NCBI GenBank assembly: GCA_026395055.1
Contig: JAPLZK010000004.1
Coordinates: forward strand, 273,891 to 337,890
From: Candidatus Uhrbacteria bacterium
Lineage (GTDB): Bacteria > Patescibacteriota > Patescibacteriia > UBA9934 > GWF2-40-263
Length of the DNA stretch: 64,000 bases
Reading direction: 5' to 3'
Positions 1 through 64,000 of the stretch are shown here, one piece after another; positions within the stretch are counted from its first letter, which is position 1, and the number at the start of each line of letters is the position of its first letter. The translations under genes were made by a program, and so were the position numbers. The notes below the pieces were generated by a model. The model had not been told where the DNA came from. It saw only the letters and a list, made by a program, of their open reading frames with translations, and did not search any database.

Positions 1-536
1 ATCAATCGTTGATTCCTGTTGTGGTGGCGGTCGGACATGAACGCGACGAGTCGCTCGCCGATTACGTCGCAGACATTCGTGCGAGTACGCCCTCAAACGC
101 GGCAGAGCGTGTGGTGCCGTCACGAGCAGATGTAAAATACGAACTCGACATGATGATGCGACATCAAGAACAGCAATTGCAATTTGTCATGGATGAATAT
201 CGCACCGCAGCGGATCGTATGGCAACAAAAGTTGGACATATCCTCGAACGCGAACGTGATCGTTTGCTCATGATGCAAACACGACTGCAAGATCGTGCAC
301 AGAGTTGGTTGCCTGCGCTTCGAGATGTAATCGAGTCGAGCGCACGTTTGTTGCGCCAAGTAGATCCAACAAGAATTCTTGCGCGAGGATACGCGATTGT
401 CCGTGTTGGGGGAGCCGTTGTGCGTGACGCGTCTGAGCTTGCGGTCGGAAGAGAACTCGCGATACAATTGGGCACAGGTTCGCTTGACGCAGAGGTTTTA
501 CGCATAAATGGGAAAGGGAAGCAAAAGTTGGTGTAG
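1..536 (+). CDS. xseA: Exodeoxyribonuclease VII large subunit, C-terminal part (5' end lies outside the window)
   Basis: The ORF frame is open to the window edge. It carries the [14 protein letters not shown] motif typical of XseA and ends just upstream of the xseB-like gene. Confidence 0.75.
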
Positions 537-572
537 TGTGTCATTGCGAGCGGAGCGAAGCAATCTTCGTGT

Positions 573-860
573 ATGATGAAAACGTACTACGTCTACATCC
601 TGACAAACTGGAATAATGAAGTTTTGTATATCGGTGTAACAAATAATATTGCAAGACGCGTCTTCGAACATAAAGAGAAGCTTGTAGATGGATTTACAAA
701 AAAGTACAACGTGAACAAGTTGGTTTACGTTGAGTCTTGTGAAGATGTTCGAGATGCTATCGCACGAGAGAAACAGTTAAAAGGAGGATCACGTAAAAAG
801 AAGATTGATTTAATCGTAGCAGACAATCCTGAGTGGAACGATTTGGCGGATACGCTTTAG
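573..860 (+). CDS. GIY-YIG nuclease superfamily protein (UPF0213/YhbQ-like), 95 aa
   Basis: The N-terminal YYVYILTN...LYIGVTNN...R...H motif series is characteristic of small GIY-YIG proteins. The gene sits between xseA and xseB. Confidence 0.8.
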   Translation: MMKTYYVYILTNWNNEVLYIGVTNNIARRVFEHKEKLVDGFTKKYNVNKLVYVESCEDVRDAIAREKQLKGGSRKKKIDLIVADNPEWNDLADTL

Positions 861-904
861 ACGAAAAGATTGCTTCGTCGTCGAACTCCTCGCAATGACA
901 CATT

Positions 905-1114
905 ATGAAAAAACCAATAACGGTTGACTTCGCAAAATCTTTTGAAGAACTCGAAAAAATCACGCAGTGGTTTGATTCAGAAGAGCATTTGGATCTCGAC
1001 AAAGGTCTGAAGCAATTTGAACGAGGACTTGAGCTCGCTTCACTTCTTAAGCAAAAATTGTCCGAGGTAGAAAATAAAGTTACAGAAATTAAGAAAAAAT
1101 TTGAATCCGAATAA
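905..1114 (+). CDS. xseB: Exodeoxyribonuclease VII small subunit
   Basis: A 69-aa helical, acidic protein with the FEE/LE..LE..V..LE XseB-like pattern, adjacent to xseA. Confidence 0.75.
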   Translation: MKKPITVDFAKSFEELEKITQWFDSEEHLDLDKGLKQFERGLELASLLKQKLSEVENKVTEIKKKFESE

Positions 1115-1115
1115 T

Positions 1116-1466
1116 ATGGCTCAATTACTTGTACGTTGGCTGTTGAATGCACTTGCGCTCATTGCGGTTGCAAACATTGTTCCAGGAATTCACGTCGATA
1201 GTTTTTTTCATGCGCTTATTGCCGCACTTATTCTTGGACTTGCAAACGCGCTCGTGCGTCCAATTTTAATCGTGCTTACGTTGCCAGTCACCATTCTCAC
1301 ACTCGGATTATTTGTCCTTGTGATTAACGCGCTCATGATTTTGCTTGCCTCCACGATTGTAAAAGGATTTTCTGTGGATGGATTCGCTCCGGCGTTTCTT
1401 GCAGCCATTGCCCTTTGGTTTATGAGCATGGTGACAAACTGGTTTATTCAATCAACTGAAACATAA
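1116..1466 (+). CDS. Small membrane protein, phage holin family 4-like (4 TM)
   Basis: ATG at 1116 directly after the xseB stop. The hydrophobic 4-TM profile includes GLANALVRPIL...LTLPVTILTLGLF, typical of PF04020-like proteins. Confidence 0.55.
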   Translation: MAQLLVRWLLNALALIAVANIVPGIHVDSFFHALIAALILGLANALVRPILIVLTLPVTILTLGLFVLVINALMILLASTIVKGFSVDGFAPAFLAAIALWFMSMVTNWFIQSTET

Positions 1467-1494
1467 AACGCCTCTTCGGCGTTTTTTTCTTGTC
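1467..1494 (+). terminator. Rho-independent terminator (AACGCC tcttc GGCGTT followed by a T-run)
   Basis: GC hairpin followed by TTTTTTT, seen directly in the sequence. Confidence 0.6.
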
Positions 1495-1504
1495 TGTTTT
1501 TCCT

Positions 1505-2203
1505 ATGATGAAACACGAAAATATTTTTATCCTTTCGGTGGGAGGCTCACTTGTTGTTCCAAAAACGGGCATTGATACAACATTCCTTCAGGAGTTTAAA
1601 AAGCTGATTGTGAAACATGCAAAACTCGGAAAACGATTTGTGATTGTGGTTGGTGGGGGAACAACGGCGCGGAATTACCAAGATGCCGCTCGACGCGTAG
1701 GAAAGTTAACGCTTGATGACATTGATTGGCTCGGAATTCACGCAACACGTTTGAATGGACATCTCATGCGAACGGTTCTTCGAGATGTTGCGCATCCAAT
1801 CATGATCAAAGATCCAACACGCCCCATTGGGAAATGGACAGAACCTGTCTTGGTCGCTGCCGGATGGAAACCTGGCTGGTCTACCGATTATGTTGCAACA
1901 CGCCTTGCAAAGAAGGTTGGAGCGACGACGATCGCAAACCTTTCAAACATTGATTACGTTTACACAAAAGATCCAAACAAATTTAAAGACGCAAAAAAGA
2001 TCGAGCAAATCTCCTGGAAGGATTTTCGTAAAATGGTTGGGAACGTTTGGGATCCTGGAATGAACGTGCCATTTGATCCAATCGCTTCCAAGCTTGGTGA
2101 GCAATGCAAAATGCATGTAGCGATTGTGAATGGAACGAACATCAAGAATCTGGATCAATTATTATCGGGAAAAATCTTTGAAGGAACGAGGATCGAGGGA
2201 TAG
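1505..2203 (+). CDS. Amino-acid-kinase family protein, probable UMP kinase (archaeal-type PyrH)
   Basis: VGGG..ARNYQDAAR and AAGWKPGWSTDYVA motifs typical of the uridylate kinase / AA_kinase fold. Start chosen at ATG 1505, in frame with the ORF at 1490. Confidence 0.55.
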   Translation: MMKHENIFILSVGGSLVVPKTGIDTTFLQEFKKLIVKHAKLGKRFVIVVGGGTTARNYQDAARRVGKLTLDDIDWLGIHATRLNGHLMRTVLRDVAHPIMIKDPTRPIGKWTEPVLVAAGWKPGWSTDYVATRLAKKVGATTIANLSNIDYVYTKDPNKFKDAKKIEQISWKDFRKMVGNVWDPGMNVPFDPIASKLGEQCKMHVAIVNGTNIKNLDQLLSGKIFEGTRIEG

Positions 2204-2340
2204 TCAGGAATTCCGATTTCGTAAGAAGTCGGTTTTTTTGTCTCCAAACCCTTTACAATTTTGGGAAAATATGTTACTTTATTCGCCTCTCTGCTTTGAG
2301 AGATGCTCGAAAAATCAACTTCGGTCGTGGAGGTAGAGGT

Positions 2341-3192
2341 ATGGCCATTGAACACGCGATCGTGGCGGCCGCAAAGAAGCGGGGTACGATCTCGGAGGAT
2401 GCGTATGCGGTTGCACACACGTCTGGTGAACCATTTGTCGCTTCTGTCGTTGATGGGCGCGGATTTCACGCTCGACGACACGAAGTCGCAGATCTCGCCC
2501 AATTCATTGCTTCTGAACTCGTTTGCGATTTGCAGCAAGATGCGAATCCCGACATGCTTCCGAAGTGGTTCGATGAGGTTCAGGATGCTGTTGAGCATCG
2601 GTTCCCAAACATCCCGATGGGTGCTTCGGCCGCATGTCTCATTGTGGATCGATCGCGCGTTTTGCGCCTCGCACACGTTGGCAATTGCCGTTTGTTCCGA
2701 TACGCCCCAGAACATTTTGAAGGCGCTGAACGATTGACAAAAGACCATACGCCCGGCCTTGAGAAGGAAAAGCGGCGTCTGGAAGGATTTTGTCAGACGG
2801 GAAATTTTCGCGTCATTCGACATGGCCAAGACATCCCTCTGATTGATGTTGCGGAAGACCGACTGCACTTTTTGGAACAGTGCGTTGGGTATTCGCGGGA
2901 TTCGCTTTCGTACACGCGAGGATTCGGTCATGCACGTTTTCGCCCTGCGCTTACGCATGAGCCGGAAATCTGCACCTTCGAACTCCCGCAAGACACAGTC
3001 AATATTTTCGCGCTTTGCTCTCATGGGGGAAGCAGGATTGTACGTCACGTGTTTCGGCGCCTTCAACAGATGGAGTTGGATGCGACCGTGACTCTCGAGA
3101 TGCTTTCTCAGATGGCGAAAGACCGGATTGACGAAAAGCCAAAAGGCCCAAGAGACGACACAACCATCATCTTTTTCAAGGTTTTACCTTGA
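2341..3192 (+). CDS. PP2C-family Ser/Thr protein phosphatase-like protein
   Basis: The motif order VDGRG...GASAACLIV...VGNCRLF...LTKDHTP...DDTTIIFF mirrors the PP2C motifs DGxGG / GSTA / GDSR / LTxDH / DDxT. Local GC is about 57%, above the window background. Confidence 0.6.
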   Translation: MAIEHAIVAAAKKRGTISEDAYAVAHTSGEPFVASVVDGRGFHARRHEVADLAQFIASELVCDLQQDANPDMLPKWFDEVQDAVEHRFPNIPMGASAACLIVDRSRVLRLAHVGNCRLFRYAPEHFEGAERLTKDHTPGLEKEKRRLEGFCQTGNFRVIRHGQDIPLIDVAEDRLHFLEQCVGYSRDSLSYTRGFGHARFRPALTHEPEICTFELPQDTVNIFALCSHGGSRIVRHVFRRLQQMELDATVTLEMLSQMAKDRIDEKPKGPRDDTTIIFFKVLP

Positions 3193-3198
3193 TTCTGC

Positions 3199-3232
3199 CA
3201 CCCTTCGACAAGCTCGGGGTGGTTTTTTCTTT
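3199..3232 (+). terminator. Putative terminator hairpin (CCACCC...GGGGTGG plus T-run)
   Basis: Inverted repeat followed by TTTTTTCTTT after the PP2C gene stop. Confidence 0.45.
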
Positions 3233-3342
3233 GAAAAAGACGGGTTCTTGACGAATCCTTGCTTTTCCCTTATCCTAAGCACAAATCCAATCGCCCAAGA
3301 CAGCAGGTGCCCTAAAAGCATAAGTCCTGCCGAGGTGAATAA

Positions 3343-3377
3343 GACCCCTCCCAACCTCCCCTTATAAAGGGGAGGGG
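3343..3377. repeat. G/C-rich palindromic element, copy A (CCTCCCC ttataaa GGGGAGG), flanked by 15-nt direct repeats CATAAGTCCTG(C/G)CGA
   Basis: Perfect 7-bp stem with a 7-nt loop. Belongs to the family seen at 15831, 17747 and 23117. Lies in the rplJ leader region. Confidence 0.6.
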
Positions 3378-3461
3378 AATGCGGTCCATTCATAAGTCCT
3401 GGCGAAAAGCCCGGATTTTTTATTAAAGGTCGAAGAAACAAGTAACATACACGTCTCGATT

Positions 3462-3983
3462 ATGCCAAAAACCAGAAAACAGAAGGCAGAGATCAAGAGC
3501 GAACTTGCGGATAAATTTGGAAAAATGAAATCCGTTGTGTTTACCTCCGTCTCTGGTTTCACCATGAAAGACGCAGATGCGCTTCGTGCAAAAGGAAAAG
3601 CAGAAGGTGTTGATTTCTTGGTTACCAAGAAAACTATCCTTGTACGCGCCTTAGAAGAAAAAGGAATTACCTTGTCGAAAGATTTGGTTTCCGGAAGTCT
3701 TCTCACAGCCATCAGCTACACAGATGAAGTTGCTCCCGCTAAAATCATTGCAGACTTTTCAAAGGGTCGCGAAGGATTCAAAATGGTCGGAGGAATTTTA
3801 GAAGGATCGTTTGTGGATTCACGAGCGGTTATCATGCTTTCAACACTTCCTTCTAAGCAAGAATTGCTCGCGAAGTTGGTTGGTACATTGAATGCTCCGG
3901 TTTCAGGATTTGTAAACACTCTTGCCGCGAACGTTCGTGGTCTCGTTGTTACATTGAATGCCATCGCAGAACAAAAATCTTAA
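3462..3983 (+). CDS. rplJ: 50S ribosomal protein L10
   Basis: 173-aa protein with a typical L10 N-terminus (KQKAEIKSELADKF) and C-terminal L12-binding helix. Followed by rplL. Confidence 0.9.
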   Translation: MPKTRKQKAEIKSELADKFGKMKSVVFTSVSGFTMKDADALRAKGKAEGVDFLVTKKTILVRALEEKGITLSKDLVSGSLLTAISYTDEVAPAKIIADFSKGREGFKMVGGILEGSFVDSRAVIMLSTLPSKQELLAKLVGTLNAPVSGFVNTLAANVRGLVVTLNAIAEQKS

Positions 3984-4004
3984 TCTATCCTTATTACACA
4001 TCTT

Positions 4005-4406
4005 ATGGAAATGGAAAATGTAGAAGTTCCAGCTAAGTTCAAGACACTCGTTGAGTCTATTGAAACAATGTCTGTTCTCGATCTTGCAGAACTCGTAAAA
4101 CTTTTGGAAAAGAAATTTGGCGTAAGTGCCGCTGCTCCCGCTATGATGATGGCAGCAGGTGGTGCAGCAGCAGGAGCTCCAGCTGCAGAAGAGAAAACAT
4201 CTTTCGATGTTGAACTCACCGCGTGTGGAGACAACAAGATCGGCGTGATCAAGGTTGTACGTGAAATCACAGGTCTCGGACTTAAAGAAGCAAAAGACGT
4301 TGTAGACGGAGCACCAAAGAACGTTAAGGAAGGTGTTTCAAAAGACCAAGCAGAAGAAATCAAAAAGAAATTGGTTGAAGCAGGTGGAACAGCCGTCATT
4401 AAGTAA
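4005..4406 (+). CDS. rplL: 50S ribosomal protein L7/L12
   Basis: Ala/Gly-rich hinge after the N-terminal dimerisation domain, and a C-terminal [23 protein letters not shown] motif. Confidence 0.9.
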
Positions 4407-4410
4407 TGAC

Positions 4411-4445
4411 AAAAAACCCTCGATGAAATATCGAGGGTTTTTTTA
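4411..4445. terminator. Bidirectional rho-independent terminator (AAAAACCCTCGAT gaaat ATCGAGGGTTTTTTT)
   Basis: Perfect 11-bp stem with A-run and T-run on both sides, between convergent genes. Confidence 0.75.
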
Positions 4446-4450
4446 TTTCT

Positions 4451-4846
4451 TTATTTTTGTCTGTAGAGTTTCATGCCATCAATCATGATGGTGTCTTTGT
4501 CGACCTTCGAGATGTAGATGTCGTAGGTTTTTTTGAAGGGAATAGATGTTTTACGCATTTGGACAGACACGTTGTCTTCAAAGCGTTTTACGATTTCATA
4601 CGTTCCGTTGTCTTTGAAGGCAGATTCTGTCTTCATGTCATACGTTCCGTTTTTAAACGTATAGACAACAAACCATTTGTATCCATCTTTTGTCACGGAG
4701 TCTGTACGCCATGCTCCGGTAAACTCGTCTTTAGATTCTTGGACAAGAGGTGTATGTGTTTTTTGGATGAGAACAAATCCGCCCACACCAAGAATGACCG
4801 CCGCAAGAATAAGGAAACCGACCAGGGAGAGTTGTTTTTTGTTCAT
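4451..4846 (-). CDS. Hypothetical membrane-anchored protein (N-terminal TM), 131 aa
   Basis: ORF with an N-terminal hydrophobic helix; no recognisable family. Confidence 0.45.
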   Translation of the reverse strand: MNKKQLSLVGFLILAAVILGVGGFVLIQKTHTPLVQESKDEFTGAWRTDSVTKDGYKWFVVYTFKNGTYDMKTESAFKDNGTYEIVKRFEDNVSVQMRKTSIPFKKTYDIYISKVDKDTIMIDGMKLYRQK

Positions 4847-4852
4847 AGAAGA

Positions 4853-7063
4853 TTAACTTTTCAAATGTCCCGCCGTTATCGTATAAATATTTGCTCCGGA
4901 CAAAATATACACAGCTTGGGCTTTTTCATCAACAAGGAAGTCGGAAAGATCAGCAAATGCATCGGAAGTATATTGTGTCACGAATGCGCCCGTATCTTTT
5001 TTATAGACGATGAGTCGTTTCGTTTTTGGCTCGAGCGCGTAGAGGAATTTACTGTTTCCATCTGTCCAAATGCGAGTTATATCTGTCGCAGGTGGTTCAA
5101 TCGCACCAAGTTGCCATCCAACTTCTGCACCGTTTTGAAATCGTGCAACAAGTCCGGTGCCATGGAGAATGTAGAGAGAACCATCGATCGTGAGCGCATG
5201 TGGGCTTGCGAGTGCTTCTGTTTTTGAGGAGATCCAAGACGTTCCCGTTCCGTAGCCGGATCCTCCCTTACTGAACTTCAGAAGTTCTGCGTCATTCGTG
5301 TTTGCTGTTAAGAGATACATGCGATGTGCATAGGCAAGCAAGGAGACGGCGGATCCGTTTGATGGATTTGAGATAGGAACAGGAGAAATGGTTCCGGCTT
5401 TAACATCGATGTCAAAGAGCTGATTGGTTGAATTCAGGGCGAAGATATGACCATCTTCCTCAGATGCGTCAACAATTGGCGAAGAAGATATTTGTGAAGG
5501 GGAGAGCGCTTTGACTTGTTTGGTTACGGGATCAACTTGCCAGATCATTTGATTCGCATCGATCACGTACAGTTGAGAACCAGAACGAATGATACGCACC
5601 CCTTTTTGTTCTCCCGTTGCACTCACCTCGATCTTTGCCAGAAGAGCTGGGTTTGGAATCGTGACAACGTGACGTAGTTCATTCATGGCCGTGTCGACGT
5701 CCTTTGAGAGTTTCGAGGCTGTTTCTTTGTAAGCGGGTTTATCTGTTGGCAATTGCTGGATGAGTGTGGTTGCTTGTTGGTAAAGGGATCGTGCTTGATT
5801 TTCATCTTTATAAATCATGGCGCCACCTGCGCGATCAATAACATCTTGAATGGTGGAGACACGCGTTTCAAATTGTTTTTGCGCTTCTGAGGTGGAGTGA
5901 AAATGAGAAAGAAGCGTGAGTCCAATAATGAGGAGTACGACGAGTCCGATGAGCATTTGTGCAAAGCGTCTGGTGCGCACCGGCAACGATCGAACTTTTT
6001 GCATTTGAACGAGCCAAGCATTTTTCCACGCAATTTTACGTGTTGGAATGGATTGCACGAACGCAGTTCTGCGTTCTTTACTTGTAAGAGCCATGATGCC
6101 AAAACTTATTCCTTTGCATGTGCGTCGAACAGCCTTCCAGATGTTGTGACTCACCGATGTGAGAAGTTTGAGAAGGATCTTGAGGCGTGGTTCTCCTCTA
6201 CGGAGGTCTGTGAGAATACGAGAACGCTCCGTAAGTTTCTTATAAAAGAATGTAATGCGAGTTTTCAGAAATCCAATAAGATCTGGTTTTTGGTCTTCAA
6301 GGAGTTTCGTGGTTTCGTCCTGTCCGCGAACAAAGGAGTCGATGGAAACATCGGAAAGAGGTTTCGCGTACGATTCTGGAATGGAAGACGCGGAAGATTC
6401 TGCTTTGATGATGAGAAGTAAAAGTCCGTCATTTGCGGCAAAGTACTGTCTAATTTTTTCTGTTGCACTTTTGGGAGGGAGCGCGGTCAGAATAGAATTC
6501 AAATCATCTTGGGAGATGCTGTGTTGAATATCTTTTTGAGAAACGCAAAAGACATCACCGTCTTCTAAGTCGCCGTCCAAAACGACCGCGAATGGTTTTT
6601 CCCAGGTCGGGAGTGCTTGTTCTGTTTGAATTCCACGAAACAAATTGAAGACTTGATACCGTTGTGACGGTTTGCGATGCAAAAAAAGAGCGGACAGCTC
6701 ACCGGTTCCAGAAAGAAACATGCGATCTTCTGAGATAATTCCGACAGCCGCATGAAAATTTTGAATGGGAATATAAAATCTTCCGTCACGAACGGTTTGA
6801 GAAACGGTTTCATTCAATGCGCCCAAGAACTGTTCGAAACGATGTTGTGCATTTGCGTCTTTCCCAAACGAATTTGCAAGTCTGTGGACGTGATCACTCA
6901 GGAGTTGCAGTAAAACATCGTTGTCTGGATTTTTTTTGCTTAAATACGCAAGGACGAAGACATATCCACTTCTGCCCTCAAGGGGGAGAATAACCGAAAG
7001 CCCCTCCACGTGCTCATTTGGGGATTTAGGCTCATATTGTGCCGCTTTCAGATAGGGGCTCAT
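4853..7063 (-). CDS. Membrane protein: N-terminal cytoplasmic PP2C/SpoIIE-like domain, one TM, C-terminal extracytoplasmic beta-propeller-like repeats
   Basis: Start taken at MSPYLK (ATG at 7063). The N-terminal domain shows a PP2C-like motif order (AVGIIS...FLSGTGELSALFL...VVLDGDLEDGDVF). TM is LIGLVVLLIIGLTLL. The C-terminus has repeated LYVID / IFALN / LYILHG / FLYALE blade-like motifs. Confidence 0.55.
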   Translation of the reverse strand: MSPYLKAAQYEPKSPNEHVEGLSVILPLEGRSGYVFVLAYLSKKNPDNDVLLQLLSDHVHRLANSFGKDANAQHRFEQFLGALNETVSQTVRDGRFYIPIQNFHAAVGIISEDRMFLSGTGELSALFLHRKPSQRYQVFNLFRGIQTEQALPTWEKPFAVVLDGDLEDGDVFCVSQKDIQHSISQDDLNSILTALPPKSATEKIRQYFAANDGLLLLIIKAESSASSIPESYAKPLSDVSIDSFVRGQDETTKLLEDQKPDLIGFLKTRITFFYKKLTERSRILTDLRRGEPRLKILLKLLTSVSHNIWKAVRRTCKGISFGIMALTSKERRTAFVQSIPTRKIAWKNAWLVQMQKVRSLPVRTRRFAQMLIGLVVLLIIGLTLLSHFHSTSEAQKQFETRVSTIQDVIDRAGGAMIYKDENQARSLYQQATTLIQQLPTDKPAYKETASKLSKDVDTAMNELRHVVTIPNPALLAKIEVSATGEQKGVRIIRSGSQLYVIDANQMIWQVDPVTKQVKALSPSQISSSPIVDASEEDGHIFALNSTNQLFDIDVKAGTISPVPISNPSNGSAVSLLAYAHRMYLLTANTNDAELLKFSKGGSGYGTGTSWISSKTEALASPHALTIDGSLYILHGTGLVARFQNGAEVGWQLGAIEPPATDITRIWTDGNSKFLYALEPKTKRLIVYKKDTGAFVTQYTSDAFADLSDFLVDEKAQAVYILSGANIYTITAGHLKS

Positions 7064-7160
7064 AGCGAAGTTGCTCAAGATCAAGCGTTTGTGTACATTA
7101 TACCTGTATAAAAGGAGGGCGCAATGGAGACAACATGCAAAAGTTGTCTTGAATCTGATT

Positions 7161-7763
7161 ATGAACAAGCACACCTTCAATCTCGAACACATGTTTGGTT
7201 CAAAGACTCGAGCTCGTTTAATGAGCTTGTTTTTGCAACAACCAAAAGAATTATTTTTCGTGAGAGAACTGACGCGTCGTATTGGCGCTCAGCTCAACTC
7301 CGTTCGACGCGAATTAAAAAATTTAATCGACATGGGGCTCATTTTGGAAAAACAATCAGAGCACGCACGACTTTCTGGAACTCTCGCAGAAAAGAAAAAG
7401 TTTTACACCGTCAACACAGATTACATTCTGTATGAAGATCTGCGTTCTTTGTTTCAAAAGGTTTCTATTTTATTGAAACAAAATTTGGTTCAAGAGATTG
7501 ATCAAAAAGGATCCATTGCGTATTTTGCGTTTACCGGACGTTTCGTAGATGCAAAAGATATTTCTACAGACCTGTTGATTGTGGGAGATATCAAGCAAGA
7601 GCTTCTAGAAGAAGTGATCAAAAAGTTCGAGGCAGAAATTCCATACGAAATTAACTACACCCTCATGCCAAAAGATGAGTTTCGTGATCGCCGACAAGTT
7701 GCAGACAGATTCTTGTCCAGTATTTTGAATGCAGAGAAAGTTGTCATGATTGATCGCATTTAA
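7161..7763 (+). CDS. Winged-helix (ArsR/MarR-like) transcriptional regulator with an uncharacterised C-terminal domain
   Basis: N-terminal motif FGSKTRARLMSLFL...ELTRRIGAQLNSVRRELKNLIDMGLI. Start chosen at ATG 7161, so it does not overlap the divergent gene. Confidence 0.5.
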   Translation: MNKHTFNLEHMFGSKTRARLMSLFLQQPKELFFVRELTRRIGAQLNSVRRELKNLIDMGLILEKQSEHARLSGTLAEKKKFYTVNTDYILYEDLRSLFQKVSILLKQNLVQEIDQKGSIAYFAFTGRFVDAKDISTDLLIVGDIKQELLEEVIKKFEAEIPYEINYTLMPKDEFRDRRQVADRFLSSILNAEKVVMIDRI

Positions 7764-7765
7764 GT

Positions 7766-8143
7766 ATGGACCTGTTCATCTGCGCCCAAGATATTCAATT
7801 CATTACGTTTGGTCTCGTGAAAGATCGAACGTTGTTTTGTGAAAAGGCTTTTGAGGTTCCTCCAGAAAAGTATCTTTTCTCGCTCGACGTGTTTCTTTCT
7901 GAGCAACATGTGGCGCCTGTGGACGTGTCTCGCATCCTGATTGTGAATGGTCCGGGTTCTTTTACGGCGAGTCGTGTGAGTGTGGTGATGGCAAATTCAT
8001 TCGCGTTTGTGCAACAAATCCCCATGTGTTCTATAGAGAATCCTGAGCGAAGATCGCTTGCGGAACTGCTGCCCATTCTTGAAAGACGCCCAGATCAGGC
8101 ATTTGTTGTTCCAGCATATGACAGGCCACCGAATATCACCTAA
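7766..8143 (+). CDS. TsaB/YeaZ-like (inactive Kae1 homolog) N-terminal-domain protein, truncated length
   Basis: ILIVNGPGSFTASRVSVVMANSFA matches the TsaB GPGSFTG.R.G motif. At 125 aa it is about half the usual TsaB length. Confidence 0.5.
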   Translation: MDLFICAQDIQFITFGLVKDRTLFCEKAFEVPPEKYLFSLDVFLSEQHVAPVDVSRILIVNGPGSFTASRVSVVMANSFAFVQQIPMCSIENPERRSLAELLPILERRPDQAFVVPAYDRPPNIT

Positions 8144-8183
8144 AATAGAGAGAGCGCGTTTATAAATCACTCCTATTCGCCAT

Positions 8184-8864
8184 ATGTCATTTGATACAAA
8201 CCTTCTTCAGGTTCCGCTTCTTGAACTCTGGAATACAATGGTTTCGTTTTTACCTAATGTGATTGGTGCGGTGATCGTGTTTGTGATCGGTATTTTGATT
8301 GCGGTTGTTTTGTGCCAGGTTGTTGTGCGCATTGTTGCACTTTTGCGTATTGACGAACTTGCAGAGAAACTCGATATTAAAAAGCAATTTGAACGTATGG
8401 GAATTCGTTTGCATATTGGTTCCTTGCTTGGATGGATTGTAAAATGGTTTTTCATTATTGTGTCCCTTATTGCCGCAACAGATATTTTGGGATGGAAAGA
8501 AGTGACGGATTATTTAAAACAAGTGGTTCTCTTTGTTCCAAACGTCATCATTGCCGTCATCATTCTGCTTGCAGGAATTTTGCTTGGGAATTTTGTGCAG
8601 AATGTTGTCCGGTCTGCCGTTGAGGCGGCACAACTTGCTTCTTCACAATTTCTTTCTGCCCTTGCAAAGTGGGCAATCCTGATTTTCAGTTTTATGGCCG
8701 CTCTTGTGCAATTGCAAATTGCCCCAGATCTTATTCGAACACTTTTTACCGGTCTTGTGTTCATGCTCGCCCTTGCGGGTGGTCTTGCGTTTGGACTTGG
8801 TGGAAAAGAACACGCCTCTGAGTTTTTAACACGTCTTAAAAAAGAGATCTCCTCTGAAAAATAA
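8184..8864 (+). CDS. Integral membrane protein with repeated conserved-TM-helix motifs (MscS-associated type)
   Basis: Several TM segments with the repeated pattern LPNVIGAVIVFVIGILIA / VPNVIIAVIILLAGILLG. Confidence 0.5.
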   Translation: MSFDTNLLQVPLLELWNTMVSFLPNVIGAVIVFVIGILIAVVLCQVVVRIVALLRIDELAEKLDIKKQFERMGIRLHIGSLLGWIVKWFFIIVSLIAATDILGWKEVTDYLKQVVLFVPNVIIAVIILLAGILLGNFVQNVVRSAVEAAQLASSQFLSALAKWAILIFSFMAALVQLQIAPDLIRTLFTGLVFMLALAGGLAFGLGGKEHASEFLTRLKKEISSEK

Positions 8865-8865
8865 C

Positions 8866-10350
8866 ATGGAACGGTATCATTACGGACAATTGCGATTTTG
8901 GGAGATGCTCCCCGGCCTTGTGGTCTGGGGAACATTTATTTTGTCACTCACGCTTTCCTTTATTGAACCGCTTTGGGTGATTGTCTTTATTATCGTCTTT
9001 GATCTGCTTTGGTTGTATCGCATTATCTATTTCAATTTGTTTGTGGTGATTGCGTGGGCAACGTATCGCAAGACCATTAAAATCGATTGGAAACAAAAAC
9101 TTGTTGGGGTTTCCGATGCGGATTCAAAGATCCATCTCATTTTTCTTCCGACCTACAAAGAAGAATATGAAATTATTGAAACAACGCTTACATCGCTTCA
9201 ACACAATTCTTTTCCTTCCGATCGCATGATGATTGTGCTTGGTGGGGAAGAAGGAGATCGTGTGCACTTTGAGGGAGTTGCGGCGCGCGCACAAGAAAAA
9301 TTTGGATCCGTTTTTAAAAAGTTGATCATCACGCTACATCCAAAAGGATTGCCAAATGAAATGTCTGGCAAAGGATCAAACTTGAATTGGATGGGGCATC
9401 GTGTAGAAGAAGTGCTTCAGGAAGAATTTCCCGCGTTGAAAGATGAAGACATGATTGTTTCTGCCTTTGACGTTGATACCATTGCACACGAGCACTATTT
9501 TTCGTACCTGACGTATTTGTATTGCACGGTAAAAGATCCAACACACAGCTCCTATCAACCAATCGCTCTGTTCTCGAATAACATTTGGACCGCGTCTGCT
9601 CCTGTGCGTATTGGAGCGTTCGGAACCACCTTCTGGTTGTTTGGAGAACTCGCACGCTCAGAGCGTTTGTGGACATTCTCTTCACATTCCATGTCCTGGA
9701 AGATGTTGCGCGATGTTCGATTTTGGCAAAAAGATATTGTGAGTGAAGATTCGCGTATCTTTATGCAAGCCTTTTTACATTATCATGGGGATTATCGCGT
9801 GACCCCTATGTTCCTTCCTGTGTCTATGGATGCTGTGACCGGAAAGACCTATGTTGAATCCCTGGTCGCGCTTTATAAACAAATGCGACGTTGGGCATGG
9901 GGTGTGGAACACTTGCCGTATTTGATTGATGGATTCAGACGCGATCCTTCTATTCCACGATTCAAAAAATTTCAATATATTTTCAATCATTTGGAAGGAA
10001 TGTTCACGTGGGCAACAGCACCGATCATTATGTTCTTGCTAGGTTGGCTTCCGCTTTGGGTTGCAAAAGGACAAACGAACGCCATCATTCAAGCGGCACC
10101 ATTCACGCTTGAACAATTGATGCGACTCGCCATGATTGGAATCGTGCTTTCTGCGAGCATGTCGCTTACCTTGTTACCACGAAGACCAGGAACGGTTCGA
10201 CCTTACGCATGGATTATTATGCTTTTACAATGGGCATTGCTGCCTATCACCTTTATTGTCTTTGGATCCTTACCAGCGGTGGACGCGCAAACACGTCTCA
10301 TGATTGGAAAGTATTTAGGATTTGAAGTGACAAAAAAACAACGAAAATAA
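8866..10350 (+). CDS. Processive family-2 membrane glycosyltransferase (cellulose/chitin/hyaluronan-synthase-like)
   Basis: N-terminal TM helices, D,D-type motifs, an ED motif (VSEDSR) and a QxxRW motif (YKQMRRWAWG), then C-terminal TM helices. Confidence 0.65.
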   Translation: MERYHYGQLRFWEMLPGLVVWGTFILSLTLSFIEPLWVIVFIIVFDLLWLYRIIYFNLFVVIAWATYRKTIKIDWKQKLVGVSDADSKIHLIFLPTYKEEYEIIETTLTSLQHNSFPSDRMMIVLGGEEGDRVHFEGVAARAQEKFGSVFKKLIITLHPKGLPNEMSGKGSNLNWMGHRVEEVLQEEFPALKDEDMIVSAFDVDTIAHEHYFSYLTYLYCTVKDPTHSSYQPIALFSNNIWTASAPVRIGAFGTTFWLFGELARSERLWTFSSHSMSWKMLRDVRFWQKDIVSEDSRIFMQAFLHYHGDYRVTPMFLPVSMDAVTGKTYVESLVALYKQMRRWAWGVEHLPYLIDGFRRDPSIPRFKKFQYIFNHLEGMFTWATAPIIMFLLGWLPLWVAKGQTNAIIQAAPFTLEQLMRLAMIGIVLSASMSLTLLPRRPGTVRPYAWIIMLLQWALLPITFIVFGSLPAVDAQTRLMIGKYLGFEVTKKQRK

Positions 10351-10352
10351 GT

Positions 10353-11405
10353 ATGTACCCAAAGATCTCCATCAACATTGTCTCATGGAACTCCATGCAA
10401 TTCATTCCGGATTTGCTTGCGTCCATTGAAAAGCAAACCATGCAGGATTTTCAGGTTCTTATTGTTGATAATGGATCAAGTGACGGTATTGAATCTTTTT
10501 TGCAAGAAAAATATCCGCACGTACGCTTTATTCGTAATGCGCGTAATTTAGGTTTTTCTGGTGCGCACAACCAAGGGGTCCGTTATGCATTGGAGCACTG
10601 GGGAGACGCAGAGCTTGATGATAAATTTATTTTGATTACAAATCCAGATATTATTTTTACCCCCACGTATCTTGAGGAGTTGCTTCAAGCAACACAGGGA
10701 AAAGATGCGTACGGAGCGTTCGGTGGAAAATTGTTGCGCGCATACGGAGAAGGTCTCACAGACGAAGTGTTGCGTGAAACAGTCCGTTCGGATCGTTTGG
10801 ATTCAACCGGACTTCGGTTTCACAAAAATTATACGTTTACGGATCGTGGGGCAGGAGAATTAGACGAGGGACAGTATGACCAGGCAGAAGAAGTGTTTGG
10901 GTTGTCCGGCGCGCTTGTGTTGTATCGAGCACGCGCTCTTCAGTCTGTTCGCTATAACGATGAATTTTTTGATCACGATTTTTTTGCGTATAAAGAAGAT
11001 GTCGACATGGCGTTTCGTATGCAATATGCCGGATGGTCTGCTTGGTATGCGCCACGCGCCGTTGCGTATCATTATCGCGGCATGTACGGGCAAGAGAAGA
11101 TGGGCTTCTTTGCGCGCATCAAAAATCGTAAAAACAAATCGTTGCATCGCAGTTATTTTTCCACGCGTAACCACTGGCTCCTTTTACTAAAAGATCTCGA
11201 TGCTGTTTCTGCTCTCGTCCTTTTCCCACGACTCTTCCTTGCGGAAGTTGCGCGACTTGGTTACATTCTCACGCTCGAGATGAAAAATGTGAAAGCGATT
11301 TTCGACGCTCTAAAATTGGTTCCGCGCATTTGGACGAAGCGTCGTGTAACCATGCGCACAAAAGTTGTTCCCGGTCGGATGATTCGTAAAAAATTTGCGG
11401 AATAA
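10353..11405 (+). CDS. Glycosyltransferase family 2
   Basis: N-terminal ISINIVSWNS...LIVDNGSSDG...NLGFSGAHNQG matches GT-A/GT2 signatures. Confidence 0.75.
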   Translation: MYPKISINIVSWNSMQFIPDLLASIEKQTMQDFQVLIVDNGSSDGIESFLQEKYPHVRFIRNARNLGFSGAHNQGVRYALEHWGDAELDDKFILITNPDIIFTPTYLEELLQATQGKDAYGAFGGKLLRAYGEGLTDEVLRETVRSDRLDSTGLRFHKNYTFTDRGAGELDEGQYDQAEEVFGLSGALVLYRARALQSVRYNDEFFDHDFFAYKEDVDMAFRMQYAGWSAWYAPRAVAYHYRGMYGQEKMGFFARIKNRKNKSLHRSYFSTRNHWLLLLKDLDAVSALVLFPRLFLAEVARLGYILTLEMKNVKAIFDALKLVPRIWTKRRVTMRTKVVPGRMIRKKFAE

Positions 11406-11410
11406 TTTGT

Positions 11411-12223
11411 ATGAAAAAAGATGTCTCCATTCTCATCGTGCACTACAATACGCCAAAGTTGTTGCGCCAGACACTCAAAGGAATTTTCGCGATGAAGTCC
11501 GCAGCTTCATTTGAAGTGATTGTTGTTGATAATAATCCAAACATCCGAGTGGATGAAATGATTCGTAGTGAATTTCCAGAGGTGAAGTTGCTTCTGTCTG
11601 ATCACAACATCGGATTCGGAAATGGGATGAATCTTGCGATGGTGAATGCCGTTGGTCGCTATTTGTTTATTTTCAATCCAGATATTGCCATTAATGATCA
11701 CGCGCTTGATGATCTCATCAAATACATGGACGCGCATACAGATGTTGGAATGGTGTCTCCTCGTTTATCGAATCCAGATGGAAGTTTGCAGTCGAGTTGT
11801 TATCGATTCATGGGGCCGGAGATTATTTTATATCGACGTCTCCCAATTCTTGCGAAATTACCGTTCGCAAAGAAAGCGGTTGATCATTATCTCATGAAAG
11901 ATTGGGATCATGCAGAAACACGTGATGTGGATTACGTTTTGGGTGCGGCCATGTTTGTGCGTCGTGAGGCGTATGAAGTGGTTGGTGGGTTTGATCCGAA
12001 TTATTTTATTTATTTTGAAGATCAAGACTGGTGCCGACGTTTCTGGAAAGCGGGATTTCGCGTTGTATACCATCCAGAAGCAAACTTTGTGCATTATCAC
12101 CGTCGCGAAACCGCAGAAGGCGGATTTCTGGGTCAAATCTTGAACCCGCTTACACGCAAACAAATGAAAAGTGCGATATACTACTACCGTAAATATCGTG
12201 GAGAAAAACATCCACGCGTGTAA
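11411..12223 (+). CDS. Glycosyltransferase family 2
   Basis: SILIVHYN...VIVVDNNP...NIGFGNGMN GT2 signatures; ED...W at the C-terminus. Confidence 0.75.
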   Translation: MKKDVSILIVHYNTPKLLRQTLKGIFAMKSAASFEVIVVDNNPNIRVDEMIRSEFPEVKLLLSDHNIGFGNGMNLAMVNAVGRYLFIFNPDIAINDHALDDLIKYMDAHTDVGMVSPRLSNPDGSLQSSCYRFMGPEIILYRRLPILAKLPFAKKAVDHYLMKDWDHAETRDVDYVLGAAMFVRREAYEVVGGFDPNYFIYFEDQDWCRRFWKAGFRVVYHPEANFVHYHRRETAEGGFLGQILNPLTRKQMKSAIYYYRKYRGEKHPRV

Positions 12224-12227
12224 TGTC

Positions 12228-14273
12228 ATGACTCATACTCCTTCGTTCCTCGAACATGCTTCGGGCACGTCTCATAAAGCGCATCGCAGAAATTTGCTTC
12301 CGCGAAAAATTTTGTTTTGGTCGTTGATTGTGTTCATTGTGTACGTGTGTGTTCTTGCGTTTGCCGCCGTTGAAGTTTATACACACACAAATGATGCGGT
12401 TGCTGCGTTGAAGCAGGCAAAAGCAGAAGGAACCGCGTTGCATTTTGAAAGTGCACAACAATCGTTGTCGGACGCACAAGCCGCGTTTACACAAGCAAAG
12501 CGTTTTTCTCCCATCTTAAAAACGGCCGTCATTATTCCGTTCGTTGGATCTTCCGTCGCACAGTCAGATGCGTTGATTACCGCAGGACAGGATGTTGTTT
12601 CGTCTTTGCAATCTGTTTCAGATATTGGACAAAGTGTTTTGCAATTATCTGGATTGAATGAAAAATATTTTCAAGAGGTCAAAAGCGGAACACGTCCACG
12701 CGTTTCTTTTTCCGATTTATCGCCTCAAACAAAACAATTAGTGCTTGCAAGACTTTCTGCGTCTTCCAATCAATTCTCTGTGTTGTCGAGTCGTCTTCAG
12801 CTTGTGCAAGACGAGCTTGGAGATCTTTCCAATAAAACATCCATTGGAGCATTTGCGAGCATGATCACGTCCGCACAAGAAGATCTTTCACAAACACAAA
12901 ATACCTTACAACGCGTCAGTTTGTTTACAGATCTTGTTCCGGCCTTTTCAGGAGTTGGAAAAACCGCACATCATCTTATTTTATTTTTAAATAATACAGA
13001 GTTGCGTCCCGCAGGAGGGTTTGTAGGAAATTATGGAATTGCAACCGTTACAAATGGTTCTGTGGATTCCGTAAAGACATCGGACGTTTACGCCCTTGAT
13101 CGTTTGGCAGAAGCACAAAAAAGTACGCCACTCACTCCAAAAGAAGCAGCTCCGTTTGCGCTTCAGCAATATAACGCAACACCGGATTGGTATTTCCGAG
13201 ATGCAAACTGGTCCCCAGATTTTTCTGTGAGCGCACAGAAACTTATTTCAAAATACACAGAAGAAACGGCTGTCATGCCGGTTGCCTTACGCGCAACCAT
13301 TCCTTACGCAGATTCAATTGATGGAGTGATTGCGTTTACTCCAACGTTTGCGGCGCGCATATTGAATCTTGTGGGTCCTGTCACAGTTGGTGGACAGACG
13401 TTTACCGCAGAAAATATTGCCGACAAACTTGAATATCAGGTTGAGTACGCGTATGCCAAACAAGGGATTCCAGAAGCACAACGCAAAGAGGTGATTGGAC
13501 AGCTCATGGATGCCGTTGTGAAAAAAATGACAGACATGCCACTTGCAGATTGGATGAGTGTGCTTACGCTCATGAATGATGCGTTCGCAACAAAACAGCT
13601 TTTTGTGTACCACACAAAACCGGATGTTGAAAAAGTCCTTGTGCATGCAGGATGGTCTGGAAACATTGTTGCACCACCCGCTGTATCAGATGTTCAGTTG
13701 GTTGTAGACGCAAACCTTGCAAGTTTAAAATCCGATCCTGTTGTGGAGAGGACGATTCACTACGAAATCACAAAAGATGCAAACGGAAATCGTATTGGAA
13801 GAACATCCATCACCTATCATCACACCGGAACATTTGATTGGAAGACAACGCGCTACAGAACGTATACGCGATTGTACGTTCCTCTTGGTTCTGAGTTGAT
13901 TCGTGTGACCGGAGCGCTTAAAAATGATCGCACACAAAACCCAATGGGGGCAGCAGGTGCGCCAGATATTTCTTCTGAGCTTGGGATGACCGTGTTTGGG
14001 GCGTTTATTGCGATTGAACCTGGAGCAACAGGAACGCTTACCTTTGAGTACAAACTAGCAGACACAGTACGCGCGGCAATTGCAAGCGGAACATACACAC
14101 TCCACGCGCTTAAACAAGATGGTGCAGGAAATCATGCGTTGACGCTCGACCTTGATTTTGGTAAGAATGTGCTGCATGCCGTGCCCGCAGAGGATGCAAA
14201 AGAATGGGGAGATGCACACTATAAAGCAAAAACGATTTTGGATCAGGATAAAGTATTTCAGATTGGACTGTAA
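12228..14273 (+). CDS. DUF4012-like membrane-anchored protein
   Basis: N-terminal TM, then the motif NNTELRPAGGFVGNYG characteristic of DUF4012 proteins found next to cell-wall glycopolymer genes. Start taken at ATG 12228, right after the previous stop. Confidence 0.55.
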   Translation: MTHTPSFLEHASGTSHKAHRRNLLPRKILFWSLIVFIVYVCVLAFAAVEVYTHTNDAVAALKQAKAEGTALHFESAQQSLSDAQAAFTQAKRFSPILKTAVIIPFVGSSVAQSDALITAGQDVVSSLQSVSDIGQSVLQLSGLNEKYFQEVKSGTRPRVSFSDLSPQTKQLVLARLSASSNQFSVLSSRLQLVQDELGDLSNKTSIGAFASMITSAQEDLSQTQNTLQRVSLFTDLVPAFSGVGKTAHHLILFLNNTELRPAGGFVGNYGIATVTNGSVDSVKTSDVYALDRLAEAQKSTPLTPKEAAPFALQQYNATPDWYFRDANWSPDFSVSAQKLISKYTEETAVMPVALRATIPYADSIDGVIAFTPTFAARILNLVGPVTVGGQTFTAENIADKLEYQVEYAYAKQGIPEAQRKEVIGQLMDAVVKKMTDMPLADWMSVLTLMNDAFATKQLFVYHTKPDVEKVLVHAGWSGNIVAPPAVSDVQLVVDANLASLKSDPVVERTIHYEITKDANGNRIGRTSITYHHTGTFDWKTTRYRTYTRLYVPLGSELIRVTGALKNDRTQNPMGAAGAPDISSELGMTVFGAFIAIEPGATGTLTFEYKLADTVRAAIASGTYTLHALKQDGAGNHALTLDLDFGKNVLHAVPAEDAKEWGDAHYKAKTILDQDKVFQIGL

Positions 14274-14287
14274 TAGATTGTTTCCGT

Positions 14288-15292
14288 ATGTTCGCAAAAA
14301 AAATCGGTATCGACCTTGGAACAACCACTGTTCTCGTTTATGTCCCTAAGCGCGGAATTATTATTCACGAACCTTCTGTCGTGGCGGTTTCGTATACAGA
14401 CAAAAAAGTGTTGGCCGTGGGAAAAGAAGCAAAAGACATGTTGGGCCGAACGCCAGATACGATTGTTGCGCGTCGACCATTGAAAGATGGTGTGATTGCG
14501 GATTATAGAACAACAGAAGCCATGCTTCGTTATTTTATTAATAAAGCCCTCGGAGGATTTCGATTGTTTCGCCCAGAAGTGATGGTTGCGGTTCCAGGCG
14601 GAATCACTTCCACGGAACGACGTGCAGTTATTGATGCAACACTCGCGGCGGGAGCAAAAGCTGCCTATATTATTAAAGAACCGATCGTAGCAGCTATTGG
14701 GGCAAATATTCCGATTGGAAGTCCAAGTGGTCACATGATTATTGATATTGGGGGAGGAACGTCTGAGATGGCCGTCATTTCTCTTGGGGGAATTGTGGCA
14801 TCTGAATCTGTTCGCATTGGTGGCGTGAAGTTCGATTTGGCGATTTCAGAATATATCCGTCGCAAATACGGACTCGCGATTGGAGAACGAACATCAGAAG
14901 ATATTAAAATTCAAATTGGCGCGGCCATGTATCTTCCCGACAAACTTACGATGGAAGTGAAAGGACGCGACATGATTACCGGACTTCCAAAGTTGATCGA
15001 AGTCACATCTGACGACGTGACGGCAGCCATTCAAAATGAACTAGAGGGAATTATTGCAACCGTAAAAGAAGTGTTGCACAAAACGCCACCAGAACTTTCG
15101 GCCGACGTCATGGACAGAGGAATCGTTCTCTCTGGCGGATCCTCACAATTACGAAGTCTCGACACATTGATTGCGGAGGCAACAGGTGTTCCAACATTTC
15201 TTGCAGAAGACCCGCAACAGTGTGTGGCAAAGGGAACCGGAATCGCGCTTGAAAACTTAGAAGCTTATAAGAGAAGTATTTTTACGAGCTAA
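14288..15292 (+). CDS. mreB: Rod-shape-determining protein MreB
   Basis: IGIDLGTTTV...VVAVGKEAK...RPLKDGVIAD...IDIGGGTSE...LSGGSS actin-fold motifs; 334 aa. Confidence 0.9.
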   Translation: MFAKKIGIDLGTTTVLVYVPKRGIIIHEPSVVAVSYTDKKVLAVGKEAKDMLGRTPDTIVARRPLKDGVIADYRTTEAMLRYFINKALGGFRLFRPEVMVAVPGGITSTERRAVIDATLAAGAKAAYIIKEPIVAAIGANIPIGSPSGHMIIDIGGGTSEMAVISLGGIVASESVRIGGVKFDLAISEYIRRKYGLAIGERTSEDIKIQIGAAMYLPDKLTMEVKGRDMITGLPKLIEVTSDDVTAAIQNELEGIIATVKEVLHKTPPELSADVMDRGIVLSGGSSQLRSLDTLIAEATGVPTFLAEDPQQCVAKGTGIALENLEAYKRSIFTS

Positions 15293-15295
15293 AAT

Positions 15296-16510
15296 ATGGA
15301 GGTCAATTTGCTTAACAACTCTGCAAAATCGGTCGTCTATGCGATTGATGCCTGGTCCGCGAATCAAAAAAAGAAGACCGGTGTGGAGATGTATGCGTTT
15401 CAATTGATTCAGGCAATGAAAAAACACGCGCTCGCAGAAAACGAGCGTGTGGTTTTGTATTCGCCAACGAAGCTTGAGGGGGCGCTTGCAGAATTACCGA
15501 ACGGATGGGAAGAAAAGATTGTTGCATGGCCAACGAAATCAAGTTGGTTTCCTGTTGGGTGGATGCAAGCCCGCATGAGCTTCGAGCTGTTTCAACATCC
15601 ACCATCCGTTTTATTCGTTCCGTCCCAAGGACTTCCTCGACAATTTCCGGGAGTGTCTTATCCGATTCTCACAACAGTGCACGATCTTGGATTTTTGCGT
15701 GCGCCGAATTTATATGACTCCGCATCACGGAAACGTTTGTCGAAATTGACGAAGCGCTCCGTAAAAAATGCGTCTCACCTCATAACCGTGTCCGAATTCT
15801 CGAAGTCCGAGATTGTTTCGCTTTACTCGCAGTCCCTCCCCCCTGCCAAGGGGGGAGTTGGAGGGGGGTCTCGGATCTCGACCACATATCTTGCGGCAGA
15901 TACATCCATCTACAAACGGTTATCTCGAGAAGAGATTGAACCTGTTTTGCAACGTCATCGCATCGGGAAACATTTTTTTCTGTATGTGGGGAGACTCGAT
16001 CAAAAGAAAAATGTGGAAACCCTTATTCGTGCGTTTGACCAGTTCAAACTTGATCGCGGTGTTGGAGATCCGTACGAGCTTGTCCTTGTTGGTGAGCCTG
16101 GATTTGGTTTTGCAAGCATGAAGAATTGGATCGACCACTCAACGGCGAAAGATCAAATTCACACGCTCGGATATCTTGAAGACGCAGACGTGGCAGCACT
16201 CATGAACGCCGCAACCGCATTTGTTTTTCCATCGTGGTACGAAGGATTTGGAATTCCCAATGTAGAAGCGATGTCTTCGGGAACTCCACTTCTTGTTTCT
16301 GATATTCCTGTTCATCGAGAAATCTTAGGTGATGCTGCAATGTTTGTTACGCCTTCTGAACCTGAGCCTTGGGTGCATGCCATGAAACAACTTGCCGAAG
16401 ATGCGTTGCTTCGTGAGCAGTTGATCACCAAAGGGTCTATTCGATCGAATCTGTTTGACTGGAATAAAACCGCGATGCAGACATGGGAAGTTTTGCGCAG
16501 TCTGATATAA
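15296..16510 (+). CDS. Glycosyltransferase family 4 (GT-B, GT1-like)
   Basis: FLYVGRLDQKKN...EGFGIPNVEAMSSGTPLLVSDIP...E(X7)E signature. Contains an in-frame G/C palindromic insertion (see repeat 15831..15873). Confidence 0.75.
   Translation: MEVNLLNNSAKSVVYAIDAWSANQKKKTGVEMYAFQLIQAMKKHALAENERVVLYSPTKLEGALAELPNGWEEKIVAWPTKSSWFPVGWMQARMSFELFQHPPSVLFVPSQGLPRQFPGVSYPILTTVHDLGFLRAPNLYDSASRKRLSKLTKRSVKNASHLITVSEFSKSEIVSLYSQSLPPAKGGVGGGSRISTTYLAADTSIYKRLSREEIEPVLQRHRIGKHFFLYVGRLDQKKNVETLIRAFDQFKLDRGVGDPYELVLVGEPGFGFASMKNWIDHSTAKDQIHTLGYLEDADVAALMNAATAFVFPSWYEGFGIPNVEAMSSGTPLLVSDIPVHREILGDAAMFVTPSEPEPWVHAMKQLAEDALLREQLITKGSIRSNLFDWNKTAMQTWEVLRSLI
15831..15873. repeat. G/C-rich palindromic element, copy B (CTCCCCCC tgccaa GGGGGGAG plus a second GGAGGGGGG), in-frame inside the GT4 CDS (encodes LPPAKGGVGGG)
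   Basis: Perfect 8-bp stem. Same family as 3343, 17747 and 23117. Confidence 0.6.
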
Positions 16511-16519
16511 TCGAACAAT

Positions 16520-17290
16520 ATGGATCAACTCCTCACAGAATTAAAACATCTTGGTCTCTCCGAAAAAGAGGCGCAGGTTTATCTTTCCTCTCTTGAACTT
16601 GGACCCGCACCGGTTCAAGATATTTCGCATAAGGCAAAAGTGAATCGTGCCACAACATACGTGATGATCGAAGCGCTTTCTTCTCGTGGACTCATGTCTA
16701 CGTTTGTGAAAGGGAAGAAACGTTATTATGTTCCGGAGAGTCCAGATCGATTGCTTTCGATCTTGCGGATCCAACAAAAAGAGTTGGAAGAAAAACAAAA
16801 TGAATTTCAAAAGACCTTGCCAATGTTGCTTGCTCTCTTTAATGCGGAAGGGGCAAAGCCACAGATTCGGTATCTGGAAGGGCTTGAGGGTTTGAAGACG
16901 CTTCGTGAAACATTTGAAAAAATGGAAGGAGAGTTTGTACAGATTGTTCCGTACGACGATGTGTTGGTTGCACAAGAAATTTTGCAAGATTTAGAACGTC
17001 ATGCGAGTGAACTGCATGCCGCAAAGACGCCGCACCGTGTGCTCGCTGTCATGTCGAATCCAGAGAACGCGTCAAAAATTCCTCATGTTGGCGACGGGGA
17101 AGTTCGTGTTGTTTCATCAAAAGATTTTCCCATGCACGGAGAAATTACGGTTCGCGGAAATCATGTCTTTTTGTTTTCGTATAAATCCGCCATGCTCGCC
17201 GTTGTCATCATCAGCAAAGAAATTGCAGATGCCATGCGCGGGTTGTTTAATCTGGCTTGGAAAGGTGCGGAAGAATATTCTCCAAAATAA
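16520..17290 (+). CDS. TrmB-family transcriptional regulator
   Basis: N-terminal LGLSEKEAQVYLSSLELGPAPVQDIS wHTH typical of TrmB; about 250 aa. Confidence 0.7.
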   Translation: MDQLLTELKHLGLSEKEAQVYLSSLELGPAPVQDISHKAKVNRATTYVMIEALSSRGLMSTFVKGKKRYYVPESPDRLLSILRIQQKELEEKQNEFQKTLPMLLALFNAEGAKPQIRYLEGLEGLKTLRETFEKMEGEFVQIVPYDDVLVAQEILQDLERHASELHAAKTPHRVLAVMSNPENASKIPHVGDGEVRVVSSKDFPMHGEITVRGNHVFLFSYKSAMLAVVIISKEIADAMRGLFNLAWKGAEEYSPK

Positions 17291-17292
17291 AA

Positions 17293-17320
17293 AAAGAGAT
17301 CATCAAGGTTTGATGATCGC
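17293..17320 (-). terminator. Hairpin GATCATCA-agg/ttt-TGATGATC with the T-run on the minus strand
   Basis: Perfect 8-bp stem. The poly-T follows the hairpin only when read on the minus strand, which suggests a minus-strand unit ends here. Confidence 0.4.
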
Positions 17321-17385
17321 GTAGGACAGGAAGAGGCTGCTCACCAAAAGAGGGAGCGGATGAGTGAGACATTCAAAGAGCTGTC

Positions 17386-17760
17386 GGGGAGTGAGATAAG
17401 GAGTTCGACGGGCGTGTCCAGGGAAAAGAAGTCAGCTACCAGTGCCGCAGTGCATGTGGGGCCGTAAGGATATTGGGTCCGCAAGGAGCGGGTTCCTTGC
17501 GTCGGCATACATGCGTAGGGCACACTTTGTAGCTTCGTTCAGTTCGCGCTCAATCATGGTCATGACACGGTCTCCAGGAGGGGAGCAGTCATGGACGGAT
17601 TTTGGATACGGGTTACGGAACTCATACTGACCTCATTCGACAAGACCCTGTGTCTCATCTATCGCCTCTTCCTCTCGTTTGGAAGAGAAGATAAATCTAT
17701 CATGTTTTCTTGAAAATGTCAATGTGGGGCGGCAGACCCCATGTGACCACCCCCTAACCC
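17386..17760 (+). ncRNA. tmRNA (ssrA)-like 5' segment; 3' tRNA-like half not identified
   Basis: GGGGAGUGAGAUAAGGAGUUCGACGGGCGUG closely matches the conserved tmRNA 5' end GGGGnuGAuucuGGAUUCGACGGG. Hairpins follow downstream. No canonical tag ORF or GGUUCGAnUCC T-arm was found. Confidence 0.2.
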
Positions 17761-17782
17761 CCTCCTTGTGAAGGAGGGGGGA
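17747..17782. repeat. G/C-rich palindromic element, copy C (GACCACCCCCTAACCCCCTCCTT gtg AAGGAGGGGGG)
   Basis: Perfect 10-bp stem. Nearly identical to copy D at 23117, including the GACCACCCCC prefix. Confidence 0.65.
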
Positions 17783-17794
17783 AATAGAAACAAA

Positions 17795-17820
17795 AAATAC
17801 CCTTATGGGTATTTTTTCTC
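17795..17820. terminator. Symmetric terminator hairpin AAAAAATACCC tta TGGGTATTTTTT
   Basis: Perfect stem with an A-run on one side and a T-run on the other, at the left edge of the high-GC island. Confidence 0.6.
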
Positions 17821-17973
17821 GTTTTGAGGGAGAGATGGTCTTGCGACCTATTCACATCACGAGAGAACATGAGGTGGATAGGTCGAGAGATTGTTTTTAG
17901 GTACGATGATTCTAGACTATTGCCTGTCATTGCGAGAAGTTCGACGACGCGGCAATCTTTTTGTCCAAGAATT

Positions 17974-18040
17974 CAGATGTCACAAGTTGAAACTTATGAT
18001 CTCTGAAAGCTGCGCGACGGGACTGTGGGGAAAGAGGGAT
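17974..18040. repeat. Island repeat family 1, copy 1 (..GATCTCTGAAAGCTGCGCGACGGGACTGTGGGGAAAGAGGGA)
   Basis: About 65 nt, aligns with copies at 20097 and 21715 (AGATGCCGCGAGTnTTnACTCACGAnCTCT...CGACGG). Confidence 0.6.
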
Positions 18041-19354
18041 AGCTAATCCGTTTCCACACAGCCCGCCACGCGAGGTTCAACAAGCTTATCGCAGACCGCG
18101 CCAAATTGGCGTTGCATAGTGCGTCCTAAGGATCCGGTATCCTCGGGATGTCGTTGATTCAGCAAGAGGGTCCCTTTCGAGGTTACCCACAGAATTTTTG
18201 AGCGCGTGTCGCTCTAGACGATGTTGTTGACCATCGTCATCTCTGTTTTCAGTAGTGCTCCGAAATTGCTCTAGGAGCGCGCATACAAACGATTTTCACT
18301 TCTCGTTCGTGTACGTTCAGCTACGATAACCGGTCTTCGTACTGCGCGAAGACGGATCTCCTTGGATGTCTTTCGACATGCTTACACCAACAGCTGAACG
18401 TTGGTGCTGCTCAGGGAAAAGAAGGGGTACATGGATCTCCTTGTTCCAGGCGGTGTTGCGTGCCCATGATCCCAATCGACGGGGTGAGCAGCGGGTTGTG
18501 GCGAAAGCGCATGAGTGACCGATGCCCGGACCCGCGGCTGCCTTGGTGGCTGCGGCGGTAACAGTGGGCGATCGCGTCGCGAGTTTCCGTACAAGAATGC
18601 GCATCTTGCAGGCCAACACCGTGTTGCATAAGACTTTGGGTTTGGGGCGTGTAACCTATCTATCAAATGCCCCGTACAAGGTTCTTGTTGGAAGAACCAG
18701 GAATCCCTTCACTTCACGCCGACCGCCTTATGCGGAAACCTTCAATCGGCGTTGCCTATTCACAATTTCAGATGCATGGATCCTCCTTGATCCTTCGTCA
18801 TGCCCGCTTCCAGTCGATGGAGAGCGAACGGGTTGCGCCAAAAGCACACTCAAATGCGACCGGTGCCAACATGGCCGACCGAGCCGCGGACCGCCAGGCG
18901 TGTGCCAAACCTGGGGTAAACATGTCCGACCATTGGCCGAACCGAGGTTACAACGCGCGGGTGCGTTGCAAGCTCGGAAAGCCGGACGATGTTTCGTGGA
19001 GAGACCACTAACATCGTCCAAGTTTTCCAATTCGCTAGACTTGAGATCTTCACCGGCTAATGGAGAGCCAGGGTCTCTTTTGCTTCATGCTTCGATCGCC
19101 TAATCATCGAGCATTGCTTTCCTGACGGATGTCGCTTATCTCACGGGTGACTCCTTAAGGGGTCGTTGTGGGTTGGGGCGAGAGGCCTAGTTGCCGAAGA
19201 GGCTCGCGACGATGCCGAAGAGGCAAACGGCGCCAAACAACTTCCAGCACCAGGACGCGAGAAACGGGTTACCAGCGTGGCGCGGATCGATTCCGGCCTC
19301 GATGCATTCTTCACGGTTCATGATCATCCTCCGGATCGTCGCGCTGCGAGCGAT

Positions 19355-19729
19355 CTAGTTGAAGTTTTGGATCCGCGCTCGTTCTTCGAGCATCGGAAGC
19401 ATGTCGATCACTTCGACGGACGTCAGGTGGATCATCCACTCGACGGTGTCGAGGCAAAGTTGCCGGCCGAGCTCGAACGCCCGGATCAGGTTAAGGACGC
19501 CGTTGCGGCCGATGAACGGTCCGCGGTCGCCGATGACCCAAGCAGGCGTTGCACCGAAGTGCGTCACAAGCTCGGTTTCGGAGACGCGATCGATTTCGCG
19601 CACAGCGAGTTCGATTTCGGCTTCGCACTTGAACAGGTTCAGGTCGAAGCCGGCTTCGATGAGCGCACGACGCGCACCACGGAATTCGACTCGGCCAGAA
19701 AGGGAAACGGGTTGATGCAAATGTTGCAT
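19355..19729 (-). CDS. Hypothetical protein (island gene W), 124 aa
   Basis: Normal amino-acid composition; the plus-strand partner is D/E/R-rich shadow. A family-2 repeat with a UUCG-tetraloop hairpin lies about 100 nt upstream. Confidence 0.5.
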   Translation of the reverse strand: MQHLHQPVSLSGRVEFRGARRALIEAGFDLNLFKCEAEIELAVREIDRVSETELVTHFGATPAWVIGDRGPFIGRNGVLNLIRAFELGRQLCLDTVEWMIHLTSVEVIDMLPMLEERARIQNFN

Positions 19730-19824
19730 CGGACTCCTTCATGCTCTTCGATTTCTCGAAGGCTGTTTGAACTGTTGAGAAACCAGGTACCAATTAGATC
19801 CAGAAAACTGGAGGCAAGGGATCC

Positions 19825-19915
19825 AGTGACCTCCCGAAGGCGGTGTAGACCATGAATATCTTGCGTATGAAATGAGTAAGCTTTCGCCTAGTCAAGCCAT
19901 TTGATATTCGCTAGA
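19825..19915. repeat. Island repeat family 2, copy a (AGTGACCtCCCGAAGGCGGTGTAGACCATGAATATCtTGCGTATGaAaTGAGT...CCATTTGATA)
   Basis: About 90 nt, aligns with 22381..22470. On the minus strand it carries a TTGACT/-10-like promoter and a conserved GCC-UUCG-GGC tetraloop hairpin. Confidence 0.6.
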
Positions 19916-20096
19916 TGTCCTTTCGGGATTATCTAGTTGCTCTCTCCTCCATTTCTCTAGATCGAAACTGTTTTGAAGTTGTAAAGTCATGGAATAAAAG
20001 TGGTTTTCTGTTTGATGATTGTTTTAAGGAACAATCAAACAAAACCTTCCTTCACTCCATAACTTCACGACTCCATCGTGTTGTATTTTTTCTCTG

Positions 20097-20160
20097 CAAG
20101 ATGCCGCGAGTGTTGACTCACGAACTCTTGGGAGACGACCGATGAATGAAAAGCGAGGTA
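20097..20160. repeat. Island repeat family 1, copy 2
   Basis: ATGCCGCGAGTGTTGACTCACGAACTCTTGGGAGACGACCG, preceded by an AT-rich ttccttcact stretch like copy 3. Confidence 0.6.
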
Positions 20161-20245
20161 GGGCTAATCATTCATCGGTCGTAAGGTCTTTGTTTATGAA
20201 GTCGTTAGACTCGACTTTGGAGCGGAAGCTTCAGGACGATTGCGA

Positions 20246-21451
20246 CTAGCGCATGTCGTCGATCAACTCCTCGCTCGCGCGGCGGCTCTGGTCGCCACGG
20301 CTGCCGCGTTCGCGACGGGCACCGGTCCAGGCATCCTGGTTTTTCCGGTACTCGTCGAGACCGGCCAGTTCGTCCGCCTTGGACATCTGCTGGCCGCGGT
20401 TGCTGCCGACCTGCTGCTTGGCCAGACGGTCGCGCTTCATTTCCGCCGACTTGCGCTGCGCCGCCTCTTCTGCCTCGGCCACCTTGATGCACGCCACCAA
20501 CTCCTCGAACGAGAGGGAGTTGTCGACGGTCATGCCCCACTCCTGCTGCTTGCGCGGGCCGCAGGTGAAGCGGGTCGCGGCGGCGTCGGGGGTGGGCGTG
20601 ATGCCGTTGCGGGTATTGTCCTTGATGACGGACAGCGCCGGGAAACGGGCGTCGCAGGCCTTGAAGACCGTGTTGTAGTACGAGCACCTCCGGAACAGGG
20701 TCCCGTTGTACTCGCCGACCTCACCGTACTTCAAGCCCTTGCAGAAGCTGGCCCAATTGGCCTTCTGCGCTTCGGCTTCGGCGTGCTTGGCTTGGCCGGC
20801 ACGGATGGTGCTGAGGCCGTTCGCCAGGCTGTTTCGCTCATCCTTCCACTGCGTGAACAGCGGGAGGTAGGCGTTGTCGATCAAGTTCTGCTCCGTCAGC
20901 AGATCCTGGCCGAGCTTGGCCTTGAGCACGTGCAGCGGGGCGATGCGCAACTGCTGGGCGGTGGCCTTGCGACCGCTACCCGCACAGGTGTACATCTGCT
21001 CCGGCTCCGCCTTGACCACGACCTTGACCACGGGGGCCTCGGGCGCGGCTTCGGCGACGACGGTATCGGCCACGACTTCGACTTCGGCCACGGGGGCTTC
21101 GGTCTCGGCCACGACTTCCACCGTCGGCTTCAGCGACGCGAGCTGCACTTCGTTCAGGCCGGCGAGGATTTCGCTCGGGCTGAACTGCTGCAACGCGGTG
21201 ACGCTGGCGCCGTTCTCGATCAGATCGGCGACCTTCGCCATCGTATCGAGACCCAGCAACTTGCCGTCCGGGCACAGGTACTCGGCCGTGATGCCCGCTT
21301 CGACCAACTTGGCCGCAGCGTCCACTGCCGGCTTGCCGCCGTTCGCAACCACGTTCTTCCGCTTCGCATCGATCACCTGATTCTTGGTCAGGCCGTCGAG
21401 GACGAGGTTGGCGTGGAGGATGGTGACGACGTTCGTGTAGAACTGGCTCAT
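20246..21451 (-). CDS. Hypothetical protein (island gene Z), 401 aa, with an internal Ala/Glu/Val/Pro-rich linker and a charged C-terminus
   Basis: Balanced composition, whereas the overlapping plus-strand 410-aa ORF is Ala/Leu/Arg/Gly-rich antisense shadow. No recognisable family. Confidence 0.55.
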   Translation of the reverse strand: MSQFYTNVVTILHANLVLDGLTKNQVIDAKRKNVVANGGKPAVDAAAKLVEAGITAEYLCPDGKLLGLDTMAKVADLIENGASVTALQQFSPSEILAGLNEVQLASLKPTVEVVAETEAPVAEVEVVADTVVAEAAPEAPVVKVVVKAEPEQMYTCAGSGRKATAQQLRIAPLHVLKAKLGQDLLTEQNLIDNAYLPLFTQWKDERNSLANGLSTIRAGQAKHAEAEAQKANWASFCKGLKYGEVGEYNGTLFRRCSYYNTVFKACDARFPALSVIKDNTRNGITPTPDAAATRFTCGPRKQQEWGMTVDNSLSFEELVACIKVAEAEEAAQRKSAEMKRDRLAKQQVGSNRGQQMSKADELAGLDEYRKNQDAWTGARRERGSRGDQSRRASEELIDDMR

Positions 21452-21714
21452 GGAAAACTCCTGATTGCGTGAGTCATACGTGATGCTCGACGCTCTTGAT
21501 TGCTAGGACACCTGCTTATAACAGCAGGATCTGCGCTGCCGGGATCCACATGGACCCGATCAGTTTCTGTAGCGGACAGTTCCGCTCCATAAATCCGATC
21601 GTGTCGGGGAAGGAAAGTCAAAGAGTCGAAGAGTCTCGGAGGGGGAACTATTTTTTTAAAATAGAAACTTCCTTCACTTTTTGACTCTTTAACTTTTTGA
21701 CTTGTTTTTGAATT

Positions 21715-21780
21715 CAGATGCCGCGAGTTTTCACTCACGATCTCTGAAAGCTAGGCGACGGGCTGTGTTGAAAGGGAGTG
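21715..21780. repeat. Island repeat family 1, copy 3
   Basis: CAGATGCCGCGAGTTTTCACTCACGATCTCTGAAAGCTAGGCGACGGGCTGTGTTGAAAGGGAGTG. Confidence 0.6.
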
Positions 21781-21965
21781 CCTTCCTTCACAGCCGCGTC
21801 GCCAGATCTCGAGAAGAAGACTTGTGCCACTCAATGCTCGAGACATTGAGTCCACTGTATGTAATCCGCACCCGACCGCCTTACGTCAGATGTTTCCAGG
21901 TACAAACTTGCATTGTTCTAACCATTCCTTTGCTCTGTAAACCTGAGCGAGGTTGAAATGATCGG

Positions 21966-22100
21966 CTAGTTGCCGTTCATGGCGCGTTCACGATCGCGGA
22001 TCCGTTTGGCGAGGGCCAGCAGGTTGCGGGTCGAGTAGCGCCGGGGGTTGATGCAGCGGGCTTCCAACGTGTGGATTGCCGCGAGGATGTTTGCAGACAT
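21966..22100 (-). CDS. Small basic protein (island gene Y), 44 aa: MSANILAAIHTLEARCINPRRYSTRNLLALAKRIRDRERAMNGN
   Basis: ATG preceded by AGGAG at the correct spacing. Lies in the high-GC island and is below the ORF-track size cutoff. Confidence 0.35.
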   Translation of the reverse strand: MSANILAAIHTLEARCINPRRYSTRNLLALAKRIRDRERAMNGN

Positions 22101-22132
22101 GGAACTCCTGTCGGAACTTGTTGAAGTGGGGA

Positions 22133-22285
22133 CTACTTGTGCACGAGCATCGGGATGACGATCGAGCTGACGCCGAGGAGCAGAAGCACCAACGGGTTGG
22201 TGACGACGCTGACGCCGAACTCGACGATGTCTTTGGCCGAGGTGCTGCGGACGCTGAACTTGATGTTCGAGAGGACGGTATTCAC
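22133..22285 (-). CDS. Small single-TM protein (island gene X), 50 aa: VNTVLSNIKFSVRSTSAKDIVEFGVSVVTNPLVLLLLGVSSIVIPMLVHK (GTG start)
   Basis: CAGGAG SD 5 nt upstream of GTG. Amphipathic N-terminus, hydrophobic core and basic C-terminus, resembling inovirus major coat proteins. A family-2 repeat lies about 90 nt upstream. Confidence 0.4.
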   Translation of the reverse strand: MNTVLSNIKFSVRSTSAKDIVEFGVSVVTNPLVLLLLGVSSIVIPMLVHK

Positions 22286-22380
22286 AGGGGCTCCTGATGC
22301 AAGCACTATCTAGTAGGCTCGCGCTGTAGTTTTCCCTTTGCCAATTCGTTCGGCGCAGGAATCCGGGAGTAGGTCGACTC

Positions 22381-22470
22381 AGTGACCGCCCGAAGGCAGG
22401 TGTGAATCATGAGTATCGTGCGTATGGAGTGAGTGAGGGTGAACCCAGTCAAACCATTTGATACTCACCG
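22381..22470. repeat. Island repeat family 2, copy b
   Basis: AGTGACCGCCCGAAGGCAGGTGTGAATCATGAGTATCGTGCGTATGGAGTGAGT...CCATTTGATA, aligning with 19825..19915. Confidence 0.6.
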
Positions 22471-22821
22471 CTTTCATTCACCGAAGTGTTTTGAAAGACG
22501 GTTTGCTCTCTCCCCCCGAATTTCTGCGTCGAGGTATATAAAAAGATCCATTGCTGCACGTATCCCTGCCTGCCGGCAGGCAAGCAAGCTTTGAGAGATA
22601 CGTAAAACAATAGATCTTCTTTGCTATTACCTAATGGGACCGATAGCTCGGCTCTCTCCCCGTTTGAGTTGTAAGGTTTGAAGTCTTTCTTCTTGCCTCA
22701 CTGCATCTTCGTGAACATACTATACCACTTTTTGTCAGTTTTGTCAAGACTCCAACCTAACAAACTAAGCTAATTATGCTAAATTTAGCTAAATCAATAT
22801 GTCAGGAAAGTCTGGAATAAA

Positions 22822-22920
22822 AAGAGGGGTAAGGGATTAGGGGCTAGGGACAAGAGGTGAAGGGCGAGGGATTAGGGATTAGTTAAGCAAATTGGCTACT
22901 AGTCCCTAATCCCTCGCCCC
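22822..22920. repeat. G-tract array (GGGGTAAGGGATTAGGGGCTAGGG...GGGCGAGGGATTAGGGATTAG) followed by an ~18-bp inverted repeat (AGGGCGAGGGATTAGGGA ... TCCCTAATCCCTCGCCCCT)
   Basis: Seven or more G3-4 tracts containing TTAGGG-like units form a potential G-quadruplex. The inverted arms flank a 24-nt loop. Located 35 nt upstream of the holB start. Confidence 0.6.
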
Positions 22921-22952
22921 TCGTCCCTCCTCATGCTATAATTCCAATACTT

Positions 22953-23948
22953 ATGCCCTCATCTCCCTTTCACAACCTTATTGGGCATGAACGCGTTCAG
23001 GATGTTTTGGGTCGCATGATTACCCACGATCGTTTACCACATGCATTCCTGTTTGTGGGGCCGCATCACCTCGGAAAAACGTATGTGGCAAAGCAGTTAA
23101 TCCGTTTCTTAAGCGACCACCCCCAGCCCCTCCTTGTAAAGGAGGGGGGCTCGAGTGTTTCAATGGACGTTATTGAACTTGGGTGTCTCACAGATGAAAA
23201 GACGGGAAAGAAAAAAACACAGATTTCTGTGGAACAAGTTCGAGAAGTTTGTGAGCGACTTGCGATGAGTGCCATGAATGGTGGTTGGAAGATTGCCTTC
23301 ATTAAAGATGCAAATGTCCTTTCGAACGCAGCCGCGAATGCCTTGTTGAAAACACTTGAAGAGCCAAAAGGAAAAACATTGTTCATTCTGCGCGCACCAT
23401 CTGTTGAATCGGTTCTTCCAACGGTCGCATCGCGTTGTCAGGTCATGCGCTTTCATCCGGTTTCAAGAAGCACACTCGCGACAGCTCTTGTAAAAAAGGG
23501 TCATGCAAAACCAGACGCAGAACTCGCGGCGGCAATTTCGCTCGGTCGTCCTGGTCGAGCGTTGCGATATCTCACAAAGAGCGAAGACAGATCGCAAACA
23601 GATATTGGTGTTGAACAAGCAATCGAACTGTTCTCTTCTACACACGCAAAACAAATTCGTTTGACCTCGACGCTGCTTCCAAAAGAAGATGTGAACAAGC
23701 GTACGGCGGCTGACCAAACGGTTCGGTTGTGGCAGAGAGTCTTACGAGATGATCTGTTGCGACAGGTTGGATGCGAAGAATTGGTTGTCTATAAGGGGCA
23801 AGGGGTTCGGGGCAAGGGGTTAGAGGGAAAACATCCGAATCTGGTTCAGCTGATTCAAACATTGAAAAAAACAGAAGAGGGAAGAAGCGCGATTGCGCAT
23901 AATACCAATCCACAATTAACGTTAGAGCACATTTTATTTTCTCTATGA
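22953..23948 (+). CDS. holB: DNA polymerase III delta-prime subunit (HolB), with two in-frame low-complexity insertions
   Basis: FLFVGPHHLGKTYVAKQL Walker-A-like motif and the ...PTVASRCQVMRF SRC motif. Insertions are at 23117..23150 (palindromic element) and 23790..23830 (G-tract repeat encoding KGQGVRGKGLEGK). Confidence 0.7.
   Translation: MPSSPFHNLIGHERVQDVLGRMITHDRLPHAFLFVGPHHLGKTYVAKQLIRFLSDHPQPLLVKEGGSSVSMDVIELGCLTDEKTGKKKTQISVEQVREVCERLAMSAMNGGWKIAFIKDANVLSNAAANALLKTLEEPKGKTLFILRAPSVESVLPTVASRCQVMRFHPVSRSTLATALVKKGHAKPDAELAAAISLGRPGRALRYLTKSEDRSQTDIGVEQAIELFSSTHAKQIRLTSTLLPKEDVNKRTAADQTVRLWQRVLRDDLLRQVGCEELVVYKGQGVRGKGLEGKHPNLVQLIQTLKKTEEGRSAIAHNTNPQLTLEHILFSL
23117..23150. repeat. 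G/C-rich palindromic element, copy D (GACCACCCCCAGCCCCTCCTT gta AAGGAGGGGGG), in-frame inside holB (encodes DHPQPLLVKEGGS)
   Basis: Perfect 9-bp stem, near-identical to intergenic copy C at 17747. Confidence 0.65.
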
Positions 23949-24991
23949 AAAAATTTCTTCCTCTTCTTGTCCTTCTCGTGCTTGCGGGTGCGGGTTGTTC
24001 AACAGCCGTCCCAACCGCCAATAAAGCAGACGGTGGTATTTTAAAAACCGTTGATGCCGGAAAAGTTTGGGTTCAAAGTTCTTTGGTTCCAACCGCAAAA
24101 GGAATCGGAACGCTTGCAACCGCAAACATTGTGACCATGGAAATGGATGCACAAGATAAAAATGTTTTATACGTTGGGACACGTGAAGACGGATTTCTTT
24201 ATTCTGACGATGCAGGTGCTTCTTGGCATCAACCAAGAGACAAAGCGTTATCAACAGGATTTATTCCGTCGCTCAAAGTCGATCCAAAAAATGTGTGTAC
24301 GGTTTATGTTGCAAAGGGGCAACGTTTGTACAAGTCTGTAGACTGTATGCGCACCTTCCAAAATGATGCGTACATTGAAAGCCGAGACAAAGTAAATGTC
24401 GTAAAGGTTGCGGTTGATTGGTTTGATCCACAAATTATCTGGATTGGACTTTCAAACGGAGATGTTCAAAAAAGTTTAGATGGTGGAAAGACTTGGAGTA
24501 ATTCGCTTCATGTGAAAGATATCATTACAGATATCCTCATCAACCAATCGGATAGTCGCATGGTGCTTGTTTCTACTTCCTTGAAAGGAATGATGAAAAC
24601 GGGTGATGGTGGTGCAACATGGGCCGCAGCAAATGTTCAAGGCATGAATGGAGCGTTAACGGTTTATGACATGATCCAGTCAAGTAATTCCGCAGTCGTG
24701 ATTGCAACAACAAAATACGGTTTGATTCGCTCAGGAGATTTTGGAGCAACGTGGAGCCCAATCAAACTTGTAAGCGCTCCAGGACAAGTAAACATCCAAG
24801 CGATTGGAATGGACGCCTCAAATCCGGATGTTCTGTATTACGCAACAACTGCTACGTTTTATAAGTCGCAAGACGGCGGAGCAACATGGCAAACGGGAAA
24901 ACTCCCCTCAAATCGCTTACCTCGCGCGATTTTGGTTGACCCAAGTGTGAATACCCTGTTATATATTGGAGTTGCCACGGAAGTGAAATAG
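23945..24991 (+). CDS. Lipoprotein with BNR/Asp-box repeats (Ycf48/sialidase-like beta-propeller)
   Basis: Signal peptide with lipobox LAGAGC. Five S-x-D-G-G-x-T-W Asp-box motifs are present. Confidence 0.7.
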   Translation: MKKFLPLLVLLVLAGAGCSTAVPTANKADGGILKTVDAGKVWVQSSLVPTAKGIGTLATANIVTMEMDAQDKNVLYVGTREDGFLYSDDAGASWHQPRDKALSTGFIPSLKVDPKNVCTVYVAKGQRLYKSVDCMRTFQNDAYIESRDKVNVVKVAVDWFDPQIIWIGLSNGDVQKSLDGGKTWSNSLHVKDIITDILINQSDSRMVLVSTSLKGMMKTGDGGATWAAANVQGMNGALTVYDMIQSSNSAVVIATTKYGLIRSGDFGATWSPIKLVSAPGQVNIQAIGMDASNPDVLYYATTATFYKSQDGGATWQTGKLPSNRLPRAILVDPSVNTLLYIGVATEVK

Positions 24992-25019
24992 GGAGTTCAT
25001 CATATTATTTTTTCTTGTT

Positions 25020-25574
25020 ATGCATATATTTCTGTCAGCCAATAAACCCCAGTTCGATACCGTATTAGATCACCTGCACAAAGAGTTGAATACGCTCCGT
25101 ACCGGACGTGCAACACCACAGCTTGTGGAAGATATTCGTGTAAATGCCTATGACTCCATCATGGAGTTGAAAGGTCTTGCTTCTATTTCTGTTCAAGATG
25201 CAAAAACAATCGTGATTGATCCATGGGACAAAGGACTTACACAAGCCATTGAAAAAGCGATTCGTGATTCTGGGACAGGACTTTCTCCTGCGGCAGACGG
25301 CGGAGTGATTCGCATCATGTTACCTTCCATGACAGAAGAGAATCGATTGAAGCTTGTGAAACTCATGAAAGAAAAGATTGAGGATTCTCGTATTGCACTG
25401 CGTGGTGTACGCGAAGGTGTGCGTGACGAAATTCTTGAAAAAGAAAAAAATAAAGACATGAGTGAAGACGAAAAGTTTAAGTTGCTCGATGAACTCGAGA
25501 AACTCACAAAAGATTTTAATGAACAGATTTCTGCCATGGCAGAAAAGAAGGAAGATGAAATCATGACTGTGTAA
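25020..25574 (+). CDS. frr: Ribosome recycling factor
   Basis: LRTGRATPQLVEDIRV...IDPWDK...IRIMLP...RNIRR-like motifs; 184 aa. Confidence 0.85.
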   Translation: MHIFLSANKPQFDTVLDHLHKELNTLRTGRATPQLVEDIRVNAYDSIMELKGLASISVQDAKTIVIDPWDKGLTQAIEKAIRDSGTGLSPAADGGVIRIMLPSMTEENRLKLVKLMKEKIEDSRIALRGVREGVRDEILEKEKNKDMSEDEKFKLLDELEKLTKDFNEQISAMAEKKEDEIMTV

Positions 25575-25576
25575 TT

Positions 25577-26902
25577 ATGGATGCAAAAAACATCACCATG
25601 GAAAAAATTGTTTCCCTCGCGAAAACGCGCGGGTTTGTTTTTCCTGGTTCCGATATTTACGGCGGACTCGCAAACTCCTGGGACTACGGTCCTCTTGGAG
25701 TTGAGCTCAAAAATAACATTAAACAAACGTGGTGGAAGATGTTTGTGCAAGAACGTCTCGACATGGTCGGAATCGACGCTGCACTCATCATGAATCCAAA
25801 AGTATGGGAAGCGTCTGGGCACGTGGCTACGTTTTCTGATCCTCTTGTTGAATGTAAAACCTGTCACGAGCGTTATCGCGCGGATCAAATCGATCTTGCG
25901 GCACCTTGTGCGAAATGTGGAAACAAAGGAACATTTACGGAACCCGCATCATTTAACTTGATGATGAAAACCTGGCTTGGTCCAAAAGAAGACGCGTCTG
26001 CTGTTGCGTACTTCCGACCAGAAACCGCACAGGCAATGTTTGTAGATTTTCCAAACGTGCTGACATCCAGCCGTAAGCGTGTTCCATTTGGAATGGCACA
26101 AATTGGAAAAGCGTTTCGTAATGAAATTACTCCAGGAAACTTTATTTTCCGTACACGCGAATTCGAACAAATGGAAATCGAGTACTTCGTGCATCCATCG
26201 GATTGGGAGAAATACTTCGAGGATTGGCTCGCAAACATGTACAAGTTTATGGATCGCGTTGGAATTGATGCATCTCGTTCACACAATCTCGAAGTTGAGA
26301 AGGATGAGCTCGCTCATTACTCGAAACGTACAGTGGACATTGAATTTGATTATCCGTTCGGACGAAAGGAATTGTATGGACTCGCGTACCGCACAGACTT
26401 CGATCTGACAACGCACGCAAAGCACTCGGGTTCGAATATCGTTTATACAGATCCAATCACAAACGAAAAATATGTTCCACACGTAATCGAGCCATCCTTT
26501 GGTGTAGATCGAACCGTTCTTGCCGTGTTGCTCTCTGCATACGACGAGGAAACGGTCGCATCTGAAGAAGGGGACGGTGATACGCGTGTTGTACTTCGAT
26601 TCAAAAAAGAAATTGCTCCCATCAAGATTGCTATTCTTCCACTCTCAAAGAAAGAAGAGCTTTCAAATGTTGCGCGCCCAATTGCAGAAGGTCTCGCAAA
26701 GCACTGGCGTGTTGATTACGATGAGACTCAGTCGATCGGAAAGCGTTACCGCCGCCAAGACGAAATTGGAACGCCTTACTGTGTGACTGTGGACTTTGAT
26801 TCTCTTGAGGATAAAGCCGTCACTATTCGCGATCGCGACACCATGAAACAAGAGCGTGTGCCAATTGCAGAGCTCGAAGCATGGTTCAAGAAACAATTCT
26901 AA
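25577..26902 (+). CDS. glyQS: Glycine-tRNA ligase (dimeric class II, archaeal/eukaryotic type)
   Basis: RGFVFPGSDIYGGLANSWDYGPLG...FRNEITPGNFIFRTREFEQMEIEYF class II motifs; 441 aa. Confidence 0.9.
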   Translation: MDAKNITMEKIVSLAKTRGFVFPGSDIYGGLANSWDYGPLGVELKNNIKQTWWKMFVQERLDMVGIDAALIMNPKVWEASGHVATFSDPLVECKTCHERYRADQIDLAAPCAKCGNKGTFTEPASFNLMMKTWLGPKEDASAVAYFRPETAQAMFVDFPNVLTSSRKRVPFGMAQIGKAFRNEITPGNFIFRTREFEQMEIEYFVHPSDWEKYFEDWLANMYKFMDRVGIDASRSHNLEVEKDELAHYSKRTVDIEFDYPFGRKELYGLAYRTDFDLTTHAKHSGSNIVYTDPITNEKYVPHVIEPSFGVDRTVLAVLLSAYDEETVASEEGDGDTRVVLRFKKEIAPIKIAILPLSKKEELSNVARPIAEGLAKHWRVDYDETQSIGKRYRRQDEIGTPYCVTVDFDSLEDKAVTIRDRDTMKQERVPIAELEAWFKKQF

Positions 26903-26922
26903 AAATACTTTGCGATTCTCTT

Positions 26923-28191
26923 ATGCCTCATCAACACTTCACATTAAAAAACGGCATGCGTGTGCATTTGGTTCCGGTGGGTGGAACGCAAGCCGTGACC
27001 GTTCTTGTTCTCACAAAAGTCGGTTCTCGCTATGAGACACCGTCCTTGAGCGGAGCATCACACTTTATTGAACATTTGATGTTTAAGGGAACAAAGCGTC
27101 GCCCAACAACGCTCGACATTTCACGTGCACTCGACTCGGTCGGAGCACAATTTAATGCGTATACCAATAAACACGAGACAGGGTATTACATTAAGATTGA
27201 TGCAAAGCACACAAACCTTGCGGTCGACATGTTGCATGACATGGTGTTTCATTCGAAGTTCGATCAAAAAGAATTAGATCGTGAGCGTGGAGTGATTATT
27301 GAAGAAATTAACATGTATCAAGACAGTCCCATGAGACACGTCGAGGATTTGCTCGAGAGCACGGTGTTTGATGGGAATACACTCGGATGGGAAATTGCGG
27401 GAACACACAAAACCATGAAAGCCATGAAGCGTGATGAAATCATTGCGTTTCGTGATGCGCATTATATTCCGGCACGTATGGTTGTGTCTGTTGCGGGAAA
27501 CATTCCAAAAGATATTCGTAAAACGCTTGAGAAAACTTTTGGAAGTGTGAAAGCCTCAAAGGCGGAACATCCGTCATTTGAACCATTCACCCTTGGAACG
27601 AGTAAACAGAAAGTGAATGTTCAATTTAAAAAGACGGAACAAATTCATCTCATGTTTGGATTTCCTTCCTTTGGGATTGGAGATGATCGCAATGAAGCGC
27701 TCACAATCCTTTCGTGTATCCTTGGTGGAACCATGAGCTCACGTTTGTTTATCTCTGTCAGAGAACGAAGAGGTCTTGCGTACATGATTCGATCAGGCAA
27801 CATGGCGTATGACGACGCAGGTGTCTTCTCAGTCCAAGCAGGGCTTGATAAATCTCGTGTGCCGCTCGCACATAAGACCATTATGCAAGAATTGCGTAAG
27901 GTGAAGAAAACAGGCGTGACTGCAAAAGAAGTGAAAGAAGCCATCGATCACATTCGTGGAAGTATGTTACTTGCCATGGAGAGCTCTTCGTTTCAAGCGG
28001 AGTGGTATGGAGATGATGAGTTGTTTCTCGATAAGGTGAAAACACCAGAACAATACATGGCGAAACTTTCAAAAATTACTGCCGCAGATGTAAAAGCAAT
28101 TGCAAACGAAGTATTGAATGAAAAGAAAATGAAAATGGCGGTCATTGGTCCGTATAAAAATGAAGAGGCATTTCTGAAATCGTTATCGTAA
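26923..28191 (+). CDS. M16-family zinc peptidase (insulinase-like)
   Basis: HxxEH zinc motif (HFIEHLMFKGT) near the N-terminus. Start chosen at MPHQHF to avoid overlap with the glyQS end. Confidence 0.75.
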   Translation: MPHQHFTLKNGMRVHLVPVGGTQAVTVLVLTKVGSRYETPSLSGASHFIEHLMFKGTKRRPTTLDISRALDSVGAQFNAYTNKHETGYYIKIDAKHTNLAVDMLHDMVFHSKFDQKELDRERGVIIEEINMYQDSPMRHVEDLLESTVFDGNTLGWEIAGTHKTMKAMKRDEIIAFRDAHYIPARMVVSVAGNIPKDIRKTLEKTFGSVKASKAEHPSFEPFTLGTSKQKVNVQFKKTEQIHLMFGFPSFGIGDDRNEALTILSCILGGTMSSRLFISVRERRGLAYMIRSGNMAYDDAGVFSVQAGLDKSRVPLAHKTIMQELRKVKKTGVTAKEVKEAIDHIRGSMLLAMESSSFQAEWYGDDELFLDKVKTPEQYMAKLSKITAADVKAIANEVLNEKKMKMAVIGPYKNEEAFLKSLS

Positions 28192-28192
28192 T

Positions 28193-28966
28193 ATGAAAAC
28201 CATCATCGGCAACTGGAAAATGAATTTAGGAGTTCGAGAAAGCGTCGCGCTTGCGCGTGCGTCCTTGTTGCTCCTTCGCGGAAAAAAAGTTGCCCCACAC
28301 ATGGTCATTTGTCCTTCCACCATCGCCCTTTCTGAGGTGCGTAAAGTTGTTGCGCGCAGTGGATGTGGTCTTGGTGCACAAAACGTATCGAGCGAAGAGC
28401 AAGGGGCCTTCACGGGTGAAACATCTGCTCGCATGCTTTTTGAGGTGGGAGCAACACATGTAATCATTGGACACAGCGAACGTCGTCACGTGTTCGGTGA
28501 AACAGACGAGATAGTGAATGCGAAACTCTCGAAAGCCCTCGAGCATAATTTGATTCCGATTGTGTGCGTGGGAGAAACAAAAGAAGAACGCGATGCGGGA
28601 CATGTGAAAAAAGTCATCCTGCATCAATTAGCAATCGCATGTAAGAATGTCCGTCCGAAATTCTCAGAGACTCTGTACGTTGCTTATGAACCTGTCTGGG
28701 CGATTGGAACAGGTGAGACACCAACGTCATCTGAGATTATCGAGGTGCATGCGCATATTCGTGAAGTGCTTGGGGAACTTTTTCCCACGGCACCCGCGAC
28801 TGCATTTGCGGTGTTGTATGGGGGAAGCGTGAATCCAGAAAATGCGTATACGTTTTTGCGTGAAAAAGAAATTGACGGCCTTCTTGTTGGGGGTGCAAGT
28901 ATTAAAATTCATCAGCTCAAAGAAATTGTGGACGCAGCGTGCCAGGTTTTAATTGCGCAATCGTAA
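28193..28966 (+). CDS. tpiA: Triosephosphate isomerase
   Basis: IIGNWKMN...AYEPVWAIGTG...YGGSV TIM signatures. Confidence 0.9.
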   Translation: MKTIIGNWKMNLGVRESVALARASLLLLRGKKVAPHMVICPSTIALSEVRKVVARSGCGLGAQNVSSEEQGAFTGETSARMLFEVGATHVIIGHSERRHVFGETDEIVNAKLSKALEHNLIPIVCVGETKEERDAGHVKKVILHQLAIACKNVRPKFSETLYVAYEPVWAIGTGETPTSSEIIEVHAHIREVLGELFPTAPATAFAVLYGGSVNPENAYTFLREKEIDGLLVGGASIKIHQLKEIVDAACQVLIAQS

Positions 28967-28970
28967 GCAT

Positions 28971-29810
28971 ATGATTTGGATCATTCCTCTTGTATTGATC
29001 GTCGTCGGAATCATTTCCGTGGTTTCGCTTTTGATTCGCAAGATGCCTCAACTGCGTGTTATTAACGTAGACTCCATTCCAAAAGAACGAACACGTAAAA
29101 TCAAAGAGCAAATCATTTTGCAAAAGTTTCAGCGTGCGAGTGGTGATAAAATGAAAGGGGTTACTTCACTTGCGCTCATGATTGGACGTACGTTTTCTCG
29201 TACGGGACGTCGCATTGTTCAACGCTTGTATACGCTTGAGCAGTATTATCAAAAGTTGAAACGTTCTGCGTCGGAAGGACAGCATGCGTATGATGCGGAG
29301 ACGATTCATCGTCTCATTGAAGAAGCAGAAACATTGCGTCAGAAAGATGAATTGATTCCGGCAGAAAAAATGTACATAGACATCATCAGCCACAATCCAA
29401 AGAGTGTGGATGCATATGAGGGCCTTGGAAATCTTTATCTCGCGAACAATCAGTTTGATCAAGCGCGCGAAACGTTGCAGTTTAGTCTTCGATTGTCCCC
29501 AAATGATGCGAGTGTTCTTGTGTCTCTTGCTCAGCTCGAAATGAAACTCGATCAACCAAAGTCTTCGCTTGTTCATTTGAAAAAGGCGATCCAGAAGCGT
29601 CCAAAGAATCCAAAGTATTTGGATTTGTATATTGAGGTTTCTCTGAAGGCGGGCTCTCTCAAAGACGCCCAGGAGGGGATCAAGCGTCTGAAAGAAGTAA
29701 ATCCAGAGAATCAAAAGATCCAAGATTTTGAGACACGATTTTCAGAACAAAAAGCCTCATATATCACAAAATCCCATTCATCCACCGATGACGCTTCACA
29801 AACGGAATGA
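28971..29810 (+). CDS. TPR-repeat protein with N-terminal TM anchor
   Basis: TM segment IWIIPLVLIVVGIISVVSLL, then TPR-like helices (AYEGLGNLYLANNQFDQARETLQFSLRLSPND). Confidence 0.55.
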   Translation: MIWIIPLVLIVVGIISVVSLLIRKMPQLRVINVDSIPKERTRKIKEQIILQKFQRASGDKMKGVTSLALMIGRTFSRTGRRIVQRLYTLEQYYQKLKRSASEGQHAYDAETIHRLIEEAETLRQKDELIPAEKMYIDIISHNPKSVDAYEGLGNLYLANNQFDQARETLQFSLRLSPNDASVLVSLAQLEMKLDQPKSSLVHLKKAIQKRPKNPKYLDLYIEVSLKAGSLKDAQEGIKRLKEVNPENQKIQDFETRFSEQKASYITKSHSSTDDASQTE

Positions 29811-29841
29811 AGTTTGTTATGATTCCGCCCGCAAAGACAGT

Positions 29842-29917
29842 GCCGTTGTAGCTCAGTTGGTAGAGCACATCCATGGTAAGGATGAGGTCATCGGTTCAAT
29901 CCCGATCAACGGCTCCA
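29842..29917 (+). tRNA. tRNA-Thr (anticodon GGT), CCA encoded
   Basis: Manual cloverleaf: acceptor GCCGTTG/CAACGGC, D-arm GCTC...GAGC, anticodon stem CATCC/GGATG with loop ATGGTAA, T-arm ATCGG TTCAATC CCGAT, discriminator U then CCA. Confidence 0.85.
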
Positions 29918-30014
29918 TTCGACTATCGTTAGTTTGCCATGAAGATAGTCGAATGTCCTGAGCTTGTCGAAGGGCCCAATGTACCCTGACAACCATCGCT
30001 CATGGTCTGCGACC
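29918..30014 (+). repeat. tRNA-trailing structured direct repeat, copy 1 (about 97 nt; hairpins CGACTATC...GATAGTCG, GCCC...GGGC, TGGTC-tgc-GACCA)
   Basis: About 90% identical to 30120..30218. Begins immediately after the tRNA CCA. Confidence 0.7.
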
Positions 30015-30033
30015 ACACAAGCAATTCACATAT

Positions 30034-30119
30034 GGGTAGATACTCAAGCGGTCAACGAGGGGAGACTGTAAATCTCCTGGCTCACGCCTTCGAAGGTTCG
30101 AATCCTTCTCTGCCCACCA
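30034..30119 (+). tRNA. tRNA-Tyr (anticodon GTA), long variable arm, CCA encoded
   Basis: Acceptor GGGTAGA/TCTGCCC (with one G-U pair), anticodon stem GGAGA/TCTCC with loop CTGTAAA, long variable arm, T-arm AAGG TTCGAAT CCTT; 86 nt. Confidence 0.8.
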
Positions 30120-30218
30120 TTCGACTATCGCTATCTTGCTATTTAGATAGTCGAATGCCCTGAGCCTGTCGAAGGGCCCAAAGCACTCTGACAACCACCG
30201 CTCATGGTCTTCGACCAG
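30120..30218 (+). repeat. tRNA-trailing structured direct repeat, copy 2
   Basis: Same start (TTCGACTATCG) and same hairpin series as copy 1. A third partial copy (30245..30276) forms the 5' coding end of the GIY-YIG gene. Confidence 0.7.
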
Positions 30219-30232
30219 TCATCTGAGAGAAT

Positions 30233-30532
30233 ATGTTTAACAATGTCGCAATCGAATGCCCTGAGCCTGTCGATGGACAATGTTGTGTATACATTCTTGA
30301 ATGTATTGATCACTCTTATTACGTTGGATTTACAACCAACATAAAAGAACGATTGATGAGACATGAAGGAAAAGATGCCTCACTCTGGACAACGGTCCGC
30401 GCGCCAGTCGCTCTCGTCTATGTAGAAGTACACACTTCATTCATTGAGGCACGTCGTCGAGAATCTCAGTTAAAGAAATGGACAAGAGTAAAAAAAGAAC
30501 GGCTTATTTCAGGAGAATGGCAAAAGCAGTAG
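30233..30532 (+). CDS. GIY-YIG nuclease superfamily protein (second copy), 99 aa, whose N-terminal 14 codons are encoded by a copy of the tRNA-trailing repeat
   Basis: CVYILECIDHSYYVGFTTNIKERLMRHEG...RRESQLKKW GIY-YIG motifs. Only one in-frame start codon is available (30233). Confidence 0.7.
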   Translation: MFNNVAIECPEPVDGQCCVYILECIDHSYYVGFTTNIKERLMRHEGKDASLWTTVRAPVALVYVEVHTSFIEARRRESQLKKWTRVKKERLISGEWQKQ

Positions 30533-30537
30533 TTTTT

Positions 30538-30613
30538 GCCGAAGTAGCTCAGTTGGTAGAGCAACGGTTTTGTAAACCGTAGGTCACGGGTTCGAGTCCC
30601 GTCTTCGGCTCCA
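30538..30613 (+). tRNA. tRNA-Thr (anticodon TGT), CCA encoded
   Basis: Acceptor GCCGAAG/CTTCGGC, anticodon stem ACGGT/ACCGT with loop TTTGTAA, T-arm ACGGG TTCGAGT CCCGT. Confidence 0.85.
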
Positions 30614-30740
30614 GCCTTTATTTCATCAGGATTTGTCTTGTTGAGGTGAAGTGTGGATACGGGTTGTTCCCCATGAGCTTTGGGCCGTAACCTTGACACA
30701 ATCACAGATTCAGGATAACCTTCGCCCATAAATTGAATAT

Positions 30741-30896
30741 ATGTCACAAGAAAACATCATCAAACTCGAGTGCAAAGATTGCAAGCGCGCTGGCTATAAC
30801 AGCCACAAGAACAAGAAAACCTTGAAAGAGCGCTTGGAACTCAGCAAATTCTGCAAGTGGTGCAACAAGCACGTCATGCATAAAGAGACGAAATAA
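30741..30896 (+). CDS. rpmG: 50S ribosomal protein L33 (zinc-ribbon type), 51 aa
   Basis: MSQENIIKLECKDCKRAGYNSHKNKKT...KFCKWCNKHVMHKETK has the four-Cys zinc ribbon and KNK pattern typical of L33. Below the ORF-track cutoff. Confidence 0.8.
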   Translation: MSQENIIKLECKDCKRAGYNSHKNKKTLKERLELSKFCKWCNKHVMHKETK

Positions 30897-30899
30897 GAA

Positions 30900-30930
30900 C
30901 ATCCGCCCTTGTGGCGGGTGTTTTTTGTTT
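30900..30930 (+). terminator. Rho-independent terminator (CCGCCC ttgt GGCGGG TGTTTTTTGTTT)
   Basis: Hairpin plus T-run immediately after the rpmG stop. Confidence 0.7.
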
Positions 30931-30975
30931 CATCGTTGCGAAGTCTTTCGCAATCTCGCATGGTATAATCAATGC

Positions 30976-32310
30976 ATGTCTTTCAAACGATCCCTTATCG
31001 CTCTGGTTTTTGTTCTTGTTCTCCTGCTTGGGTTCACGAGCCGTTTTGTCTTTGCGGATGATTCTATGCAGGCGGTTGAGGCGGAAAAGTCGCAATTACA
31101 ATCCGAGCTTGATCAGATTGAAGCGCAGATCGCACAGTTCCAAAAAGAACTCGTGAATATTAAGGGGGAGAAGAATACACTTACAAATAAAATTAAACAG
31201 TTGAAAGCGCAGCAGGCAACACTCGCTCTTCGGATCAAAGAAACAGCTCTCGAAGTTCAGGATATGGATCATCAGATCACGGCAACGAAATCGCTCATTG
31301 ATAAAAATCAGGTACGAACAGAAGCGTTAAAAGCAGAAGTGGCAGAGTCTTTGCGTCAAATGAATACGAACGATCATCGCACTTTTTTATTTGTCTTTTT
31401 CTCAGAGCACACACTTTTCGATGCACTCTCGGAAGTTCAACAGTTTACGCAAGTAACATCTGGTCTTGATGTGTTACTCGATCAACTGCACAAAACGCGA
31501 GAAGATTTATCTGCACAGAAGACACGTCTCGACGCAGAACAAGATCACGTAGAGAATTTACTCGCGGTTCAAACACTGCAACAACAAGCATTGACCGGAT
31601 CTGTGAAAGATCAAGCAACGTTGCTTACACAAACAAAAGGAAAAGAAAAAAATTATCAGGCGTCGCTTACAGATTCGCAAAAGCAGGCTGCGCAAATTCG
31701 CACACGACTGTATCAACTTCTTGATGTTGGAAAACAAATTACCTTTGGTCAAGCGGTTGATATTGCGACATGGGTTTCAAAGCAAACAGGTGTACGCGCT
31801 TCGTTCTTGCTCGCGATTCTCACACAAGAATCGAGTCTTGGAAAAAATGTGGGGACGTGTAACCGCCCAGGGGATCCTGTTTCAAAGAGCTGGAAGACCA
31901 TCATGAAACCAGAACGAGACCAAGAGCCATTTAAAACAATCACAGCGGAACTTGGCATGGATCCAGATACAACGGCCGTTTCTTGTCCGATGCATGACAA
32001 GAAGGGAAACCAGATTGGTTGGGGAGGTGCCATGGGTCCTGCGCAGTTCATTCCATCCACTTGGATGGGTTACAGAGCAAAGGTAACAAATATTACAGGG
32101 AAGGTTGCAAACCCGTGGGACATCCGAGATGCATTTATTGCGTCGGCAATTAAACTTGGAGCAGATGGCGCAACAACAAAAGACGGAGAGTGGGCAGCGG
32201 CAATGCGTTACTTCTCCGGCTCCACAAACGTCCGCTTCCGATTTTATGGTGATCAGGTGGTTGCGCAGGCAGAGGCGTATCAGAAAGACATGGAAGCACT
32301 GGGAAAATAA
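30976..32310 (+). CDS. Lytic transglycosylase (SLT domain) with N-terminal signal/TM and long coiled-coil region
   Basis: Signal-anchor LIALVFVLVLLLGF. Heptad-rich Q/E/L segment. C-terminal SLT motifs LAILTQESSLG (catalytic ES), GPAQFIPSTW and AMRYFSG. Confidence 0.7.
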   Translation: MSFKRSLIALVFVLVLLLGFTSRFVFADDSMQAVEAEKSQLQSELDQIEAQIAQFQKELVNIKGEKNTLTNKIKQLKAQQATLALRIKETALEVQDMDHQITATKSLIDKNQVRTEALKAEVAESLRQMNTNDHRTFLFVFFSEHTLFDALSEVQQFTQVTSGLDVLLDQLHKTREDLSAQKTRLDAEQDHVENLLAVQTLQQQALTGSVKDQATLLTQTKGKEKNYQASLTDSQKQAAQIRTRLYQLLDVGKQITFGQAVDIATWVSKQTGVRASFLLAILTQESSLGKNVGTCNRPGDPVSKSWKTIMKPERDQEPFKTITAELGMDPDTTAVSCPMHDKKGNQIGWGGAMGPAQFIPSTWMGYRAKVTNITGKVANPWDIRDAFIASAIKLGADGATTKDGEWAAAMRYFSGSTNVRFRFYGDQVVAQAEAYQKDMEALGK

Positions 32311-32311
32311 A

Positions 32312-32342
32312 AACACTCGCTTTGACGCGAGTGTTTTACTTG
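32312..32342. terminator. Bidirectional terminator (AAACACTCGC tttga GCGAGTGTTTTAC) between convergent genes
   Basis: Perfect 10-bp stem with flanking A- and T-runs. Confidence 0.7.
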
Positions 32343-33331
32343 TAATAGGCTTTTCGAACCTCGAGGGCATCGAGACAGGCTTGTTGATTCTCTTTGTTCA
32401 AGAGTGTACAGAATGTTTCTGTGTGTGGGATGGAGTTGTATTCGACGAGATCGTAAGACACAAGACCGTCGAGACAGGCATTCTTTGTACGTTCGTCTTT
32501 TTCTGTTTCACAAATTGCTTCTGCTTTTTTTGGATCGTTTAAATGCGTTGCCATAAGACGCGCACCCATTCCACTCACACACTTTGTGTAGTAGCTTGAT
32601 TCGGCTGCATCACAGAGAGAAAACATGTTCTCGTCCGATGTACGATGTTCTGCGAGATAGACACCCGTATAGTGATAACATCCGGGCTTGAAATACGGTT
32701 CTTCACGACAAAGTCTGAGAGGGTCGTCTTTGTAAACATACGGTGTAGCGAAATCTTGATCATCTTCAAAGTTTTGCATATAGACCCCTTCGGAACAACG
32801 TGCATCGTGTCCGAGCGGTAATTTTTTGCAATACGCGAGGGAACGCGGAACATCGTTCTCGGTAAAAAACATGAGACCGTGTCCAATGCCATGATAACAA
32901 TATCCATCTTGTCCTTCGCAAATGGTTTTGATGATTGTGTCTGGATCTTTTGTGTCTTGGAGTGCGTGCACAATGAGACTGTGAATGTATCCGGATCCAC
33001 AAAGATCGTTTGTGTATTTGATCGCCTCGGTAAAATTTCCGTATTTTTGATATGCTGCGTCTCCAATTGCATGTGTGAGGTCGTGACAACGATTTATCAG
33101 TTTTGGATTTTGGGCAATGAATGTTTGTAACGACGCAAACGCAATTGTTGGACTTTGATCCTGCACGATGGTTTTTAATGTGATGGACATGGCATCCACT
33201 TTTTTCTTGTCTGGAGAAATAGGGAGATGCGCAACTACGGATTGTTGAACGACTGGTTTCACGTTTGCCGTGCGTTTCGAGATCATCCATCCAATCGCAA
33301 TACAAATAACCATCAAGACAATGATTGACAT
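32336..33331 (-). CDS. Cys-rich exported/membrane-anchored hypothetical protein (paralog of 38041..39285)
   Basis: N-terminal TM (start taken at MSIIVLMV). More than 20 Cys residues. Shares CH-x-(T/G)H, C-x-HG(I/V)GH and ICLDAL motifs with the paralog. Confidence 0.55.
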   Translation of the reverse strand: MSIIVLMVICIAIGWMISKRTANVKPVVQQSVVAHLPISPDKKKVDAMSITLKTIVQDQSPTIAFASLQTFIAQNPKLINRCHDLTHAIGDAAYQKYGNFTEAIKYTNDLCGSGYIHSLIVHALQDTKDPDTIIKTICEGQDGYCYHGIGHGLMFFTENDVPRSLAYCKKLPLGHDARCSEGVYMQNFEDDQDFATPYVYKDDPLRLCREEPYFKPGCYHYTGVYLAEHRTSDENMFSLCDAAESSYYTKCVSGMGARLMATHLNDPKKAEAICETEKDERTKNACLDGLVSYDLVEYNSIPHTETFCTLLNKENQQACLDALEVRKAYYK

Positions 33332-33501
33332 GATGGTGTATCTGCGAGCAGTTGTCGTTTTTGTTTCCGAACGCATAATTTGTCCGGAGGATACGATAAA
33401 ATGGAGGAAAAGTCAAGGGATAGCAAGGTCTTTCTTATACCTATTTCGATGGTTCATTGGTCGGAAAACAAAAAAATCCTCGGCAAAGCCGTGGATATTT
33501 T

Positions 33502-33575
33502 TGGCAGGGGCGGCGAGAATCGAACTCACGTCAAAGGTTTTGGAAACCTTCGTCCTACCATTGAACGACGCCCCT
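33502..33575 (-). tRNA. tRNA-Trp (anticodon CCA), CCA encoded
   Basis: Minus-strand cloverleaf: acceptor AGGGGCG/CGCCCCT, anticodon stem AAGGT/ACCTT with loop TTCCAAA, T-arm GTGAG TTCGATT CTCGC. An extended -10 TGTATAAT lies 12 nt upstream. Confidence 0.8.
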
Positions 33576-34017
33576 ATGGTAGCTCGAGGATTATACAAGA
33601 ATGAGAAAAAAAGGGAAGGCTCTTTCTTGTCATATTGGTATTTCTTGTGAGTATAAACAGGGGTTTATGCTTGACAAAAGTGCTTTTTTAGCGCATCTTC
33701 CTTTGAAGATGAGATTCGGTTGGATGTTCAAAAGGGAGGTGTCTCAAGTTCTTTGATCTCAATGAAGAGGGCGACTGGCTGCAGATGCTTAGCGACGAAA
33801 GAGATCTTCGATGCAGTCCCAATTGGGCTCTCGTTCTTCTTCTCGTGTGCTATCTCACATGGCCACTCATCATCTTCGGCCGAAAGATCAGTCTTTCGAG
33901 ATCCTTCTTCCATCTGCAGTGGCGGTATGGTCGAGGATAAGCGTTATGGAACTCTTGTAAAGTCCGTTGGGTGTATCGCAGGCACGTTGCTGCTTCTACA
34001 CTCGGCGGGCTATTTTT

Positions 34018-34050
34018 GTTGAATAAAAAAACCCACAGATGTGTTTCTGT
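34018..34050 (-). terminator. Rho-independent terminator on the minus strand (CCCACAG aaacacat CTGTGGG TTTTTTT)
   Basis: Hairpin plus T-run downstream of the gmhB-like gene. Confidence 0.65.
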
Positions 34051-34059
34051 GGGGAGAGC

Positions 34060-34611
34060 TTATGGCAGCAACCGTGCGGCTTGCATGATGTCGAGCACGC
34101 GATGATCGGCACTTGTTTCTGTTCCTTCGTCGCACACGCGGATGGTTTTTGTGTGAGCGGCTTTGCCTGCCTGAACATCCGTTTCGAGGTCTCCAATCAT
34201 GTACGAGCGCGACAGATCGATTCTGTGCGCGTCTCGTGCATGCAAGAGCATTCCTGGTGCGGGTTTTCGGCAAGAGCATTTGTCTTTCGGACGATGCATG
34301 CATGCGTAGAGCGCGTCGAGCGGGAGCGCGCGGAAGACATCCATCATACGTTCGAATTCCTGGGGATCGATGTGTCCTGTTGCGACGTCTGGTTGGTTCG
34401 TCACCAAAATGCAGAGATATCCTTTTTGTCGAATGAGCTCGAGAGCTTCTTCAACATTGGGCTTGAGCCGAAGTTCCTGCATGGTAAATGGTGCGGTGTA
34501 CCGAAATGGTTTGCCGCCAAGAAGGAATCCTTCGCCACGATCCACAAGATGGTTGAGAACGCCATCGCGATCAAGGAACACGGCATCAACAAGAGATTGA
34601 GAATGAGTCAT
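34060..34611 (-). CDS. gmhB: HAD-IIIA phosphatase, D,D-heptose 1,7-bisphosphate phosphatase / histidinol-phosphatase-like
   Basis: HAD motif I AVFLDRDGVLN, motif II ILVTNQ, and C-terminal GDxxxD (MIGDLETDVQAG). Start at MTHSQS. Confidence 0.65.
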   Translation of the reverse strand: MTHSQSLVDAVFLDRDGVLNHLVDRGEGFLLGGKPFRYTAPFTMQELRLKPNVEEALELIRQKGYLCILVTNQPDVATGHIDPQEFERMMDVFRALPLDALYACMHRPKDKCSCRKPAPGMLLHARDAHRIDLSRSYMIGDLETDVQAGKAAHTKTIRVCDEGTETSADHRVLDIMQAARLLP

Positions 34612-34691
34612 GGGAAACCTCCAGAAGCAGATTGAGAATATGCCTGAAAATCCCTCGTTTGTCAACGGGTGATTTGTTATACTGTTTATCT

Positions 34692-35105
34692 ATGAACCAC
34701 TGGCTTCTCAAAACAGAACCTTCCACGTTTTCTTGGTCTGACCTTGTGCGCGATAAAATCGGTCACTGGGATGGGGTTCGGAATTATCAGGCGCGGAATA
34801 ATCTTCGTGCGATGAAGAAGGGAGATTTGGTTTTCATCTACCATTCTATCGAAGGGAAATGCCTTATTGGTATTGCGAAGGTAGTGCGAGAGGCATATCA
34901 AGATGTATCGGCAAAAGAAGGAGATTGGAGCATGGTGGATATTGAGCCTGTTGAGAAGATGGCTCGAGAAATCACACTTCATGAGATTAAAACGAATCCA
35001 GATCTCCGAGCTATGGTACTCGTCAATAATTCACGATTATCCGTTCAACCAGTAACTGATCAAGCATGGAAAATTTGTTTGAAGATGGCAAAGACTGCTT
35101 TGTGA
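34692..35105 (+). CDS. EVE (PUA-like) domain protein
   Basis: MNHWLLKTEP...W..VRNYQARNNLR.MKKGDLVFIYHS pattern is diagnostic of EVE domains. Confidence 0.7.
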   Translation: MNHWLLKTEPSTFSWSDLVRDKIGHWDGVRNYQARNNLRAMKKGDLVFIYHSIEGKCLIGIAKVVREAYQDVSAKEGDWSMVDIEPVEKMAREITLHEIKTNPDLRAMVLVNNSRLSVQPVTDQAWKICLKMAKTAL

Positions 35106-35138
35106 TATGATAAAAGAAATCCTTTAGTCTTTTTTTGT

Positions 35139-37142
35139 ATGACCCTCCCTTCTTTTCAGCAGAGACGTATCGGAACATTCCTTCTTACAATACTTTGTGT
35201 TGTAGCTAGTCTTTTGGTTTCCATACAATACGCACACGCAACGCCCGTGTCGGTTTTCAGCGACACACTTCCCACAAGTGGCTCATCTGTGAACGGGAGT
35301 CTGTCCGTCTCTTATACGCTTTCGATGGGAATTGCGGGCGGTAGTATTACGTTTATGGGGACAGACGGAACGTCAGATCGCGGAGGGCACGTATATAATT
35401 TGAGTCGCGATGACGAAACGGTTGGAACACACACCTTTACGCGTCGAACACTCGAGGCGGGATTTGTAGACCCTCTTGTGGACGGAGCAATTTATACGAT
35501 TACTTTTTCCGGAACGGATGCGTTTGGGAATCCCGCAATAGTTTCAAATACATCTGTTTTGTATGATGTAACACCACCGGCTGATCCGGTTAATTTCCAT
35601 ATTTTTTCAACGAACAACGTATCAACCCTTGCGAAGGTTGGAGATACGGTTGTTGTCACGGCTGCCGTCGAAACGGGAGTACGTGTCAGTGGAACGATTG
35701 GTGGAAAAATAGCGGACGGAGCGGAGAATAGGGGAACAGGAACGCTGACACGTGTTTTGGATGGAACGGAGACGGAAGGATCGGGTTTGAATTTTACGTT
35801 CATCACCTCAGATGGAGCAGCAAATGCAAGTTCTGTGAAAACAAAAACAAGCATCGCGGATGAATCTTCTGTGCAAACAGATTTTACACCTCCCGTGTTG
35901 CCAATCGCGACGCCTGCGGCAGGTTCGTTTTCTGCAACGCAAAGTGTCTCGCTTTCTTCATCTGGATCCACGACCATCTTGTTCACAACAGACGGAACTG
36001 TGCCCACATGTACGCTCGGAACAGCTTATTCTCACACGCTTTCCATTTCTTCAACAACAACCGTTAAAGCAATAGGATGCGACGCCGCAGGAAACGGATC
36101 TGCCGTTCAGACATTCGTTTATACCATTGGCAGTGGAAGCGGCGGAGGTGGCGGAAGTTCTGGTGGAAGTGGAATAACAATCGTCATTCCGTATTCACCG
36201 ACCGTCACTCCTTCCGCAGGGGCATATACAGGAACACAATCTGTTTCACTTGCATCGATGGGTTCAACAAGTATTCGTTACACTATTGATGGCACAACCC
36301 CATCCTGCACAACAGGATCTGTCTATGCAACCCCAATTTCAATTTCGGCAACCAAAACAATCAAGGTAAGAGGATGTAACTCTGCAGGAAGTTCTCCGAT
36401 TGGAACATTTGTGTTTACGATTAAGTCTGCTCCACCTTCCGGTGCTTCCGGTTCTGGTGGTTCTACTGGTACGATCACACTTCCTGCAAATCCAGTTTCC
36501 ATTCTTCCTCTTACGGCGGTTCCAAATACAAATACAGGTTCTACACCAACAGTCACAGCTCCCGTTGCCTCCGCCGCGGTGTTTATTCATGATCCTGCTC
36601 AGTATCAAACGGTGTTAACGGATTTTGGACTGCAGAGCGATCCAAAAAACTTTGGGATCAATCAATCGTTGGTACAAGCGGACGCAAAGACATTCGGTGT
36701 GCCTATATCAGCAGAACAAGTTCGATTTATCGCAAACTTTATTACATACGGAGCATCAACAGAAACGATTCAGCTCGGAATGGGTGAGCGTCATGCGGTC
36801 ATTCGTGATTATCTTCAAACGGTCGGTCGTGCGGATGTTGCGTGGGATGATGTTCAGCGCATGACGATTGGTCAAAAACCAGTGAAACGTAATCTGGCTA
36901 AAGAGCAAGCGCAGGTTCCGGTCGCTCTTGCGGCGTTTGTGCGCATGACGGGGCATTCGCCAAACTTTCAGGACGCATCGGAAGATCTGGCTTGGAATAC
37001 GCTTATGTACCGTATTCGATTTCCACGTAATCTCGGAAAAGAACATGAGGGTATCCTTGCATTTGAAAAGATTTTGAAGCGCGTGCCCATATCTCCATTT
37101 GATTGGGCAGAAGTGCGAGCGCTTGGATATGTTCTGCCATAA
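35139..37142 (+). CDS. Secreted repeat protein with chitobiase/hexosaminidase-C-like (FTTDGT.P.C) Ig-fold repeats and Gly/Ser linkers
   Basis: N-terminal signal/TM. Repeated ...ILFTTDGTVPTC... / ...IRYTIDGTTPSC... modules. Confidence 0.55.
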   Translation: MTLPSFQQRRIGTFLLTILCVVASLLVSIQYAHATPVSVFSDTLPTSGSSVNGSLSVSYTLSMGIAGGSITFMGTDGTSDRGGHVYNLSRDDETVGTHTFTRRTLEAGFVDPLVDGAIYTITFSGTDAFGNPAIVSNTSVLYDVTPPADPVNFHIFSTNNVSTLAKVGDTVVVTAAVETGVRVSGTIGGKIADGAENRGTGTLTRVLDGTETEGSGLNFTFITSDGAANASSVKTKTSIADESSVQTDFTPPVLPIATPAAGSFSATQSVSLSSSGSTTILFTTDGTVPTCTLGTAYSHTLSISSTTTVKAIGCDAAGNGSAVQTFVYTIGSGSGGGGGSSGGSGITIVIPYSPTVTPSAGAYTGTQSVSLASMGSTSIRYTIDGTTPSCTTGSVYATPISISATKTIKVRGCNSAGSSPIGTFVFTIKSAPPSGASGSGGSTGTITLPANPVSILPLTAVPNTNTGSTPTVTAPVASAAVFIHDPAQYQTVLTDFGLQSDPKNFGINQSLVQADAKTFGVPISAEQVRFIANFITYGASTETIQLGMGERHAVIRDYLQTVGRADVAWDDVQRMTIGQKPVKRNLAKEQAQVPVALAAFVRMTGHSPNFQDASEDLAWNTLMYRIRFPRNLGKEHEGILAFEKILKRVPISPFDWAEVRALGYVLP

Positions 37143-37149
37143 ACCGATC

Positions 37150-37185
37150 AAAAACACGCGTATAAAAAAATACGCGTGTTTTTCT
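37150..37185. terminator. Bidirectional terminator (AAAAACACGCGTAT aaaaaa ATACGCGTGTTTTTC)
   Basis: Perfect 14-bp palindrome with an A/T-run. Confidence 0.7.
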
Positions 37186-37374
37186 ATCCCTAGACAGATT
37201 TCGATTTCGATGGTATATTCATTGTCGCTGACTTGTCTCAAAATAAATTTTCATTCGGATTTGGGGATCTGATCCTCAAATCCATTTCTTGAATGGAACG
37301 AACATTTTGGGATAAGAACGCAAAGATTTATTCTTAGCTTTCTGGGCCCAATTTTTTGTTGCCCAAAATCCCTT

Positions 37375-37962
37375 ATGGAGTTACTTCCTATTATTTCGGA
37401 ATTCACCGGTGAACCAACGGGTGAAATGATCCCTCGCGCAGAAGCGATCGCGCGCGGCATCTGGTGTCAGACCACAAACATTTACGTGCTCAATTCAAAA
37501 GGCGAAGTGCTTTGTCACCAACGCTCTCTTGAGAAAGAACGTCTTGCAGGTGTTTGGATGACACACCTTGGTGGACATGTTGGACATGATGAATCGTATG
37601 AAGAGAACGCACATCGTGAACTCTTTGAGGAATCTGGAATCAAGATGGATGCATCCTCGCTCATTCACTGGCGCACAACAAAACTTGATCGTGCACGCAT
37701 TTGGATTCGTGAGTTTGTGGTCCTGACAGATATTCCGGTACACAAACTCGTTCCACAAAAAGGCGAGGTCGAACAATTTGCGTGGCTCAGTATTGAAGAA
37801 CTCAATGCGCGTAATGCAGCTGAGCCGCACAATTGGTGTGTTGGTACGCATGACTTCTCCATCGAATATCCTTGTCTTCGCGCCGTACTTACGGCTGCAG
37901 AGCAGCATGGAACGATTGAGCCCACACAACCTATTCATACGTGGATGCCGTGCATTGCATAA
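37375..37962 (+). CDS. NUDIX hydrolase
   Basis: Nudix box GGHVGHDESYEENAHRELFEESGI (GX5EX7REUXEEXGU). Confidence 0.7.
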   Translation: MELLPIISEFTGEPTGEMIPRAEAIARGIWCQTTNIYVLNSKGEVLCHQRSLEKERLAGVWMTHLGGHVGHDESYEENAHRELFEESGIKMDASSLIHWRTTKLDRARIWIREFVVLTDIPVHKLVPQKGEVEQFAWLSIEELNARNAAEPHNWCVGTHDFSIEYPCLRAVLTAAEQHGTIEPTQPIHTWMPCIA

Positions 37963-38040
37963 AACTCCCGAAACGGGAGTTTTTGATTTCGTCAGACGAA
38001 ATCATCCTCCGTAGCTCGTATCGGGCGAAGGACGGGTGGT

Positions 38041-39285
38041 TTGTGGATAGAGCGACTTGTGAGGATGCACTTCCTCGCGTATGCTTTTTGCATTATGTGC
38101 ATATCGAGGATTCAGTGGATCATCTATCTCTTGCTTCTTGCCGGAATCGGCTTTGTCGCCTGGATGTTTTTGTTGCATACGTCTACCGTGACAGCACCGT
38201 CCACCAGCGAAGTCTCCATAAACGATCGTCATGAGTTGGAATTGCAAGTGCCGCTTGAGAAAACAGTTGATCTACGAAAAGCATTCGCCACAGAAGTGCA
38301 AACACATATCGCATCAAAAAAAGATTTTGATTTGCGATCGATTTACGAATCGTATATCGACAAGATCGGCGCAAACGGAATGATTACGGAAATTCAACGT
38401 ATGGATCCTGTGTGTCACTTTGAAGGGCATGATCTTGGAAAAGTCATCTTTGAAAAGATTGGAACGATCGGTGAGTCGCTCACCATTTGTCAGGATGCGT
38501 GCTACTCGGGTTGCATGCACGGTGTGTTCATGGAAGCATTTAAAAAGAAACAAGAAGAATATTTAAAAACACATCCAGCAAAGCCCGGTGAGGATCCGGA
38601 AGATCGTGAACATATCAACATGGATGTGGTGAAGGAAAGTATTCCGAGTATTTGTGAGGATCCGAGCGTTTCATCATCGTATCGACCAGGAGATTGCGCA
38701 CATGGAGTTGGTCACGCCGTAACATATCTCGCAAATGACGATTGGAAAAAAGCGATCGAGACATGCAATCTCTTCACCAATAAAAAACTCGCATACTATT
38801 GTGCGAGCGGTGCGTACATGGAATACGTGACCATCAAGGGTGCATCAGATATCGTGGATCCAACAAAGAGTTTGTTTTATCCGTGTGACCAAGGCGAATA
38901 TCCGGCGGCGTGTTTCTTTAGTAAAGTTGGCGATGCTATTCGTGCGACGCAGGCGAAAGGGGGAAAATCATCCGATGTGATTCGTGCGTGTTTGAAACTT
39001 CCGGGATTGTATCAGCTTGGATGTTTCCACGGATTCGGCAATGCGTACATTGGACCGTTGCAAGAAGATAAGCTCTCGATCAAGGATTTATGCGCGAATG
39101 GATCTCTCGAAGATCGACAGATGTGCATTGAAGGGGCGATGATGCGTATTGGAAAATATGCTTACGAGAAAGGACAAACGATTTGTTCTACGCAACTCGA
39201 GGGAGTCGATCAAAAAATTTGTCTTGATGCGCTTAGTCAACGCATGTACGGACTTGATCGGCCGTTCGAAAGATATTTGAACTAA
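38041..39285 (+). CDS. Cys-rich exported hypothetical protein (paralog of 32336..33331); start codon uncertain, possibly about 38110
   Basis: TM IYLLLLAGIGFVAWMFLL. Many Cys residues. Shares CHFEGH, CAHGVGH and ICLDAL motifs with the paralog. Confidence 0.55.
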   Translation: MWIERLVRMHFLAYAFCIMCISRIQWIIYLLLLAGIGFVAWMFLLHTSTVTAPSTSEVSINDRHELELQVPLEKTVDLRKAFATEVQTHIASKKDFDLRSIYESYIDKIGANGMITEIQRMDPVCHFEGHDLGKVIFEKIGTIGESLTICQDACYSGCMHGVFMEAFKKKQEEYLKTHPAKPGEDPEDREHINMDVVKESIPSICEDPSVSSSYRPGDCAHGVGHAVTYLANDDWKKAIETCNLFTNKKLAYYCASGAYMEYVTIKGASDIVDPTKSLFYPCDQGEYPAACFFSKVGDAIRATQAKGGKSSDVIRACLKLPGLYQLGCFHGFGNAYIGPLQEDKLSIKDLCANGSLEDRQMCIEGAMMRIGKYAYEKGQTICSTQLEGVDQKICLDALSQRMYGLDRPFERYLN

Positions 39286-39435
39286 TGTGATTACACTCTC
39301 GATTTATCAACCACCAAAATCTGGACCCTAAACAGGGTTGATTTATTGCAGATAGGACAGGTCGCGACCTGTCCCTACAAAATATTTAAATCCTGTTTTC
39401 AAAACCGTTTGCTATCGCAAGCGGTTTTCTATTCT

Positions 39436-40506
39436 ATGCAACAATGGCAAATTGAATTACAAAATTGTGTGCGCACGGTAGATGAGCTCGAACAGTATCT
39501 TTCCATCGAAAATAAAGATCGTGTGCGTGAGGTGCTCGCGAACATGCGACTCTCGATTACGCCGCATACCTTAAATCTGATCGATTTCAAAAATCCAAAC
39601 GATCCGATTCTTCTCATGTGTGTTCCGTCTGATAAAGAATTGCGATTCTCACCCGAAGAACGTGTTGACCCGATCGGCGACGAAGCAAAATCACCGATTC
39701 CATTTCTCACACATCGCTATCCAGATCGTGTGCTCGTCTACGCAACATTTTTCTGTTCGCTCTTTTGTCGATTTTGTTTTCGTCGAACAAAGACAGGTGA
39801 GGCAACTCCGGGGCCGTCTGTCGAGGATCGCGATCGTATCGTTCAGTACCTCGAAAAACATCCGGAGGTCGACGAAGTTATTTTGACGGGCGGAGATCCG
39901 CTTACGCTTCTCGATGATCAACTCGAGGATTGGTTTTCTCGATTGCGATCCGTGCCGACTGTTTCTCGAATACGCGTTCATACACGCGTCCCTGTGAATC
40001 TTCCGTCGCGCATCACGAATTCGCTTATCGAGATGTTTCGAAGATACTCGGACGCAACACATCCAATCTACATCGTCACGCACTTTAATCACCCGCGGGA
40101 GATTGCGGCGGAGAATATTGAGGCGATTGCAAAACTTGTCGATGCCGGAATTGTTGTGCGCAATCAAGGTCCGTTGCTTCGCGGAGTGAATGATGATCCT
40201 GTGATTCTCGAGATGCTGTTCAAGAAGCTCGCGAACATTCGCGTCGTTCCGTATTACTTACATCAACTCGATCTCGCGAAGGGGACAAATCATTTTCGTG
40301 TGCCAATCGAGCGTGGAATCGAGATCATGCGCGAACTGCAAGGTCAAGTGACGGGAATTGCGTTGCCGCGATACGTTGTCGATCTACCAGGCGGAAAAGG
40401 GAAGGTTCCGCTTATGCATCGATATACACAAAAACAAACGGACTCGAATTATACGATCGAGAGTCCGTTTGGAGAATGTGTTGAATATCATGAGCCGAAT
40501 GATTGA
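39436..40506 (+). CDS. KamA-family radical SAM enzyme (lysine 2,3-aminomutase / EpmB-like)
   Basis: CSLFCRFCFRR (CxxxCxxC) cluster, LTGGDPL, and C-terminal Zn-site residues. Start at MQQWQIEL. Confidence 0.75.
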   Translation: MQQWQIELQNCVRTVDELEQYLSIENKDRVREVLANMRLSITPHTLNLIDFKNPNDPILLMCVPSDKELRFSPEERVDPIGDEAKSPIPFLTHRYPDRVLVYATFFCSLFCRFCFRRTKTGEATPGPSVEDRDRIVQYLEKHPEVDEVILTGGDPLTLLDDQLEDWFSRLRSVPTVSRIRVHTRVPVNLPSRITNSLIEMFRRYSDATHPIYIVTHFNHPREIAAENIEAIAKLVDAGIVVRNQGPLLRGVNDDPVILEMLFKKLANIRVVPYYLHQLDLAKGTNHFRVPIERGIEIMRELQGQVTGIALPRYVVDLPGGKGKVPLMHRYTQKQTDSNYTIESPFGECVEYHEPND

Positions 40507-40519
40507 CAATTCGGCTATT

Positions 40520-40604
40520 TCTGTTACCCTTCGTCCAGTTCTTTACGAGTGTTCACTTCGACAAGCTCAGTATCTACGGCGCTTAGCGCCTTTGAGGGGG
40601 AATC
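40520..40604 (+). promoter_or_regulatory. Promoter (TTGACA-16-TACCCT) plus conserved 60-nt leader with GGCGC-tta-GCGCC hairpin and GAGGGGGAA SD, copy 1
   Basis: Nearly identical to 41581..41687 (about 93% over the leader), although the downstream CDSs are only distantly similar. Confidence 0.55.
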
Positions 40605-41522
40605 ATGTTGCCAGCATTGCGTCGTGTGTCTGATCGGCTTTCTACGGAGATGAATGCTTGGCTCGGGGTTCGCGAGAATCTTGGTTTCAAAGTCATCTCC
40701 TACATGAAACCAGAAACGCTTGAAGTGCATTTTGGAACAGACGCGAGTGTGACACAGGTTGCACCGCGGGGAATTTCAGAAAAGATTCTTGAAGCGATTC
40801 AGAAGCATCGAAACATTTCGACAATCTTTGTCAGAGATCCAAAGGTTTCGGAGCATGTTGCGTACGTGATCACGATCGATCTGGATCGTGGGCGCGTGGA
40901 TCGCGAACGATCTTCGTGGCAGTTGCTCGAGGATCGATGGGGATGGCGACGTGGTTTGCCGCAAAAGGAAGATGTGCCGACGTACGAAGGTCGGGATTAT
41001 CACGTAAGCCTTTTCGATTTTCTGCACGCGTTTGCCATGCTTGCCGTGGATCCGTTGCAGCAACAGTATCGCCGCGCGTTCCTTACGCGACAAGCAAGGA
41101 TCACGAAAGGATTCGGTCATAGTCAACGATTCGAATCGCTCATCTCGTGTCTTGCCTCGCAACTGGATCCGGAAACGTGTGTCTTGTTCATGCGTGCCAT
41201 GCACGAGCTTTGGAAGCATGAAGAGCACATGAATCGTTCTGTGAGTTTTGAGGAAGCACAAGAGGTTCTCTCTTCTGCGCGAATTGAAGCGCAAGAATAC
41301 GATCACAACAATCAGTTTTGGGAGATGCATGACTTTGGCCCTGAGGTAGCGGGCCGATCTTGGTTCAATGATATGGGGGATCGTATTGCCTCTGCGACTG
41401 TTTACGGAGACGGAGCGAATCCCGCATCCGGAAAAACGGAAATACGCGTTTGGGTGTACCGTTCGTTGTTCGTTCAAGAACAGGCACGTGTACTCATGAA
41501 GTGTTTTGCGTCGAAGAAGTAA
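40605..41522 (+). CDS. Hypothetical protein, tandem paralog 1 (305 aa)
   Basis: Shares the N-terminal ML..LRR.SDR..SE..AWLG motif and a central SQLDPETC.LF.RA motif with the next gene. No known family recognised. Confidence 0.55.
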   Translation: MLPALRRVSDRLSTEMNAWLGVRENLGFKVISYMKPETLEVHFGTDASVTQVAPRGISEKILEAIQKHRNISTIFVRDPKVSEHVAYVITIDLDRGRVDRERSSWQLLEDRWGWRRGLPQKEDVPTYEGRDYHVSLFDFLHAFAMLAVDPLQQQYRRAFLTRQARITKGFGHSQRFESLISCLASQLDPETCVLFMRAMHELWKHEEHMNRSVSFEEAQEVLSSARIEAQEYDHNNQFWEMHDFGPEVAGRSWFNDMGDRIASATVYGDGANPASGKTEIRVWVYRSLFVQEQARVLMKCFASKK

Positions 41523-41580
41523 AATCTTGCCATCTTATGCGAACGCACTGGATGGTTTTTTGTTTACAAGCCTTCTCGCG

Positions 41581-41687
41581 AATATTGACAGGACAGGTAT
41601 TTCTGATACGCTGCGCGCAGTTCTTTTGCGAGTGCTCACTTCGACAGGCTCAGTATCTACGGCGCTTAGCGCCTTCGAGGAGGAATC
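41581..41687 (+). promoter_or_regulatory. Promoter plus conserved leader, copy 2
   Basis: TTGACAGGACAGGTATTTCTGATACGCT...GAGTGCTCACTTCGACAGGCTCAGTATCTACGGCGCTTAGCGCCTTCGAGGAGGAATC ATG. Confidence 0.55.
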
Positions 41688-42653
41688 ATGTTGTCATCAT
41701 TGCGTCGTATTTCTGATCGATTTGTGTCCGAGGCCTCGGCCTGGCTCGGCGCGCATGAGAGGCTCACGTTTGAAGTGGTGCGTTGTGTGAAGGGGGATGA
41801 TCTCGAAAGGTATTTTGCCAATTTTCCAGATCCGCACGTCATGCTTCGTCGCGTTTTGCCAAACGGCATCTCTCAGCAATTGATCAGGGCGGGACAGAAG
41901 GGTCGAAAGATTCTCTGTATGTTCATGATTGATTTGAAAGGTGCGATTGGTGATGAATACGTGATCACGATCGACATGGACCGCCGGCGTGTTGATCGCA
42001 AATTGTCCTCGCCTGAGTTGCTCTTGGATCCGTGGTTCAAACCGCGTGATGAGCCATGGTTTGGCGAGCTGGTCTATTCTGCGGATGTACGCCACTCGGA
42101 ACTGATAGATCTGCTCGACATACCTTTTGTGGGTCTTGGTGGTCGGCCGTTTCGTAGCCACTACGAACATCGGTTTTTCAAACGACAAAATCAGATCAGT
42201 GAATCATTTGGCTACAGTCGTCGGTTCGCTTCGCTCTTTTCGCGCCTGGCACCGCAACTGGATCCAGAAACGTGTTTACTTTTTCGCCGCGCCCTTGGAA
42301 ATCTTTGGACACACGAACAATGGATGCGTCGCAAGGTTGATCTCGTGGACGCGGAACGTGCGTTGTCCGAAGCACACCTCGATGTGACGTTTGTTTGTCT
42401 GAAAGATCATGGTTACTTTCAGGACGAAATGCTTACGCAAGTGTGTATCTGGACGGATGCCGATGAAAACGTGATTGCACAAGCGGAAGTCAGCTGCAAC
42501 GATTACGGTGTTGATCGAAAGCCGTACGCCTCCGTATATGTCTTTGGAAGTTCATTTGGTCGCGAGGACGGAATTCGTTTACTAAATTGTTTCAAGGACA
42601 AAACGGAAACCAATCTGCGCAATGAAACAAATCCTGTGTTGAAGTGGAAATAA
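41688..42653 (+). CDS. Hypothetical protein, tandem paralog 2 (321 aa)
   Basis: As above; a similar CCATC...GGATGG-TTTTTTGTTT terminator follows both genes. Confidence 0.55.
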   Translation: MLSSLRRISDRFVSEASAWLGAHERLTFEVVRCVKGDDLERYFANFPDPHVMLRRVLPNGISQQLIRAGQKGRKILCMFMIDLKGAIGDEYVITIDMDRRRVDRKLSSPELLLDPWFKPRDEPWFGELVYSADVRHSELIDLLDIPFVGLGGRPFRSHYEHRFFKRQNQISESFGYSRRFASLFSRLAPQLDPETCLLFRRALGNLWTHEQWMRRKVDLVDAERALSEAHLDVTFVCLKDHGYFQDEMLTQVCIWTDADENVIAQAEVSCNDYGVDRKPYASVYVFGSSFGREDGIRLLNCFKDKTETNLRNETNPVLKWK

Positions 42654-42656
42654 AAA

Positions 42657-42700
42657 GCTCGCCATCCTGAATTGAAGGATGGTTTTTTGTTTCTTACAAA
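42657..42700 (+). terminator. Terminator (CGCCATCCT gaattga AGGATGG TTTTTTG), followed by a minus-strand terminator hairpin (CCGCACAGC...GCTGCGCGG) for the convergent gene
   Basis: Hairpin plus T-run, seen directly in the sequence. Confidence 0.6.
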
Positions 42701-42746
42701 ATAAAATACCGCGCAGCAAAGTTGCTGTGCGGCAAGAGAATGGGAA

Positions 42747-43367
42747 TCACTTGACGATCGGTTCGCCGGGGTGAGTCCAGTCGAAGAAGACAGCTTCGGT
42801 CGCAGGAATACTGCGCGGGGAGTGACGCCAGCCCATCGGGACGTTTTCGCCTGGGTAGATGGTTTGCACTTTCACGAGCCACTTGTCTTTGCCTTCCGGA
42901 TCCGAGAACCCGAGAGCAAAGGTGATTTGCTTCGTCGGCTTCGCGAGAACGGCTTTGTCCGTGACCTTGTAGGCCTCGGTGTAGTCGTTCGGCGCGAAGA
43001 ACGCTACTTCCGTGCCTTCGGGCAGTTCCGAAATCGGACACGTCGAGCTCCAGCCGATGAGGTGGGTGTGATCGATTGTGATGCGATGATTCGGATTCTG
43101 TTTGCCTTCGGCCTTGAGTTCCGTGATCATTTCGAGGATCTCGCCGAAGAGCTGTTCGCGAACGAGCGTGTCCGCGAGCAAATTTTTGAGTGACTCCCAC
43201 AAGTGGAAGTTGCCGGAAAGGGGCTTGCCGCGTCCACGGAAGCATGTCGTATTCAGACGTCCTTCCTGCTTTTGCGGCAGGACGATCGTGAACGGCATGA
43301 GCGGAATGCTGGCTTTGAGGATAGGTTTCGCTTTGGTGACGTCATCGAGGGAAATGCGCAAGTCCAT
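42747..43367 (-). CDS. Hypothetical protein (206 aa), divergently arranged with rtcB
   Basis: Start at ATG 43367 with an AAGAGG SD. About 57% GC. No family recognised. Confidence 0.5.
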   Translation of the reverse strand: MDLRISLDDVTKAKPILKASIPLMPFTIVLPQKQEGRLNTTCFRGRGKPLSGNFHLWESLKNLLADTLVREQLFGEILEMITELKAEGKQNPNHRITIDHTHLIGWSSTCPISELPEGTEVAFFAPNDYTEAYKVTDKAVLAKPTKQITFALGFSDPEGKDKWLVKVQTIYPGENVPMGWRHSPRSIPATEAVFFDWTHPGEPIVK

Positions 43368-43462
43368 GCTGCCTCTTTTTGGTGTCCGTAAGGACGTTGT
43401 AGGGAATCGGAACGAACCAGTTTCATACTTTGAAACGCCGAAGAATATCACAAAATGACGAT

Positions 43463-43535
43463 TTTGTCAATCCTTGATTCTTTGTTTTGACCGGGAATCA
43501 TTGACAAAATCGTATTTTTGTGGTATTCTCCCGCC
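43463..43535 (+). promoter_or_regulatory. rtcB promoter (ATTGACAAAATCG-17-TATTCT) with a 14-bp perfect inverted repeat operator (ACGATTTTGTCAAT ... ATTGACAAAATCGT)
   Basis: -35/-10 hexamers at 17-bp spacing. The palindrome overlaps the -35. A near-identical promoter occurs at 48385..48420 on the minus strand. Confidence 0.55.
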
Positions 43536-43584
43536 TCATCACTGTGATGGGAAAGGCTCGAAACAACAGAGGAGGAGGTAAGTC

Positions 43585-44775
43585 ATGCCGTGCTGTGAAT
43601 TGAAGACGAATGGAATTCCCGTGAAGCTGTGGGTCCCGAACTTGGGCGATGTCGAATCGGTTGCGCTTGATCAGTTGCGCAACATTGCTCGGTTGCCGTG
43701 GGCTGTTCATCACGTTGCGGTCATGCCGGACGTGCATTTTGGAAAGGGTGCGACCGTTGGTTCGGTCGTTGCCATGCGCGGGGCGGTTTCGCCTGCGGCG
43801 GTCGGTGTAGACATTGGTTGCGGGATGGGGGCGGTGAAGACCAATCTCAATGCACGCGATTTGCCGATGTCGCTTCGCGAGATTCGTCTTGCGATCGAGG
43901 CGGATATTCCGGTCGGCATGACGGCCAATGAGCGTCCGATTTTTTCGGAGGGCAGCGCGGAAACGCGTAAGCAGTCGCTCTTGCTTCTGGATCGCTTCGG
44001 CGATTTGGATCCGCGTCACGGCGCAAAGCGTGATCGTGTTGCGTGCCAACTGGGTACGCTCGGTGGCGGTAACCACTTTATCGAGCTCTGTCTCGACACC
44101 GATGAGAACGTGTGGCTCATGTTGCACTCTGGAAGCCGCAATATTGGAAAGGTCCTTGCGGAAATTCACATTACGACGGCAAAGACGCTCGCTCACAACG
44201 AGCATCTGCCGGATCCGGATTTGGCGGTGTTCCTCTCGGGGACGCCGGAGATGGCGGCTTACCGTCACGATCTGTTCTGGGCACAGACCTACGCGATGTT
44301 GAATCGTACGGTCATGCTCGAGCGGTATCAAAACATCATGCGGCGATTTTTCCCGCATGTTCAATTCGAAATGGCGGTGCTCTGTCACCACAACTACGTT
44401 TCGGAGGAAATGCACTTCGGCGAAGAGCTGGTCGTTACTCGAAAGGGAGCGATTCGCGCGGGCCTGGGTGAACTCGGGATCATTCCCAGCTCGATGGGAA
44501 CGAAGAGTTACATTGTGCGCGGACTTGGTAATCCGGAATCCTATTGTTCTGCTTCTCACGGCGCTGGTCGTCGATTGAGCCGCGGAGCTGCAAAGCGTCA
44601 GTTCACCCTGCAGGATCTGGTTCGTCAGACGGAAGGGGTGGAATGCCGTAAGGATGTGAGCGTGATTGATGAAATCCCGGGCGCGTACAAGAAGATTGAT
44701 GAAGTCATGGCAAATCAAGCGGACCTCGTCGAAATCGTTGCGGAACTGAAGCAAGTTCTTTGTGTGAAGGGTTAG
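43585..44775 (+). CDS. rtcB: RNA-splicing ligase RtcB
   Basis: VMPDVHFGKGATVGSV...GGGNHFIEL...HSGSRNIGK...cysteine/histidine metal-site motifs; 396 aa. Confidence 0.85.
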   Translation: MPCCELKTNGIPVKLWVPNLGDVESVALDQLRNIARLPWAVHHVAVMPDVHFGKGATVGSVVAMRGAVSPAAVGVDIGCGMGAVKTNLNARDLPMSLREIRLAIEADIPVGMTANERPIFSEGSAETRKQSLLLLDRFGDLDPRHGAKRDRVACQLGTLGGGNHFIELCLDTDENVWLMLHSGSRNIGKVLAEIHITTAKTLAHNEHLPDPDLAVFLSGTPEMAAYRHDLFWAQTYAMLNRTVMLERYQNIMRRFFPHVQFEMAVLCHHNYVSEEMHFGEELVVTRKGAIRAGLGELGIIPSSMGTKSYIVRGLGNPESYCSASHGAGRRLSRGAAKRQFTLQDLVRQTEGVECRKDVSVIDEIPGAYKKIDEVMANQADLVEIVAELKQVLCVKG

Positions 44776-44813
44776 TAGTTCTCGCCCCGGCAATTCATTG
44801 CCGGGGTTTTTCT

Positions 44814-46967
44814 TTACAAAAATAATCGTGCAATCCGTAGTTCCTCGTATGTGTACTTCTCTTTGAGAATATTAAATACAGCCGTTAACAATTTTGTGGG
44901 CGATGCTTGAAAAGCTTTTTCGATTTCGTCGAATTGTTTTGCGGGCGGTTTTAAGTGCATGACATCTAAGTCTGGATCTTCTTCGACGAGCTTCAAGATA
45001 TGTTGTACGACCGTGCTCTTATTCAACATGCGTTCCTTTGCGATTTGTTCGATGGTCATTTTTTTTTCGAGGAGCTCGCGTGTTTTTTGAAACGTAGAAC
45101 TATCGCGCGTTACACTCGACGCACGTACAGGCGGAGCATCAACATCCGTGTCTTGTGTGCGCTCTGCAAGGTTGTGCGCCTTGGCATACACTTGTACGAG
45201 CAACAAGAATTGTGCGCCGAATTGTTTCAGCTTGCGCTCACCAACTCCAAAGATCTTGCCGAAGCTTTGGAGAGTTTGTGGAAGATAATACGCGATCTCT
45301 TGAAGGGTTTTGTCACCAAAGATAACAAATGGTGGAACGTTTTGTTCTTCCGCGATGGATCTTCGAAGTGCGCGTAGCTGCTCGAACAAAGCGTTTTCAT
45401 ATGGTAATGCATTCTCATTCACACCTTTTTTCGGCGCAACGGATACGGCAAACGTTTTTGGTTTTGGAAGAAGAATGACTTCGCGATCTCGAAGTGCCGC
45501 TTTTCCCATAGGGCTCACGCCGATGGTGGGGAACTCACCCATTTGTTTTATGAGATATTTTTTGAGTAACAATAAATCCATGTACTCACGCAGTTGTTGA
45601 AGCGGAATATTTTTTGCCACGCCGTAGACAGAAAGATTCTCGTGATTGTTTTCAAGAATCTTTTTTTGTTTGGAACCTCTGAGGATATCGCAAATGTATG
45701 CGAGTCCAAAGCGTTCGCCAGTTCGGAGAACAGCAGAAAGAATTTTTTGTGAGACCTCGGTGGCATCATGAATCTCTGCTGGTTCATTCGAGCAGTTATC
45801 ACATGTTCCACAGTTTTCTTTTTCGACGGGTTCGCCGAAATATTCGAGAAGGAATTTTCTTCGGCATGATCTTAATTCGCCGTACTCGATGACCTGAGAA
45901 AGTTTTTTCTCGGCGAGTGCACGTTCGCGAGCGTCATCAATCTGCTGAATAAAGAAATCCTGTTTGCGCTTATCTCCATATGAGTAGAACAAAACACAAT
46001 CGCTTGGAAGACTGTCGCGACCTGCACGTCCGGTTTCTTGGTAGTAGCCTTCTACGGTCTTTGGAAGATCCATGTGAACAACTAATCGGACATCTGGTTT
46101 GTCAATTCCCATTCCAAAGGCGATTGTTGCAACAATGATGGAGACTTGGTCGCGAATGAATCGTTCTTGGGTTTTTGACCGGACATCCGCCGAGAGTCCG
46201 GCGTGATATGCCGCGGATTTAAATCCGGCTTTATTCAGATCATCTGCGAGAGACTCTGTGTCTTTTCTGGAAAAACAATAAATAATAATGGATTCACCTT
46301 TGCGTTCTTTTAAAAGCGCGACGAGTTGTGCGAAGGATTGGAGTTTTGGTTTGACGGTGTAGTGAAGATTTGGACGGTTGTGGCTCGACAAGAATACAAA
46401 TGCGTCTGGCATGTCCAGCTCGGCGAGAATATCTGTACGAACGCGCATGGTGGCAGTTGCGGTGAGTGCAACAACGGGAACATTTGGAAATGAGCGTTTT
46501 AATTCTTTGAGGTTGCGGTACTCTGGGCGAAAGTCGTGGCCCCATTCGGAAATACAGTGAGCTTCATCAATGGCGAGAAGACTGACGCGAAGTGATCGCA
46601 AAAATAATTGAAACTCTACGCGAGCCAAACGCTCTGGGGCGATGTATAAGATTTTCAATGCACCTGAACGTGCTTCTGCCTGAATGTCTTCAATCTCTTC
46701 TGAATCAAGAGAGCTATTTAAATACGCTGCGTTGATTCCGTTTGCACGTAACGTGTCTACCTGGTCTTTCATGAGGGCAATAAGAGGGGAGATCACAATG
46801 GTGATTCCTTCAAACATTAAAGCAGGTAATTGGAAACACAAAGATTTTCCTCCGCCGGTTGGCATAAGGACAAGCGTGTTCTTTTTTTCAAGGATATTCA
46901 AAATGATTTCTTCCTGTAGGGGACGGAAGGCATCGTATCCAAAATAAGTCTTGAGGGTATTGTGCAT
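44814..46967 (-). CDS. recQ: ATP-dependent DNA helicase RecQ
   Basis: FRPLQEEII...[19 protein letters not shown]...[17 protein letters not shown]...RQ-Zn-Cys cluster, with C-terminal HRDC-like region; 717 aa. Confidence 0.85.
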
Positions 46968-47113
46968 AAAAAATACGCCTGCGTTGCCGCATGGCGTTTT
47001 GAAAACTCTTTTATAGATTGAGTTTAGAAAAAAAAATGGGTTTTGTCAAACGTGTTGTGGAAAACTATTTTTTGTTTGCGTGATCCGTGTATCTGGCCTA
47101 AAATAGACATAAT

Positions 47114-47413
47114 ATGTACCAACTTATTTCAAAAGAAACATTAAAAGAATGGATTGCATCGCACGAACAATTCGTCTTATTGGATGTTCGGGGAGAGGAC
47201 GAATGGAAAGCAGGACACATCGGAGGATCTGTCTTGATGCCACATTGGTTTGTTGCCTTAAAAATTGGAGATCTCGTTCCAGATAAAAACACAAAGATCG
47301 TTACGTATTGTCTGAGCGGAGGAAGATCTTCTCTTGCGGCAAAAACACTTACAGATATGGGGTACGCAAATGTCTGGAATTTAGATGGAGGATACAGTGC
47401 ATTTTTAGGATAA
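47114..47413 (+). CDS. Rhodanese-domain sulfurtransferase (single domain)
   Basis: Active-site loop YCLSGGRS with conserved upstream DVRGEDEW. Confidence 0.75.
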   Translation: MYQLISKETLKEWIASHEQFVLLDVRGEDEWKAGHIGGSVLMPHWFVALKIGDLVPDKNTKIVTYCLSGGRSSLAAKTLTDMGYANVWNLDGGYSAFLG

Positions 47414-47417
47414 AACA

Positions 47418-47455
47418 AAAACACGCCAGGTAAACTGGTGTGTTTTTGTTTTTTG
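47418..47455 (+). terminator. Rho-independent terminator (ACACGCCAG gtaaa CTGGTGTGT TTTTGTTTTTT)
   Basis: Hairpin with one mismatch, plus T-run. Confidence 0.6.
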
Positions 47456-47675
47456 ATCCGAAGATCAATTACGCTGCAACTTCTTCAACAACTTCTTCTG
47501 CTTCTGGAGCTGTTTCTTCTGTTGTAGCTTCTTCTGTCGTTTCTTCTGCGTCTGCAACAACCACGTCTTCTGTTGTTTCGTCTTGCATAATGTTTCGATG
47601 CATGAATGAGGGTGCAAGTGTGTCACGGATGAGAGGATGTGTCAATGAAAAAGCCTCGCGTCGAGTGACGAGAGG

Positions 47676-48329
47676 CTAGGGGAGATTGATCGGAGTGGCT
47701 GAGGTGCTCGGCGGCAGGTTGAACTCGCGGAGGAAATCCGCAAATGTGCCGGTGCCGCATTCGACCCAGAGATCGTTTGCGGTCGCGACATGAATCCACC
47801 AACCCGGTGCACGTTTCATCTGGAAGAAATGGAACGCATCCAGATTCAATCCGTAATGCTCCATGCAACGCTTGTCTGCTTCAGTCGCATGGTGATTGCT
47901 GACCGCACGGAAGAGGACGAATTGCGGGAGGTGCGAGCGAATGGGATTCATGAGCATGCCCGCGTACGTGATTGCGAGCACACCGTGTCGGATTTTGTCG
48001 TTGTGCGGGAGGAACCAGTACAGGTACTCCACGAGCACTGCCATGGTTTCGGCGTTGCCTTCGAACGTGGTCGTGATCGTTTTGGTGTTGTGCCACCCTT
48101 GTTTTCCGTTGTGGGTGGCAAAGAACGAAGTGCTCGAATGTGCCGGTTGCGTGTGGGTGATGATGATCTTCGTGTCCGTGACGAGATCGACCACACACGT
48201 ATGCCATGCCAGCAGATAGTGCAGGTGATCGAATGCGTCTTGAATCGAAAAGGTCCGTTCGTCTCGTTGATGGACGGTTCCTTCGAAATGGAATCCTTCC
48301 TGGGTACGAACCGTGCGATCTTTGAACAT
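47676..48329 (-). CDS. Hypothetical protein (217 aa; start at MFKDRT); higher-GC patch
   Basis: Preceded on the minus strand by the promoter ATTGACAAAATCC-17-TATTCT, near-identical to the rtcB promoter. A GCCTC...GAGGC-TTTTT terminator on the minus strand follows the stop. Confidence 0.5.
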   Translation of the reverse strand: MFKDRTVRTQEGFHFEGTVHQRDERTFSIQDAFDHLHYLLAWHTCVVDLVTDTKIIITHTQPAHSSTSFFATHNGKQGWHNTKTITTTFEGNAETMAVLVEYLYWFLPHNDKIRHGVLAITYAGMLMNPIRSHLPQFVLFRAVSNHHATEADKRCMEHYGLNLDAFHFFQMKRAPGWWIHVATANDLWVECGTGTFADFLREFNLPPSTSATPINLP

Positions 48330-48384
48330 TTGTCTACTCCTCCTTGATTTTTGGGACAAAAGGACACTAGGAAACGGAGAAGAA

Positions 48385-48420
48385 TATCATTAAAATGGGA
48401 TTTTGTCAATGGATTGGCTT
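48385..48420 (-). promoter_or_regulatory. Promoter ATTGACAAAATCCCATTTTAATGATATTCT (minus strand), near-identical to the rtcB promoter
   Basis: 30 of 34 positions are identical to 43498..43531 when read on the minus strand. Confidence 0.5.
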
Positions 48421-48469
48421 TAAACTTGGCTGTTTATCGCAAAAAAACCTCACATCTTGCGATGTGAGG

Positions 48470-49804
48470 TTAGGGAATGGACTTCAGTGCCTGATCGAAG
48501 CGTTCGATCGCGGCAATCGTGATTGACGGGTCTTGGGCGTAGGAGAAGCGGATGAAGTTTGGCTGGAGGAACGGAGTGCCGTGTACGACCGCGACTCCGT
48601 GCTCGCAAGCAAGGAAACTGCCGAGGTCTTTGACGGTTTCAATGTGCGTGGTCGTGTGTGCGAGCGCGCCATTGAAGAATTGATCTGGACGCAGAGCGCG
48701 ACCGAGCCATTTGCTTACGTCGACAAAGGCGTAGTAGCCCTGGTCAGCGATGAAGCTGTAGTTGCACGCGGTCATTTCCGTGCGGAAAATCTTGCGACTT
48801 TCCGATGTTGGCTGGGTAATACGTTTCACCCAAGGGTGACTGCGCACGTCTGTGCTTGAGTACACGTAAAACGCACAGGCTTCCGCAAGGACATTGGGCA
48901 ACACGGTGTGTGAGGCAATCCCTTGAATGGATTTTGCGAACGCTTCCGTGCCACATGCAAGGTGTGCCATGCGAACATTGCTTGCGCCAACGGACTTTGT
49001 GAGTCCATCAAGGAGTGTCACACACGCACGATCCTCTTCAGAAAAGCACGACAGAATCTCCGCCCAGTCATAGAGCGGAACGGTATCGTCGATCACGAGT
49101 TGGTACATGAGGTCGATCAGAATGTGCTTGATGCCGTGAAATCGCGCCCGTTGAATGAGAGCTTTGATTTCCTCTGGCGTGTACCAGGTTCCGGTTGGGT
49201 TGTCTGGTGTGGTGATGATGATCGCGTCCGCTTGGCCGCAAAGGCCCATGGCTTCCGTGATGCCGTCAGGTGTCATGCGAAGATCCGTCTTGCTTTGCGC
49301 GGGAGCACAAAGGAGATTGAATCCGTTCACGTAACTACCATGCGCGTAAGAGATCCACGGCGCCGCAGAGGCGATGACTGTCAGACCAATCTTGCCCGTG
49401 CTCATGCAAATGGCCTGATACCATTTTTGAAGCGCATCACGTCCACCATCGCAGACGATGATCTGTTCGATCGAATGGCGAATCTTGTCGAGGTGCCAAT
49501 AGTTTTCGAGGAGAACACCACGAACACGCGGATCTCCATGAGGTTTTCCGTACGCGGTCGTTTGATGTTCGGGCAGAAACATGAGAAGCGCATTTGCAAG
49601 TTCGTCTCGCAAAACGCCGCCGAGCGTTGCTCCGCCGTCGCCTTGCGAGGCGTCAAAGATGCGTGTGCCCGGATGCTGACGCAAATAGACGTCGAGCTCT
49701 GCTTTGATGAGAAACATGTTGGAAGTCGGGATCTGCCGCAGAAAGGCTGTAGCAGATTTGATCCGAGCTTTTTCTGAATCGAACCAACGTGCGAGCTGTG
49801 ACAT
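48470..49804 (-). CDS. PLP-dependent aminotransferase (class I/II fold)
   Basis: About 440 aa, with LDGLTKSVGASNVRMAH matching the SKxxxxxGxR lysine-region pattern of class-I aminotransferases. About 56% GC. Confidence 0.65.
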   Translation of the reverse strand: MSQLARWFDSEKARIKSATAFLRQIPTSNMFLIKAELDVYLRQHPGTRIFDASQGDGGATLGGVLRDELANALLMFLPEHQTTAYGKPHGDPRVRGVLLENYWHLDKIRHSIEQIIVCDGGRDALQKWYQAICMSTGKIGLTVIASAAPWISYAHGSYVNGFNLLCAPAQSKTDLRMTPDGITEAMGLCGQADAIIITTPDNPTGTWYTPEEIKALIQRARFHGIKHILIDLMYQLVIDDTVPLYDWAEILSCFSEEDRACVTLLDGLTKSVGASNVRMAHLACGTEAFAKSIQGIASHTVLPNVLAEACAFYVYSSTDVRSHPWVKRITQPTSESRKIFRTEMTACNYSFIADQGYYAFVDVSKWLGRALRPDQFFNGALAHTTTHIETVKDLGSFLACEHGVAVVHGTPFLQPNFIRFSYAQDPSITIAAIERFDQALKSIP

Positions 49805-49945
49805 GAGAGATTCCTTTGTGTGCTTCGAGAGATGAAGCGCGACAACTATAATAAGGTTGTGAACATTTGTCCACAGGGATACCTCAACTCTTCTTCTTGC
49901 AAAAAAAGAGAGTATACTGTTGGTAACATTGATTTATATTGATAT

Positions 49946-50341
49946 ATGTTTGGAAAAAAGAATACGAAAAAAAAGAAACAGGCAAATATCATGATTGTAG
50001 AAGACGACGCTCTCTTATGTCGTGCTCTTGCGGCGGCCTTTTCCGGAGAAGGGTTTCAAACAGAATGTGTTGGAAATGGATTAGAAGTTGAAGAAGCAGT
50101 AAAAAAACAAGCACCAGATCTTATCTTGCTCGATCTTATTTTGCCGGGACTAGACGGTTTTGCTGTTTTGAAACAATTAAAGTCAGAAACAAAAACGGCT
50201 TCCATTCCTGTTGTGATTATTTCAAACCTAGGTTCCGCGGCAGACGTAAAGTCCGCAAAGTCTCTTGGAGCAGAAGCGTATTTCATTAAAGCCAATTCAG
50301 AAATTTCTCAAATCATTGATTACGTAAAAAACCTTCTTTAA
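49946..50341 (+). CDS. Stand-alone response-regulator receiver domain (CheY-like)
   Basis: IMIVEDD...DLILLDLILPGLDG...VVIISN...K receiver motifs (DD, phospho-acceptor D, T/S, K). Confidence 0.7.
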   Translation: MFGKKNTKKKKQANIMIVEDDALLCRALAAAFSGEGFQTECVGNGLEVEEAVKKQAPDLILLDLILPGLDGFAVLKQLKSETKTASIPVVIISNLGSAADVKSAKSLGAEAYFIKANSEISQIIDYVKNLL

Positions 50342-50347
50342 ACGTGT

Positions 50348-50725
50348 ATGGCAAAAAAAAAGAAACTTATTTTGATTGTCGAAGATGACGAAGTTATTTT
50401 GCGTGCCTTGTATTTAAGTTTTCATGAAGGGGATTTTACGATTGCGACCGCAACAGACGGAGCGTCTGCACTTACCATGACACAACGCATGAAACCAGAT
50501 TTGGTTCTCTTAGATCTTGTTCTGCCTAAAATGTCTGGTTTTGATTATTTGAAAGACATGAAAGCAGATCCTGCAACAAAAGCCATCCCCGTTATCGTTC
50601 TTTCAAATCTTGGTGTGCAAGACAATAAAGAAAAAGCGATGGGGTTGGGTGCAATAGATTATTTTGTGAAGTCAGATACAGATTTGTCTGCACTGGTGCA
50701 AAAAGCAAAAAATATCTTAGCTTGA
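50348..50725 (+). CDS. Stand-alone response-regulator receiver domain (second)
   Basis: LILIVEDDE...DLVLLDLVLPKMSG...VIVLSN...K receiver motifs. Confidence 0.75.
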   Translation: MAKKKKLILIVEDDEVILRALYLSFHEGDFTIATATDGASALTMTQRMKPDLVLLDLVLPKMSGFDYLKDMKADPATKAIPVIVLSNLGVQDNKEKAMGLGAIDYFVKSDTDLSALVQKAKNILA

Positions 50726-50742
50726 TTCATTAGCGTTTATTT

Positions 50743-51570
50743 GTGAGAACAGCTTGGCTCAATTTGATCTTGAGATTATCGAATCAGATTTTCCAGCGAA
50801 AGCAAGTATTGGTTGGACAGGAAGGATTACAGATTGTGGGAAACATTGTTTCCCTCATTGTGTTAGAAATGATTCTGGCAATTGTTTCGTTTCCACTGTA
50901 CCTGAGTGTGGCATCACAAAACGTAACGGCGTTTCTGGAAGAGCGGGGGGCTTATGCAAAAGTTTCGTTCGATTATAAGCTGCGTCGTATTTTGACGCTT
51001 ACAGGTGTTGCCATTATTGCAGCTGTTTGGGCATTGAAACTCGCATTAATTTTACTTGTTCCAACGGTTTTTGGCCCACTTCAGCTTTATCATGTCACAA
51101 ATTTGCGTCCACCAGATCTTTCTGCACAAGAACAACAGGTTATTTTAGAAGAAGCGGGTATTCAAAATGCACGTGCCGTACAAAGTTTGCAAAAGCCGTT
51201 GTTTGAAGGGGTAAAGCGAACATCCGGAAAAGATTTTGCCTTTTATGGAACGGGTGCGCCTAACACCACGCTCGTCTTGTTTTTAACAGATGCGCAAACC
51301 GCTCTATATACAGGAACGGTTGATGCAAAGGGGCAATGGAGTATTGCAAATGAGCAAAAGAAATTCGCTTTGAGTGAAGGGAATCACTCTCTCTCCGCCT
51401 TTAGCTACAACAAAGGAGACGGAACACGTAGTGATTTTGCGGATACACAATATTTCAAAGTTAAAACGACGTGGGCAGATATGCTTGTGAGAAACGTAGA
51501 TGTTCTTGCAAACTGGTCTGTGGTGATTTTGATTGTTCTTGGTGCGTTCTTGGTTTTTCTTACTATTTAG
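50743..51570 (+). CDS. Membrane protein, mini-paralog of the giant surface protein (shares its N-terminal signal/TM region and C-terminal Ig-like domain plus TM anchor)
   Basis: GTG start. The N-terminus MRTAWLNLILRLS..F..KQ resembles MNRSWLNFYLRCS..F..KQ of the giant gene. The C-terminus DAKGQWSIANEQKKFALSEGNHSLSAF resembles DVKGVWTLDHSQQRAELAEGDHSIYAV, followed by a hydrophobic tail. Confidence 0.5.
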   Translation: MRTAWLNLILRLSNQIFQRKQVLVGQEGLQIVGNIVSLIVLEMILAIVSFPLYLSVASQNVTAFLEERGAYAKVSFDYKLRRILTLTGVAIIAAVWALKLALILLVPTVFGPLQLYHVTNLRPPDLSAQEQQVILEEAGIQNARAVQSLQKPLFEGVKRTSGKDFAFYGTGAPNTTLVLFLTDAQTALYTGTVDAKGQWSIANEQKKFALSEGNHSLSAFSYNKGDGTRSDFADTQYFKVKTTWADMLVRNVDVLANWSVVILIVLGAFLVFLTI

Positions 51571-51654
51571 ACAATGATTTCTCATAAATATTTTACCCAT
51601 TTGAGGTGTATCGACATATAGCATTGCCGAAACAGTTCTCATATATCTTTATAT

Positions 51655-54600
51655 ATGAATCGTTCTTGGCTCAATTTTTATCTTCGATGTTCTGGTTTTG
51701 TTTTTAACTTGAAACAAAAAGTCGTCCAGTCAGAAAATTGGATCGTAATTTTACCGTCAGCGATTTTATTGATTGGATCTGAATGTGTTTTATCTCTAAC
51801 GTCATTGCCGCTTTTTTTGTTGGTTTCTCCAGACTCGGTGCAAGAGTCTGGTCTTTTTTTTCCAAAAAAATTGAAAGATAAAAGCGCGTACCAATCATTT
51901 ATGGTGCGACGCAAGATTAGTTTGTTTACGGCAGGTGGAGCGGGCGGAATTTATATCTTGAAGCTATTGATTGTTGGAATTGTCTCCGCCTATTTGTTGG
52001 GAGCAACACCACTTCTTGCCGCTATTCAAAACTGGGATCTCTCAACCGCAGGAAATTATACCTATGATTCTGCAAAGGTGGAGGTGACGGGGGGAGTTGC
52101 ACGGCTAAAAGATTTAGGAAGTTCTGCAAGTGGATCGACTGCAAATAGCAATTTTACTTCGAACTCGACGGGGTGGACGTATGTTCCAAACTGGATTCAT
52201 GGGGGAGGTGGATCAAATTCGGGAAATTATCATGCGGCGAGCGGAAATCCTGGTGGGTATATTGATCTTGATGAGGATGCGCAAAAAAGCAAAACAGAAG
52301 CGTCTTATTGGTATCAGTCATTTGCGACAACAGTAAACTCTCCAGACACAGCAACGATTAGTTTGGATTGGGCGAGCCTAACTGTTGGAACCCTTGCTTC
52401 AACGTATAAGATTTATGTTTTTATTGATACGACAAGTGGAAATCCAACCGTGGGTCAAGAAGTTTGGTCGAGTCCAGAAATTACAAGCACAACACCTTGG
52501 GCAAGTGTGGCACCAATCAGTATTACCGCAAAAGTTCCAACAGCTGGAATGTATTATCTGAAGATCGCTTCAAGAATTTCGCGTACAGCAAGCGGATCGC
52601 TTCGTGAGCATAACGTGACAGGTTGGGACAACGTGATTGTGAACTGGTCAAAGACCACACACAGTTATGATACAAGTTCGCCAACGATCACTCCAACAAC
52701 ATCCCTTACATTGACCGGGACAAAAAGTTGGAATCATTTCACGGAAACATCCACGTTGAATGGCGGATCCATCAATTATCAACTCTCGAGTGATGATGGT
52801 GTGACATGGCAGTATTGGAATGGATCGGCGTGGGCGACGGCAGGCGGTTCGAATGACAATGCCGCGACGGTTGTTGATGCACATATTGCAACGTTTACAA
52901 AAGCCACCAACAAAATAAAATGGAAAGCGTTTCTCACAAGCAGTGGAACACAGCAAGTGATTCTTGATAACGTTGCCGTTGATTACACCGACAACGCATT
53001 GCCGGTCATTTCGAGTGTTTCGCCTGCACAGAGTATAAGTACGGGGCGTGTAGTAATTCCGTACACGTTGACCGATGCGGATAGTGACCCTGCAACATTG
53101 TCGACGTATGAGTATTCACTTACAGGTGCATTCACAGGGGAACAAGTTACGATGACAGCGGCAACAGGGGATCCGTCACATAGCGGAATCTCAGGTCTTA
53201 CGTCATCGCCTGGCGGAACCGCACACACATTTGTTTGGGATGCATTTTCTCAACTCGGTGCGGTATACAACACAACGGTGTATGTCCGATTACGTGCGAA
53301 TGATGGCGTAGGAAATAGTTCTTATGCGGCATCAAGTGTATTCACAGTTGATTATGTGAATCCGGTTGTGTCGAGCGTAACAGCTGCGCAAACGCTTGGA
53401 TCCACAAACGTATCCATTACATATACATTGGCCGACAATACATCGGATAATCTTTTGGTTGAGGTGCAGGCTTCGAGTGATAATGGCGTGACGTGGACCG
53501 TTCCTATTACATCCGTCACGGGTGCTGTTGGTGCAGGACAGTCGACGGGCACAGGAAAAACCATCACGTGGAATGCGGGAACGGATTACACATCGCACGA
53601 ATTAAGCACGATGAAAATTCAGGTGCGTGCAAAAGATAAATACCAAAATCAGGGTTCCTACGTTGCAAGTTCTGCGTTCGCTCTTGATACGCGTGCTGCG
53701 GCTGTGTCAGCGCAGGTGAATCTTCAAGCACAACCAAACGCGGGAGACACTACAGCTCTTCTTGGGGGATCATTCACAGAGATCAATCCAAACACAAATG
53801 ATTTCTACGTTGCTATTGATGGTGGTGCGTACGGAACATCGACTGCGGGAACGGTGAATACCGCATCGCCCGCAAACCAAGCGACGGCTGTTGGTTCAAC
53901 ACTTAGTGGACATGATTACATTTCAAACGTAAAAATTATTCACACAGACGATTTTGGAAACGTGACGTCAAATGAAAATACGTTGCCATCCACTTTGTTT
54001 AAATATGTAAAACCGTACACGCCACTCGCGCCAACACTCTCAAGTCCTCTCACAACGCAATTGAATGTTGTTGTAAATCCAAATGCAAGTGAAGCGTCGG
54101 ATGTTGAGTATGCGATTAATGAAACGAGTACGGGAAAATTCGTCCAAGCAAATGGAACGCTCGGAGCAAGTGCTGTTTGGCAAACAACCGCCGTTTGGGG
54201 AACAAAAATTGTCACGGGACTTTCGTCACCCGTTGCGAATTACATTTTCAAAGTAAAATCACGAAATCCAAACGACGCAGGACATGCAGCTTCTTCTGAG
54301 TCTGCGTATTCGCCAACCGCTCAGATCTCGAACACAGCTCCATCGATTACGCTTGGTTCTATTTCACAAACAACGGATGGAACAAAATATGTCACCATTA
54401 ATTACACGGGAACGGATGTACAAGGAGATATAAACAGTTTGACGGTGTACGAATATTCTCGTGATAACGCAACATGGCACACCATGACAGAAAAGTCTGG
54501 TGTTGGCTCGGAAGGAACTTCGAATCTAACATTTCTTTCTGGAGGAAGTTCCCATAATTTTAAATGGGATATAGGAACAGATCTCGCGGGTGTTGAGGAT

Positions 54601-57600
54601 GCGACGGTGTATGTTCGATTGCGTTCCTCGGATACGCTCGCAACAAGCACATTCACGACTTCATCTGCATTCGAGATCGACACGACTCTTCCTGTTGTCT
54701 CGAGTGTTTCCGCTTCACAAAATTCCGGTGCGCGAATGGTGACGGTTACCTATACATTAACCGATGCGAATAATTCGCTCGTCGATATTGGTATATCAAA
54801 TGACGGCGGATCGACTTGGGCTGTTGCAACAACCACAGCGAGTGGTCACATTGGATCTGGTGTCACACCAGGATCAAAAACAATCACTTGGAATGCAGGA
54901 ACGGATTTTAATACGCAATACAACACAAGCATGCAAGTGCGCGTGCGCGCACGAGATACATTTGGCAATCAAGGAGTTTACGCCTCAACGAGCAGCTTTA
55001 CCGTCGACACACATGCTCCGTCTGTTGCAAACGTAACAGCGGTTCAAGATTCTGGCGCGGACACATTCACATTTCATTACGATGTAAGTGAAGATGCGGG
55101 AAACGTCATGGTTGGTCTTGAAGTCTCGAATGATGGTGGTTCAACATGGGCCACGCCCGTTACGAGTGCGGCGGGAGATATAGGAAGTGGCATCTCGAGC
55201 GGAACAGGAAAAACAATTACCTGGAATGCGGGAACAGATTATAATGGTCACGAAAAAACAACCATGAAGATTCGTGTGACCGCAACAGATGCGTATTCGA
55301 ACACCTCAAATACAAGCTCATCGAACTTCGATCTTGACTCACTTGCTCCACGCGTGACAAGTGTTGCGGCTGTACAAATACTGGGTACAACGAATGTTTC
55401 CATTACGTATACGCTCGCAGATCAAAATAGCTCCCTTGTCGAGATGGATATTTCGAATGACGCAGGTTCAACGTGGACCGTAACGAATACATCGGTCACG
55501 GGAGATATCGGAAGTAGTATTTCGAGTGGAAGTAAAACAATCACCTGGAACGCGGGAGCGGATTACGATGAGCATGCGCAAGCAAACATGCGTGTTCGCG
55601 TGCGTGCGAAAGATATCTTCAATCATCAAAGCGCAAACACGCAATCTGTCAATTACGCACTCGATACGTTGAATCCAGCAACAAATGTAATAGTGGATTT
55701 GCAAGCACAACCAAACGCGGGTGCAACAACTGTTTCCGTCGGCGGATCATTTACAGAAACAAATCCAAACACAAATGATTTTTATGTGGCGATCGACGGA
55801 GGAGATTATGGATCTGTATCTGCAGGAGATACGAATACGGCGTCCCCCTCCAATCATGCAACCTCTGTTGGGGGAACGCTCGACGGAAATGATTACATCT
55901 CAAAGGTGAAGATGGTACACGCGGATGATTATGGACAATCCGTAACAAACGAAAACACTTCGCCTTCTTTTCAATATGTAAAGCCATACACACCTGCAAC
56001 ACCAACCGTTTCTAATCCAACACACGGAACCGTTGATGTCACGGTCACAAAAAATGCGCTTGAAACAGATGGCCTTGAGTACGCAATTTTCGAGACGACA
56101 CAAAATACATATGTCCAAGCAGATGGATCTCTCGACGCAGGTGCGGTTTGGCGCACAACCACGGCATGGGGAACGGAAACGGTACATGGACTTACAAATG
56201 CTTCTTACACCTATCAATTCAAAGTAAAATCACGCAATACCTCTGACGGATTACACGCAGCCTCAAGCGAAAGTGCGCTTTCTGGTGGCGCGTCTTCCGC
56301 AAATCAATCGCCTTCCATTGCGTTGAATACGGTTGCCGAGACCATGGATGCAACAAAGTATGTCACGATCGCCTATACCGGTTCAGATCTCGAGAGTGAA
56401 TCTTCAGCTATTATCACGGCTCAATACTCTCGAGACAACGCGGCGTGGCACACGATGACAGAAAAGTCTGGAGTTGGATCAGATGGAACAACCGGACTCG
56501 CGTTTGCGTATATGGGAACGTCGCATCATTTCATGTGGGACGTTGGAACGGACCTTGCAAATACAGAGGACACAACAACGTATATTCGTCTGCAAGCAAA
56601 TGATGGAACATCAAGTGGATCTGTCGTGACATCGGATGCATTCACGATTGATACAAAGAATCCTGTTGTCTCGAGTGTGGCAGCTGTACAACAAGGCGGA
56701 TCAAACAATGTTATTTTCACCTACACATTAACCGATGCATCTTCAAGTTCGGTTGCACTTGATGTTTCAGATGATGCAGGACTCACGTGGGTGGTTGCAC
56801 AGACAACAACCACAGGGGATGTTGGAGCAAATATTTCCGCAGGCTCGGGAAAATCTATTACTTGGAATCCCGGTGTTGATTTCAGCGGACAAGAACAATC
56901 GGATTTGCGTGTGCGCATTCGGGCAACAGATGATTTTGGAAACGCGGGAGCAAATGCGTCATCTGCAAACTTTACGATCGACACAGAATCACCTCGTATT
57001 TCAAACGTAACAGCCTCACAAGATAGTGGATTAAATACTGTTACGATCCATTACGATATTGCGGATGCAAACACATCGGATGTTGCGATGGATATTTCGG
57101 AAGATAATGGATTAACATGGGGAGTTGCAAAGACGACACTTGCTGGCGCGATCGGCAGCGGCATCTCGACTGGCACAAACAAAACGGTTACATGGAATGC
57201 GGCCACGGATTTTCCAAATCGTGAACAATCCGGAATGATGATTCGTGTTCATGCAACAGATACACATAACAACTTGAGCGGAGACGTTTCTTCCTCTTCA
57301 TTTGGTGTCGACACGCTCGCGCCCGTTATCTCGAACGTTGTTGCTTCACAAACACTCGGATCAAACAATGTAGTCTTCACCTACGATCTATCGGATAGTG
57401 GATCGGTGAACGTTGCACTCGACATCTCGAGTAACAGCGGTTCAACATGGGTTGTGATAGATACATCTGTTACAGGAGCTGTTGGGGCAGGGCAGACAAC
57501 AGGTACATCAAAAACAATCACATGGAACGCAGGAACAGATGCATCAAACACAGATCTTTCCACCATGCGGGTTCGTGTTCGCGGAACAGACGGATTCAAT

Positions 57601-60600
57601 AATGCAAGTTCGAATGTTGAATCATCAGACTTTTTGCTCGATACAAAATCTCCTGTTGTGTTAACCGTGGCAGATTTGGTTTCACAGCCCGTTGCGGGAA
57701 GTTCTGCCGCAACCGTGATCGGATCATTTACAGAAACAAACCCAAACACAAATGATTTCTATGTTGCGATTGATGGCGGAGCCTATAGTCCTGTTTCTGG
57801 TGGAGATGTAAATACGGCATCACCTTCAGGTCACGTCACGCCAATAGGTGCAACGCTTGATGGAAATGATTACATCTCAAAAGTTAAGATTGTTCACACG
57901 GATGATTATGGTCATAGTGTGACAAGTGAGAATACAACGCCTTCCATATCATTTAAATACGTAAAGCCGTACACGCCACAAGCTCCAGGCGTCACGAATC
58001 CACACAACACGACTGTTGATCTCGTTTCCGTGCCAAATGCCGCAGAAACTTCCGGACTTGAGTACGCGATTTACGAAACATCTACATCCAAGTTCGTTCA
58101 AGCAGATGGATCTCTGAGTACGGGTGCTGTATGGCGTACATCCGTTGCATGGGGAACAACAACGGTAACAGGACTTTCCTCGCCCGTTGCGCACTATCAC
58201 TTTGAAGAAAAATCTCGTAACACATCTGATGCGGCACACGCCGTGTCGAGTGAAAGTGATCTGTCTGCCTCAGGATCAATCACAAACTCCGCACCGGTTG
58301 TTTCTATCACGAGTGCTTCACAACAAACTGCATCCAACTACGCATTGATTCAGTACACAGGAACAGATGCGCAGAATGATACAAACAGTCTGACAACATT
58401 TGAGTATTCCACAGACAATTCTGCGTGGCATACCATGACAGAAAAAGCAGGAGTGGGTTCTGATGGAACATCTGGTCTCATCTTTGCTTCTGCGGGAACG
58501 GCTTATACATTTGCTTGGGATATTGCGACAGATCTTCCAAACACAGGAGATCCAACGGTATACGTTCGATTGCAATCAAGTGACACGCTTGCAAGTAGTA
58601 ACATGGAAGCATCTTCTGCGTTTGCCATCGATACGCTCGGTCCGGTTATTTCAAACATTCTTACGAGCCAAATACCAGGAACAAATCTTCTCACGTTTAC
58701 GTACGATTTGGCTGACAGCACTGCGGCAAACAACACCGTTTCGTTGCTGATCTCCTCGGACAGCGGACTGACATGGTCTGTTCCAACAACAACCCTTGTG
58801 GGTGATGTTGGTTCCTCAGTCTCTGCAGGACTTTCTCGAACCGTCACATGGAATGCGGGAACAGATTTCAACAATCAGGAACATTCAACCATGCGTATTC
58901 AGATTCAGGGAACAGATGTGTATGGAAATGCAGGGTCTGCGGTAAGTTCATCAAATTTTACCGTGGATACAAAGGGAGCAGTTGTTTCTGGCGTGACCGC
59001 TGCGCAAGTTGATGGATCAAATACTATCCAAGTGGATTACACATTGAGCGATCTTTCTTCTGGTGGACTTCTTGTAGAGTTCAGTGCGTCGTCGGATAAC
59101 GGATCAACATGGACCGTTCCGGTAAACACGTACACAGGTGAAATGGGAGCCGGACAAACAACAGGAACAAAACAATTTATCTGGAACGCGGGAGTAGATT
59201 TTGCGAACGAAGCACATGCAAACATGAAGGTGCGCGTTCGTGCACTCGACTATTACGGCGATCAAGGTGGATTCACTTCTTCCTCCGCATTTGCTCTTGA
59301 TACAAAAGCTTCCGTTGTCTCGAATGTAACCGCTTCACAAAACAGTGGAGCGCGAACGGTCGCGATCTCGTACGATCTTGCGGATGACACATCTTCCAAT
59401 CTCACAACCGAATTACAAATTTCAGAAGACAACGGAATCAGTTGGACAGTCATTCAGAGTTCTGTAACCGGTGCTGTTGGATCTGGAATCTCAACCGGTT
59501 CTGGAAAAACTATCACATGGGACGCGGGAACAGATTTCAATGGTCAGTTCCAATCAGATATGAAGGTCAGAGTACGTGCGATGGATCGATTCATAAATCA
59601 AGGTGATTATGCCGCATCATCTGCATTCACGGTTGATACAGCGAATCCAGTTGTTTCGAACGTCACAGCTTCGCAAAATACAGGATCAGATCTCGTGACG
59701 ATGCACTATGATCTTGCAGATGGAAGCTCAACGAATCTTACGATAGCTCTTGAGATTTCCTCTGACGGCGGATCAACATGGATCGTCCCAACAACTTCGG
59801 CAACAGGTCATGTTGGATCTGGAATCTCGACCGGTACAGCAAAGACCATCACATGGAATGCGGGAACAGATTTCAATAATCAAGAAATTTCCAATCTGCG
59901 TGTTCAGGTGAAAGCAACTGATCGATTTACAAATGCAGGAAGCTTTGTAAGCTCATCAAATGTAGCGATCGATACAAAAGCTCCGATTACTCTCGCAACC
60001 ACAGATTTGAGTGCGCAACCAAATGCGGGTGATACATTCGTCCTTGTCAGTGGAAGTTTCACAGAATCGCATCCAGACACAAATGACGTCTCGGTTGCGA
60101 TTGATGGAGGAGCATATTACTTACCGTCTGGACTAGACGGAACAGCAAGCGTGACAAACCAAGGTGTTGGAACGGGCGCAACTCTTCGCGGAAACGATTA
60201 CATCTCCAAAGCAAAAATTGTTCACACAGATGTGTTTAATCATGGTGGAACAAATGAGAACACAGCGCTCTCTGCTGCGTTTAAATACGTGAAGCCATAT
60301 ACACCACAACCGTTAACTGTCGAGAATGCGACCGCAAACTCGGTTGATGTAACCGTGAATAAGAATCCGGCGGAAGTTTCCGGACTCGAGTATGCGATCT
60401 TTGAATCGACGACCTCGAAGTACGTCCAAGCAGATGGATCTCTTAATACGAGTGCCGTGTGGCAAACAGGAGCGGTCTGGTCAACGAAAACGGTGAGTGG
60501 ACTTAGTTCTCCGGTTTCAAATTACCTATTTAAGGCAAAATCACGTAATTCTGCGGATGCAGGTCATGCCATCTCGAGTGAAAGCGCTCTTTCATCTGGC

Positions 60601-63600
60601 GCATCTATTGCAGCAACAGCGCCAAGCATTGTGCTGAATTCGTACGGACAAAGTGCCGGAAATGATTACGTTCTCATCAACTACACAGGAATTGATGCGC
60701 AAAATGATATATCGCATCTTGCCACAATGGAGTTTTCTCCAAACAACACAAACTGGTTTCCGATGACAGAAAAAGCGGGAGTGGGAAGTAGTGGAACAAC
60801 CGGACTTGCATTTACTTCATCCGGAGCCGCCTTCGTCTTCGCTTGGGACGCAGCAACAGATCTTTCGCAAGTTGAAGGAGATGTGTATGTCCGACTTGTC
60901 GCAAATGACGGAGCACAAGATGGAGACATTGCCACAAGTTCATCGTTCCCCCTCGATTTGAAAGCTCCGGTCGTCTCGAATGTAAGCGCTTCTCAAAGTG
61001 GACACAACGTGACGGTCACGTATGACGTAGCAGACGTCACTTCAAGTATCGCGGTTGATTTAGAAGTATCTTCTGATAACGGATCAACGTGGACGGTATC
61101 GACTCCATCGGCAACAGGAGCTGTTGGAAGCGGTCAGACAACAGGGGTTGGAAAAACAATTGTCTGGAATGCGGATGTAGATTTTGATGGACAGTTCCAA
61201 TCTGATATGAAGATTCGTGTGCGTGCAACGGACAGCTTCCATCATGAAGGTTCGTTTGCAGAGTCATCTGCATTCACGCTCGACACTGCAAATCCAGTTG
61301 TCTCGAACGTCACGGCTTCACAGCTCCCTTCAAGCGACACTGTGTCCGTCACGTATGATCTTTCCGATGATACGGGAACAGGATTGAATGTCGTGTTCGA
61401 AGTATCGAGTGATAATGGATTAACCTGGACCGTTCCAACAACTTCCGCAACGGGCGCATTTGGATCCGGACAAACAGCGGAGGTTGCAAAAACCATTTCC
61501 TGGAATGCGGGAGCCGATTTCAATCATCACTATTCAACAGGAATGATGGTTCGCGTGCGTGCGACCGATTCGTTCGCGAATGAAGGATTGTACGGAGCAT
61601 CTTCTGCGTTCACCGTCGACACAAACACACCAAGTGTTTCAACTGTCACAGCTGTTCAAAATGCTGGTTCTACAAACGTAAACATTGCGTACGATGCATC
61701 AGATGACACTTCGAATGGACTTACAGTTGCTCTCGAAGTATCGGATGATAATGGATCAACTTGGACGGTGGGAACAACATCTGCAAGTGGATCGGTTGGA
61801 AACGGACAGTCTGTGGGGACAGGAAAAGCCATTGCATGGAACGCAAAACTCGACTTTACAGATCAGTTTAAGTCAGACATGAAGGCGCGTGTACGTGTGA
61901 CGGATGCGTATGGACATGTTCAAACATCGAGCGCATCTTCTGCATTCGGTCTTGATACAACAGATCCGGTCATCTCAAATCTCTCTGTTGCACAAACAGC
62001 AGGATCGAATAATGTAACAATCGGATATGATCTTTCCGATGATACGGCAACAAATCTAGCAATTGCCTTGCAAATCTCAAGTGATGGTGGTTCTACCTGG
62101 ACGGTCACTACAACTTCCGCGACAGGATCTGTCGGAAGTGGGTTCTCGAGTGGTGCAGGAAAAATCATTACATGGGATGCGGGAACAGATTTCGCAAATC
62201 AAGAAGTCTCAAATATGCGTGCACGACTTGTTGGAACGGATGCGTTCTCAAATACAAGTGTGAACACAGATTCAACAAATGTGCTTGTTGATACAAAAGA
62301 CCCTGTTGGTCTTTCAAGTCTGACAAACTTCCTCAACACAAGCACAGCAATTACACTTCACTGGAATTCCGCGAGTGATTTAACTTTTGATCATTACGAA
62401 CTCTGGTTTGGTGAAAATGAGATAGACGTGACGAATCGAACGGGTGCGGCACACAGCTGGGCCGTTTCAGATGATGCAATACTTGCAAACGCACTCACGT
62501 CGTCAACAACGATCGCAGGACTCACGATTACTTCGGATGTCTTTGTCAGAATCTTTGCGGTTGATGCGTATGGACATGTGGTGACAACAGGTGATGTACG
62601 CGTTTCACCTCCAGCCCCACCGGTTCCAATAACGATCGCGGGTGGAGGTGGTGGTAACGGTGGATGTTCTGGAGTTGGATGTGCGCCCGTCCTTCCAACA
62701 CTTCCAGACACGATTCCGCCGACAACTCCAATCGTTTCTACACTTCCATCAACAATGAACGATAAGGCCGTTCTTATAAGCGGACTCGCAGAACAGAGTT
62801 CCATAATTGATCTGTATGATCACGGAACATTGATTCGTCGATTGGCGAATAAAACAACGGCAGACGGGGTGTTTGCAGAAACAATCACGTTTGATGAGGG
62901 AGCGCACGTTCTAACGGTGAAAGCAACAGATGCAGTAGGGAATACGAGTGGATTCTCGGATGCTGTGGCATTTACCGTTGACTTAATGCCTCCTGTGAGT
63001 GTAACGACGCCTGTTATAACAACACCCACAGAAACAGTGGTCGTTTCTCCGCCCGTATCCATTCCGCCACCTGTTCTTGGGCCAACGCTCCTTCCGGCGA
63101 TAACGCCTTCCGCCGCAGCGATTCAGCAGGTTGTGGGTGCGGTCGAGCTTCCAGGACTTCAAGCGCCTGAAATTACGAACGCCGTTGCAACAACAGCCGT
63201 CGCCGTGCCTGCCGCCGGAGTTGCAAATGCTGTTACAGGAACAACGTTCCGATTCAGCGGAACAACCATTCCAAATGCACGCGTAGCCGTTTATCTTCAC
63301 AGTACACAAGCGCTTGTGTATCAAACAACGTCAGACGTAAAAGGTGTGTGGACTCTGGATCATTCACAACAACGTGCTGAGCTTGCAGAAGGGGATCACT
63401 CCATTTACGCCGTAACCATTGATCCAAACGCAAACGTAAAGAGTCACGCAAGTCCAATTCGTATGTTTACCGTGAAAAAGGATTGGCTTGCAGATTTATT
63501 CCAATATCTCAATTTACACACAACGCTTATTACGTTAGGAATATTAATGGTATCCGTTCTTTGGCTCTTTCGCTTAAAGAAAAAAGGGGTAGAACAGGTT

Positions 63601-63603
63601 TAA
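51655..63603 (+). CDS. Giant surface/adhesin-like protein (3982 aa) with hierarchical tandem repeats and C-terminal TM anchor
   Basis: Uninterrupted 11.9-kb ORF with an N-terminal signal-anchor. There are four super-repeats of about 660-775 aa (starting near 53685, 55665, 57645 and 59970). Each contains a QPNAGD...FYVAIDGG module, a SGLEYAI...FKVKSRN module, an EYS.DN..WH.MTEK.GVGS module and several ~100-aa Ig-like PVVSNVTASQ...TW.V...KTITWNAG.DF...MKVRVRA modules. A Pro-rich linker and C-terminal TM follow. Confidence 0.8.
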   Translation: MNRSWLNFYLRCSGFVFNLKQKVVQSENWIVILPSAILLIGSECVLSLTSLPLFLLVSPDSVQESGLFFPKKLKDKSAYQSFMVRRKISLFTAGGAGGIYILKLLIVGIVSAYLLGATPLLAAIQNWDLSTAGNYTYDSAKVEVTGGVARLKDLGSSASGSTANSNFTSNSTGWTYVPNWIHGGGGSNSGNYHAASGNPGGYIDLDEDAQKSKTEASYWYQSFATTVNSPDTATISLDWASLTVGTLASTYKIYVFIDTTSGNPTVGQEVWSSPEITSTTPWASVAPISITAKVPTAGMYYLKIASRISRTASGSLREHNVTGWDNVIVNWSKTTHSYDTSSPTITPTTSLTLTGTKSWNHFTETSTLNGGSINYQLSSDDGVTWQYWNGSAWATAGGSNDNAATVVDAHIATFTKATNKIKWKAFLTSSGTQQVILDNVAVDYTDNALPVISSVSPAQSISTGRVVIPYTLTDADSDPATLSTYEYSLTGAFTGEQVTMTAATGDPSHSGISGLTSSPGGTAHTFVWDAFSQLGAVYNTTVYVRLRANDGVGNSSYAASSVFTVDYVNPVVSSVTAAQTLGSTNVSITYTLADNTSDNLLVEVQASSDNGVTWTVPITSVTGAVGAGQSTGTGKTITWNAGTDYTSHELSTMKIQVRAKDKYQNQGSYVASSAFALDTRAAAVSAQVNLQAQPNAGDTTALLGGSFTEINPNTNDFYVAIDGGAYGTSTAGTVNTASPANQATAVGSTLSGHDYISNVKIIHTDDFGNVTSNENTLPSTLFKYVKPYTPLAPTLSSPLTTQLNVVVNPNASEASDVEYAINETSTGKFVQANGTLGASAVWQTTAVWGTKIVTGLSSPVANYIFKVKSRNPNDAGHAASSESAYSPTAQISNTAPSITLGSISQTTDGTKYVTINYTGTDVQGDINSLTVYEYSRDNATWHTMTEKSGVGSEGTSNLTFLSGGSSHNFKWDIGTDLAGVEDATVYVRLRSSDTLATSTFTTSSAFEIDTTLPVVSSVSASQNSGARMVTVTYTLTDANNSLVDIGISNDGGSTWAVATTTASGHIGSGVTPGSKTITWNAGTDFNTQYNTSMQVRVRARDTFGNQGVYASTSSFTVDTHAPSVANVTAVQDSGADTFTFHYDVSEDAGNVMVGLEVSNDGGSTWATPVTSAAGDIGSGISSGTGKTITWNAGTDYNGHEKTTMKIRVTATDAYSNTSNTSSSNFDLDSLAPRVTSVAAVQILGTTNVSITYTLADQNSSLVEMDISNDAGSTWTVTNTSVTGDIGSSISSGSKTITWNAGADYDEHAQANMRVRVRAKDIFNHQSANTQSVNYALDTLNPATNVIVDLQAQPNAGATTVSVGGSFTETNPNTNDFYVAIDGGDYGSVSAGDTNTASPSNHATSVGGTLDGNDYISKVKMVHADDYGQSVTNENTSPSFQYVKPYTPATPTVSNPTHGTVDVTVTKNALETDGLEYAIFETTQNTYVQADGSLDAGAVWRTTTAWGTETVHGLTNASYTYQFKVKSRNTSDGLHAASSESALSGGASSANQSPSIALNTVAETMDATKYVTIAYTGSDLESESSAIITAQYSRDNAAWHTMTEKSGVGSDGTTGLAFAYMGTSHHFMWDVGTDLANTEDTTTYIRLQANDGTSSGSVVTSDAFTIDTKNPVVSSVAAVQQGGSNNVIFTYTLTDASSSSVALDVSDDAGLTWVVAQTTTTGDVGANISAGSGKSITWNPGVDFSGQEQSDLRVRIRATDDFGNAGANASSANFTIDTESPRISNVTASQDSGLNTVTIHYDIADANTSDVAMDISEDNGLTWGVAKTTLAGAIGSGISTGTNKTVTWNAATDFPNREQSGMMIRVHATDTHNNLSGDVSSSSFGVDTLAPVISNVVASQTLGSNNVVFTYDLSDSGSVNVALDISSNSGSTWVVIDTSVTGAVGAGQTTGTSKTITWNAGTDASNTDLSTMRVRVRGTDGFNNASSNVESSDFLLDTKSPVVLTVADLVSQPVAGSSAATVIGSFTETNPNTNDFYVAIDGGAYSPVSGGDVNTASPSGHVTPIGATLDGNDYISKVKIVHTDDYGHSVTSENTTPSISFKYVKPYTPQAPGVTNPHNTTVDLVSVPNAAETSGLEYAIYETSTSKFVQADGSLSTGAVWRTSVAWGTTTVTGLSSPVAHYHFEEKSRNTSDAAHAVSSESDLSASGSITNSAPVVSITSASQQTASNYALIQYTGTDAQNDTNSLTTFEYSTDNSAWHTMTEKAGVGSDGTSGLIFASAGTAYTFAWDIATDLPNTGDPTVYVRLQSSDTLASSNMEASSAFAIDTLGPVISNILTSQIPGTNLLTFTYDLADSTAANNTVSLLISSDSGLTWSVPTTTLVGDVGSSVSAGLSRTVTWNAGTDFNNQEHSTMRIQIQGTDVYGNAGSAVSSSNFTVDTKGAVVSGVTAAQVDGSNTIQVDYTLSDLSSGGLLVEFSASSDNGSTWTVPVNTYTGEMGAGQTTGTKQFIWNAGVDFANEAHANMKVRVRALDYYGDQGGFTSSSAFALDTKASVVSNVTASQNSGARTVAISYDLADDTSSNLTTELQISEDNGISWTVIQSSVTGAVGSGISTGSGKTITWDAGTDFNGQFQSDMKVRVRAMDRFINQGDYAASSAFTVDTANPVVSNVTASQNTGSDLVTMHYDLADGSSTNLTIALEISSDGGSTWIVPTTSATGHVGSGISTGTAKTITWNAGTDFNNQEISNLRVQVKATDRFTNAGSFVSSSNVAIDTKAPITLATTDLSAQPNAGDTFVLVSGSFTESHPDTNDVSVAIDGGAYYLPSGLDGTASVTNQGVGTGATLRGNDYISKAKIVHTDVFNHGGTNENTALSAAFKYVKPYTPQPLTVENATANSVDVTVNKNPAEVSGLEYAIFESTTSKYVQADGSLNTSAVWQTGAVWSTKTVSGLSSPVSNYLFKAKSRNSADAGHAISSESALSSGASIAATAPSIVLNSYGQSAGNDYVLINYTGIDAQNDISHLATMEFSPNNTNWFPMTEKAGVGSSGTTGLAFTSSGAAFVFAWDAATDLSQVEGDVYVRLVANDGAQDGDIATSSSFPLDLKAPVVSNVSASQSGHNVTVTYDVADVTSSIAVDLEVSSDNGSTWTVSTPSATGAVGSGQTTGVGKTIVWNADVDFDGQFQSDMKIRVRATDSFHHEGSFAESSAFTLDTANPVVSNVTASQLPSSDTVSVTYDLSDDTGTGLNVVFEVSSDNGLTWTVPTTSATGAFGSGQTAEVAKTISWNAGADFNHHYSTGMMVRVRATDSFANEGLYGASSAFTVDTNTPSVSTVTAVQNAGSTNVNIAYDASDDTSNGLTVALEVSDDNGSTWTVGTTSASGSVGNGQSVGTGKAIAWNAKLDFTDQFKSDMKARVRVTDAYGHVQTSSASSAFGLDTTDPVISNLSVAQTAGSNNVTIGYDLSDDTATNLAIALQISSDGGSTWTVTTTSATGSVGSGFSSGAGKIITWDAGTDFANQEVSNMRARLVGTDAFSNTSVNTDSTNVLVDTKDPVGLSSLTNFLNTSTAITLHWNSASDLTFDHYELWFGENEIDVTNRTGAAHSWAVSDDAILANALTSSTTIAGLTITSDVFVRIFAVDAYGHVVTTGDVRVSPPAPPVPITIAGGGGGNGGCSGVGCAPVLPTLPDTIPPTTPIVSTLPSTMNDKAVLISGLAEQSSIIDLYDHGTLIRRLANKTTADGVFAETITFDEGAHVLTVKATDAVGNTSGFSDAVAFTVDLMPPVSVTTPVITTPTETVVVSPPVSIPPPVLGPTLLPAITPSAAAIQQVVGAVELPGLQAPEITNAVATTAVAVPAAGVANAVTGTTFRFSGTTIPNARVAVYLHSTQALVYQTTSDVKGVWTLDHSQQRAELAEGDHSIYAVTIDPNANVKSHASPIRMFTVKKDWLADLFQYLNLHTTLITLGILMVSVLWLFRLKKKGVEQV

Positions 63604-63605
63604 GA

Positions 63606-63640
63606 AAAAGATCACAAAAAACCCATTTAGGGTTTTTTGT
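63606..63640 (+). terminator. Rho-independent terminator (AAAAAACCC attta GGGTTTTTTG)
   Basis: Hairpin plus T-run after the giant gene stop. Confidence 0.7.
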
Positions 63641-63836
63641 TATCCACAGATCCTGACGTGTTCTTTTAACAAAAAAATGATATGATCGTTTCGTAATGAT
63701 TCAATTCTTTCTGTCGATGCAGAAAGACTTTATTTATATAATAAAAACTAAAAGAGTCCTTTAATTTGTATTTCATTGCAGGCGATTTTTGTACGAGTCG
63801 ATAACGTATAAGAAAAACGCGGTTATGGAGTAAAAA

Positions 63837-64000
63837 ATGCTTATGAATACCGTTCGATTAGGTTTAAAAAATTTCACCACCGCTCTATTGGCGGTTGCTG
63901 TTGTAGCAAGCATGCTTGTAATCATGCAACCTCAAGCAGCCAATGCAGCTTTGACACTCACGATTAATGTGGCGCCAGGTCCTGCTGTTCCTCGAATTGT
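63837..64000 (+). CDS. Secreted protein, N-terminal fragment (continues beyond the window)
   Basis: GGAG SD 8 nt upstream of the ATG. Signal peptide LLAVAVVASMLVIMQPQAANA. No stop before the window end. Confidence 0.4.
   Translation, partial: MLMNTVRLGLKNFTTALLAVAVVASMLVIMQPQAANAALTLTINVAPGPAVPRI

Follow-up and report, generated by a model that had tools for sequence, protein, structure and literature searches.

The 64-kb window, the whole stretch of DNA analysed here, holds four short hairpins in which a pyrimidine arm, a loop and a purine arm follow one another, and a search for perfect hairpins whose arms are G/C-rich and all-pyrimidine found these four and no more. All four lie where the earlier note had placed them, as the sequence of each site bears out. 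Each is part of an element of ~35-37 nt, made up of the hairpin and, on one side only, an 8-11-nt block with a GACC/GGTC end, a mirror-repeat block that the note had overlooked. Copy 1 (3343..3377, plus strand, forward; GACCCCTCCC-AA-CCTCCCCTT-ata-AAGGGGAGG-GG) is found within the variable part of the rplJ (L10) leader, and its perfect 9-bp stem has a predicted DNA fold of -9.7 kcal/mol, where the folding models Watson-Crick pairs only. Copy 2 (15836..15870, minus, i.e., in reverse orientation on the plus strand; CTCCCCCCT-gcca-AGGGGGGAG-tt-GGAGGGGGGTC) lies in frame within a GT4 glycosyltransferase gene and is the same element inverted, the hairpin being followed by TT and then GGAGGGGGGTC. 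Copy 3 (17745..17781, plus strand, forward; GACCACCCCC-taa-CCCCCTCCTT-gtg-AAGGAGGGGG-G) is intergenic and folds as DNA at -11.5 kcal/mol (z -2.9), and copy 4 (23115..23149, plus strand, forward; GACCACCCCC-ag-CCCCTCCTT-gta-AAGGAGGGG-GG) lies in frame within holB. The succession of GACC, C-block, spacer and hairpin is common to all four.

Copies 3 and 4, which are 5.4 kb apart, have 34 of 36 bases in common, the non-palindromic GACCACCCCC head included. The near-identity that the earlier note reported for the copies at 17758 and 23127, 5' extension included, holds over 35-37 nt, from 17745 and 23115 onward. The 21-mer pattern occurs at two sites in the window, against 0.00-0.01 expected from shuffles; a relaxed scan of the window added five matches at background level (mean ~1.9 in Markov shuffles).

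The leader in which copy 1 lies, that of ribosomal protein L10 (3276..3430, plus strand), matches Rfam RF00557 at 42.2 bits (E 1.1e-5; gathering score 44) and contains an insert of 71 nt, against 52 in the model. Inside the leader, a 15-nt direct repeat, CATAAGTCCTG[C/G]CGA, is found at 3319-3333 and 3391-3405. The earlier note had seen these flanking repeats correctly, but they are not the footprint of an insertion, since they are also present in relatives without the element; they belong to the L10 leader itself. At the position of copy 1, seven relatives have an unrelated native hairpin, ACGAGTGTCGAGTTTCGACATGTTT, instead.

Copy 3 is flanked on one side by the -35 box of a candidate ncRNA on the minus strand and on the other by a bidirectional intrinsic terminator (17792..17817), which borders the insertion site and is kept in all four relatives. 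The site is empty in relative L119 and carries other inserts in L121 and L123. A small hairpin, GGGGCGGCAGACCCC (17726..17740, plus strand), was co-inserted directly 5' of copy 3 and forms part of a window-specific block that is missing from L119.

Copies 2 and 4 are in frame, as the earlier note had claimed, and are stop-free insertions of 8-10 codons. In holB (22953-23948), whose product is presumed to be essential, copy 4 encodes D55-G66; residues D55-V62 (with the following KEGG) are absent in P0003 and P0005, where the site is empty. The same site holds a forward copy with a different loop in P0004 and reverse copies in P0002, P0006 and P0012, and the HolB loop within one clade may accordingly contain a forward copy, a reverse copy or none. 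In the AF2 model, residues 59-68 of the insert region have a pLDDT below 50 and lie between a helix (42-55) and a strand (72-76), and, in an alignment with E. coli delta', the insert site falls at the Zn-module stretch. An identical HolB protein is on record from two contigs of separate origin. In the GT4 gene (15296-16510), copy 2 encodes L181-G191 (LPPAKGGVGGG). A 30-nt (10-codon) insertion, LPPAKGGVGG, is absent from three orthologs (L120, L121 and L123) and falls between the matches to Pfam Glyco_transf_4 (29-177) and Glycos_transf_1 (224-380); the GT4 genes of L121 and L123 have an element copy at a second site. The alignment of orthologs that the earlier note had proposed thus finds the extra residues of both proteins to be lineage-specific, and where the note had allowed that orthologs might carry the same residues, HolB and GT4 orthologs without them exist.

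All four sites are empty or otherwise occupied in close syntenic Uhrbacteria relatives. The copies behave as a repeat family whose members come and go among close relatives (4/4 sites vary), and none of the four shows a target-site duplication when set against these empty or otherwise occupied sites. Across 193 kb of Uhrbacteria-like DNA, 13 of 20 copies fall within long ORFs, and all 13 are in frame. Their host proteins in Uhrbacteria-like genomes include Pth, a MiaB-type enzyme, a class-V aminotransferase and GT4, and a hand count gave roughly 5 forward and 7 reverse copies in coding sequence. Only 21% of the copies in other phyla lie in ORFs, vs. 62% for random positions, which amounts to a depletion. 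In other genomes the exact 21-mer is present in over 118 stretches, against ~0.6 expected by our own estimate, the genomes that carry it ranging in G+C from 31% to 70%, and identical 21-36-mers are likewise present in other genomes. The possibility that no further copies exist can therefore be set aside: many are present in relatives and in other phyla, the breadth of this distribution being somewhat overstated by taxon labels, some of which are wrong (the CAYHWG01 MAG, for instance, is Uhrbacteria-like despite its 'Gammaproteobacteria' label).

The third block of the element mirrors the hairpin arm and co-varies with it (~356 hairpins). In 174 of 712 informative hairpin orientations, the arm recurs within 18 nt as an exact 7-nt mirror copy (permuted mean 92, maximum 108); direct copies of the arm number 11, against a permuted mean of 50. 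Of 258 copies, ~75% have the mirror block on one side only. The middle base of the block is T in 77 copies and A in 112, C or G being rare (10 copies), a preference that fits a purine-motif triplex, with its T*A-T and A*A-T triads. A C-rich stem, a complementary G-rich stem, a mirror-symmetric second G-rich block and short loops, which together define an intrastrand triplex motif, are present in all four window copies. By its mirror-repeat block, the family groups with the intrastrand-triplex repeats BoxC/PIT/TMECO (Bergler 1992; Hoyne and Maher 2000; Holder et al. 2015, PMC4666352). A TMECO oligonucleotide forms a triplex by CD and NMR, yet the triplex went undetected in double-stranded DNA and by in vivo footprinting (PMC4666352); by analogy, the triplex of the elements described here may never form in cells.

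We estimate at roughly 70% the probability that each of the four sequences is a solo copy of a ~35-nt selfish, DNA-level repeat of the G/C-rich intrastrand triplex motif class. Each copy comprises, in order, a C/T arm, a short loop, a G/A arm complementary to the first, a spacer of 2-5 nt and a mirror block ending in GGTC. On the G-rich strand, the hairpin with its third block laid back would make up a purine-motif triplex, and in double-stranded DNA the element would be a hairpin- or cruciform-prone site. Copies come and go, or give way to others, at structure-prone or permissive spots and leave no target-site duplication, probably as a result of break repair, of template switching or of gene conversion by other copies. 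Because the arms are purely pyrimidine or purine and a stop occurs in only one of the six frames, translation continues through any insertion that is a multiple of three nucleotides long, which yields a Pro/Leu/Ser ... Gly/Lys/Glu/Arg loop. In this dense, small genome, copies survive in disordered surface loops (HolB, GT4), in an exchangeable L10-leader hairpin and in a spacer, presumably as tolerated passengers and not as adaptations.

The local settings of the copies invite a different explanation, in which each is a functional structure recruited and selected at its own site, e.g., as an attenuator stem, a promoter-upstream element, a sequestered Shine-Dalgarno-like AAGGAGG or a useful protein linker. 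Copy 1 takes the place of the native L10-leader hairpin at the same position, so a stem is probably needed there; copy 3 abuts the -35 box of the conserved ncRNA promoter; and across the family GNRA-like loops are frequent, with a purine arm that is a strong Shine-Dalgarno sequence. We nevertheless regard local selection as unlikely, given that the same sequence turns up in contexts that have nothing in common, both with and against the direction of transcription, that close relatives with empty sites function without it, and that the copies of other phyla avoid ORFs as noted above. For PIT/TMECO repeats, no promoter or terminator activity was seen in E. coli, according to work cited in PMC4666352. 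Independent local mutation with no repeat family at all, by quasi-palindrome templated mutagenesis or by slippage in low-complexity Pro/Gly-coding tracts, would gain something from the empty HolB site, which already has the AAGGAGG of the purine arm, so that part of the hairpin could be locally templated. It is scarcely credible beyond that: the spread of the 21-mer and the co-variation of the mirror block with the arm already contradict it, as do the match of copies 3 and 4 through the GACCACCCCC head and the identical 21-36-mers of other genomes. Moreover, we know of no replication error that yields mirror, as opposed to inverted, symmetry.

A further possibility, which we hold tentatively, extends the selfish-repeat explanation and does not replace it. 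The 35-nt copies may be the solo ends of a ~0.5-kb autonomous unit in which a DUF559 gene lies between inverted hairpin-plus-mirror units. The small, Vsr-like PD-(D/E)xK nuclease so encoded would act on the folded ends, by recognition or nicking, and thereby drive the copying of both the gene and solo ends, much as RAYTs are presumed to do for REPs, or in the manner of a homing endonuclease. At the 118 loci found by the 21-mer alone, the largest ORF cluster was DUF559 (10 loci, E ~1e-30), with an element within ~100 nt of the gene at 8 of the 10. Among metagenomic DUF559 genes, 69 of 80 have such a hairpin within 150 nt, and hairpin density is 5.97 per kb near the gene vs. 0.39 per kb further off. 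The mirror block faces the gene in 38 of 57 upstream copies (7 more have blocks on both sides) and in 37 of 51 downstream copies (2 more with both), and in many cases the 3' copy contains the DUF559 stop codon. At ycjD, a DUF559 gene of E. coli K-12, the stop codon is overlain by a degenerate copy and a 3' fragment of the gene is duplicated, with a canonical BoxC/TMECO 168 nt downstream, an adjacency to which we assign a chance of ~0.002. This layout of inverted units with the mirror block inward holds in other genomes and partly at ycjD, and the bracketing of DUF559 genes by inverted copies suggests a nuclease partner. On the other side, the authors of PMC4666352 found no link between TMECO and mobile elements, and ycjD is the one DUF559 locus examined in a genome with 23 TMECO copies. 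The window has solo copies only, with no DUF559 gene in it or in ~130 kb of the relatives' loci, and none of the best 120 relatives of a Saccharibacteria DUF559 bears an Uhrbacteria name. The association is also what would be seen if repeats simply accumulated around a dispensable gene.

The earlier note had likened the hairpins to Rickettsia palindromic elements (RPEs) and to MITE- or REP-like families. RPEs are reportedly palindromic and lie in frame in protein genes of the reduced Rickettsia genome. They are 100-150 bp long and Rickettsia-specific, encode an amphipathic helical hairpin, and also occur in RNA genes and spacers. The likeness stands insofar as a palindromic insertion lies in frame at a tolerant protein site, as a surface segment, in a small genome, with copies in RNA genes and spacers too. 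Membership does not: at 35-37 nt the element is not an RPE, and it encodes a disordered Pro/Gly-rich loop, carries a mirror block and occurs in many phyla. The very small dispersed repeats of cyanobacteria (SDRs), which are said to be a few tens of bases long, to lie inside conserved genes or other repeats and to have no known transposase, resemble the present elements in size, in location within conserved genes and in having no known transposase; they appear to differ in sequence, and are not known to have a hairpin-plus-mirror architecture.

A classical MITE can be rejected because no site has a target-site duplication, and REP/REPIN identity because the head is GACC and not GTAG, copies occur in coding sequence and no RAYT partner was seen. 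Neither an IS200/IS605 TnpA (Y1)/TnpB nor a RAYT was found among eight window ORFs scanned against Pfam and the recurrent ORF clusters. REP/REPIN-RAYT systems (PMC3116915) are nonetheless similar in their 20-40-nt palindrome with a conserved non-palindromic head, in occurring as solo copies and inverted doublets, in the bracketing of a single small enzyme gene by inverted copies and in the lack of target-site duplication; here, however, the bracketed gene encodes a DUF559 PD-(D/E)xK nuclease and not a Y1 transposase, and copies are not confined to extragenic space. The DUF559 profile matches PDB 3hrl (E 3.5e-27) and, weakly, I-Bth0305I (PDB 3r3p, E 0.0045; cited in PMC9403480 and PMC3424549), an EDxHD homing endonuclease that resides in a group I intron and has additional DNA-binding domains. 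The repeat-bracketed, Vsr-like DUF559 proteins of other genomes are remotely similar to it, but their genes are free-standing, ~120 aa long and hairpin-flanked, and their products are putative nucleases.

The closest counterpart is BoxC/PIT/TMECO. TMECO is laid out as a 9-nt C stem, a 3-6-nt loop, a 9-nt G stem, a 3-nt loop (often TTA) and a 9-nt G stem, 37 nt in total (PMC4666352), and the window elements share the ~35-37-nt length, C-rich stem, 3-6-nt loop, G-rich stem, ~3-nt loop and mirror G-rich block, copy 3 even having the TTA loop of TMECO type A. Both are multi-copy, occur in either orientation without target-site duplication, have no known function and occupy loci that are unusually variable among close relatives, as at all four sites here. 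The stems differ (CCCCTCCTT/CCTCCCCTT here, CCCTCNCCC in TMECO), and the consensus CCCTCNCCC-N3-6-GGGNGAGGG-N3-GGGNGAGGG, which as a regular expression matches E. coli L214 and loci L003 and L008, has no match in the window, so the window copies are a different sequence subfamily. We therefore assign them to the same class by architecture, an analogy that does not imply common descent. TMECO in E. coli is always intergenic (PMC4666352), whereas two of the four window copies lie inside ORFs, and neither the conserved GACC/GGTC end nor the DUF559 association has been reported for it. In line with the earlier note, our literature search gave no description of such elements in CPR/Patescibacteria, and copies within proteins, as in the HolB and glycosyltransferase loops, are undescribed for triplex-motif repeats. 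Two points appear to be new for this class: the location within ORFs in Uhrbacteria-like genomes and the bracketing of DUF559 genes elsewhere.

Each of the four G/C-rich hairpins that an earlier note had proposed for this DNA was located in the window sequence at its reported place. Copy 1 (3343-3377, forward; GACCCCTCCC-aa-CCTCCCCTT-ata-AAGGGGAGG-GG) lies in the rplJ leader, copy 2 (15836-15870, reverse; CTCCCCCCT-gcca-AGGGGGGAG-tt-GGAGGGGGGTC) within a GT4 glycosyltransferase gene, copy 3 (17745-17781, forward; GACCACCCCC-taa-CCCCCTCCTT-gtg-AAGGAGGGGG-G) between genes, and copy 4 (23115-23149, forward; GACCACCCCC-ag-CCCCTCCTT-gta-AAGGAGGGG-GG) within holB. In a 64-kb scan for perfect hairpins with G/C-rich arms, exactly these four had all-pyrimidine 5' arms, and the 21-mer pattern was found at two window sites as compared to 0.00-0.01 expected from shuffles. 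When two stem mismatches were allowed, five extra weak matches were retrieved versus about 1.9 in random sequence, i.e., background level only, and thus no convincing decayed copies were found in the window. The stems fold as single-stranded DNA with predicted energies of -9.7 to -11.5 kcal/mol. Rfam at the gathering threshold detected only tRNAs and no known RNA family at the copies, and permissive Rfam scans of two of the sites returned the L10 leader only.

Every copy combines the hairpin with a one-sided, 8-11-nt C-rich block (G-rich on the other strand) that has the terminus GACC/GGTC and is the mirror image, not the complement, of the neighbouring arm. This symmetry was assessed in all pyrimidine/purine hairpins of all DNA fetched, with permuted flanks as a control. 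In 174 of 712 informative hairpin orientations, 7 nt of the arm core recur as an exact mirror copy at most 18 nt away (permuted mean 92, maximum 108), while direct copies of the core numbered 11 in these 712 orientations versus 50 after permutation. Among 258 CCCCTCC/GGAGGGG hairpins, the block stands on a single side in about three quarters, and its middle base on the G-rich strand is T in 77 cases, A in 112, and C or G rarely (10). We know of no replication error that generates such symmetry; it is, however, a requirement of an intrastrand triple helix. The alternation of T and A fits a purine motif on the G-rich strand, with T*A-T and A*A-T triads. The pyrimidine motif (C+*G-C) on the C-rich strand, our first idea, is now less favoured, since it would leave a mismatch with the A variant of the block (CCACCCC); the purine motif accommodates both variants. 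Such a triplex may also form in cells.

Pfam searches agreed with the earlier note's assignment of the genes as a GT4 glycosyltransferase (15296-16510), DNA polymerase III delta' (HolB, 22953-23948), and ribosomal protein L10 (3462-3983). Its claim of in-frame insertion also held, as the HolB insert (DHPQPLLVKEGG) and the GT4 insert are both in frame and free of stop codons. Copy 4 starts exactly at codon 55 of holB, and the HolB protein has a 100%-identical record named Candidatus Uhrbacteria, the group of the MAG from which the window comes, with two contigs from separate sources. In its AlphaFold2 model (mean pLDDT 83), residues 59-68, between a helix (42-55) and a strand (72-76), fall below 50, and a sequence alignment pairs the insert stretch with the zinc-module region of E. 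coli delta'. In the GT4 protein, the insert separates the two Pfam domain matches. Across 193 kb of Uhrbacteria-like DNA we counted 20 hairpins of this type (0.1 per kb), 13 of them in long ORFs, with host proteins including peptidyl-tRNA hydrolase, a MiaB-type methylthiotransferase, a class-V aminotransferase (several copies), two more GT4 enzymes, and membrane proteins. Relative to the host gene, copies run in either direction, and this favours a DNA-level element over an RNA signal. The protein inserts are probably neutral.

Compared to syntenic loci of relatives, obtained through HolB and L10 orthologs, all four sites are lineage-specific. The HolB site follows the P-loop helix and precedes the next strand. 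It is empty in two orthologs (P0003, 88% identical, and P0005, 84%), contains a forward copy with a different loop in P0004, and is occupied by reverse copies (hairpin-CAT-GGGAGGGGTGAC as well as decayed forms) in P0002, P0006/7/9, and P0012. These states are interleaved on a neighbour-joining tree, and therefore the element has been both gained and lost here, or recombination has taken place. The empty allele reads TCG AAG GAG GCC and the window reads AGC [GAC CAC CCC CAG CCC CTC CTT GTA] AAG GAG GGG, so the purine arm may partly pre-exist at the target. At GT4, the 10 additional codons (LPPAKGGVGG) are found in the window only, versus the relatives compared, and two Uhrbacteria relatives (loci L121 and L123) carry a different copy at a second site in the same protein. 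The copy 3 site is empty in a third relative (L119) and comprises 28 nt in L123; in L121 it holds an unrelated long palindrome of about 130 nt (AGGAACGTTGTAGATACGGATTACAGATG...CATCTGTAATCCGTATCTCAAGCGTTCC, approximately L121:5372-5500), and this spacer is a hot spot at which elements of more than one kind insert. Nearby on the minus strand is a candidate conserved structured non-coding RNA of about 390 nt (17298-17690), conserved in four Uhrbacteria genomes, with a conserved extended -10 promoter (TTGACA-17-TGATAGATT, 17722 to 17694) and a minus-strand terminator (17318 to 17298). Its RNAalifold structure has 107 pairs, 12 with compensatory changes, and G-U pairs that fit the minus strand only; no Rfam match at E<=1 was found on either strand.

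The L10 leader spans 3276-3430 (Rfam, 42.2 bits, E 1.1e-5) and has an oversized variable region, and seven relatives have a native hairpin in the place of copy 1. The 15-nt direct repeat that the earlier note described around this copy does exist, but seven relatives without the element carry both of its halves, and it is therefore part of the L10 leader and not an insertion footprint. No target-site duplication was found at any of the four sites in comparison with the relatives. The terminator after the PP2C gene (3199-3225; GCCACCC-TTCGACAAGCTCG-GGGTGG-T6) has a wholly different counterpart in relatives (GCCGATTTCGCAAGAAGTCGG-T6) and is another small replaced hairpin. A further copy (CCCTCCCCT-caggc-AGGGGAGGG, with CACCCCACCCCAA in front) is located near the start of the TsaD-like gene in relatives (L207:8317-8339 and L208:8352-8374); a hairpin scan found no hairpin of this sort anywhere in the window's TsaD region. 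The longer aminoacyl-tRNA synthetase of L121, considered as a further insertion, is merely a divergent protein.

Beyond these relatives, the exact 21-mer retrieved more than 118 stretches of other genomes, where we estimate that chance would yield about 0.6. The GACC/ACC-block architecture recurs among these listed matches, in hosts of 31%-70% G+C whose labels include Nitrospirota, anammox Planctomycetota, Ignavibacteria, Bacteroidota, Armatimonadota, Deltaproteobacteria, and several CPR groups. One MAG labelled 'uncultured Gammaproteobacteria' (L212, CAYHWG010000001.1; also L009, L065, and L094) encodes an L10 that shares 81% identity with the window's L10 and has the same genes around it, and from this likeness is evidently an Uhrbacteria relative; CAYHDY01 (L042, L054, L068) looks similarly mislabelled and Uhrbacteria-like. 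With at least one such MAG, phyla were not counted from labels alone. Among the matches listed in other genomes, long ORFs span 21% of copies versus 62% of random positions, and the CPR loci are the exception to this rarity. Tandem arrays occur in L052:221-806 (Ca. Aalborgicola), L044, L079, L024, and L105, e.g., five units with a 141-142-nt period, the units consisting of a CCCCTCCTTGTAAAGGAGGGG hairpin and a CTCCCCCTGCCAAGGGGG hairpin, the latter resembling copy 2.

Clustering of all ORFs from the 118 loci listed for the 21-mer gave as its largest cluster (10 loci among these matches) a protein of about 125 aa belonging to DUF559 (PF04480, E about 1e-30), a family of Vsr-like PD-(D/E)xK nucleases. 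In 8 of the 10 listed loci, the DUF559 gene and the element are no more than about 100 nt apart, and the typical layout is hairpin-N-GGGG(A/T)GGT, DUF559 gene, ACC(T/A)CCCC-N-hairpin. From the protein side, 69 of 80 metagenomic DUF559 genes chosen without regard to the element have a hairpin of this type within 150 nt, and hairpin density is 5.97 per kb near the gene versus 0.39 per kb farther off. The mirror block faces the gene in 38 of 57 upstream copies (7 more have blocks on both sides) and in 37 of 51 downstream copies (2 more), and the DUF559 stop codon often falls within the 3' copy. Against the PDB, the DUF559 profile matched 3hrl (E 3.5e-27) and, weakly, the homing endonuclease I-Bth0305I (3r3p, E 0.0045). 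In the ycjD-fabI interval of E. coli K-12 (L214:2706-2920), the ycjD stop codon lies in a degenerate pyrimidine/purine hairpin, followed 3' by a duplicate fragment of the gene's own 3' end (GAGACGGTGCTGGAGAATATTC...CTGAACCG) and, 168 nt downstream, by a canonical copy of the TMECO/BoxC repeat. By our own estimate (23 copies in 4.6 Mb), the chance of this adjacency is about 0.002.

Carriage by phages was rejected, as the 21-mer had 0 matches in viral contigs. A nuclease or transposase partner near the window copies was likewise set aside: tblastn with DUF559 proteins found no DUF559 gene in the window or in the relatives' loci, and none of the best 120 relatives of a Saccharibacteria DUF559 bears an Uhrbacteria name. 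The relation of DUF559 to the element is an association, not a mechanism. A more far-reaching reading, less likely than not at a probability of roughly 0.3, is that BoxC/PIT/TMECO-type repeats belong to a selfish element, widespread but unrecognised, as its non-autonomous ends; its autonomous form, about 0.5 kb long, would carry two inverted triplex-forming hairpins with a gene for a DUF559 (Vsr-like) nuclease in between. The nuclease would spread the 35-nt ends across bacterial phyla, and in CPR bacteria, where intergenic space is scarce and selection weak, the ends would settle in essential proteins as new loops.

Literature searches by element sequence string found no relevant paper, and those on DUF559 and on CPR insertions found nothing helpful. 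Two things look new: how often copies sit in frame within CPR proteins, HolB among them, and the bracketing of DUF559 genes in other genomes. The intrastrand-triplex repeat class would thereby reach CPR bacteria, and its members can enter essential proteins as in-frame loops, which would be a second, independent example of a supposed Rickettsia peculiarity. The element provides a tangible origin for protein insertions specific to a lineage and for local variability of minimal genomes, and annotators should be aware that Pro/Gly-rich inserts of 8-12 residues in CPR proteins can stem from repeat DNA. Through its association with the repeats, DUF559 becomes the first testable enzyme candidate for the BoxC/PIT/TMECO type, and this large domain family of unknown role gains a possible function.

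Intrastrand-triplex motifs are a poorly understood class, regarded as intergenic curiosities of E. coli and cyanobacteria, and to our knowledge BoxC/PIT/TMECO-type repeats have been without explanation since 1992. The 37-nt TMECO, 5'-CCCTCNCCC-N3-6-GGGNGAGGG-N3-GGGNGAGGG-3', has 23 copies in E. coli K-12, always intergenic, in either orientation and sometimes as inverted pairs (Holder et al. 2015, PMC4666352). CD and NMR show triplex formation by its G-rich strand in isolation, and no triplex was detected in vivo or in duplex DNA; TMECO loci vary more among strains than control regions do, and the authors found no link to mobile elements or gene function (PMC4666352). The window copies share TMECO's arrangement of blocks and loops, with even the TTA second loop in copy 3, but differ in stem sequence, and the TMECO regular expression, which does match in L003, L008, and E. 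coli, does not match them. They are therefore of the same structural class but a different subfamily. The earlier note's comparison with Rickettsia palindromic elements (RPEs) captured a real, RPE-like behaviour; the family nevertheless fits best among the triplex repeats of the BoxC/PIT/TMECO type, not among RPEs, MITEs, or REPs.

Follow-up and report, generated by a model that had tools for sequence, protein, structure and literature searches.

The RAYT transposases are IS200/IS605-like enzymes associated with REP/BIME elements, and the 3' ends of tRNA and tmRNA genes are the integration sites of tyrosine-integrase genomic islands. The UPF0213/Slx1-like family is characterised in structure but not in function, with E. 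coli YhbQ among its members. The Ssn proteins (family cd10448) are GIY-YIG nucleases of small size that act on single-stranded DNA and have cognate hairpin repeats, NTS/SRM (Chenal et al., 2025, Nat Commun, PMC11893778), whilst SegB is a free-standing GIY-YIG homing endonuclease found in the tRNA gene cluster of phages T4 and T6 (PMC2330249; PMC13096335). BH0048 (PDB 1zg2), EF2693 (PDB 1ywl) and YhbQ have been described as prokaryotic Slx1-like minimal GIY-YIG proteins of UPF0213 (PMC1564403). The locus reported here, in which a small GIY-YIG gene and copies of a structured repeat lie within a tRNA cluster (Table 1), shares features with each of these systems.

The window, i.e., the whole stretch of 64,000 nt that was analysed, carries the cluster near its middle. 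A preliminary description made from the sequence had named the tRNAs as Thr(GGT), Tyr(GTA) and Thr(TGT), identities which tRNA calls and Rfam matches confirmed, and had reported a repeat of about 100 nt following the first two. The repeat is 101 nt long and both copies, W1 and W2, begin at the tRNA CCA as described; their identity is 87% (84.9% over 106 aligned nt) rather than the 90% or so originally given. The three conserved hairpins are all present in both copies: a helix P1, a core hairpin of the form G(Y)CCT-GAGCYTGTCGA-AGGGC, and TGGTC-NNN-GACCA. P1 (CATTCGACTATC/GATAGTCGAATG) comprises 12 bp, is 100% complementary and takes in the C and A of the CCA. RNA folding of W1 and W2 is better than that of shuffled sequences (z = -3.6 and -2.65), and three occurrences of the 25-nt core compare with none in 100 shuffles.

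Table 1. Features of the tRNA cluster and dispersed copies of the core, in window coordinates.
Feature	Position	Strand	Remarks
Dispersed core hairpin CACCC-CGAGCTTGTCGA-AGGGTG	3202..3218	-	Intergenic
Promoter-like site TTCACA-17-TATGAT, with TG	29795..29823	+	Directly 5' of the tRNA cluster
tRNA-Thr(GGT)	29842..29917	+	tRNA call and Rfam tRNA match
Module copy W1 (solo)	29915..30015	+	
W1 P1 hairpin	29916-29927/29944-29955		
W1 core hairpin	29955-29975		Loop GAGCTTGTCGA at 29960-29970
W1 box CGCTCATGG	29997-30005		
W1 small hairpin TGGTC-TGC-GACCA	30003-30015		
tRNA-Tyr(GTA)	30034..30119	+	tRNA call and Rfam tRNA match
Module copy W2	30117..30217	+	
W2 P1	30118-30129/30146-30157		
W2 core hairpin	30157-30177		
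W2 box CGCTCATGG	30199-30207		
W2 small hairpin	30205-30217		
Second module, common 'long' type, without its own 5' P1 arm	30196..30278	+	Box, variable stretch with start codon (30233), ATCGAATG, core copy 30252-30278
GIY-YIG nuclease gene, 99 aa, UPF0213/Slx1-like	30233..30532	+	Pfam PF01541, E 1.2e-15, residues 17-88
tRNA-Thr(TGT)	30538..30613	+	tRNA call and Rfam tRNA match; begins 5 nt past the GIY-YIG stop codon
Possible decayed module, sequence family F2	30614..30700	+	Tentative; by-eye comparison with L002:570-690, poor alignment
rpmG (L33)	30741..30925	+	Range takes in the intrinsic terminator (30895-30925) that follows rpmG
Dispersed core, compensated stem (ACT...AGT)	40555..40571	-	Antisense, leader of gene 40605..41522
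Dispersed core, compensated stem	41638..41654	-	Antisense, leader of tandem paralog 41688..42653

The terminator after rpmG, the sole terminator-like site from the tRNA spacers onwards, is probably the end of the transcription unit. As no further plus-strand promoter-like site was found from the tRNA cluster to rpmG, transcription of the GIY-YIG gene probably starts at the tRNA promoter, judging from the promoter scan. The module was rejected as an intrinsic terminator, the combination of a G+C-rich hairpin and a T run not being found in the tRNA spacers. The possible decayed module behind tRNA-Thr(TGT) corresponds in position to an intact F2 module in the relative L002.

The gene behind W2 was described as encoding a 99-aa GIY-YIG protein followed by tRNA-Thr(TGT), and both the domain and the adjoining tRNA, 5 nt away, were recovered (Table 1). 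Its first 14 codons had been attributed to a third copy of the repeat, which was also held to supply the start codon. The piece in question amounts to 25-29 nt only (30252-30278, codons 7-15), with a weakened stem (TGGAC), and the ATG (30233) precedes it, outside the 101-nt repeat. However, the 5' coding end is covered by a second, truncated module: an nhmmer profile made with 50 modules taken from other organisms matches 30196-30277 with an E value of 4e-11, and the start codon therefore sits in the variable part of this module. The further claim that no alternative start is available holds, as the sequence from codon 1 to the first domain strand shows no further in-frame ATG, GTG or TTG. The ATG within the box (CTCATGG) was also considered as a start and was rejected since it falls in all three frames relative to the GIY-YIG domain, mostly with stops.

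The domain profile, the Tyr/Tyr/Arg/Glu catalytic set (Y20, Y30, R40 and E77, invariant in a 52-sequence alignment) and the alpha/beta fold predicted by AlphaFold2 (mean pLDDT 77; strands 17-24, 29-34 and 58-67, plus helices) are those of the GIY-YIG superfamily. In the prediction the fold begins at residue 17, leaving residues 1-16 as an unstructured, module-encoded extension. As a single-domain protein within the 90-100 aa range, with its closest relatives in BH0048 and EF2693, the protein falls within UPF0213; the top Foldseek matches were 1zg2 and 1ywl, followed by Slx1, and phmmer against the PDB returned the same two structures at 1.3e-11 and 1.9e-8. NCBIfam models gave no match, and the exact sequence is not on record among the assemblies looked up.

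The distribution of the module was followed by exact-pattern scans of metagenome contigs for the 25-nt core, which was found in more than 120 contigs. The preliminary description had asked whether other copies also abut tRNA 3' ends, and they do: 71 of the 116 core matches with enough flank have a same-strand tRNA end upstream, mostly 48-96 nt away, and these tRNAs span 24 anticodon types, at least 60 of the 71 continuing from CCA into TTCGA(C/T). Taking tRNA and tmRNA together, about 60% of core matches lie 48-96 nt past a same-strand 3' end at which CCA runs on into TTCGAC, and additional matches adjoin tmRNA ends or tRNA 3' fragments. Where at least 250 nt were available on both sides, a tRNA or tmRNA lay within 200 nt upstream on the same strand in 60 of 98 cases and on the opposite strand in none. 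A GIY-YIG domain follows the core in 71/116, often beginning exactly 10 codons past it.

Four sequence families of modules occur. The module present at this locus, of about 85-110 nt, starts at the CA of the tRNA or tmRNA CCA end, and P1 is a long-range helix in which the tRNA-terminal CA+TTCGAC+N (CATTCGAC+N) pairs with N'+GTCGAATG. The box CGCTCATGG is followed by a small hairpin, and the module ends in a 5-bp hairpin whose 11-nt loop, GAGCYTGTCGA, is set by the search patterns, with variants in the relative L246 and among homologues retrieved by protein similarity. Complete copies continue in frame into the nuclease gene, and the hairpin is thereby translated as (V/I)ECPEPVEG, whilst in the solo form, which is common, the module stands alone. 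The suggestion that solo copies are 5' gene fragments was not borne out; they are complete modules ending after the small hairpin (W1; L246).

The P1 helix covaries: pairing at positions 9-14 reaches 74%, compared with 48% (sd 1.9) for permuted arms, and there are at least seven complementary classes. RNAalifold applied to 14 compact modules returned P1, P2 and the core with eight compensated pairs, and the closing pair of the core is C-G in 88 and T-A in 12 cases. The mismatches in P1 (G·T 14, A·C 24) were considered as a means of telling RNA from DNA and are uninformative in this respect. Taken with the recurrence of this structure and of its ties to tRNA ends and GIY-YIG genes, the data support the proposal of a conserved structured module extending far beyond the source genome; the repeats are not unique to the locus, nor is the GIY-YIG link. 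The module is described neither in Rfam nor in the literature searched, and the covariance models of Rfam 15 returned tRNAs only (E up to 10 for the window region and up to 1 for five other loci). Two readings of the fold were discarded: a hammerhead, suggested by CUGA...CGAA, which misfits the consensus and has no Rfam match, and a tRNA-like fold, for which T-loop-like TCGAA motifs are present and the cloverleaf is absent. A phage origin was likewise rejected, with no module among 2.9 million viral contigs, and plasmids yielded no more than the 22-nt core, which was present in Sphingobium replicons.

Within the window the core occurs six times, against 0.02 expected, three of these copies being dispersed (Table 1). 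The window also holds another GIY-YIG gene (573-860), an Ssn-like paralog with 37% identity to the 99-aa protein and with its own hairpin, GTCATTGCGAG..GCAATC, on both flanks. The CPEPVEG-like peptide occurs in 26 of 155 homologues of the 99-aa protein and in 0 of 120 homologues of this paralog.

Among relatives, the same tRNA cluster is polymorphic for the insertion. The Thr-Tyr-Thr-rpmG cluster of L247 is empty, with spacers of 43, 21 and 25 nt; that of L246 carries a module on its own. Module and GIY-YIG gene occur together in the window, L002 and L003, and copies orthologous to W2 follow tRNA-Tyr in the latter two. In the source genome W1 and W2 are about as diverged from each other (85% identity) as orthologues are (81-83%), thus giving no sign of recent movement. 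In another locus, L251, a third GIY-YIG subfamily is found behind a fourth module type.

The explanation that we consider best, at a probability of roughly 0.5, is that the two repeats, like the 5' part of the GIY-YIG gene, are copies of one module, that this module may be the cognate partner of small UPF0213/Slx1-like GIY-YIG nucleases, and that the two form a cassette lodged in the tRNA operon. By analogy with Ssn/SRM, the nuclease would recognise the hairpin on one strand of single-stranded DNA and cut nearby; gene and module would together be a selfish or domesticated cassette residing in tRNA operons, transcribed from the tRNA promoter and rendered harmless by ordinary tRNA processing, and the solo modules and dispersed core hairpins would be its non-autonomous copies. 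The anatomy, the covariation, the ties to tRNA ends and GIY-YIG genes and the presence/absence polymorphism are observations; binding and cutting of the hairpin by the protein, DNA as the substrate and movement of the cassette by nuclease action are what we infer from this analogy. Besides the Ssn/SRM precedent, the intact catalytic residues, the dispersion of the core in the window and the insertion polymorphism among relatives speak for the cassette. A specific pairing of nuclease and hairpin is supported by the unequal occurrence of the peptide in the two sets of homologues, by the paralog with a hairpin of its own and by the module type of L251. Against the cassette stand the one-sided hairpin, the lack of a match to the SRM consensus, the missing sign of recent movement, the absence of the module from the viral contigs and the greater closeness of the protein to UPF0213 than to the Ssn-like paralog. 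For this last reason the transfer of Ssn activity to the 99-aa protein is an extrapolation, and as the one-sided hairpin departs from both SRM-ssn-SRM and insertion sequences, no right end of the cassette is defined: the core is absent from the 400 nt 3' of the gene in 45 of 46 intact cassettes, a second hairpin downstream of the gene being found in 1/46.

The idea of GIY-YIG-linked spread next to tRNA 3' ends thus survives in part. The ties to tRNA ends and GIY-YIG genes, the common solo copies and the empty, solo and module-plus-GIY states among relatives agree with it; strict homing would be hard to reconcile with a protein that has no DNA-binding domain and a hairpin on one side only. The likeness to SegB lies in a GIY-YIG gene which sits between tRNA genes, rides on their transcription and is present or absent among relatives, SegB also being tied to segmental duplication of the tRNA region (PMC2330249; PMC13096335). 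However, SegB is a phage-borne protein of about 220 aa which has a DNA-binding domain, cuts double-stranded DNA and lacks a structured repeat (PMC2330249; PMC13096335), and a Seg-type enzyme (nuclease plus DNA-binding domain, about 200 aa or more) was rejected for a single-domain protein of 99 aa. REP/BIME-RAYT systems also combine a small nuclease gene with short hairpin repeats that are scattered, in tandem or inverted, and also have full and solo forms; RAYT is, however, an HUH/Y1 enzyme, REPs flank RAYT genes on both sides and they are not anchored at tRNA ends. With a GIY-YIG protein and a one-sided hairpin, a REP/RAYT or IS200/IS605-type element was discarded.

A wider proposal can be put forward only tentatively: that these are a new class of mobile element, hairpin-fronted minimal GIY-YIG cassettes which would insert precisely at tRNA/tmRNA CCA ends, guided by pairing of the fold with the tRNA terminus, with non-autonomous solo modules, a 22-nt core across most bacterial phyla and a module type of its own for each of several GIY-YIG subfamilies.

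The strict co-orientation with the tRNA and the position of the start codon inside the fold would fit a role at the RNA level equally well. In a polycistronic transcript P1 would pair the tRNA 3' end with the first GIY-YIG codons, acting as a double-strand processing site (e.g., for RNase III) and/or as a translation brake on a potentially toxic nuclease, and a solo module lying between two tRNAs would serve as a hairpin for processing or stabilisation. We regard such a leader or processing element as a possible but rather unlikely alternative to the cassette. The module always has the orientation of the tRNA and starts at C75/A76, the GIY-YIG gene has no separate promoter, and in most intact genes the start codon lies within the fold, 24-39 nt 5' of the core. 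In L251 the ATG forms the final 3 nt of a long hairpin, paired to CAT at the tRNA end, and such a hairpin is present on all three tRNAs of the cluster. As read from the alignment, both C-to-T changes seen in the box GCTCA would keep a G-U pair with the loop TGAGC, and the closing pair of the dispersed cores is T·G in 56 cases and C·A in 4, pointing to single-strand folding of that strand. However, the short plain spacers of L247 argue that the hairpins are not needed for the tRNA cluster, modules are also found away from tRNA genes and antisense, G·T mismatches in P1 do not outnumber A·C ones, and no Rfam family matches. In addition SsnA, which alone among the relatives has been characterised, shows no RNA binding (PMC11893778).

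It is improbable that the repeats are att-like scars of islands which have come and gone, with the GIY-YIG gene as cargo. The target is that of the classical integration sites, and in three verrucomicrobial loci (L162, L205 and L212) direct repeats of the 19-nt tRNA-Ser 3' end, starting in the T-loop, enclose the cassette. However, a second, downstream copy of the tRNA 3' end accompanies only 5 of 53 tRNA-linked modules, and none of the three tRNAs of the window, so that this duplication is lineage-specific and not a general boundary. Unlike integrating islands, the units are 100-400 nt long and lack a nearby integrase, the junction follows the CCA instead of lying inside the tRNA, and the module has a covarying fold of its own.

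We consider it more improbable still that (V/I)ECPEPVEG is conserved as a functional N-terminal peptide, with solo copies as decayed 5' ends of GIY-YIG genes. In about 25 diverse homologues the peptide keeps a fixed register, 2-4 residues ahead of the first strand, and in the alignment of the window clade the gene-internal core copy is conserved no better than the rest of the ORF. Against this, the DNA in question is elsewhere translated in different frames (LSLSKG, ALSE..ESKG) or remains untranslated, about 40% of exact core copies have no GIY-YIG gene downstream, solo modules run on into the conserved box and hairpin and not into decayed coding sequence, the residues concerned are predicted to be unstructured and the stem covaries as a helix. 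A plain, functionless local duplication of a tRNA spacer, suggested by the full 101-nt unit occurring only twice in the 64-kb window and on neighbouring tRNAs, is already contradicted by recurrence of the module in other phyla and by orthologous copies that are 78-83% identical where the coding DNA of those genomes is 81-84% identical and the other cluster spacers are unalignable.

If the cassette is real, the minimal GIY-YIG/hairpin pairing of Ssn/SRM would extend to the UPF0213/Slx1-like family, including E. coli YhbQ, and this family would gain a testable substrate. It would also account for a very common annotation artefact, the 'PEPVEG', 'LSLSKG' and 'FDKLR' peptides and the over-long GIY-YIG N-termini that reach into tRNA genes. 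A nuclease cassette would be linked precisely, through structure, to tRNA/tmRNA 3' ends, and its members would be candidates for new sequence-specific single-strand nucleases and, in the small patescibacterial genomes, a marker of insertion polymorphism.

Of the known systems, UPF0213 provides the best sequence and fold matches to the 99-aa protein, with equal size and the same catalytic residues; however, linkage to a hairpin module or to tRNA is undescribed for UPF0213, and the module was found in none of 5,426 E. coli genomes. The organisation is closest to that of Ssn/SRM, whose single-domain GIY-YIG proteins, about 95-100 aa long, have genes physically linked to a hairpin repeat of which further copies are scattered through the genome; the repeat lies directly against the beginning of the ORF, is often over-translated and differs between protein subfamilies (PMC11893778). 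The differences begin with the protein, which matches UPF0213 structures at 1e-11 (0.04 for the paralog at 573-860) and in which strand-specific cleavage of single-stranded DNA is putative. The published degenerate SRM consensus, which is specific to the NTS-like type, has no match in the window, whether in W1, W2, the core copy or the hairpins of the second GIY-YIG gene. Whereas SRM-ssn-SRM carries hairpins on both sides, the hairpin here has another sequence with an 11-nt loop, occurs on only one flank of the gene and belongs to a larger unit, the module of about 85-110 nt, and anchoring at a tRNA/tmRNA CCA end goes unmentioned in PMC11893778. The tRNA-end module differs from Ssn/SRM in being tRNA-anchored and one-sided, with a different hairpin and a probably different GIY-YIG subfamily.

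The repeats of the tRNA cluster are real and are one instance of a widespread element, for which the best explanation, at a probability of roughly one half, is a cassette of a nuclease and its putative cognate hairpin that sits in a tRNA operon and has solo derivatives. In the window the two long copies (W1 and W2; 101 nt, 87% identical) are direct repeats that begin at the CCA of tRNA-Thr(GGT) and tRNA-Tyr respectively; the preliminary description, which had three-hairpin repeats following these tRNAs at about 90% identity, stands in all but that figure. Each copy opens with a perfect 12-bp hairpin, CATTCGACTATC/GATAGTCGAATG, which takes its first two bases, C and A, from the tRNA CCA, continues with a 5-bp hairpin with the loop GAGCYTGTCGA (the core) and ends in a small hairpin, TGGTC-NNN-GACCA, with CGCTCATGG just before it. 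Both fold better than shuffled sequences (z = -3.6 and -2.65), and a 25-nt piece, TCGAATGYCCTGAGCYTGTCGAWGG, which occurs a third time in the window, is absent from all shuffles of it. The cluster is probably one transcript, since a promoter-like site lies upstream of its first tRNA and its sole terminator comes after rpmG.

Features of the window that are discussed in the text
Feature	Position	Strand	Remark
GTCATTGCGAG..GCAATC hairpin	540-565	+	inverted pair flanking gene 573-860
Second GIY-YIG gene	573-860		95 aa, 'YIGVT...REKQLK' type
GTCATTGCGAG..GCAATC hairpin	868-899	-	inverted pair flanking gene 573-860
GTCATTGCGAG..GCAATC hairpin, third copy	17926-17957
tRNA-Thr(GGT)	29842-29917	+	ARAGORN; Rfam tRNA model agrees
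Long copy W1	29915-30015
tRNA-Tyr(GTA)	30034-30119	+	ARAGORN; Rfam tRNA model agrees
Long copy W2	30117-30217
Core of upstream module	30157-30177
Match to 50-module profile	30196-30277		E 4e-11
tRNA-linked GIY-YIG ORF	30233-30532		99 aa; Pfam E 1.2e-15, residues 17-88
TCGAATGYCCTGAGCYTGTCGAWGG, third occurrence	30252-30276
In-gene core	30258-30278
tRNA-Thr(TGT)	30538-30613	+	ARAGORN; Rfam tRNA model agrees
Antisense core	40555-40571	-	stem ACT...AGT
Paralogous gene	40605..41522
Antisense core	41638-41654	-	stem ACT...AGT
Paralogous gene	41688..42653

The GIY-YIG ORF stops 5 nt short of tRNA-Thr(TGT). A third repeat copy had been proposed to supply its 5' coding end and start codon; TCGAATGYCCTGAGCYTGTCGAWGG itself accounts for codons 7-15 and excludes the ATG, but a profile of 50 modules, all from other organisms, covers a longer stretch with the start codon inside it, and because of this alignment we take box, start codon and core copy to make up a second module, truncated and joined to the gene. 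The ATG of the box was ruled out as the start codon. Intact genes, that of the window included, start 24-39 nt ahead of the core. A HMMER search of 1.84 billion representatives returned 5,692 homologues; none of the best 150 exceeds 60% identity to the query, and about 25 of these 150 carry (V/I)ECPE(P/L)VEG exactly 2-4 residues ahead of the first strand, and in further ones the core DNA is translated in other frames, as LSLSKG or ALSE..ESKG. Many over-called N-termini of homologues are a translated tRNA 3' half followed by IRL (CCA-TTCGAC-T). The closest solved structures are the UPF0213 proteins BH0048 and EF2693, prokaryotic Slx1-like minimal GIY-YIG proteins (Dunin-Horkawicz et al., 2006; PMC1564403). 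Y20, Y30, R40 and E77 are invariant in the alignment, and the AlphaFold2 model has no secondary structure in residues 1-16, the fold beginning at residue 17.

A scan of one genome per species for the exact pattern ATGYCCTGAGCYTGTCGAAGG gave matches at at least 120 loci from nearly every bacterial phylum. About 120 of the 133 matches listed (type B) are dispersed, tandem or inverted copies with GCG in front, with neither a tRNA nor a GIY-YIG gene nearby, whilst about 13 (type A) have (G)TCGA in front and a tRNA upstream and/or a GIY-YIG gene downstream, the named type-A genomes among them being Patescibacteria and Verrucomicrobiota only. With the type-A pattern, metagenomes yielded at least 131 matches. 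Same-strand tRNA ends, mostly 48-96 nt off and of 24 anticodon types, lie upstream in 71 of the 116 listed with at least 200 nt of upstream sequence, CCA running directly into TTCGA(C/T) in more than 60 of the 71; copies thus occur beyond the window, and many adjoin tRNA 3' ends. Many of the remaining matches come after tmRNA ends or tRNA 3' fragments, and a few sit in unrelated DNA, always as a C followed directly by CATTCGAC. Among the matches listed with at least 250 nt on each side, a tRNA or tmRNA lies within 200 nt upstream on the same strand in 60/98 and on the opposite strand in 0/98. A GIY-YIG domain follows in 71/116 of those listed with enough downstream sequence, most commonly beginning exactly at codon 10 past the core. 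The type-A pattern was found in no viral contig, plasmids held the 22-nt core only and no full module, and E. coli genomes held neither.

The 21-nt core ATGYCCTGAGCYTGTCGAAGG recurs without a single change across most bacterial phyla, usually with GCG in front (e.g., L010, L029, L066, L073, L082 and L070, among the matched loci L006-L125 and L199). It is often tandem, in 23-nt units in L199 and 92-nt units in L089, or is found as inverted pairs or inside heptamer or simple repeats; these dispersed copies account for the recurrent 'LSLSKG', 'PEPVEG' and 'FDKLR' peptides of spurious ORFs.

Among 102 unique modules, pairs 1-8 of the outer helix P1 (CATTCGAC/GTCGAATG) never vary, the six positions that follow are 74% paired, against 48% (sd 1.9) with permuted 3' arms, and the variable positions fall into at least seven complementary classes. 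For 14 compact modules RNAalifold predicted P1 (10 bp), the inner hairpin P2 and the core hairpin, with eight pairs preserved by two-sided changes. In type A the pair that closes the core shows covariation (C-G 88, T-A 12), and in type B the ratio of T·G (56) to C·A (4) points to this particular core strand as the one that would fold. The small hairpin after the box has compensatory variants (TGGTC/GACCA, GGCC/GGCC, ATGGC/GCCAT). GCTCA within the box is complementary to TGAGC in the core loop, and a second module of the relatives, F2, has AGCTTCG and CGAAGCT at the two equivalent positions, a complementarity that in both modules is suggestive only. The commonest order is P1 5' arm, P2, box, variable stretch, P1 3' arm, core and gene; the window has a rarer one, a short P1 hairpin, core and box, then the second module, which lacks P1 and is joined to the gene. 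The main rival explanation gives this same fold a role at the RNA level, in processing or translation control; we consider it rather unlikely, and it and the nuclease cassette are not mutually exclusive.

The tRNA-linked GIY-YIG protein has an identical match in a Candidatus Uhrbacteria genome. In two relatives, whose proteins show 85% and 80% identity, the order tRNA-Tyr, module, core and GIY-YIG gene, tRNA-Thr(TGT), rpmG is conserved. Both of their clusters also hold F2, of other sequence and the same layout (a hairpin from the CA of CCA ending in ATG, a CCCT...AGCGAAG...GGG hairpin, then GGATGGCAAGCCATC), after tRNA-Thr(GGT) in L003 and after tRNA-Thr(TGT) in L002. Since orthologous copies of the window's module (F1) are 78-83% identical, W1 and W2 85% in this comparison and GIY-YIG coding DNA 81-84%, whilst the other spacers cannot be aligned, the modules are under constraint and the W1/W2 duplication is not recent. 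Within one genome the upstream and in-gene cores tend to share variants (CC in the window, CT in L003, GGAC in L002), which hints at gene conversion between them.

Related clusters were sampled via L33 homologues, blind to GIY-YIG. One (L247) reads tRNA-Thr(GGT), 43 nt, tRNA-Tyr, 21 nt, tRNA-Thr(TGT), 25 nt, rpmG, with no module and no GIY-YIG gene. Another (L246), with TIM-TPR synteny as in the window, has a solo F1-type module between tRNA-Tyr and tRNA-Thr(TGT), ending directly after the small hairpin, and, twice, a module of a third family. The third (L251) has three copies of a 106-nt long hairpin (79-86% identical), each from a CCA on, and between tRNA-Thr(GGT) and tRNA-Tyr a GIY-YIG gene of a third subfamily missed by the gene caller (L251:1733-2017; Pfam E 2e-17), which comes after the first hairpin and has that hairpin's last three bases as its ATG. 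One cluster is therefore found in empty, solo-module and module-plus-gene states, with four module families in all and the gene in different spacers. L246 also has a pseudo-tRNA (L246:2066-2176) that matches tRNA-Thr(TGT) in its anticodon arm, its T arm and its 3' end; its 5' half is degenerate, its anticodon loop contains an insert of 39 nt, and after it comes the module that also follows the adjoining tRNA-Thr(GGT).

Cores and tRNA-end units were seen in other settings. Elsewhere in the window, two tandem paralogous genes, which matched no family, each have an antisense core hairpin with a compensated stem about 35 nt ahead of the start codon. Strings of units, each bounded by a 19-nt tRNA 3' end, AATCCC..GCCA, come after tRNA-Ser genes of Verrucomicrobiota (contigs L162:1-750, L205:990-1700, L084, L050, L031); some units resemble a T-arm split after TTCGA by a 25-80 nt insert that starts with C and contains a GAGATGG..GCC box. 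Tandem 199-nt units (L069:290-800, L128, L160, L212, L244) join a tRNA-Ser 3' end, a module and about 25 first GIY-YIG codons, the gene being cut off at the identical point in each. On the minus strand of L014, upstream of tRNA-Phe, lies a solo module with an insert of about 40 nt in its core loop (GTCGAATGCCCTG[...]AGCCTGTCGAAGGG).

No Rfam family matched the module in the window region or five other loci, the core sequence is in no paper of the searched literature, and that literature holds no link of UPF0213 to repeats or tRNA; the element, not found in either source, is new to both. The window's second GIY-YIG gene and its inverted hairpins show the SRM-ssn-SRM arrangement described by Chenal et al. 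(2025; PMC11893778). SsnA of that study, which belongs to family cd10448 and consists of a single GIY-YIG domain in 94 aa, binds one ssDNA strand at a hairpin repeat (NTS/SRM) and cuts upstream of the repeat, without action on double-stranded DNA or RNA; its gene typically has the repeat on both flanks, and the paper makes no mention of tRNA (PMC11893778). Homologues of the second protein show 65-75% identity across several phyla, and the tRNA-linked protein is 37% identical to it; the CPEPVEG peptide is present in 26/155 homologues of the tRNA-linked family against 0/120 of the second protein. In outline the tRNA-linked system would resemble Ssn/SRM, as a small GIY-YIG protein with a putative cognate, dispersed hairpin. 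Unlike Ssn/SRM, its hairpin does not match the SRM consensus, its gene is not flanked by a hairpin on both sides and its protein is not clearly a member of the cd10448 clade, and it goes beyond Ssn/SRM in having a tRNA-end anchor and a larger fold.

Follow-up and report, generated by a model that had tools for sequence, protein, structure and literature searches.

Intragenomic gene conversion among the babA, babB and babC genes of Helicobacter pylori yields chimeric genes, and 5' swaps move the control of expression from one paralog to another (PMC4552749). In the mammalian BEX/WEX/GASP genes, repeated gene conversion keeps a 5' UTR motif alike despite highly divergent coding regions (PMC1274310), and in prokaryotic paralogs (rRNA operons, tuf and others) concerted evolution proceeds by recombination between repeated copies (PMC6053082, PMC8022953). 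The locus analysed here, a tandem gene pair that we call W1 and W2, lies in a 64-kb stretch of DNA (the window) from a Candidatus Uhrbacteria metagenome-assembled genome. Uhrbacteria are a candidate-phyla-radiation lineage with a reduced genome in which paralog recombination is little described; the comparison below documents module shuffling in this lineage and, on the reading favoured here, short-tract concerted evolution.

As in the bab genes, homology between the divergent paralogs lies at the 5' and 3' ends, and the middle is specific to the type (PMC4552749). The Bab proteins, however, are outer-membrane adhesins subject to host-driven variation and CT-repeat phase variation (PMC4552749), whereas W1 and W2 show no secretion or membrane signal, a dN/dS of 0.1-0.25 and no phase-variable repeat, and the tract that they share is mostly untranslated leader. 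The BEX/WEX/GASP genes are likewise evolutionary chimeras in which UTR and coding sequence have different histories, but they are eukaryotic, involve UTR exons and make up three families with over 20 genes in all (PMC1274310), against two bacterial tandem genes and a single tract of about 90 nt here. With the rRNA operons and tuf, the pair has in common that within-genome paralogs are closer than between-genome orthologs (PMC6053082, PMC8022953); there, whole and highly conserved genes are homogenised, whereas in W1 and W2 the likeness covers only the leader and first codons, the remainder being saturated with substitutions.

W1 and W2 are tandem open reading frames on the + strand, directly 3' of a KamA-family radical SAM gene. 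Each would be transcribed on its own, from an extended -10 promoter of the sigma-70 type through a 5' UTR of about 68 nt, a Shine-Dalgarno sequence and the coding sequence to an intrinsic terminator, as follows.

39437-40506, + strand: KamA-family radical SAM aminomutase gene (TIGR00238, 297 bits, exceeding its cutoff)
40503-40530, + strand: predicted W1 promoter (TTGACA 40503-40508, 16-nt spacer with TG at 40522-40523, TACCCT 40525-40530)
40605-41522, + strand: W1 coding sequence, 305 aa, modules A + 1, uncharacterised family
41529-41565, + strand: W1 intrinsic terminator, GCCATC ... GATGG followed by TTTTTTGTTT (-16.5 kcal/mol, z -2.4)
41585-41612, + strand: predicted W2 promoter (TTGACA 41585-41590, 16-nt spacer with TG, TACGCT 41607-41612)
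41688-42653, + strand: W2 coding sequence, 321 aa, modules B + 2a
42661-42693, not assigned to one strand: W2 terminator, GCCATCC ... GGATGG followed by TTTTTTGTTTC (-20 kcal/mol, z -5.0)

The start of the KamA-family gene at ATG 39437 agrees with its orthologs in Uhrbacteria, which are 70-89% identical to it; the mechanical open reading frame begins at TTG 39346. Its TGA stop (40504-40506) falls within the W1 -35 hexamer, and this hexamer sits in the loop of an inverted repeat, AGCCGAAT/ATTCGGCT (40493-40516); the position of the W1 promoter after KamA is also kept in the related loci L061-L063. Checked for identity with EpmB, the gene scored below both the EpmB and the AblA equivalog cutoffs, as did a Leptospira relative, the neighbours of which were uninformative.

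W2 corresponds to the NCBI hypothetical protein NTX72_06220. A preliminary description of this DNA had reported tandem divergent paralogs of 305 and 321 aa after the KamA-family gene, with a protein identity of roughly 30-35% by eye. Both open reading frames and the neighbour were verified, and pairwise alignment of the proteins with BLASTP gave 38% identity over 313 columns. Beyond the first 12 codons the synonymous sites are saturated (pS 0.76-0.80, dS >2), and W1 and W2 are anciently diverged paralogs in a Uhrbacteria family of uncharacterised proteins.

The 5' ends of the two units are far more alike. A tract of about 90 nt is approximately 91% identical between the copies, with seven substitutions and one indel, while coding dS exceeds 2 and the proteins are 38% identical, so that the earlier statement that the leader is much more conserved than the coding sequence holds. 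The parts of the tract are listed below; its 3' boundary was set by a three-way comparison of W2, W1 and L065, the closest ortholog of W2.

40536-40625, + strand: first copy of the tract, comprising the 5' UTR, with its predicted transcription start at about 40537, and W1 codons 1-7
40556-40570, + strand: CTTCGACAAGCTCAG, A variant of one arm of a repeat motif dispersed in Uhrbacteria
40578-40590, + strand: GGCGC-TTA-GCGCC hairpin, first copy, ending 14 nt 5' of the ATG
41619-41708, + strand: second copy of the tract, comprising the 5' UTR and W2 codons 1-7
41639-41653, + strand: CTTCGACAGGCTCAG, dispersed repeat motif, G variant
41661-41673, + strand: GGCGC-TTA-GCGCC hairpin, second copy

The tract copies are direct repeats with a spacing of 1,083 bp, and a direct repeat of 95 nt with 91% identity joins 40542-40636 to 41625-41719. 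Sliding-window identity peaked at 90-97% over 40544-40603, against about 40-55% in the gene body. The most similar segment, 40536-40636, had 92 of 102 columns identical and a score of 62; the maximum among 20,000 column permutations was 25, and none reached 62. Between W1 and W2, dS in codons 1-12 was 0.18.

A mosaic comparison was made with eight related Uhrbacteria loci, the relatives being reached via the KamA neighbour and exact-protein look-ups. Pattern-based scans built on the family alignment returned no locus from genome and metagenome contigs, and remote family members lay on short contigs with no informative context. Two features of the coding sequences are needed here.

40857-40940, + strand: conserved central block of W1 (aa 85-112, YVITIDxDRxRVDRxxSS)
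41951-42035, + strand: conserved central block of W2, recombination junction

N-module types A and B occur with C-module types 1, 2a and 2b in nearly all combinations, and all four combinations of A/B with 2a/2b are present: B+2a in W2 and L065, A+2a in L003, A+2b in L002, and B+2b in L061-L063 and L004. These are chimeric genes from module exchange, and the junction at which N- and C-modules are reassorted across genomes is the conserved YVITIDxDRxRVDR block. The leaders of the family fall into two unalignable types, alpha and beta, and range in length from about 30 nt to the 68 nt or so of W1 and W2. The cassette is also found behind different upstream genes, with homology beginning exactly at TTGACA.

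Grouped by gene body, W2 falls with L065 (78-92% aa identity) and W1 with L001. L065 (protein P0003) is 85% identical to W2 in amino acids with a dS of 0.64, and it carries the other leader type: the 23 nt of its leader available match L003 at 19 positions and W2 at nine. Its N-terminus reads MF.TV, that of W2 ML.SL as in W1. Over nucleotides 1-21 of the coding sequence W2 equals W1 at 19 of 21 positions and L065 at 16 of 21, and over nucleotides 22-72 it equals W1 at 30 of 51 and L065 at 42 of 51. Within the tract, then, the paralogs of one genome are the closer pair, and in the flanking sequence the orthologs are. Derived indels are confined to W1 and W2: the hairpin is part of a 16-nt insert found solely in the leaders of W1 and W2, and a second insert of about 9 nt is also in both; neither insert occurs in the alpha leaders at L001, L002 and L004. 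The tract is, moreover, longer and more similar than overall divergence predicts.

Since the W2 ortholog carries the other leader type, and the hairpin and the 9-nt insert are found only in the window, these data point to intragenomic gene conversion and not to a deeply conserved riboregulator. We put the probability at roughly two in three that the near-identical tract results from recent short-tract gene conversion between W1 and W2, which would make it an ordinary trace of recombination rather than a novel regulatory RNA. The gene bodies would have diverged first, long ago and under purifying selection, and about 90 nt of one copy, from the predicted transcription start to codon 7, would later have been overwritten from the other, in either direction. 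Short-tract gene conversion between the direct repeats, a form of concerted evolution, is the likely mechanism, in a family in which recombination at conserved blocks is routine and leader types, N-modules and C-modules are reassorted among genomes. The outcome would be identical transcription and translation start signals in both paralogs, and hence their co-expression. What the data show directly is the tract with its statistical significance, the mosaic, leaders that disagree with those of orthologs, and purifying selection; the mechanism and direction of the conversion, the transcription start and co-expression are what we infer. The tract comprises two copies in one genome, in which conversion and very strong selection are not formally separable, and its divergence of approximately 8% may mean either that the conversion was not very recent or that selection contributes too. 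Gene conversion restricted to the flanks had been among the suggestions made for this locus, and its recombination part is supported by the family mosaic, the discordant leader of the W2 ortholog and the derived insertions common to the window leaders. The locus appears to be a clear instance in which non-coding sequence is better conserved than coding sequence without being a new riboregulator, and scans that flag such contrasts should check first whether the orthologs carry the element.

The preliminary description also called the promoters and terminators of the pair near-identical, which overstates their likeness. From the -35 hexamer to 6 nt past the -10, the promoters are identical at 24 of 34 positions; leaving out the generic positions (TTGACA, TG and TA..CT) reduces this to 12 of 22, and they are no more alike than either is to that of L004. 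TTGACA/TGnTAnnCT is the design of other promoters in the same genome, and the promoter cores are alike because of this generic consensus. Both terminators are real by their z-scores; the W2 terminator was flagged on both strands and is common to a convergent 233-aa gene. Their similarity is confined to the CCATC/GATGG stem and the T-run, and they are alike because of family-wide ancestry, a CCATCC/GGATGG terminator being present at nearly all family loci, other genomes included.

These flanks bear on an alternative that we regard as unlikely, though it survives best, namely a recent tandem duplication of the cassette from promoter to terminator, after which one coding body was swapped for a divergent allele by homologous recombination, with the conserved 5' end and a block further downstream as anchors, the flanks being identical by descent. 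Such a history would account for the similar 5' leader, terminator stem and tail of W1 and W2, and for a W1 terminator closer to type-2 family terminators than to that of the A+1 ortholog L001; it is also consistent with the documented module swapping and with a cassette that starts exactly at TTGACA behind different upstream genes. The promoters, however, are alike at only 12 of 22 positions, that of W1 resembling L062 and L003 and that of W2 resembling L004, and W1 and W2 are no more similar in their terminators than W2 is to those of other genomes. Since the same 5' recombination boundary would still be needed, this history differs from gene conversion mainly in the order of events.

The GGCGC-tta-GCGCC hairpin that had been described in both leaders was located at its two sites and at no other in the 64-kb window, and GGCGCTTAGCGCC was not found in any of 67 fetched loci. 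An unfiltered sequence-model search of the 64-kb window for further copies of the leader yielded no third one. Rfam at gathering thresholds gave no match in the whole window, and over 40400-42800 only chance-level matches (E at least 0.68), with none in the leaders. Compared with shuffled sequence the leaders showed no excess folding stability (z +1.07 and +0.91), and the alifold consensus of five alpha leaders reached -1.4 kcal/mol, with compensatory change in 0 of 7 predicted pairs. Two specific roles were rejected, that of a transcription attenuator, as only two or three U follow the hairpin, and that of a structured element sequestering the Shine-Dalgarno sequence, as the pairing is weak and covariation absent. 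The single match to the promoter-plus-leader pattern in JGI metagenomes lay on an unrelated AT-rich contig with an unrelated small membrane protein downstream, and was judged to be due to chance.

A functional cis-regulatory element (RNA switch, attenuator, thermometer or operator), kept near-identical since the duplication by purifying selection, would explain why conservation of the non-coding sequence far exceeds that of the coding sequence. The blocks AGTTCTTT and ACTTCGnnAAGCTCnGTATCTA, which are also in L001 and L002, are consistent with it, as is the 5' AGUUCUUU, which can pair with the Shine-Dalgarno region in five of five alpha leaders. The two leader types also have in common a short stem with a 3-nt loop at a distance of exactly 14 nt from the start codon (GGCGC-TTA-GCGCC in the window, GTTCCR-NNT-TGGAAC in the beta leaders), which hints at a functional constraint on leader architecture. 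Yet the W2 ortholog, at a far smaller divergence (dS 0.64), has an unrelated leader, the hairpin and the 9-nt block are window-specific insertions, and leader length varies between about 30 and 68 nt. The synonymous sites of codons 1-7, moreover, are homogenised together with the UTR. With no Rfam family, no excess of folding and no covariation, and with orthologous leaders differing in length and type and lacking the hairpin, the earlier suggestion of a functional cis-regulatory RNA or DNA element is not supported by the tests proposed for it, and we consider such an element a little less probable than the cassette duplication.

REP/BIME in enterobacteria and the Correia elements in Neisseria are small dispersed palindromic repeats. 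The 15-mer in the leader core, CUUCGACARGCUCAG, resembles them in being a short intergenic motif, often in the form of an inverted-pair hairpin, with presence/absence polymorphism and occurrences in 5' UTRs and terminator loops; it is unrelated to them in sequence, and only about six copies occur in 64 kb, with copies in five related loci. Seven window matches at no more than two mismatches were found against 0.25 expected, and the motif is also intergenic in other Uhrbacteria. Inverted pairs stand upstream of KamA in L003, L004, L005, L059 and L062; L061 and the window have none there. Multiple intergenic copies, the inverted-pair hairpin form and polymorphism between related genomes are REP/MITE-like properties. 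Given this repeat in their core, part of the similarity between the leaders could reflect a common functional site.

A broader picture would make the two genes the intact form of a modular, recombining two-cassette CPR locus in which leader, N- and C-modules are shuffled at conserved junctions for functional variants. Its leader, with a repeat arm exactly complementary to tRNA-spacer sequence, would act as a genuine point of joint control, through RNA-RNA pairing or a protein, and conversion would be the means by which selection holds it identical; we hold this to be improbable as a whole. Least probable of all is that a trans interaction keeps the leaders alike, with the leader core as a pairing target for a tRNA-Thr/tRNA-Tyr spacer RNA or as a site for a repeat-binding factor: the tRNA spacers do contain exact 15-nt reverse complements (at 29958-29972 of the A variant, as in W1, and at 30160-30174 of the G variant, as in W2), and the excess of window matches and the intergenic copies elsewhere fit, but the motif behaves like a small dispersed palindrome with copies in either orientation, which makes complementarity between copies automatic, the A and G variants are common among its copies, the complementarity ends at 15 nt, and the idea would account for 15 nt of a 90-nt tract.

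Diversifying selection on the proteins, as in toxin/immunity or surface-variation families, had been suggested alongside gene conversion. In orthologous module comparisons (W2-L065, L061-L063, L061-L062 and W1-L001) dN/dS was 0.11-0.26; values of 0.1-0.25 argue against diversifying selection, and the gene bodies are under purifying selection. With orthologous dN/dS at 0.11-0.24 the suggestion is not supported, and neither family type found support, with no match in PADLOC or PHROGs, no TM-like segment (the 19-residue hydropathy maximum is 1.2-1.3 in W1 and W2) and no signal-peptide-like N-terminus by eye. Searches of Pfam, NCBIfam, PADLOC and PHROGs with W1, W2, their neighbours and 39 family members returned nothing for the family, and a profile search of PDB sequences gave no match to it. 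An AlphaFold2 model of W1 had a pLDDT of 87 and a pTM of 0.81, and Foldseek comparison of this model with PDB and BFVD returned nothing with E below 0.29. An unannotated family with a confident AlphaFold2 model, no structural match and a steady KamA-type aminomutase neighbour may merit structural and functional follow-up. Several of the sub-threshold Foldseek matches of the predicted model were GNAT-fold acetyltransferases, which may serve as a lead only.

A conserved upstream open reading frame of 14 codons, ending in PPK...P-stop and abutting a terminator, was also observed in front of the adjacent KamA-like gene. It could be a candidate ribosome-stalling attenuator of the aminomutase gene, and is probably a more valuable lead than the shared leader.

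Two tandem paralogs of an uncharacterised Uhrbacteria family were located directly after a KamA-family radical SAM gene, a position described beforehand and upheld by gene calls and a domain match.

40605-41522, + strand: W1, 305 aa, after the KamA-family radical SAM gene
41688-42653, + strand: W2, 321 aa, downstream of W1

The source is a MAG of Candidatus Uhrbacteria (Patescibacteria/CPR). The W2 protein matches NCBI hypothetical protein NTX72_06220 exactly, and the KamA-like neighbour shares 70-89% identity with genes of Uhrbacteria MAGs. Since W1 and W2 each have a promoter (TTGACA-N16-TAC[CG]CT, with TG one base 5' of the -10 hexamer), a 5' UTR of approximately 68 nt with a strong Shine-Dalgarno sequence, and an intrinsic terminator (folding z of -2.4 for W1 and -5.0 for W2), they are predicted to be separate transcription units. 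The family-gene promoter has the TGA stop of the preceding gene inside its TTGACA -35 hexamer (window 40493-40516, L001 ~15-30, L002 ~520-540); the preceding gene is KamA in the window and a PGA_cap gene in the related loci L001 and L002. In the window the W1 -35 hexamer lies in the loop between the arms of the inverted repeat AGCCGAAT/ATTCGGCT. Homology between loci starts exactly at TTGACA, as though the unit from promoter to terminator travelled as a cassette.

The preliminary description set a near-identical promoter, leader and terminator against proteins of about 30-35% identity. The observation is real, yet narrower than stated. The proteins are 38% identical, and the best similar segment, 40536-40636, is identical in 92 of 102 columns (score 62, against a maximum of 25 in 20,000 permutations), with its 5' edge at approximately the predicted transcription start. 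Synonymous dS is 0.18 in codons 1-12, and beyond these synonymous sites are saturated (pS 0.76-0.80, dS>2). The promoters match at 24 of 34 positions, or 12 of 22 without the generic consensus positions, no more than either copy resembles promoters in other genomes, and the same TTGACA/extended -10 design is used here by a 233-aa gene, RtcB and NUDIX. Similarly, the terminators are alike in a CCATC/GATGG stem and T-run that recur in nearly all family loci of other genomes.

Two leader types were distinguished. Alpha leaders, recognised by a AGTTCTTT start and an internal ACTTCGnnAAGCTCnGTATCTA, have a long form in W1 and W2, a medium one in L001 and L002, and a short one in L004. Beta leaders (L003, L061-L063, L065) are approximately 30 nt long with a 5' hairpin, GTTCCR-NNT-TGGAAC. 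This hairpin sits at the predicted mRNA 5' end (L003 4334-4348; just upstream of the family gene in L061, L062 and L063), its loop varies (CGT, TGT, TTT), and one A-U to G-U change was seen. The GGCGC-TTA-GCGCC hairpin of the window leaders lies within a 16-nt insert which, like a second insert of ~9 nt, is found only in these two leaders. L065 is the closest W2 ortholog (85% aa identity, dS 0.64), yet its leader is beta-type and its N-terminus differs, and the W2 sequence turns from W1-like to L065-like at approximately codon 7-8. The W1 and W2 leaders are thus a shared derived leader without counterpart in orthologs, the signature of intragenomic homogenisation.

The proteins themselves are mosaics, with module types defined by segment-wise identities.

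Module types of the family proteins
N-module (aa 22-84), type A: W1, L001, L002, L003
N-module (aa 22-84), type B: W2, L065, L061-L063, L004
C-module (aa 113-end), type 1: W1, L001
C-module (aa 113-end), type 2a: W2, L065, L003
C-module (aa 113-end), type 2b: L002, L004, L061-L063

Types A and B are each found with both 2a and 2b, in all four ways, and recombination is therefore required. The junction is a conserved block, YVITIDxDRxRVDRxxSS (window 40857-40940 and 41951-42035). L001 (A+1) and L002 (A+2b) lie behind the same upstream gene. Their leaders and N-modules are almost the same (dS 0.27) and their C-modules completely different, the pattern expected had L002 arisen from two tandem copies by unequal crossing-over, as we infer. 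Gene conversion limited to the flank, one of the possibilities raised initially, is favoured by the discordance of the tract with L065, the window-only inserts and the family mosaic. The likeness of the two copies would best be explained by a short conversion tract spanning the leader and the first codons, within a paralog family that is mosaic and recombines (probability roughly two in three). The leader case is a fresh instance of an already known evolutionary process rather than a new regulatory element.

The alternative that the leader is a functional cis-regulatory RNA fared poorly: the W1 and W2 leaders had no Rfam match and folded no better than shuffled sequence, and neither pattern search nor an unfiltered sequence model found a third copy in the window. 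The sole consensus pairing joins 5' AGUUCUUU to the Shine-Dalgarno region; at -1.4 kcal/mol it is weak, and it showed no compensatory change. An architectural constraint, for example on mRNA stability or ribosome loading, is possible because the unrelated alpha and beta stems, both short with a 3-nt loop, stop exactly 14 nt short of the start codon. Diversifying selection, as in immunity/toxin or surface-variation families, is argued against by dN/dS of 0.11-0.26 in orthologous module comparisons, and searches of the family proteins detected no domain of defence, phage, toxin or surface type.

The family is rare. Protein-cluster searches (5.8 billion clusters) gave two matches for W1 and eight for W2, and a full HMM search over 1.84 billion representatives found 71, only nine of them close and full-length. 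Remote members share the C-terminal ~135 residues with the Uhrbacteria clade; a strongly hydrophobic central segment in P0013-P0040 (consensus LFSLPxxLxLxPxLL) is missing from that clade, apparently by loss. None of 39 members matched Pfam, and a profile search of PDB sequences gave no significant match. The AlphaFold2 model of W1 (m7b9d715deef1) is confident (pLDDT 87, pTM 0.81). In it an alpha/beta domain at the N-terminus is followed by a helical middle and a beta-rich domain at the C-terminus, and it had no significant structural match in PDB or BFVD; several sub-threshold matches were GNAT-fold acetyltransferases.

Related-locus DNA was obtained for eight loci. The usual order is NUDIX, KamA, one family gene and RecQ (-), sometimes with the 233-aa gene on the other strand between KamA and RecQ. 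L005 and L006 lack a family gene at the KamA-RecQ site, the cassette follows the PGA_cap gene in L001 and L002, and ribonucleotide reductase genes replace RecQ downstream in L063. Among the loci compared only the window has two copies, and a search of it found no further family gene. The 233-aa protein (42747-43451, -) had no family match; its gene, a companion in three genomes, is convergent and downstream of W2 in the window, divergent and upstream of the family gene in L003 (3578-4192) and L004 (8013-8579), and absent from L061-L063. L004 (CAYOCD010000003.1) and L006 (CAYHDY010000011.1) are labelled 'uncultured Gammaproteobacteria bacterium'. In both, an Uhrbacteria-type KamA gene adjoins RecQ, in L004 also with a NUDIX gene; protein identity to the window is 80-93% for KamA, NUDIX and the L004 RecQ, and 63% for the L006 RecQ. 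Judged by sequence, these labels look wrong.

In Uhrbacteria the 15-mer leader core CTTCGACARGCTCAG recurs between genes as a dispersed repeat.

3203-3217, +: window copy, in a terminator loop
29958-29972, 30160-30174 and 30261-30275, -: window copies in tRNA spacers, opposite strand
40556-40570 and 41639-41653, +: window copies in the W1 and W2 leaders
L003 2413-2456, L004 6812-6856, L005 1600-1650, L059 1038-1081, L062 ~1515-1561: inverted pairs upstream of KamA

The inverted pairs of these five loci form a ~50-nt palindromic element, present between the candidate attenuator described below and the KamA start in some genomes and absent in others. In the tRNA cluster (29842-30613; Thr-GGT, Tyr-GTA, Thr-TGT), the tRNA-Thr and tRNA-Tyr spacers carry the 15-mer as exact reverse complements. 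A 101-nt repeat, 87% identical, follows each of the first two tRNAs (29915-30015, 30117-30217) and includes the 15-mer as well as a 10-bp hairpin. By eye, a small ORF at ~30282-30530 resembles GIY-YIG.

Upstream of the KamA-like gene is a 14-codon ORF (39287-39331, +), (M)ITLSIYQPPKSGP*, kept, with changes that are mostly synonymous, in eight other Uhrbacteria loci.

ORF region: window 39287-39436 (+); L003 2287-2410; L004 6682-6812; L061 3702-3816; L062 1390-1512
Further loci: L063 341-455; L006 7783-7900; L007 7892-7936

Orthologs encode MVTQSIYQPPKNGP*, MVTRSIYQPPKTGP*, MITLSIYQPPKQAP* and MVTRSVFHPPKSSP*; L008 has a different short ORF, MIECPVPP*, ending in PP-stop. The stop codon of the 14-codon ORF and the 5' arm of a terminator hairpin (AACARGG...CYYTGTT-T7) overlap; the hairpin has compensatory changes among loci, and a second hairpin precedes the KamA ATG. 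Diprolyl and Pro-stop motifs are EF-P-dependent, and the EF-P modification enzyme EpmB belongs to the KamA family (PMC12856214). The ORF and terminator may be a ribosome-stalling attenuator (PPK/Pro-stop, EF-P-sensitive); the window KamA-like gene is so far linked to EpmB at the family level. The region had no Rfam match, and a review and one study mention no such leader for epmB/kamA genes. Further downstream, a very large gene (~52700-63000, +) has nested tandem repeats of ~330 nt and ~1,970 nt, in at least 12 copies of 60-87% identity; it probably encodes a giant repetitive surface protein, and its syntenic counterpart in L061 was called as 3,586 aa.
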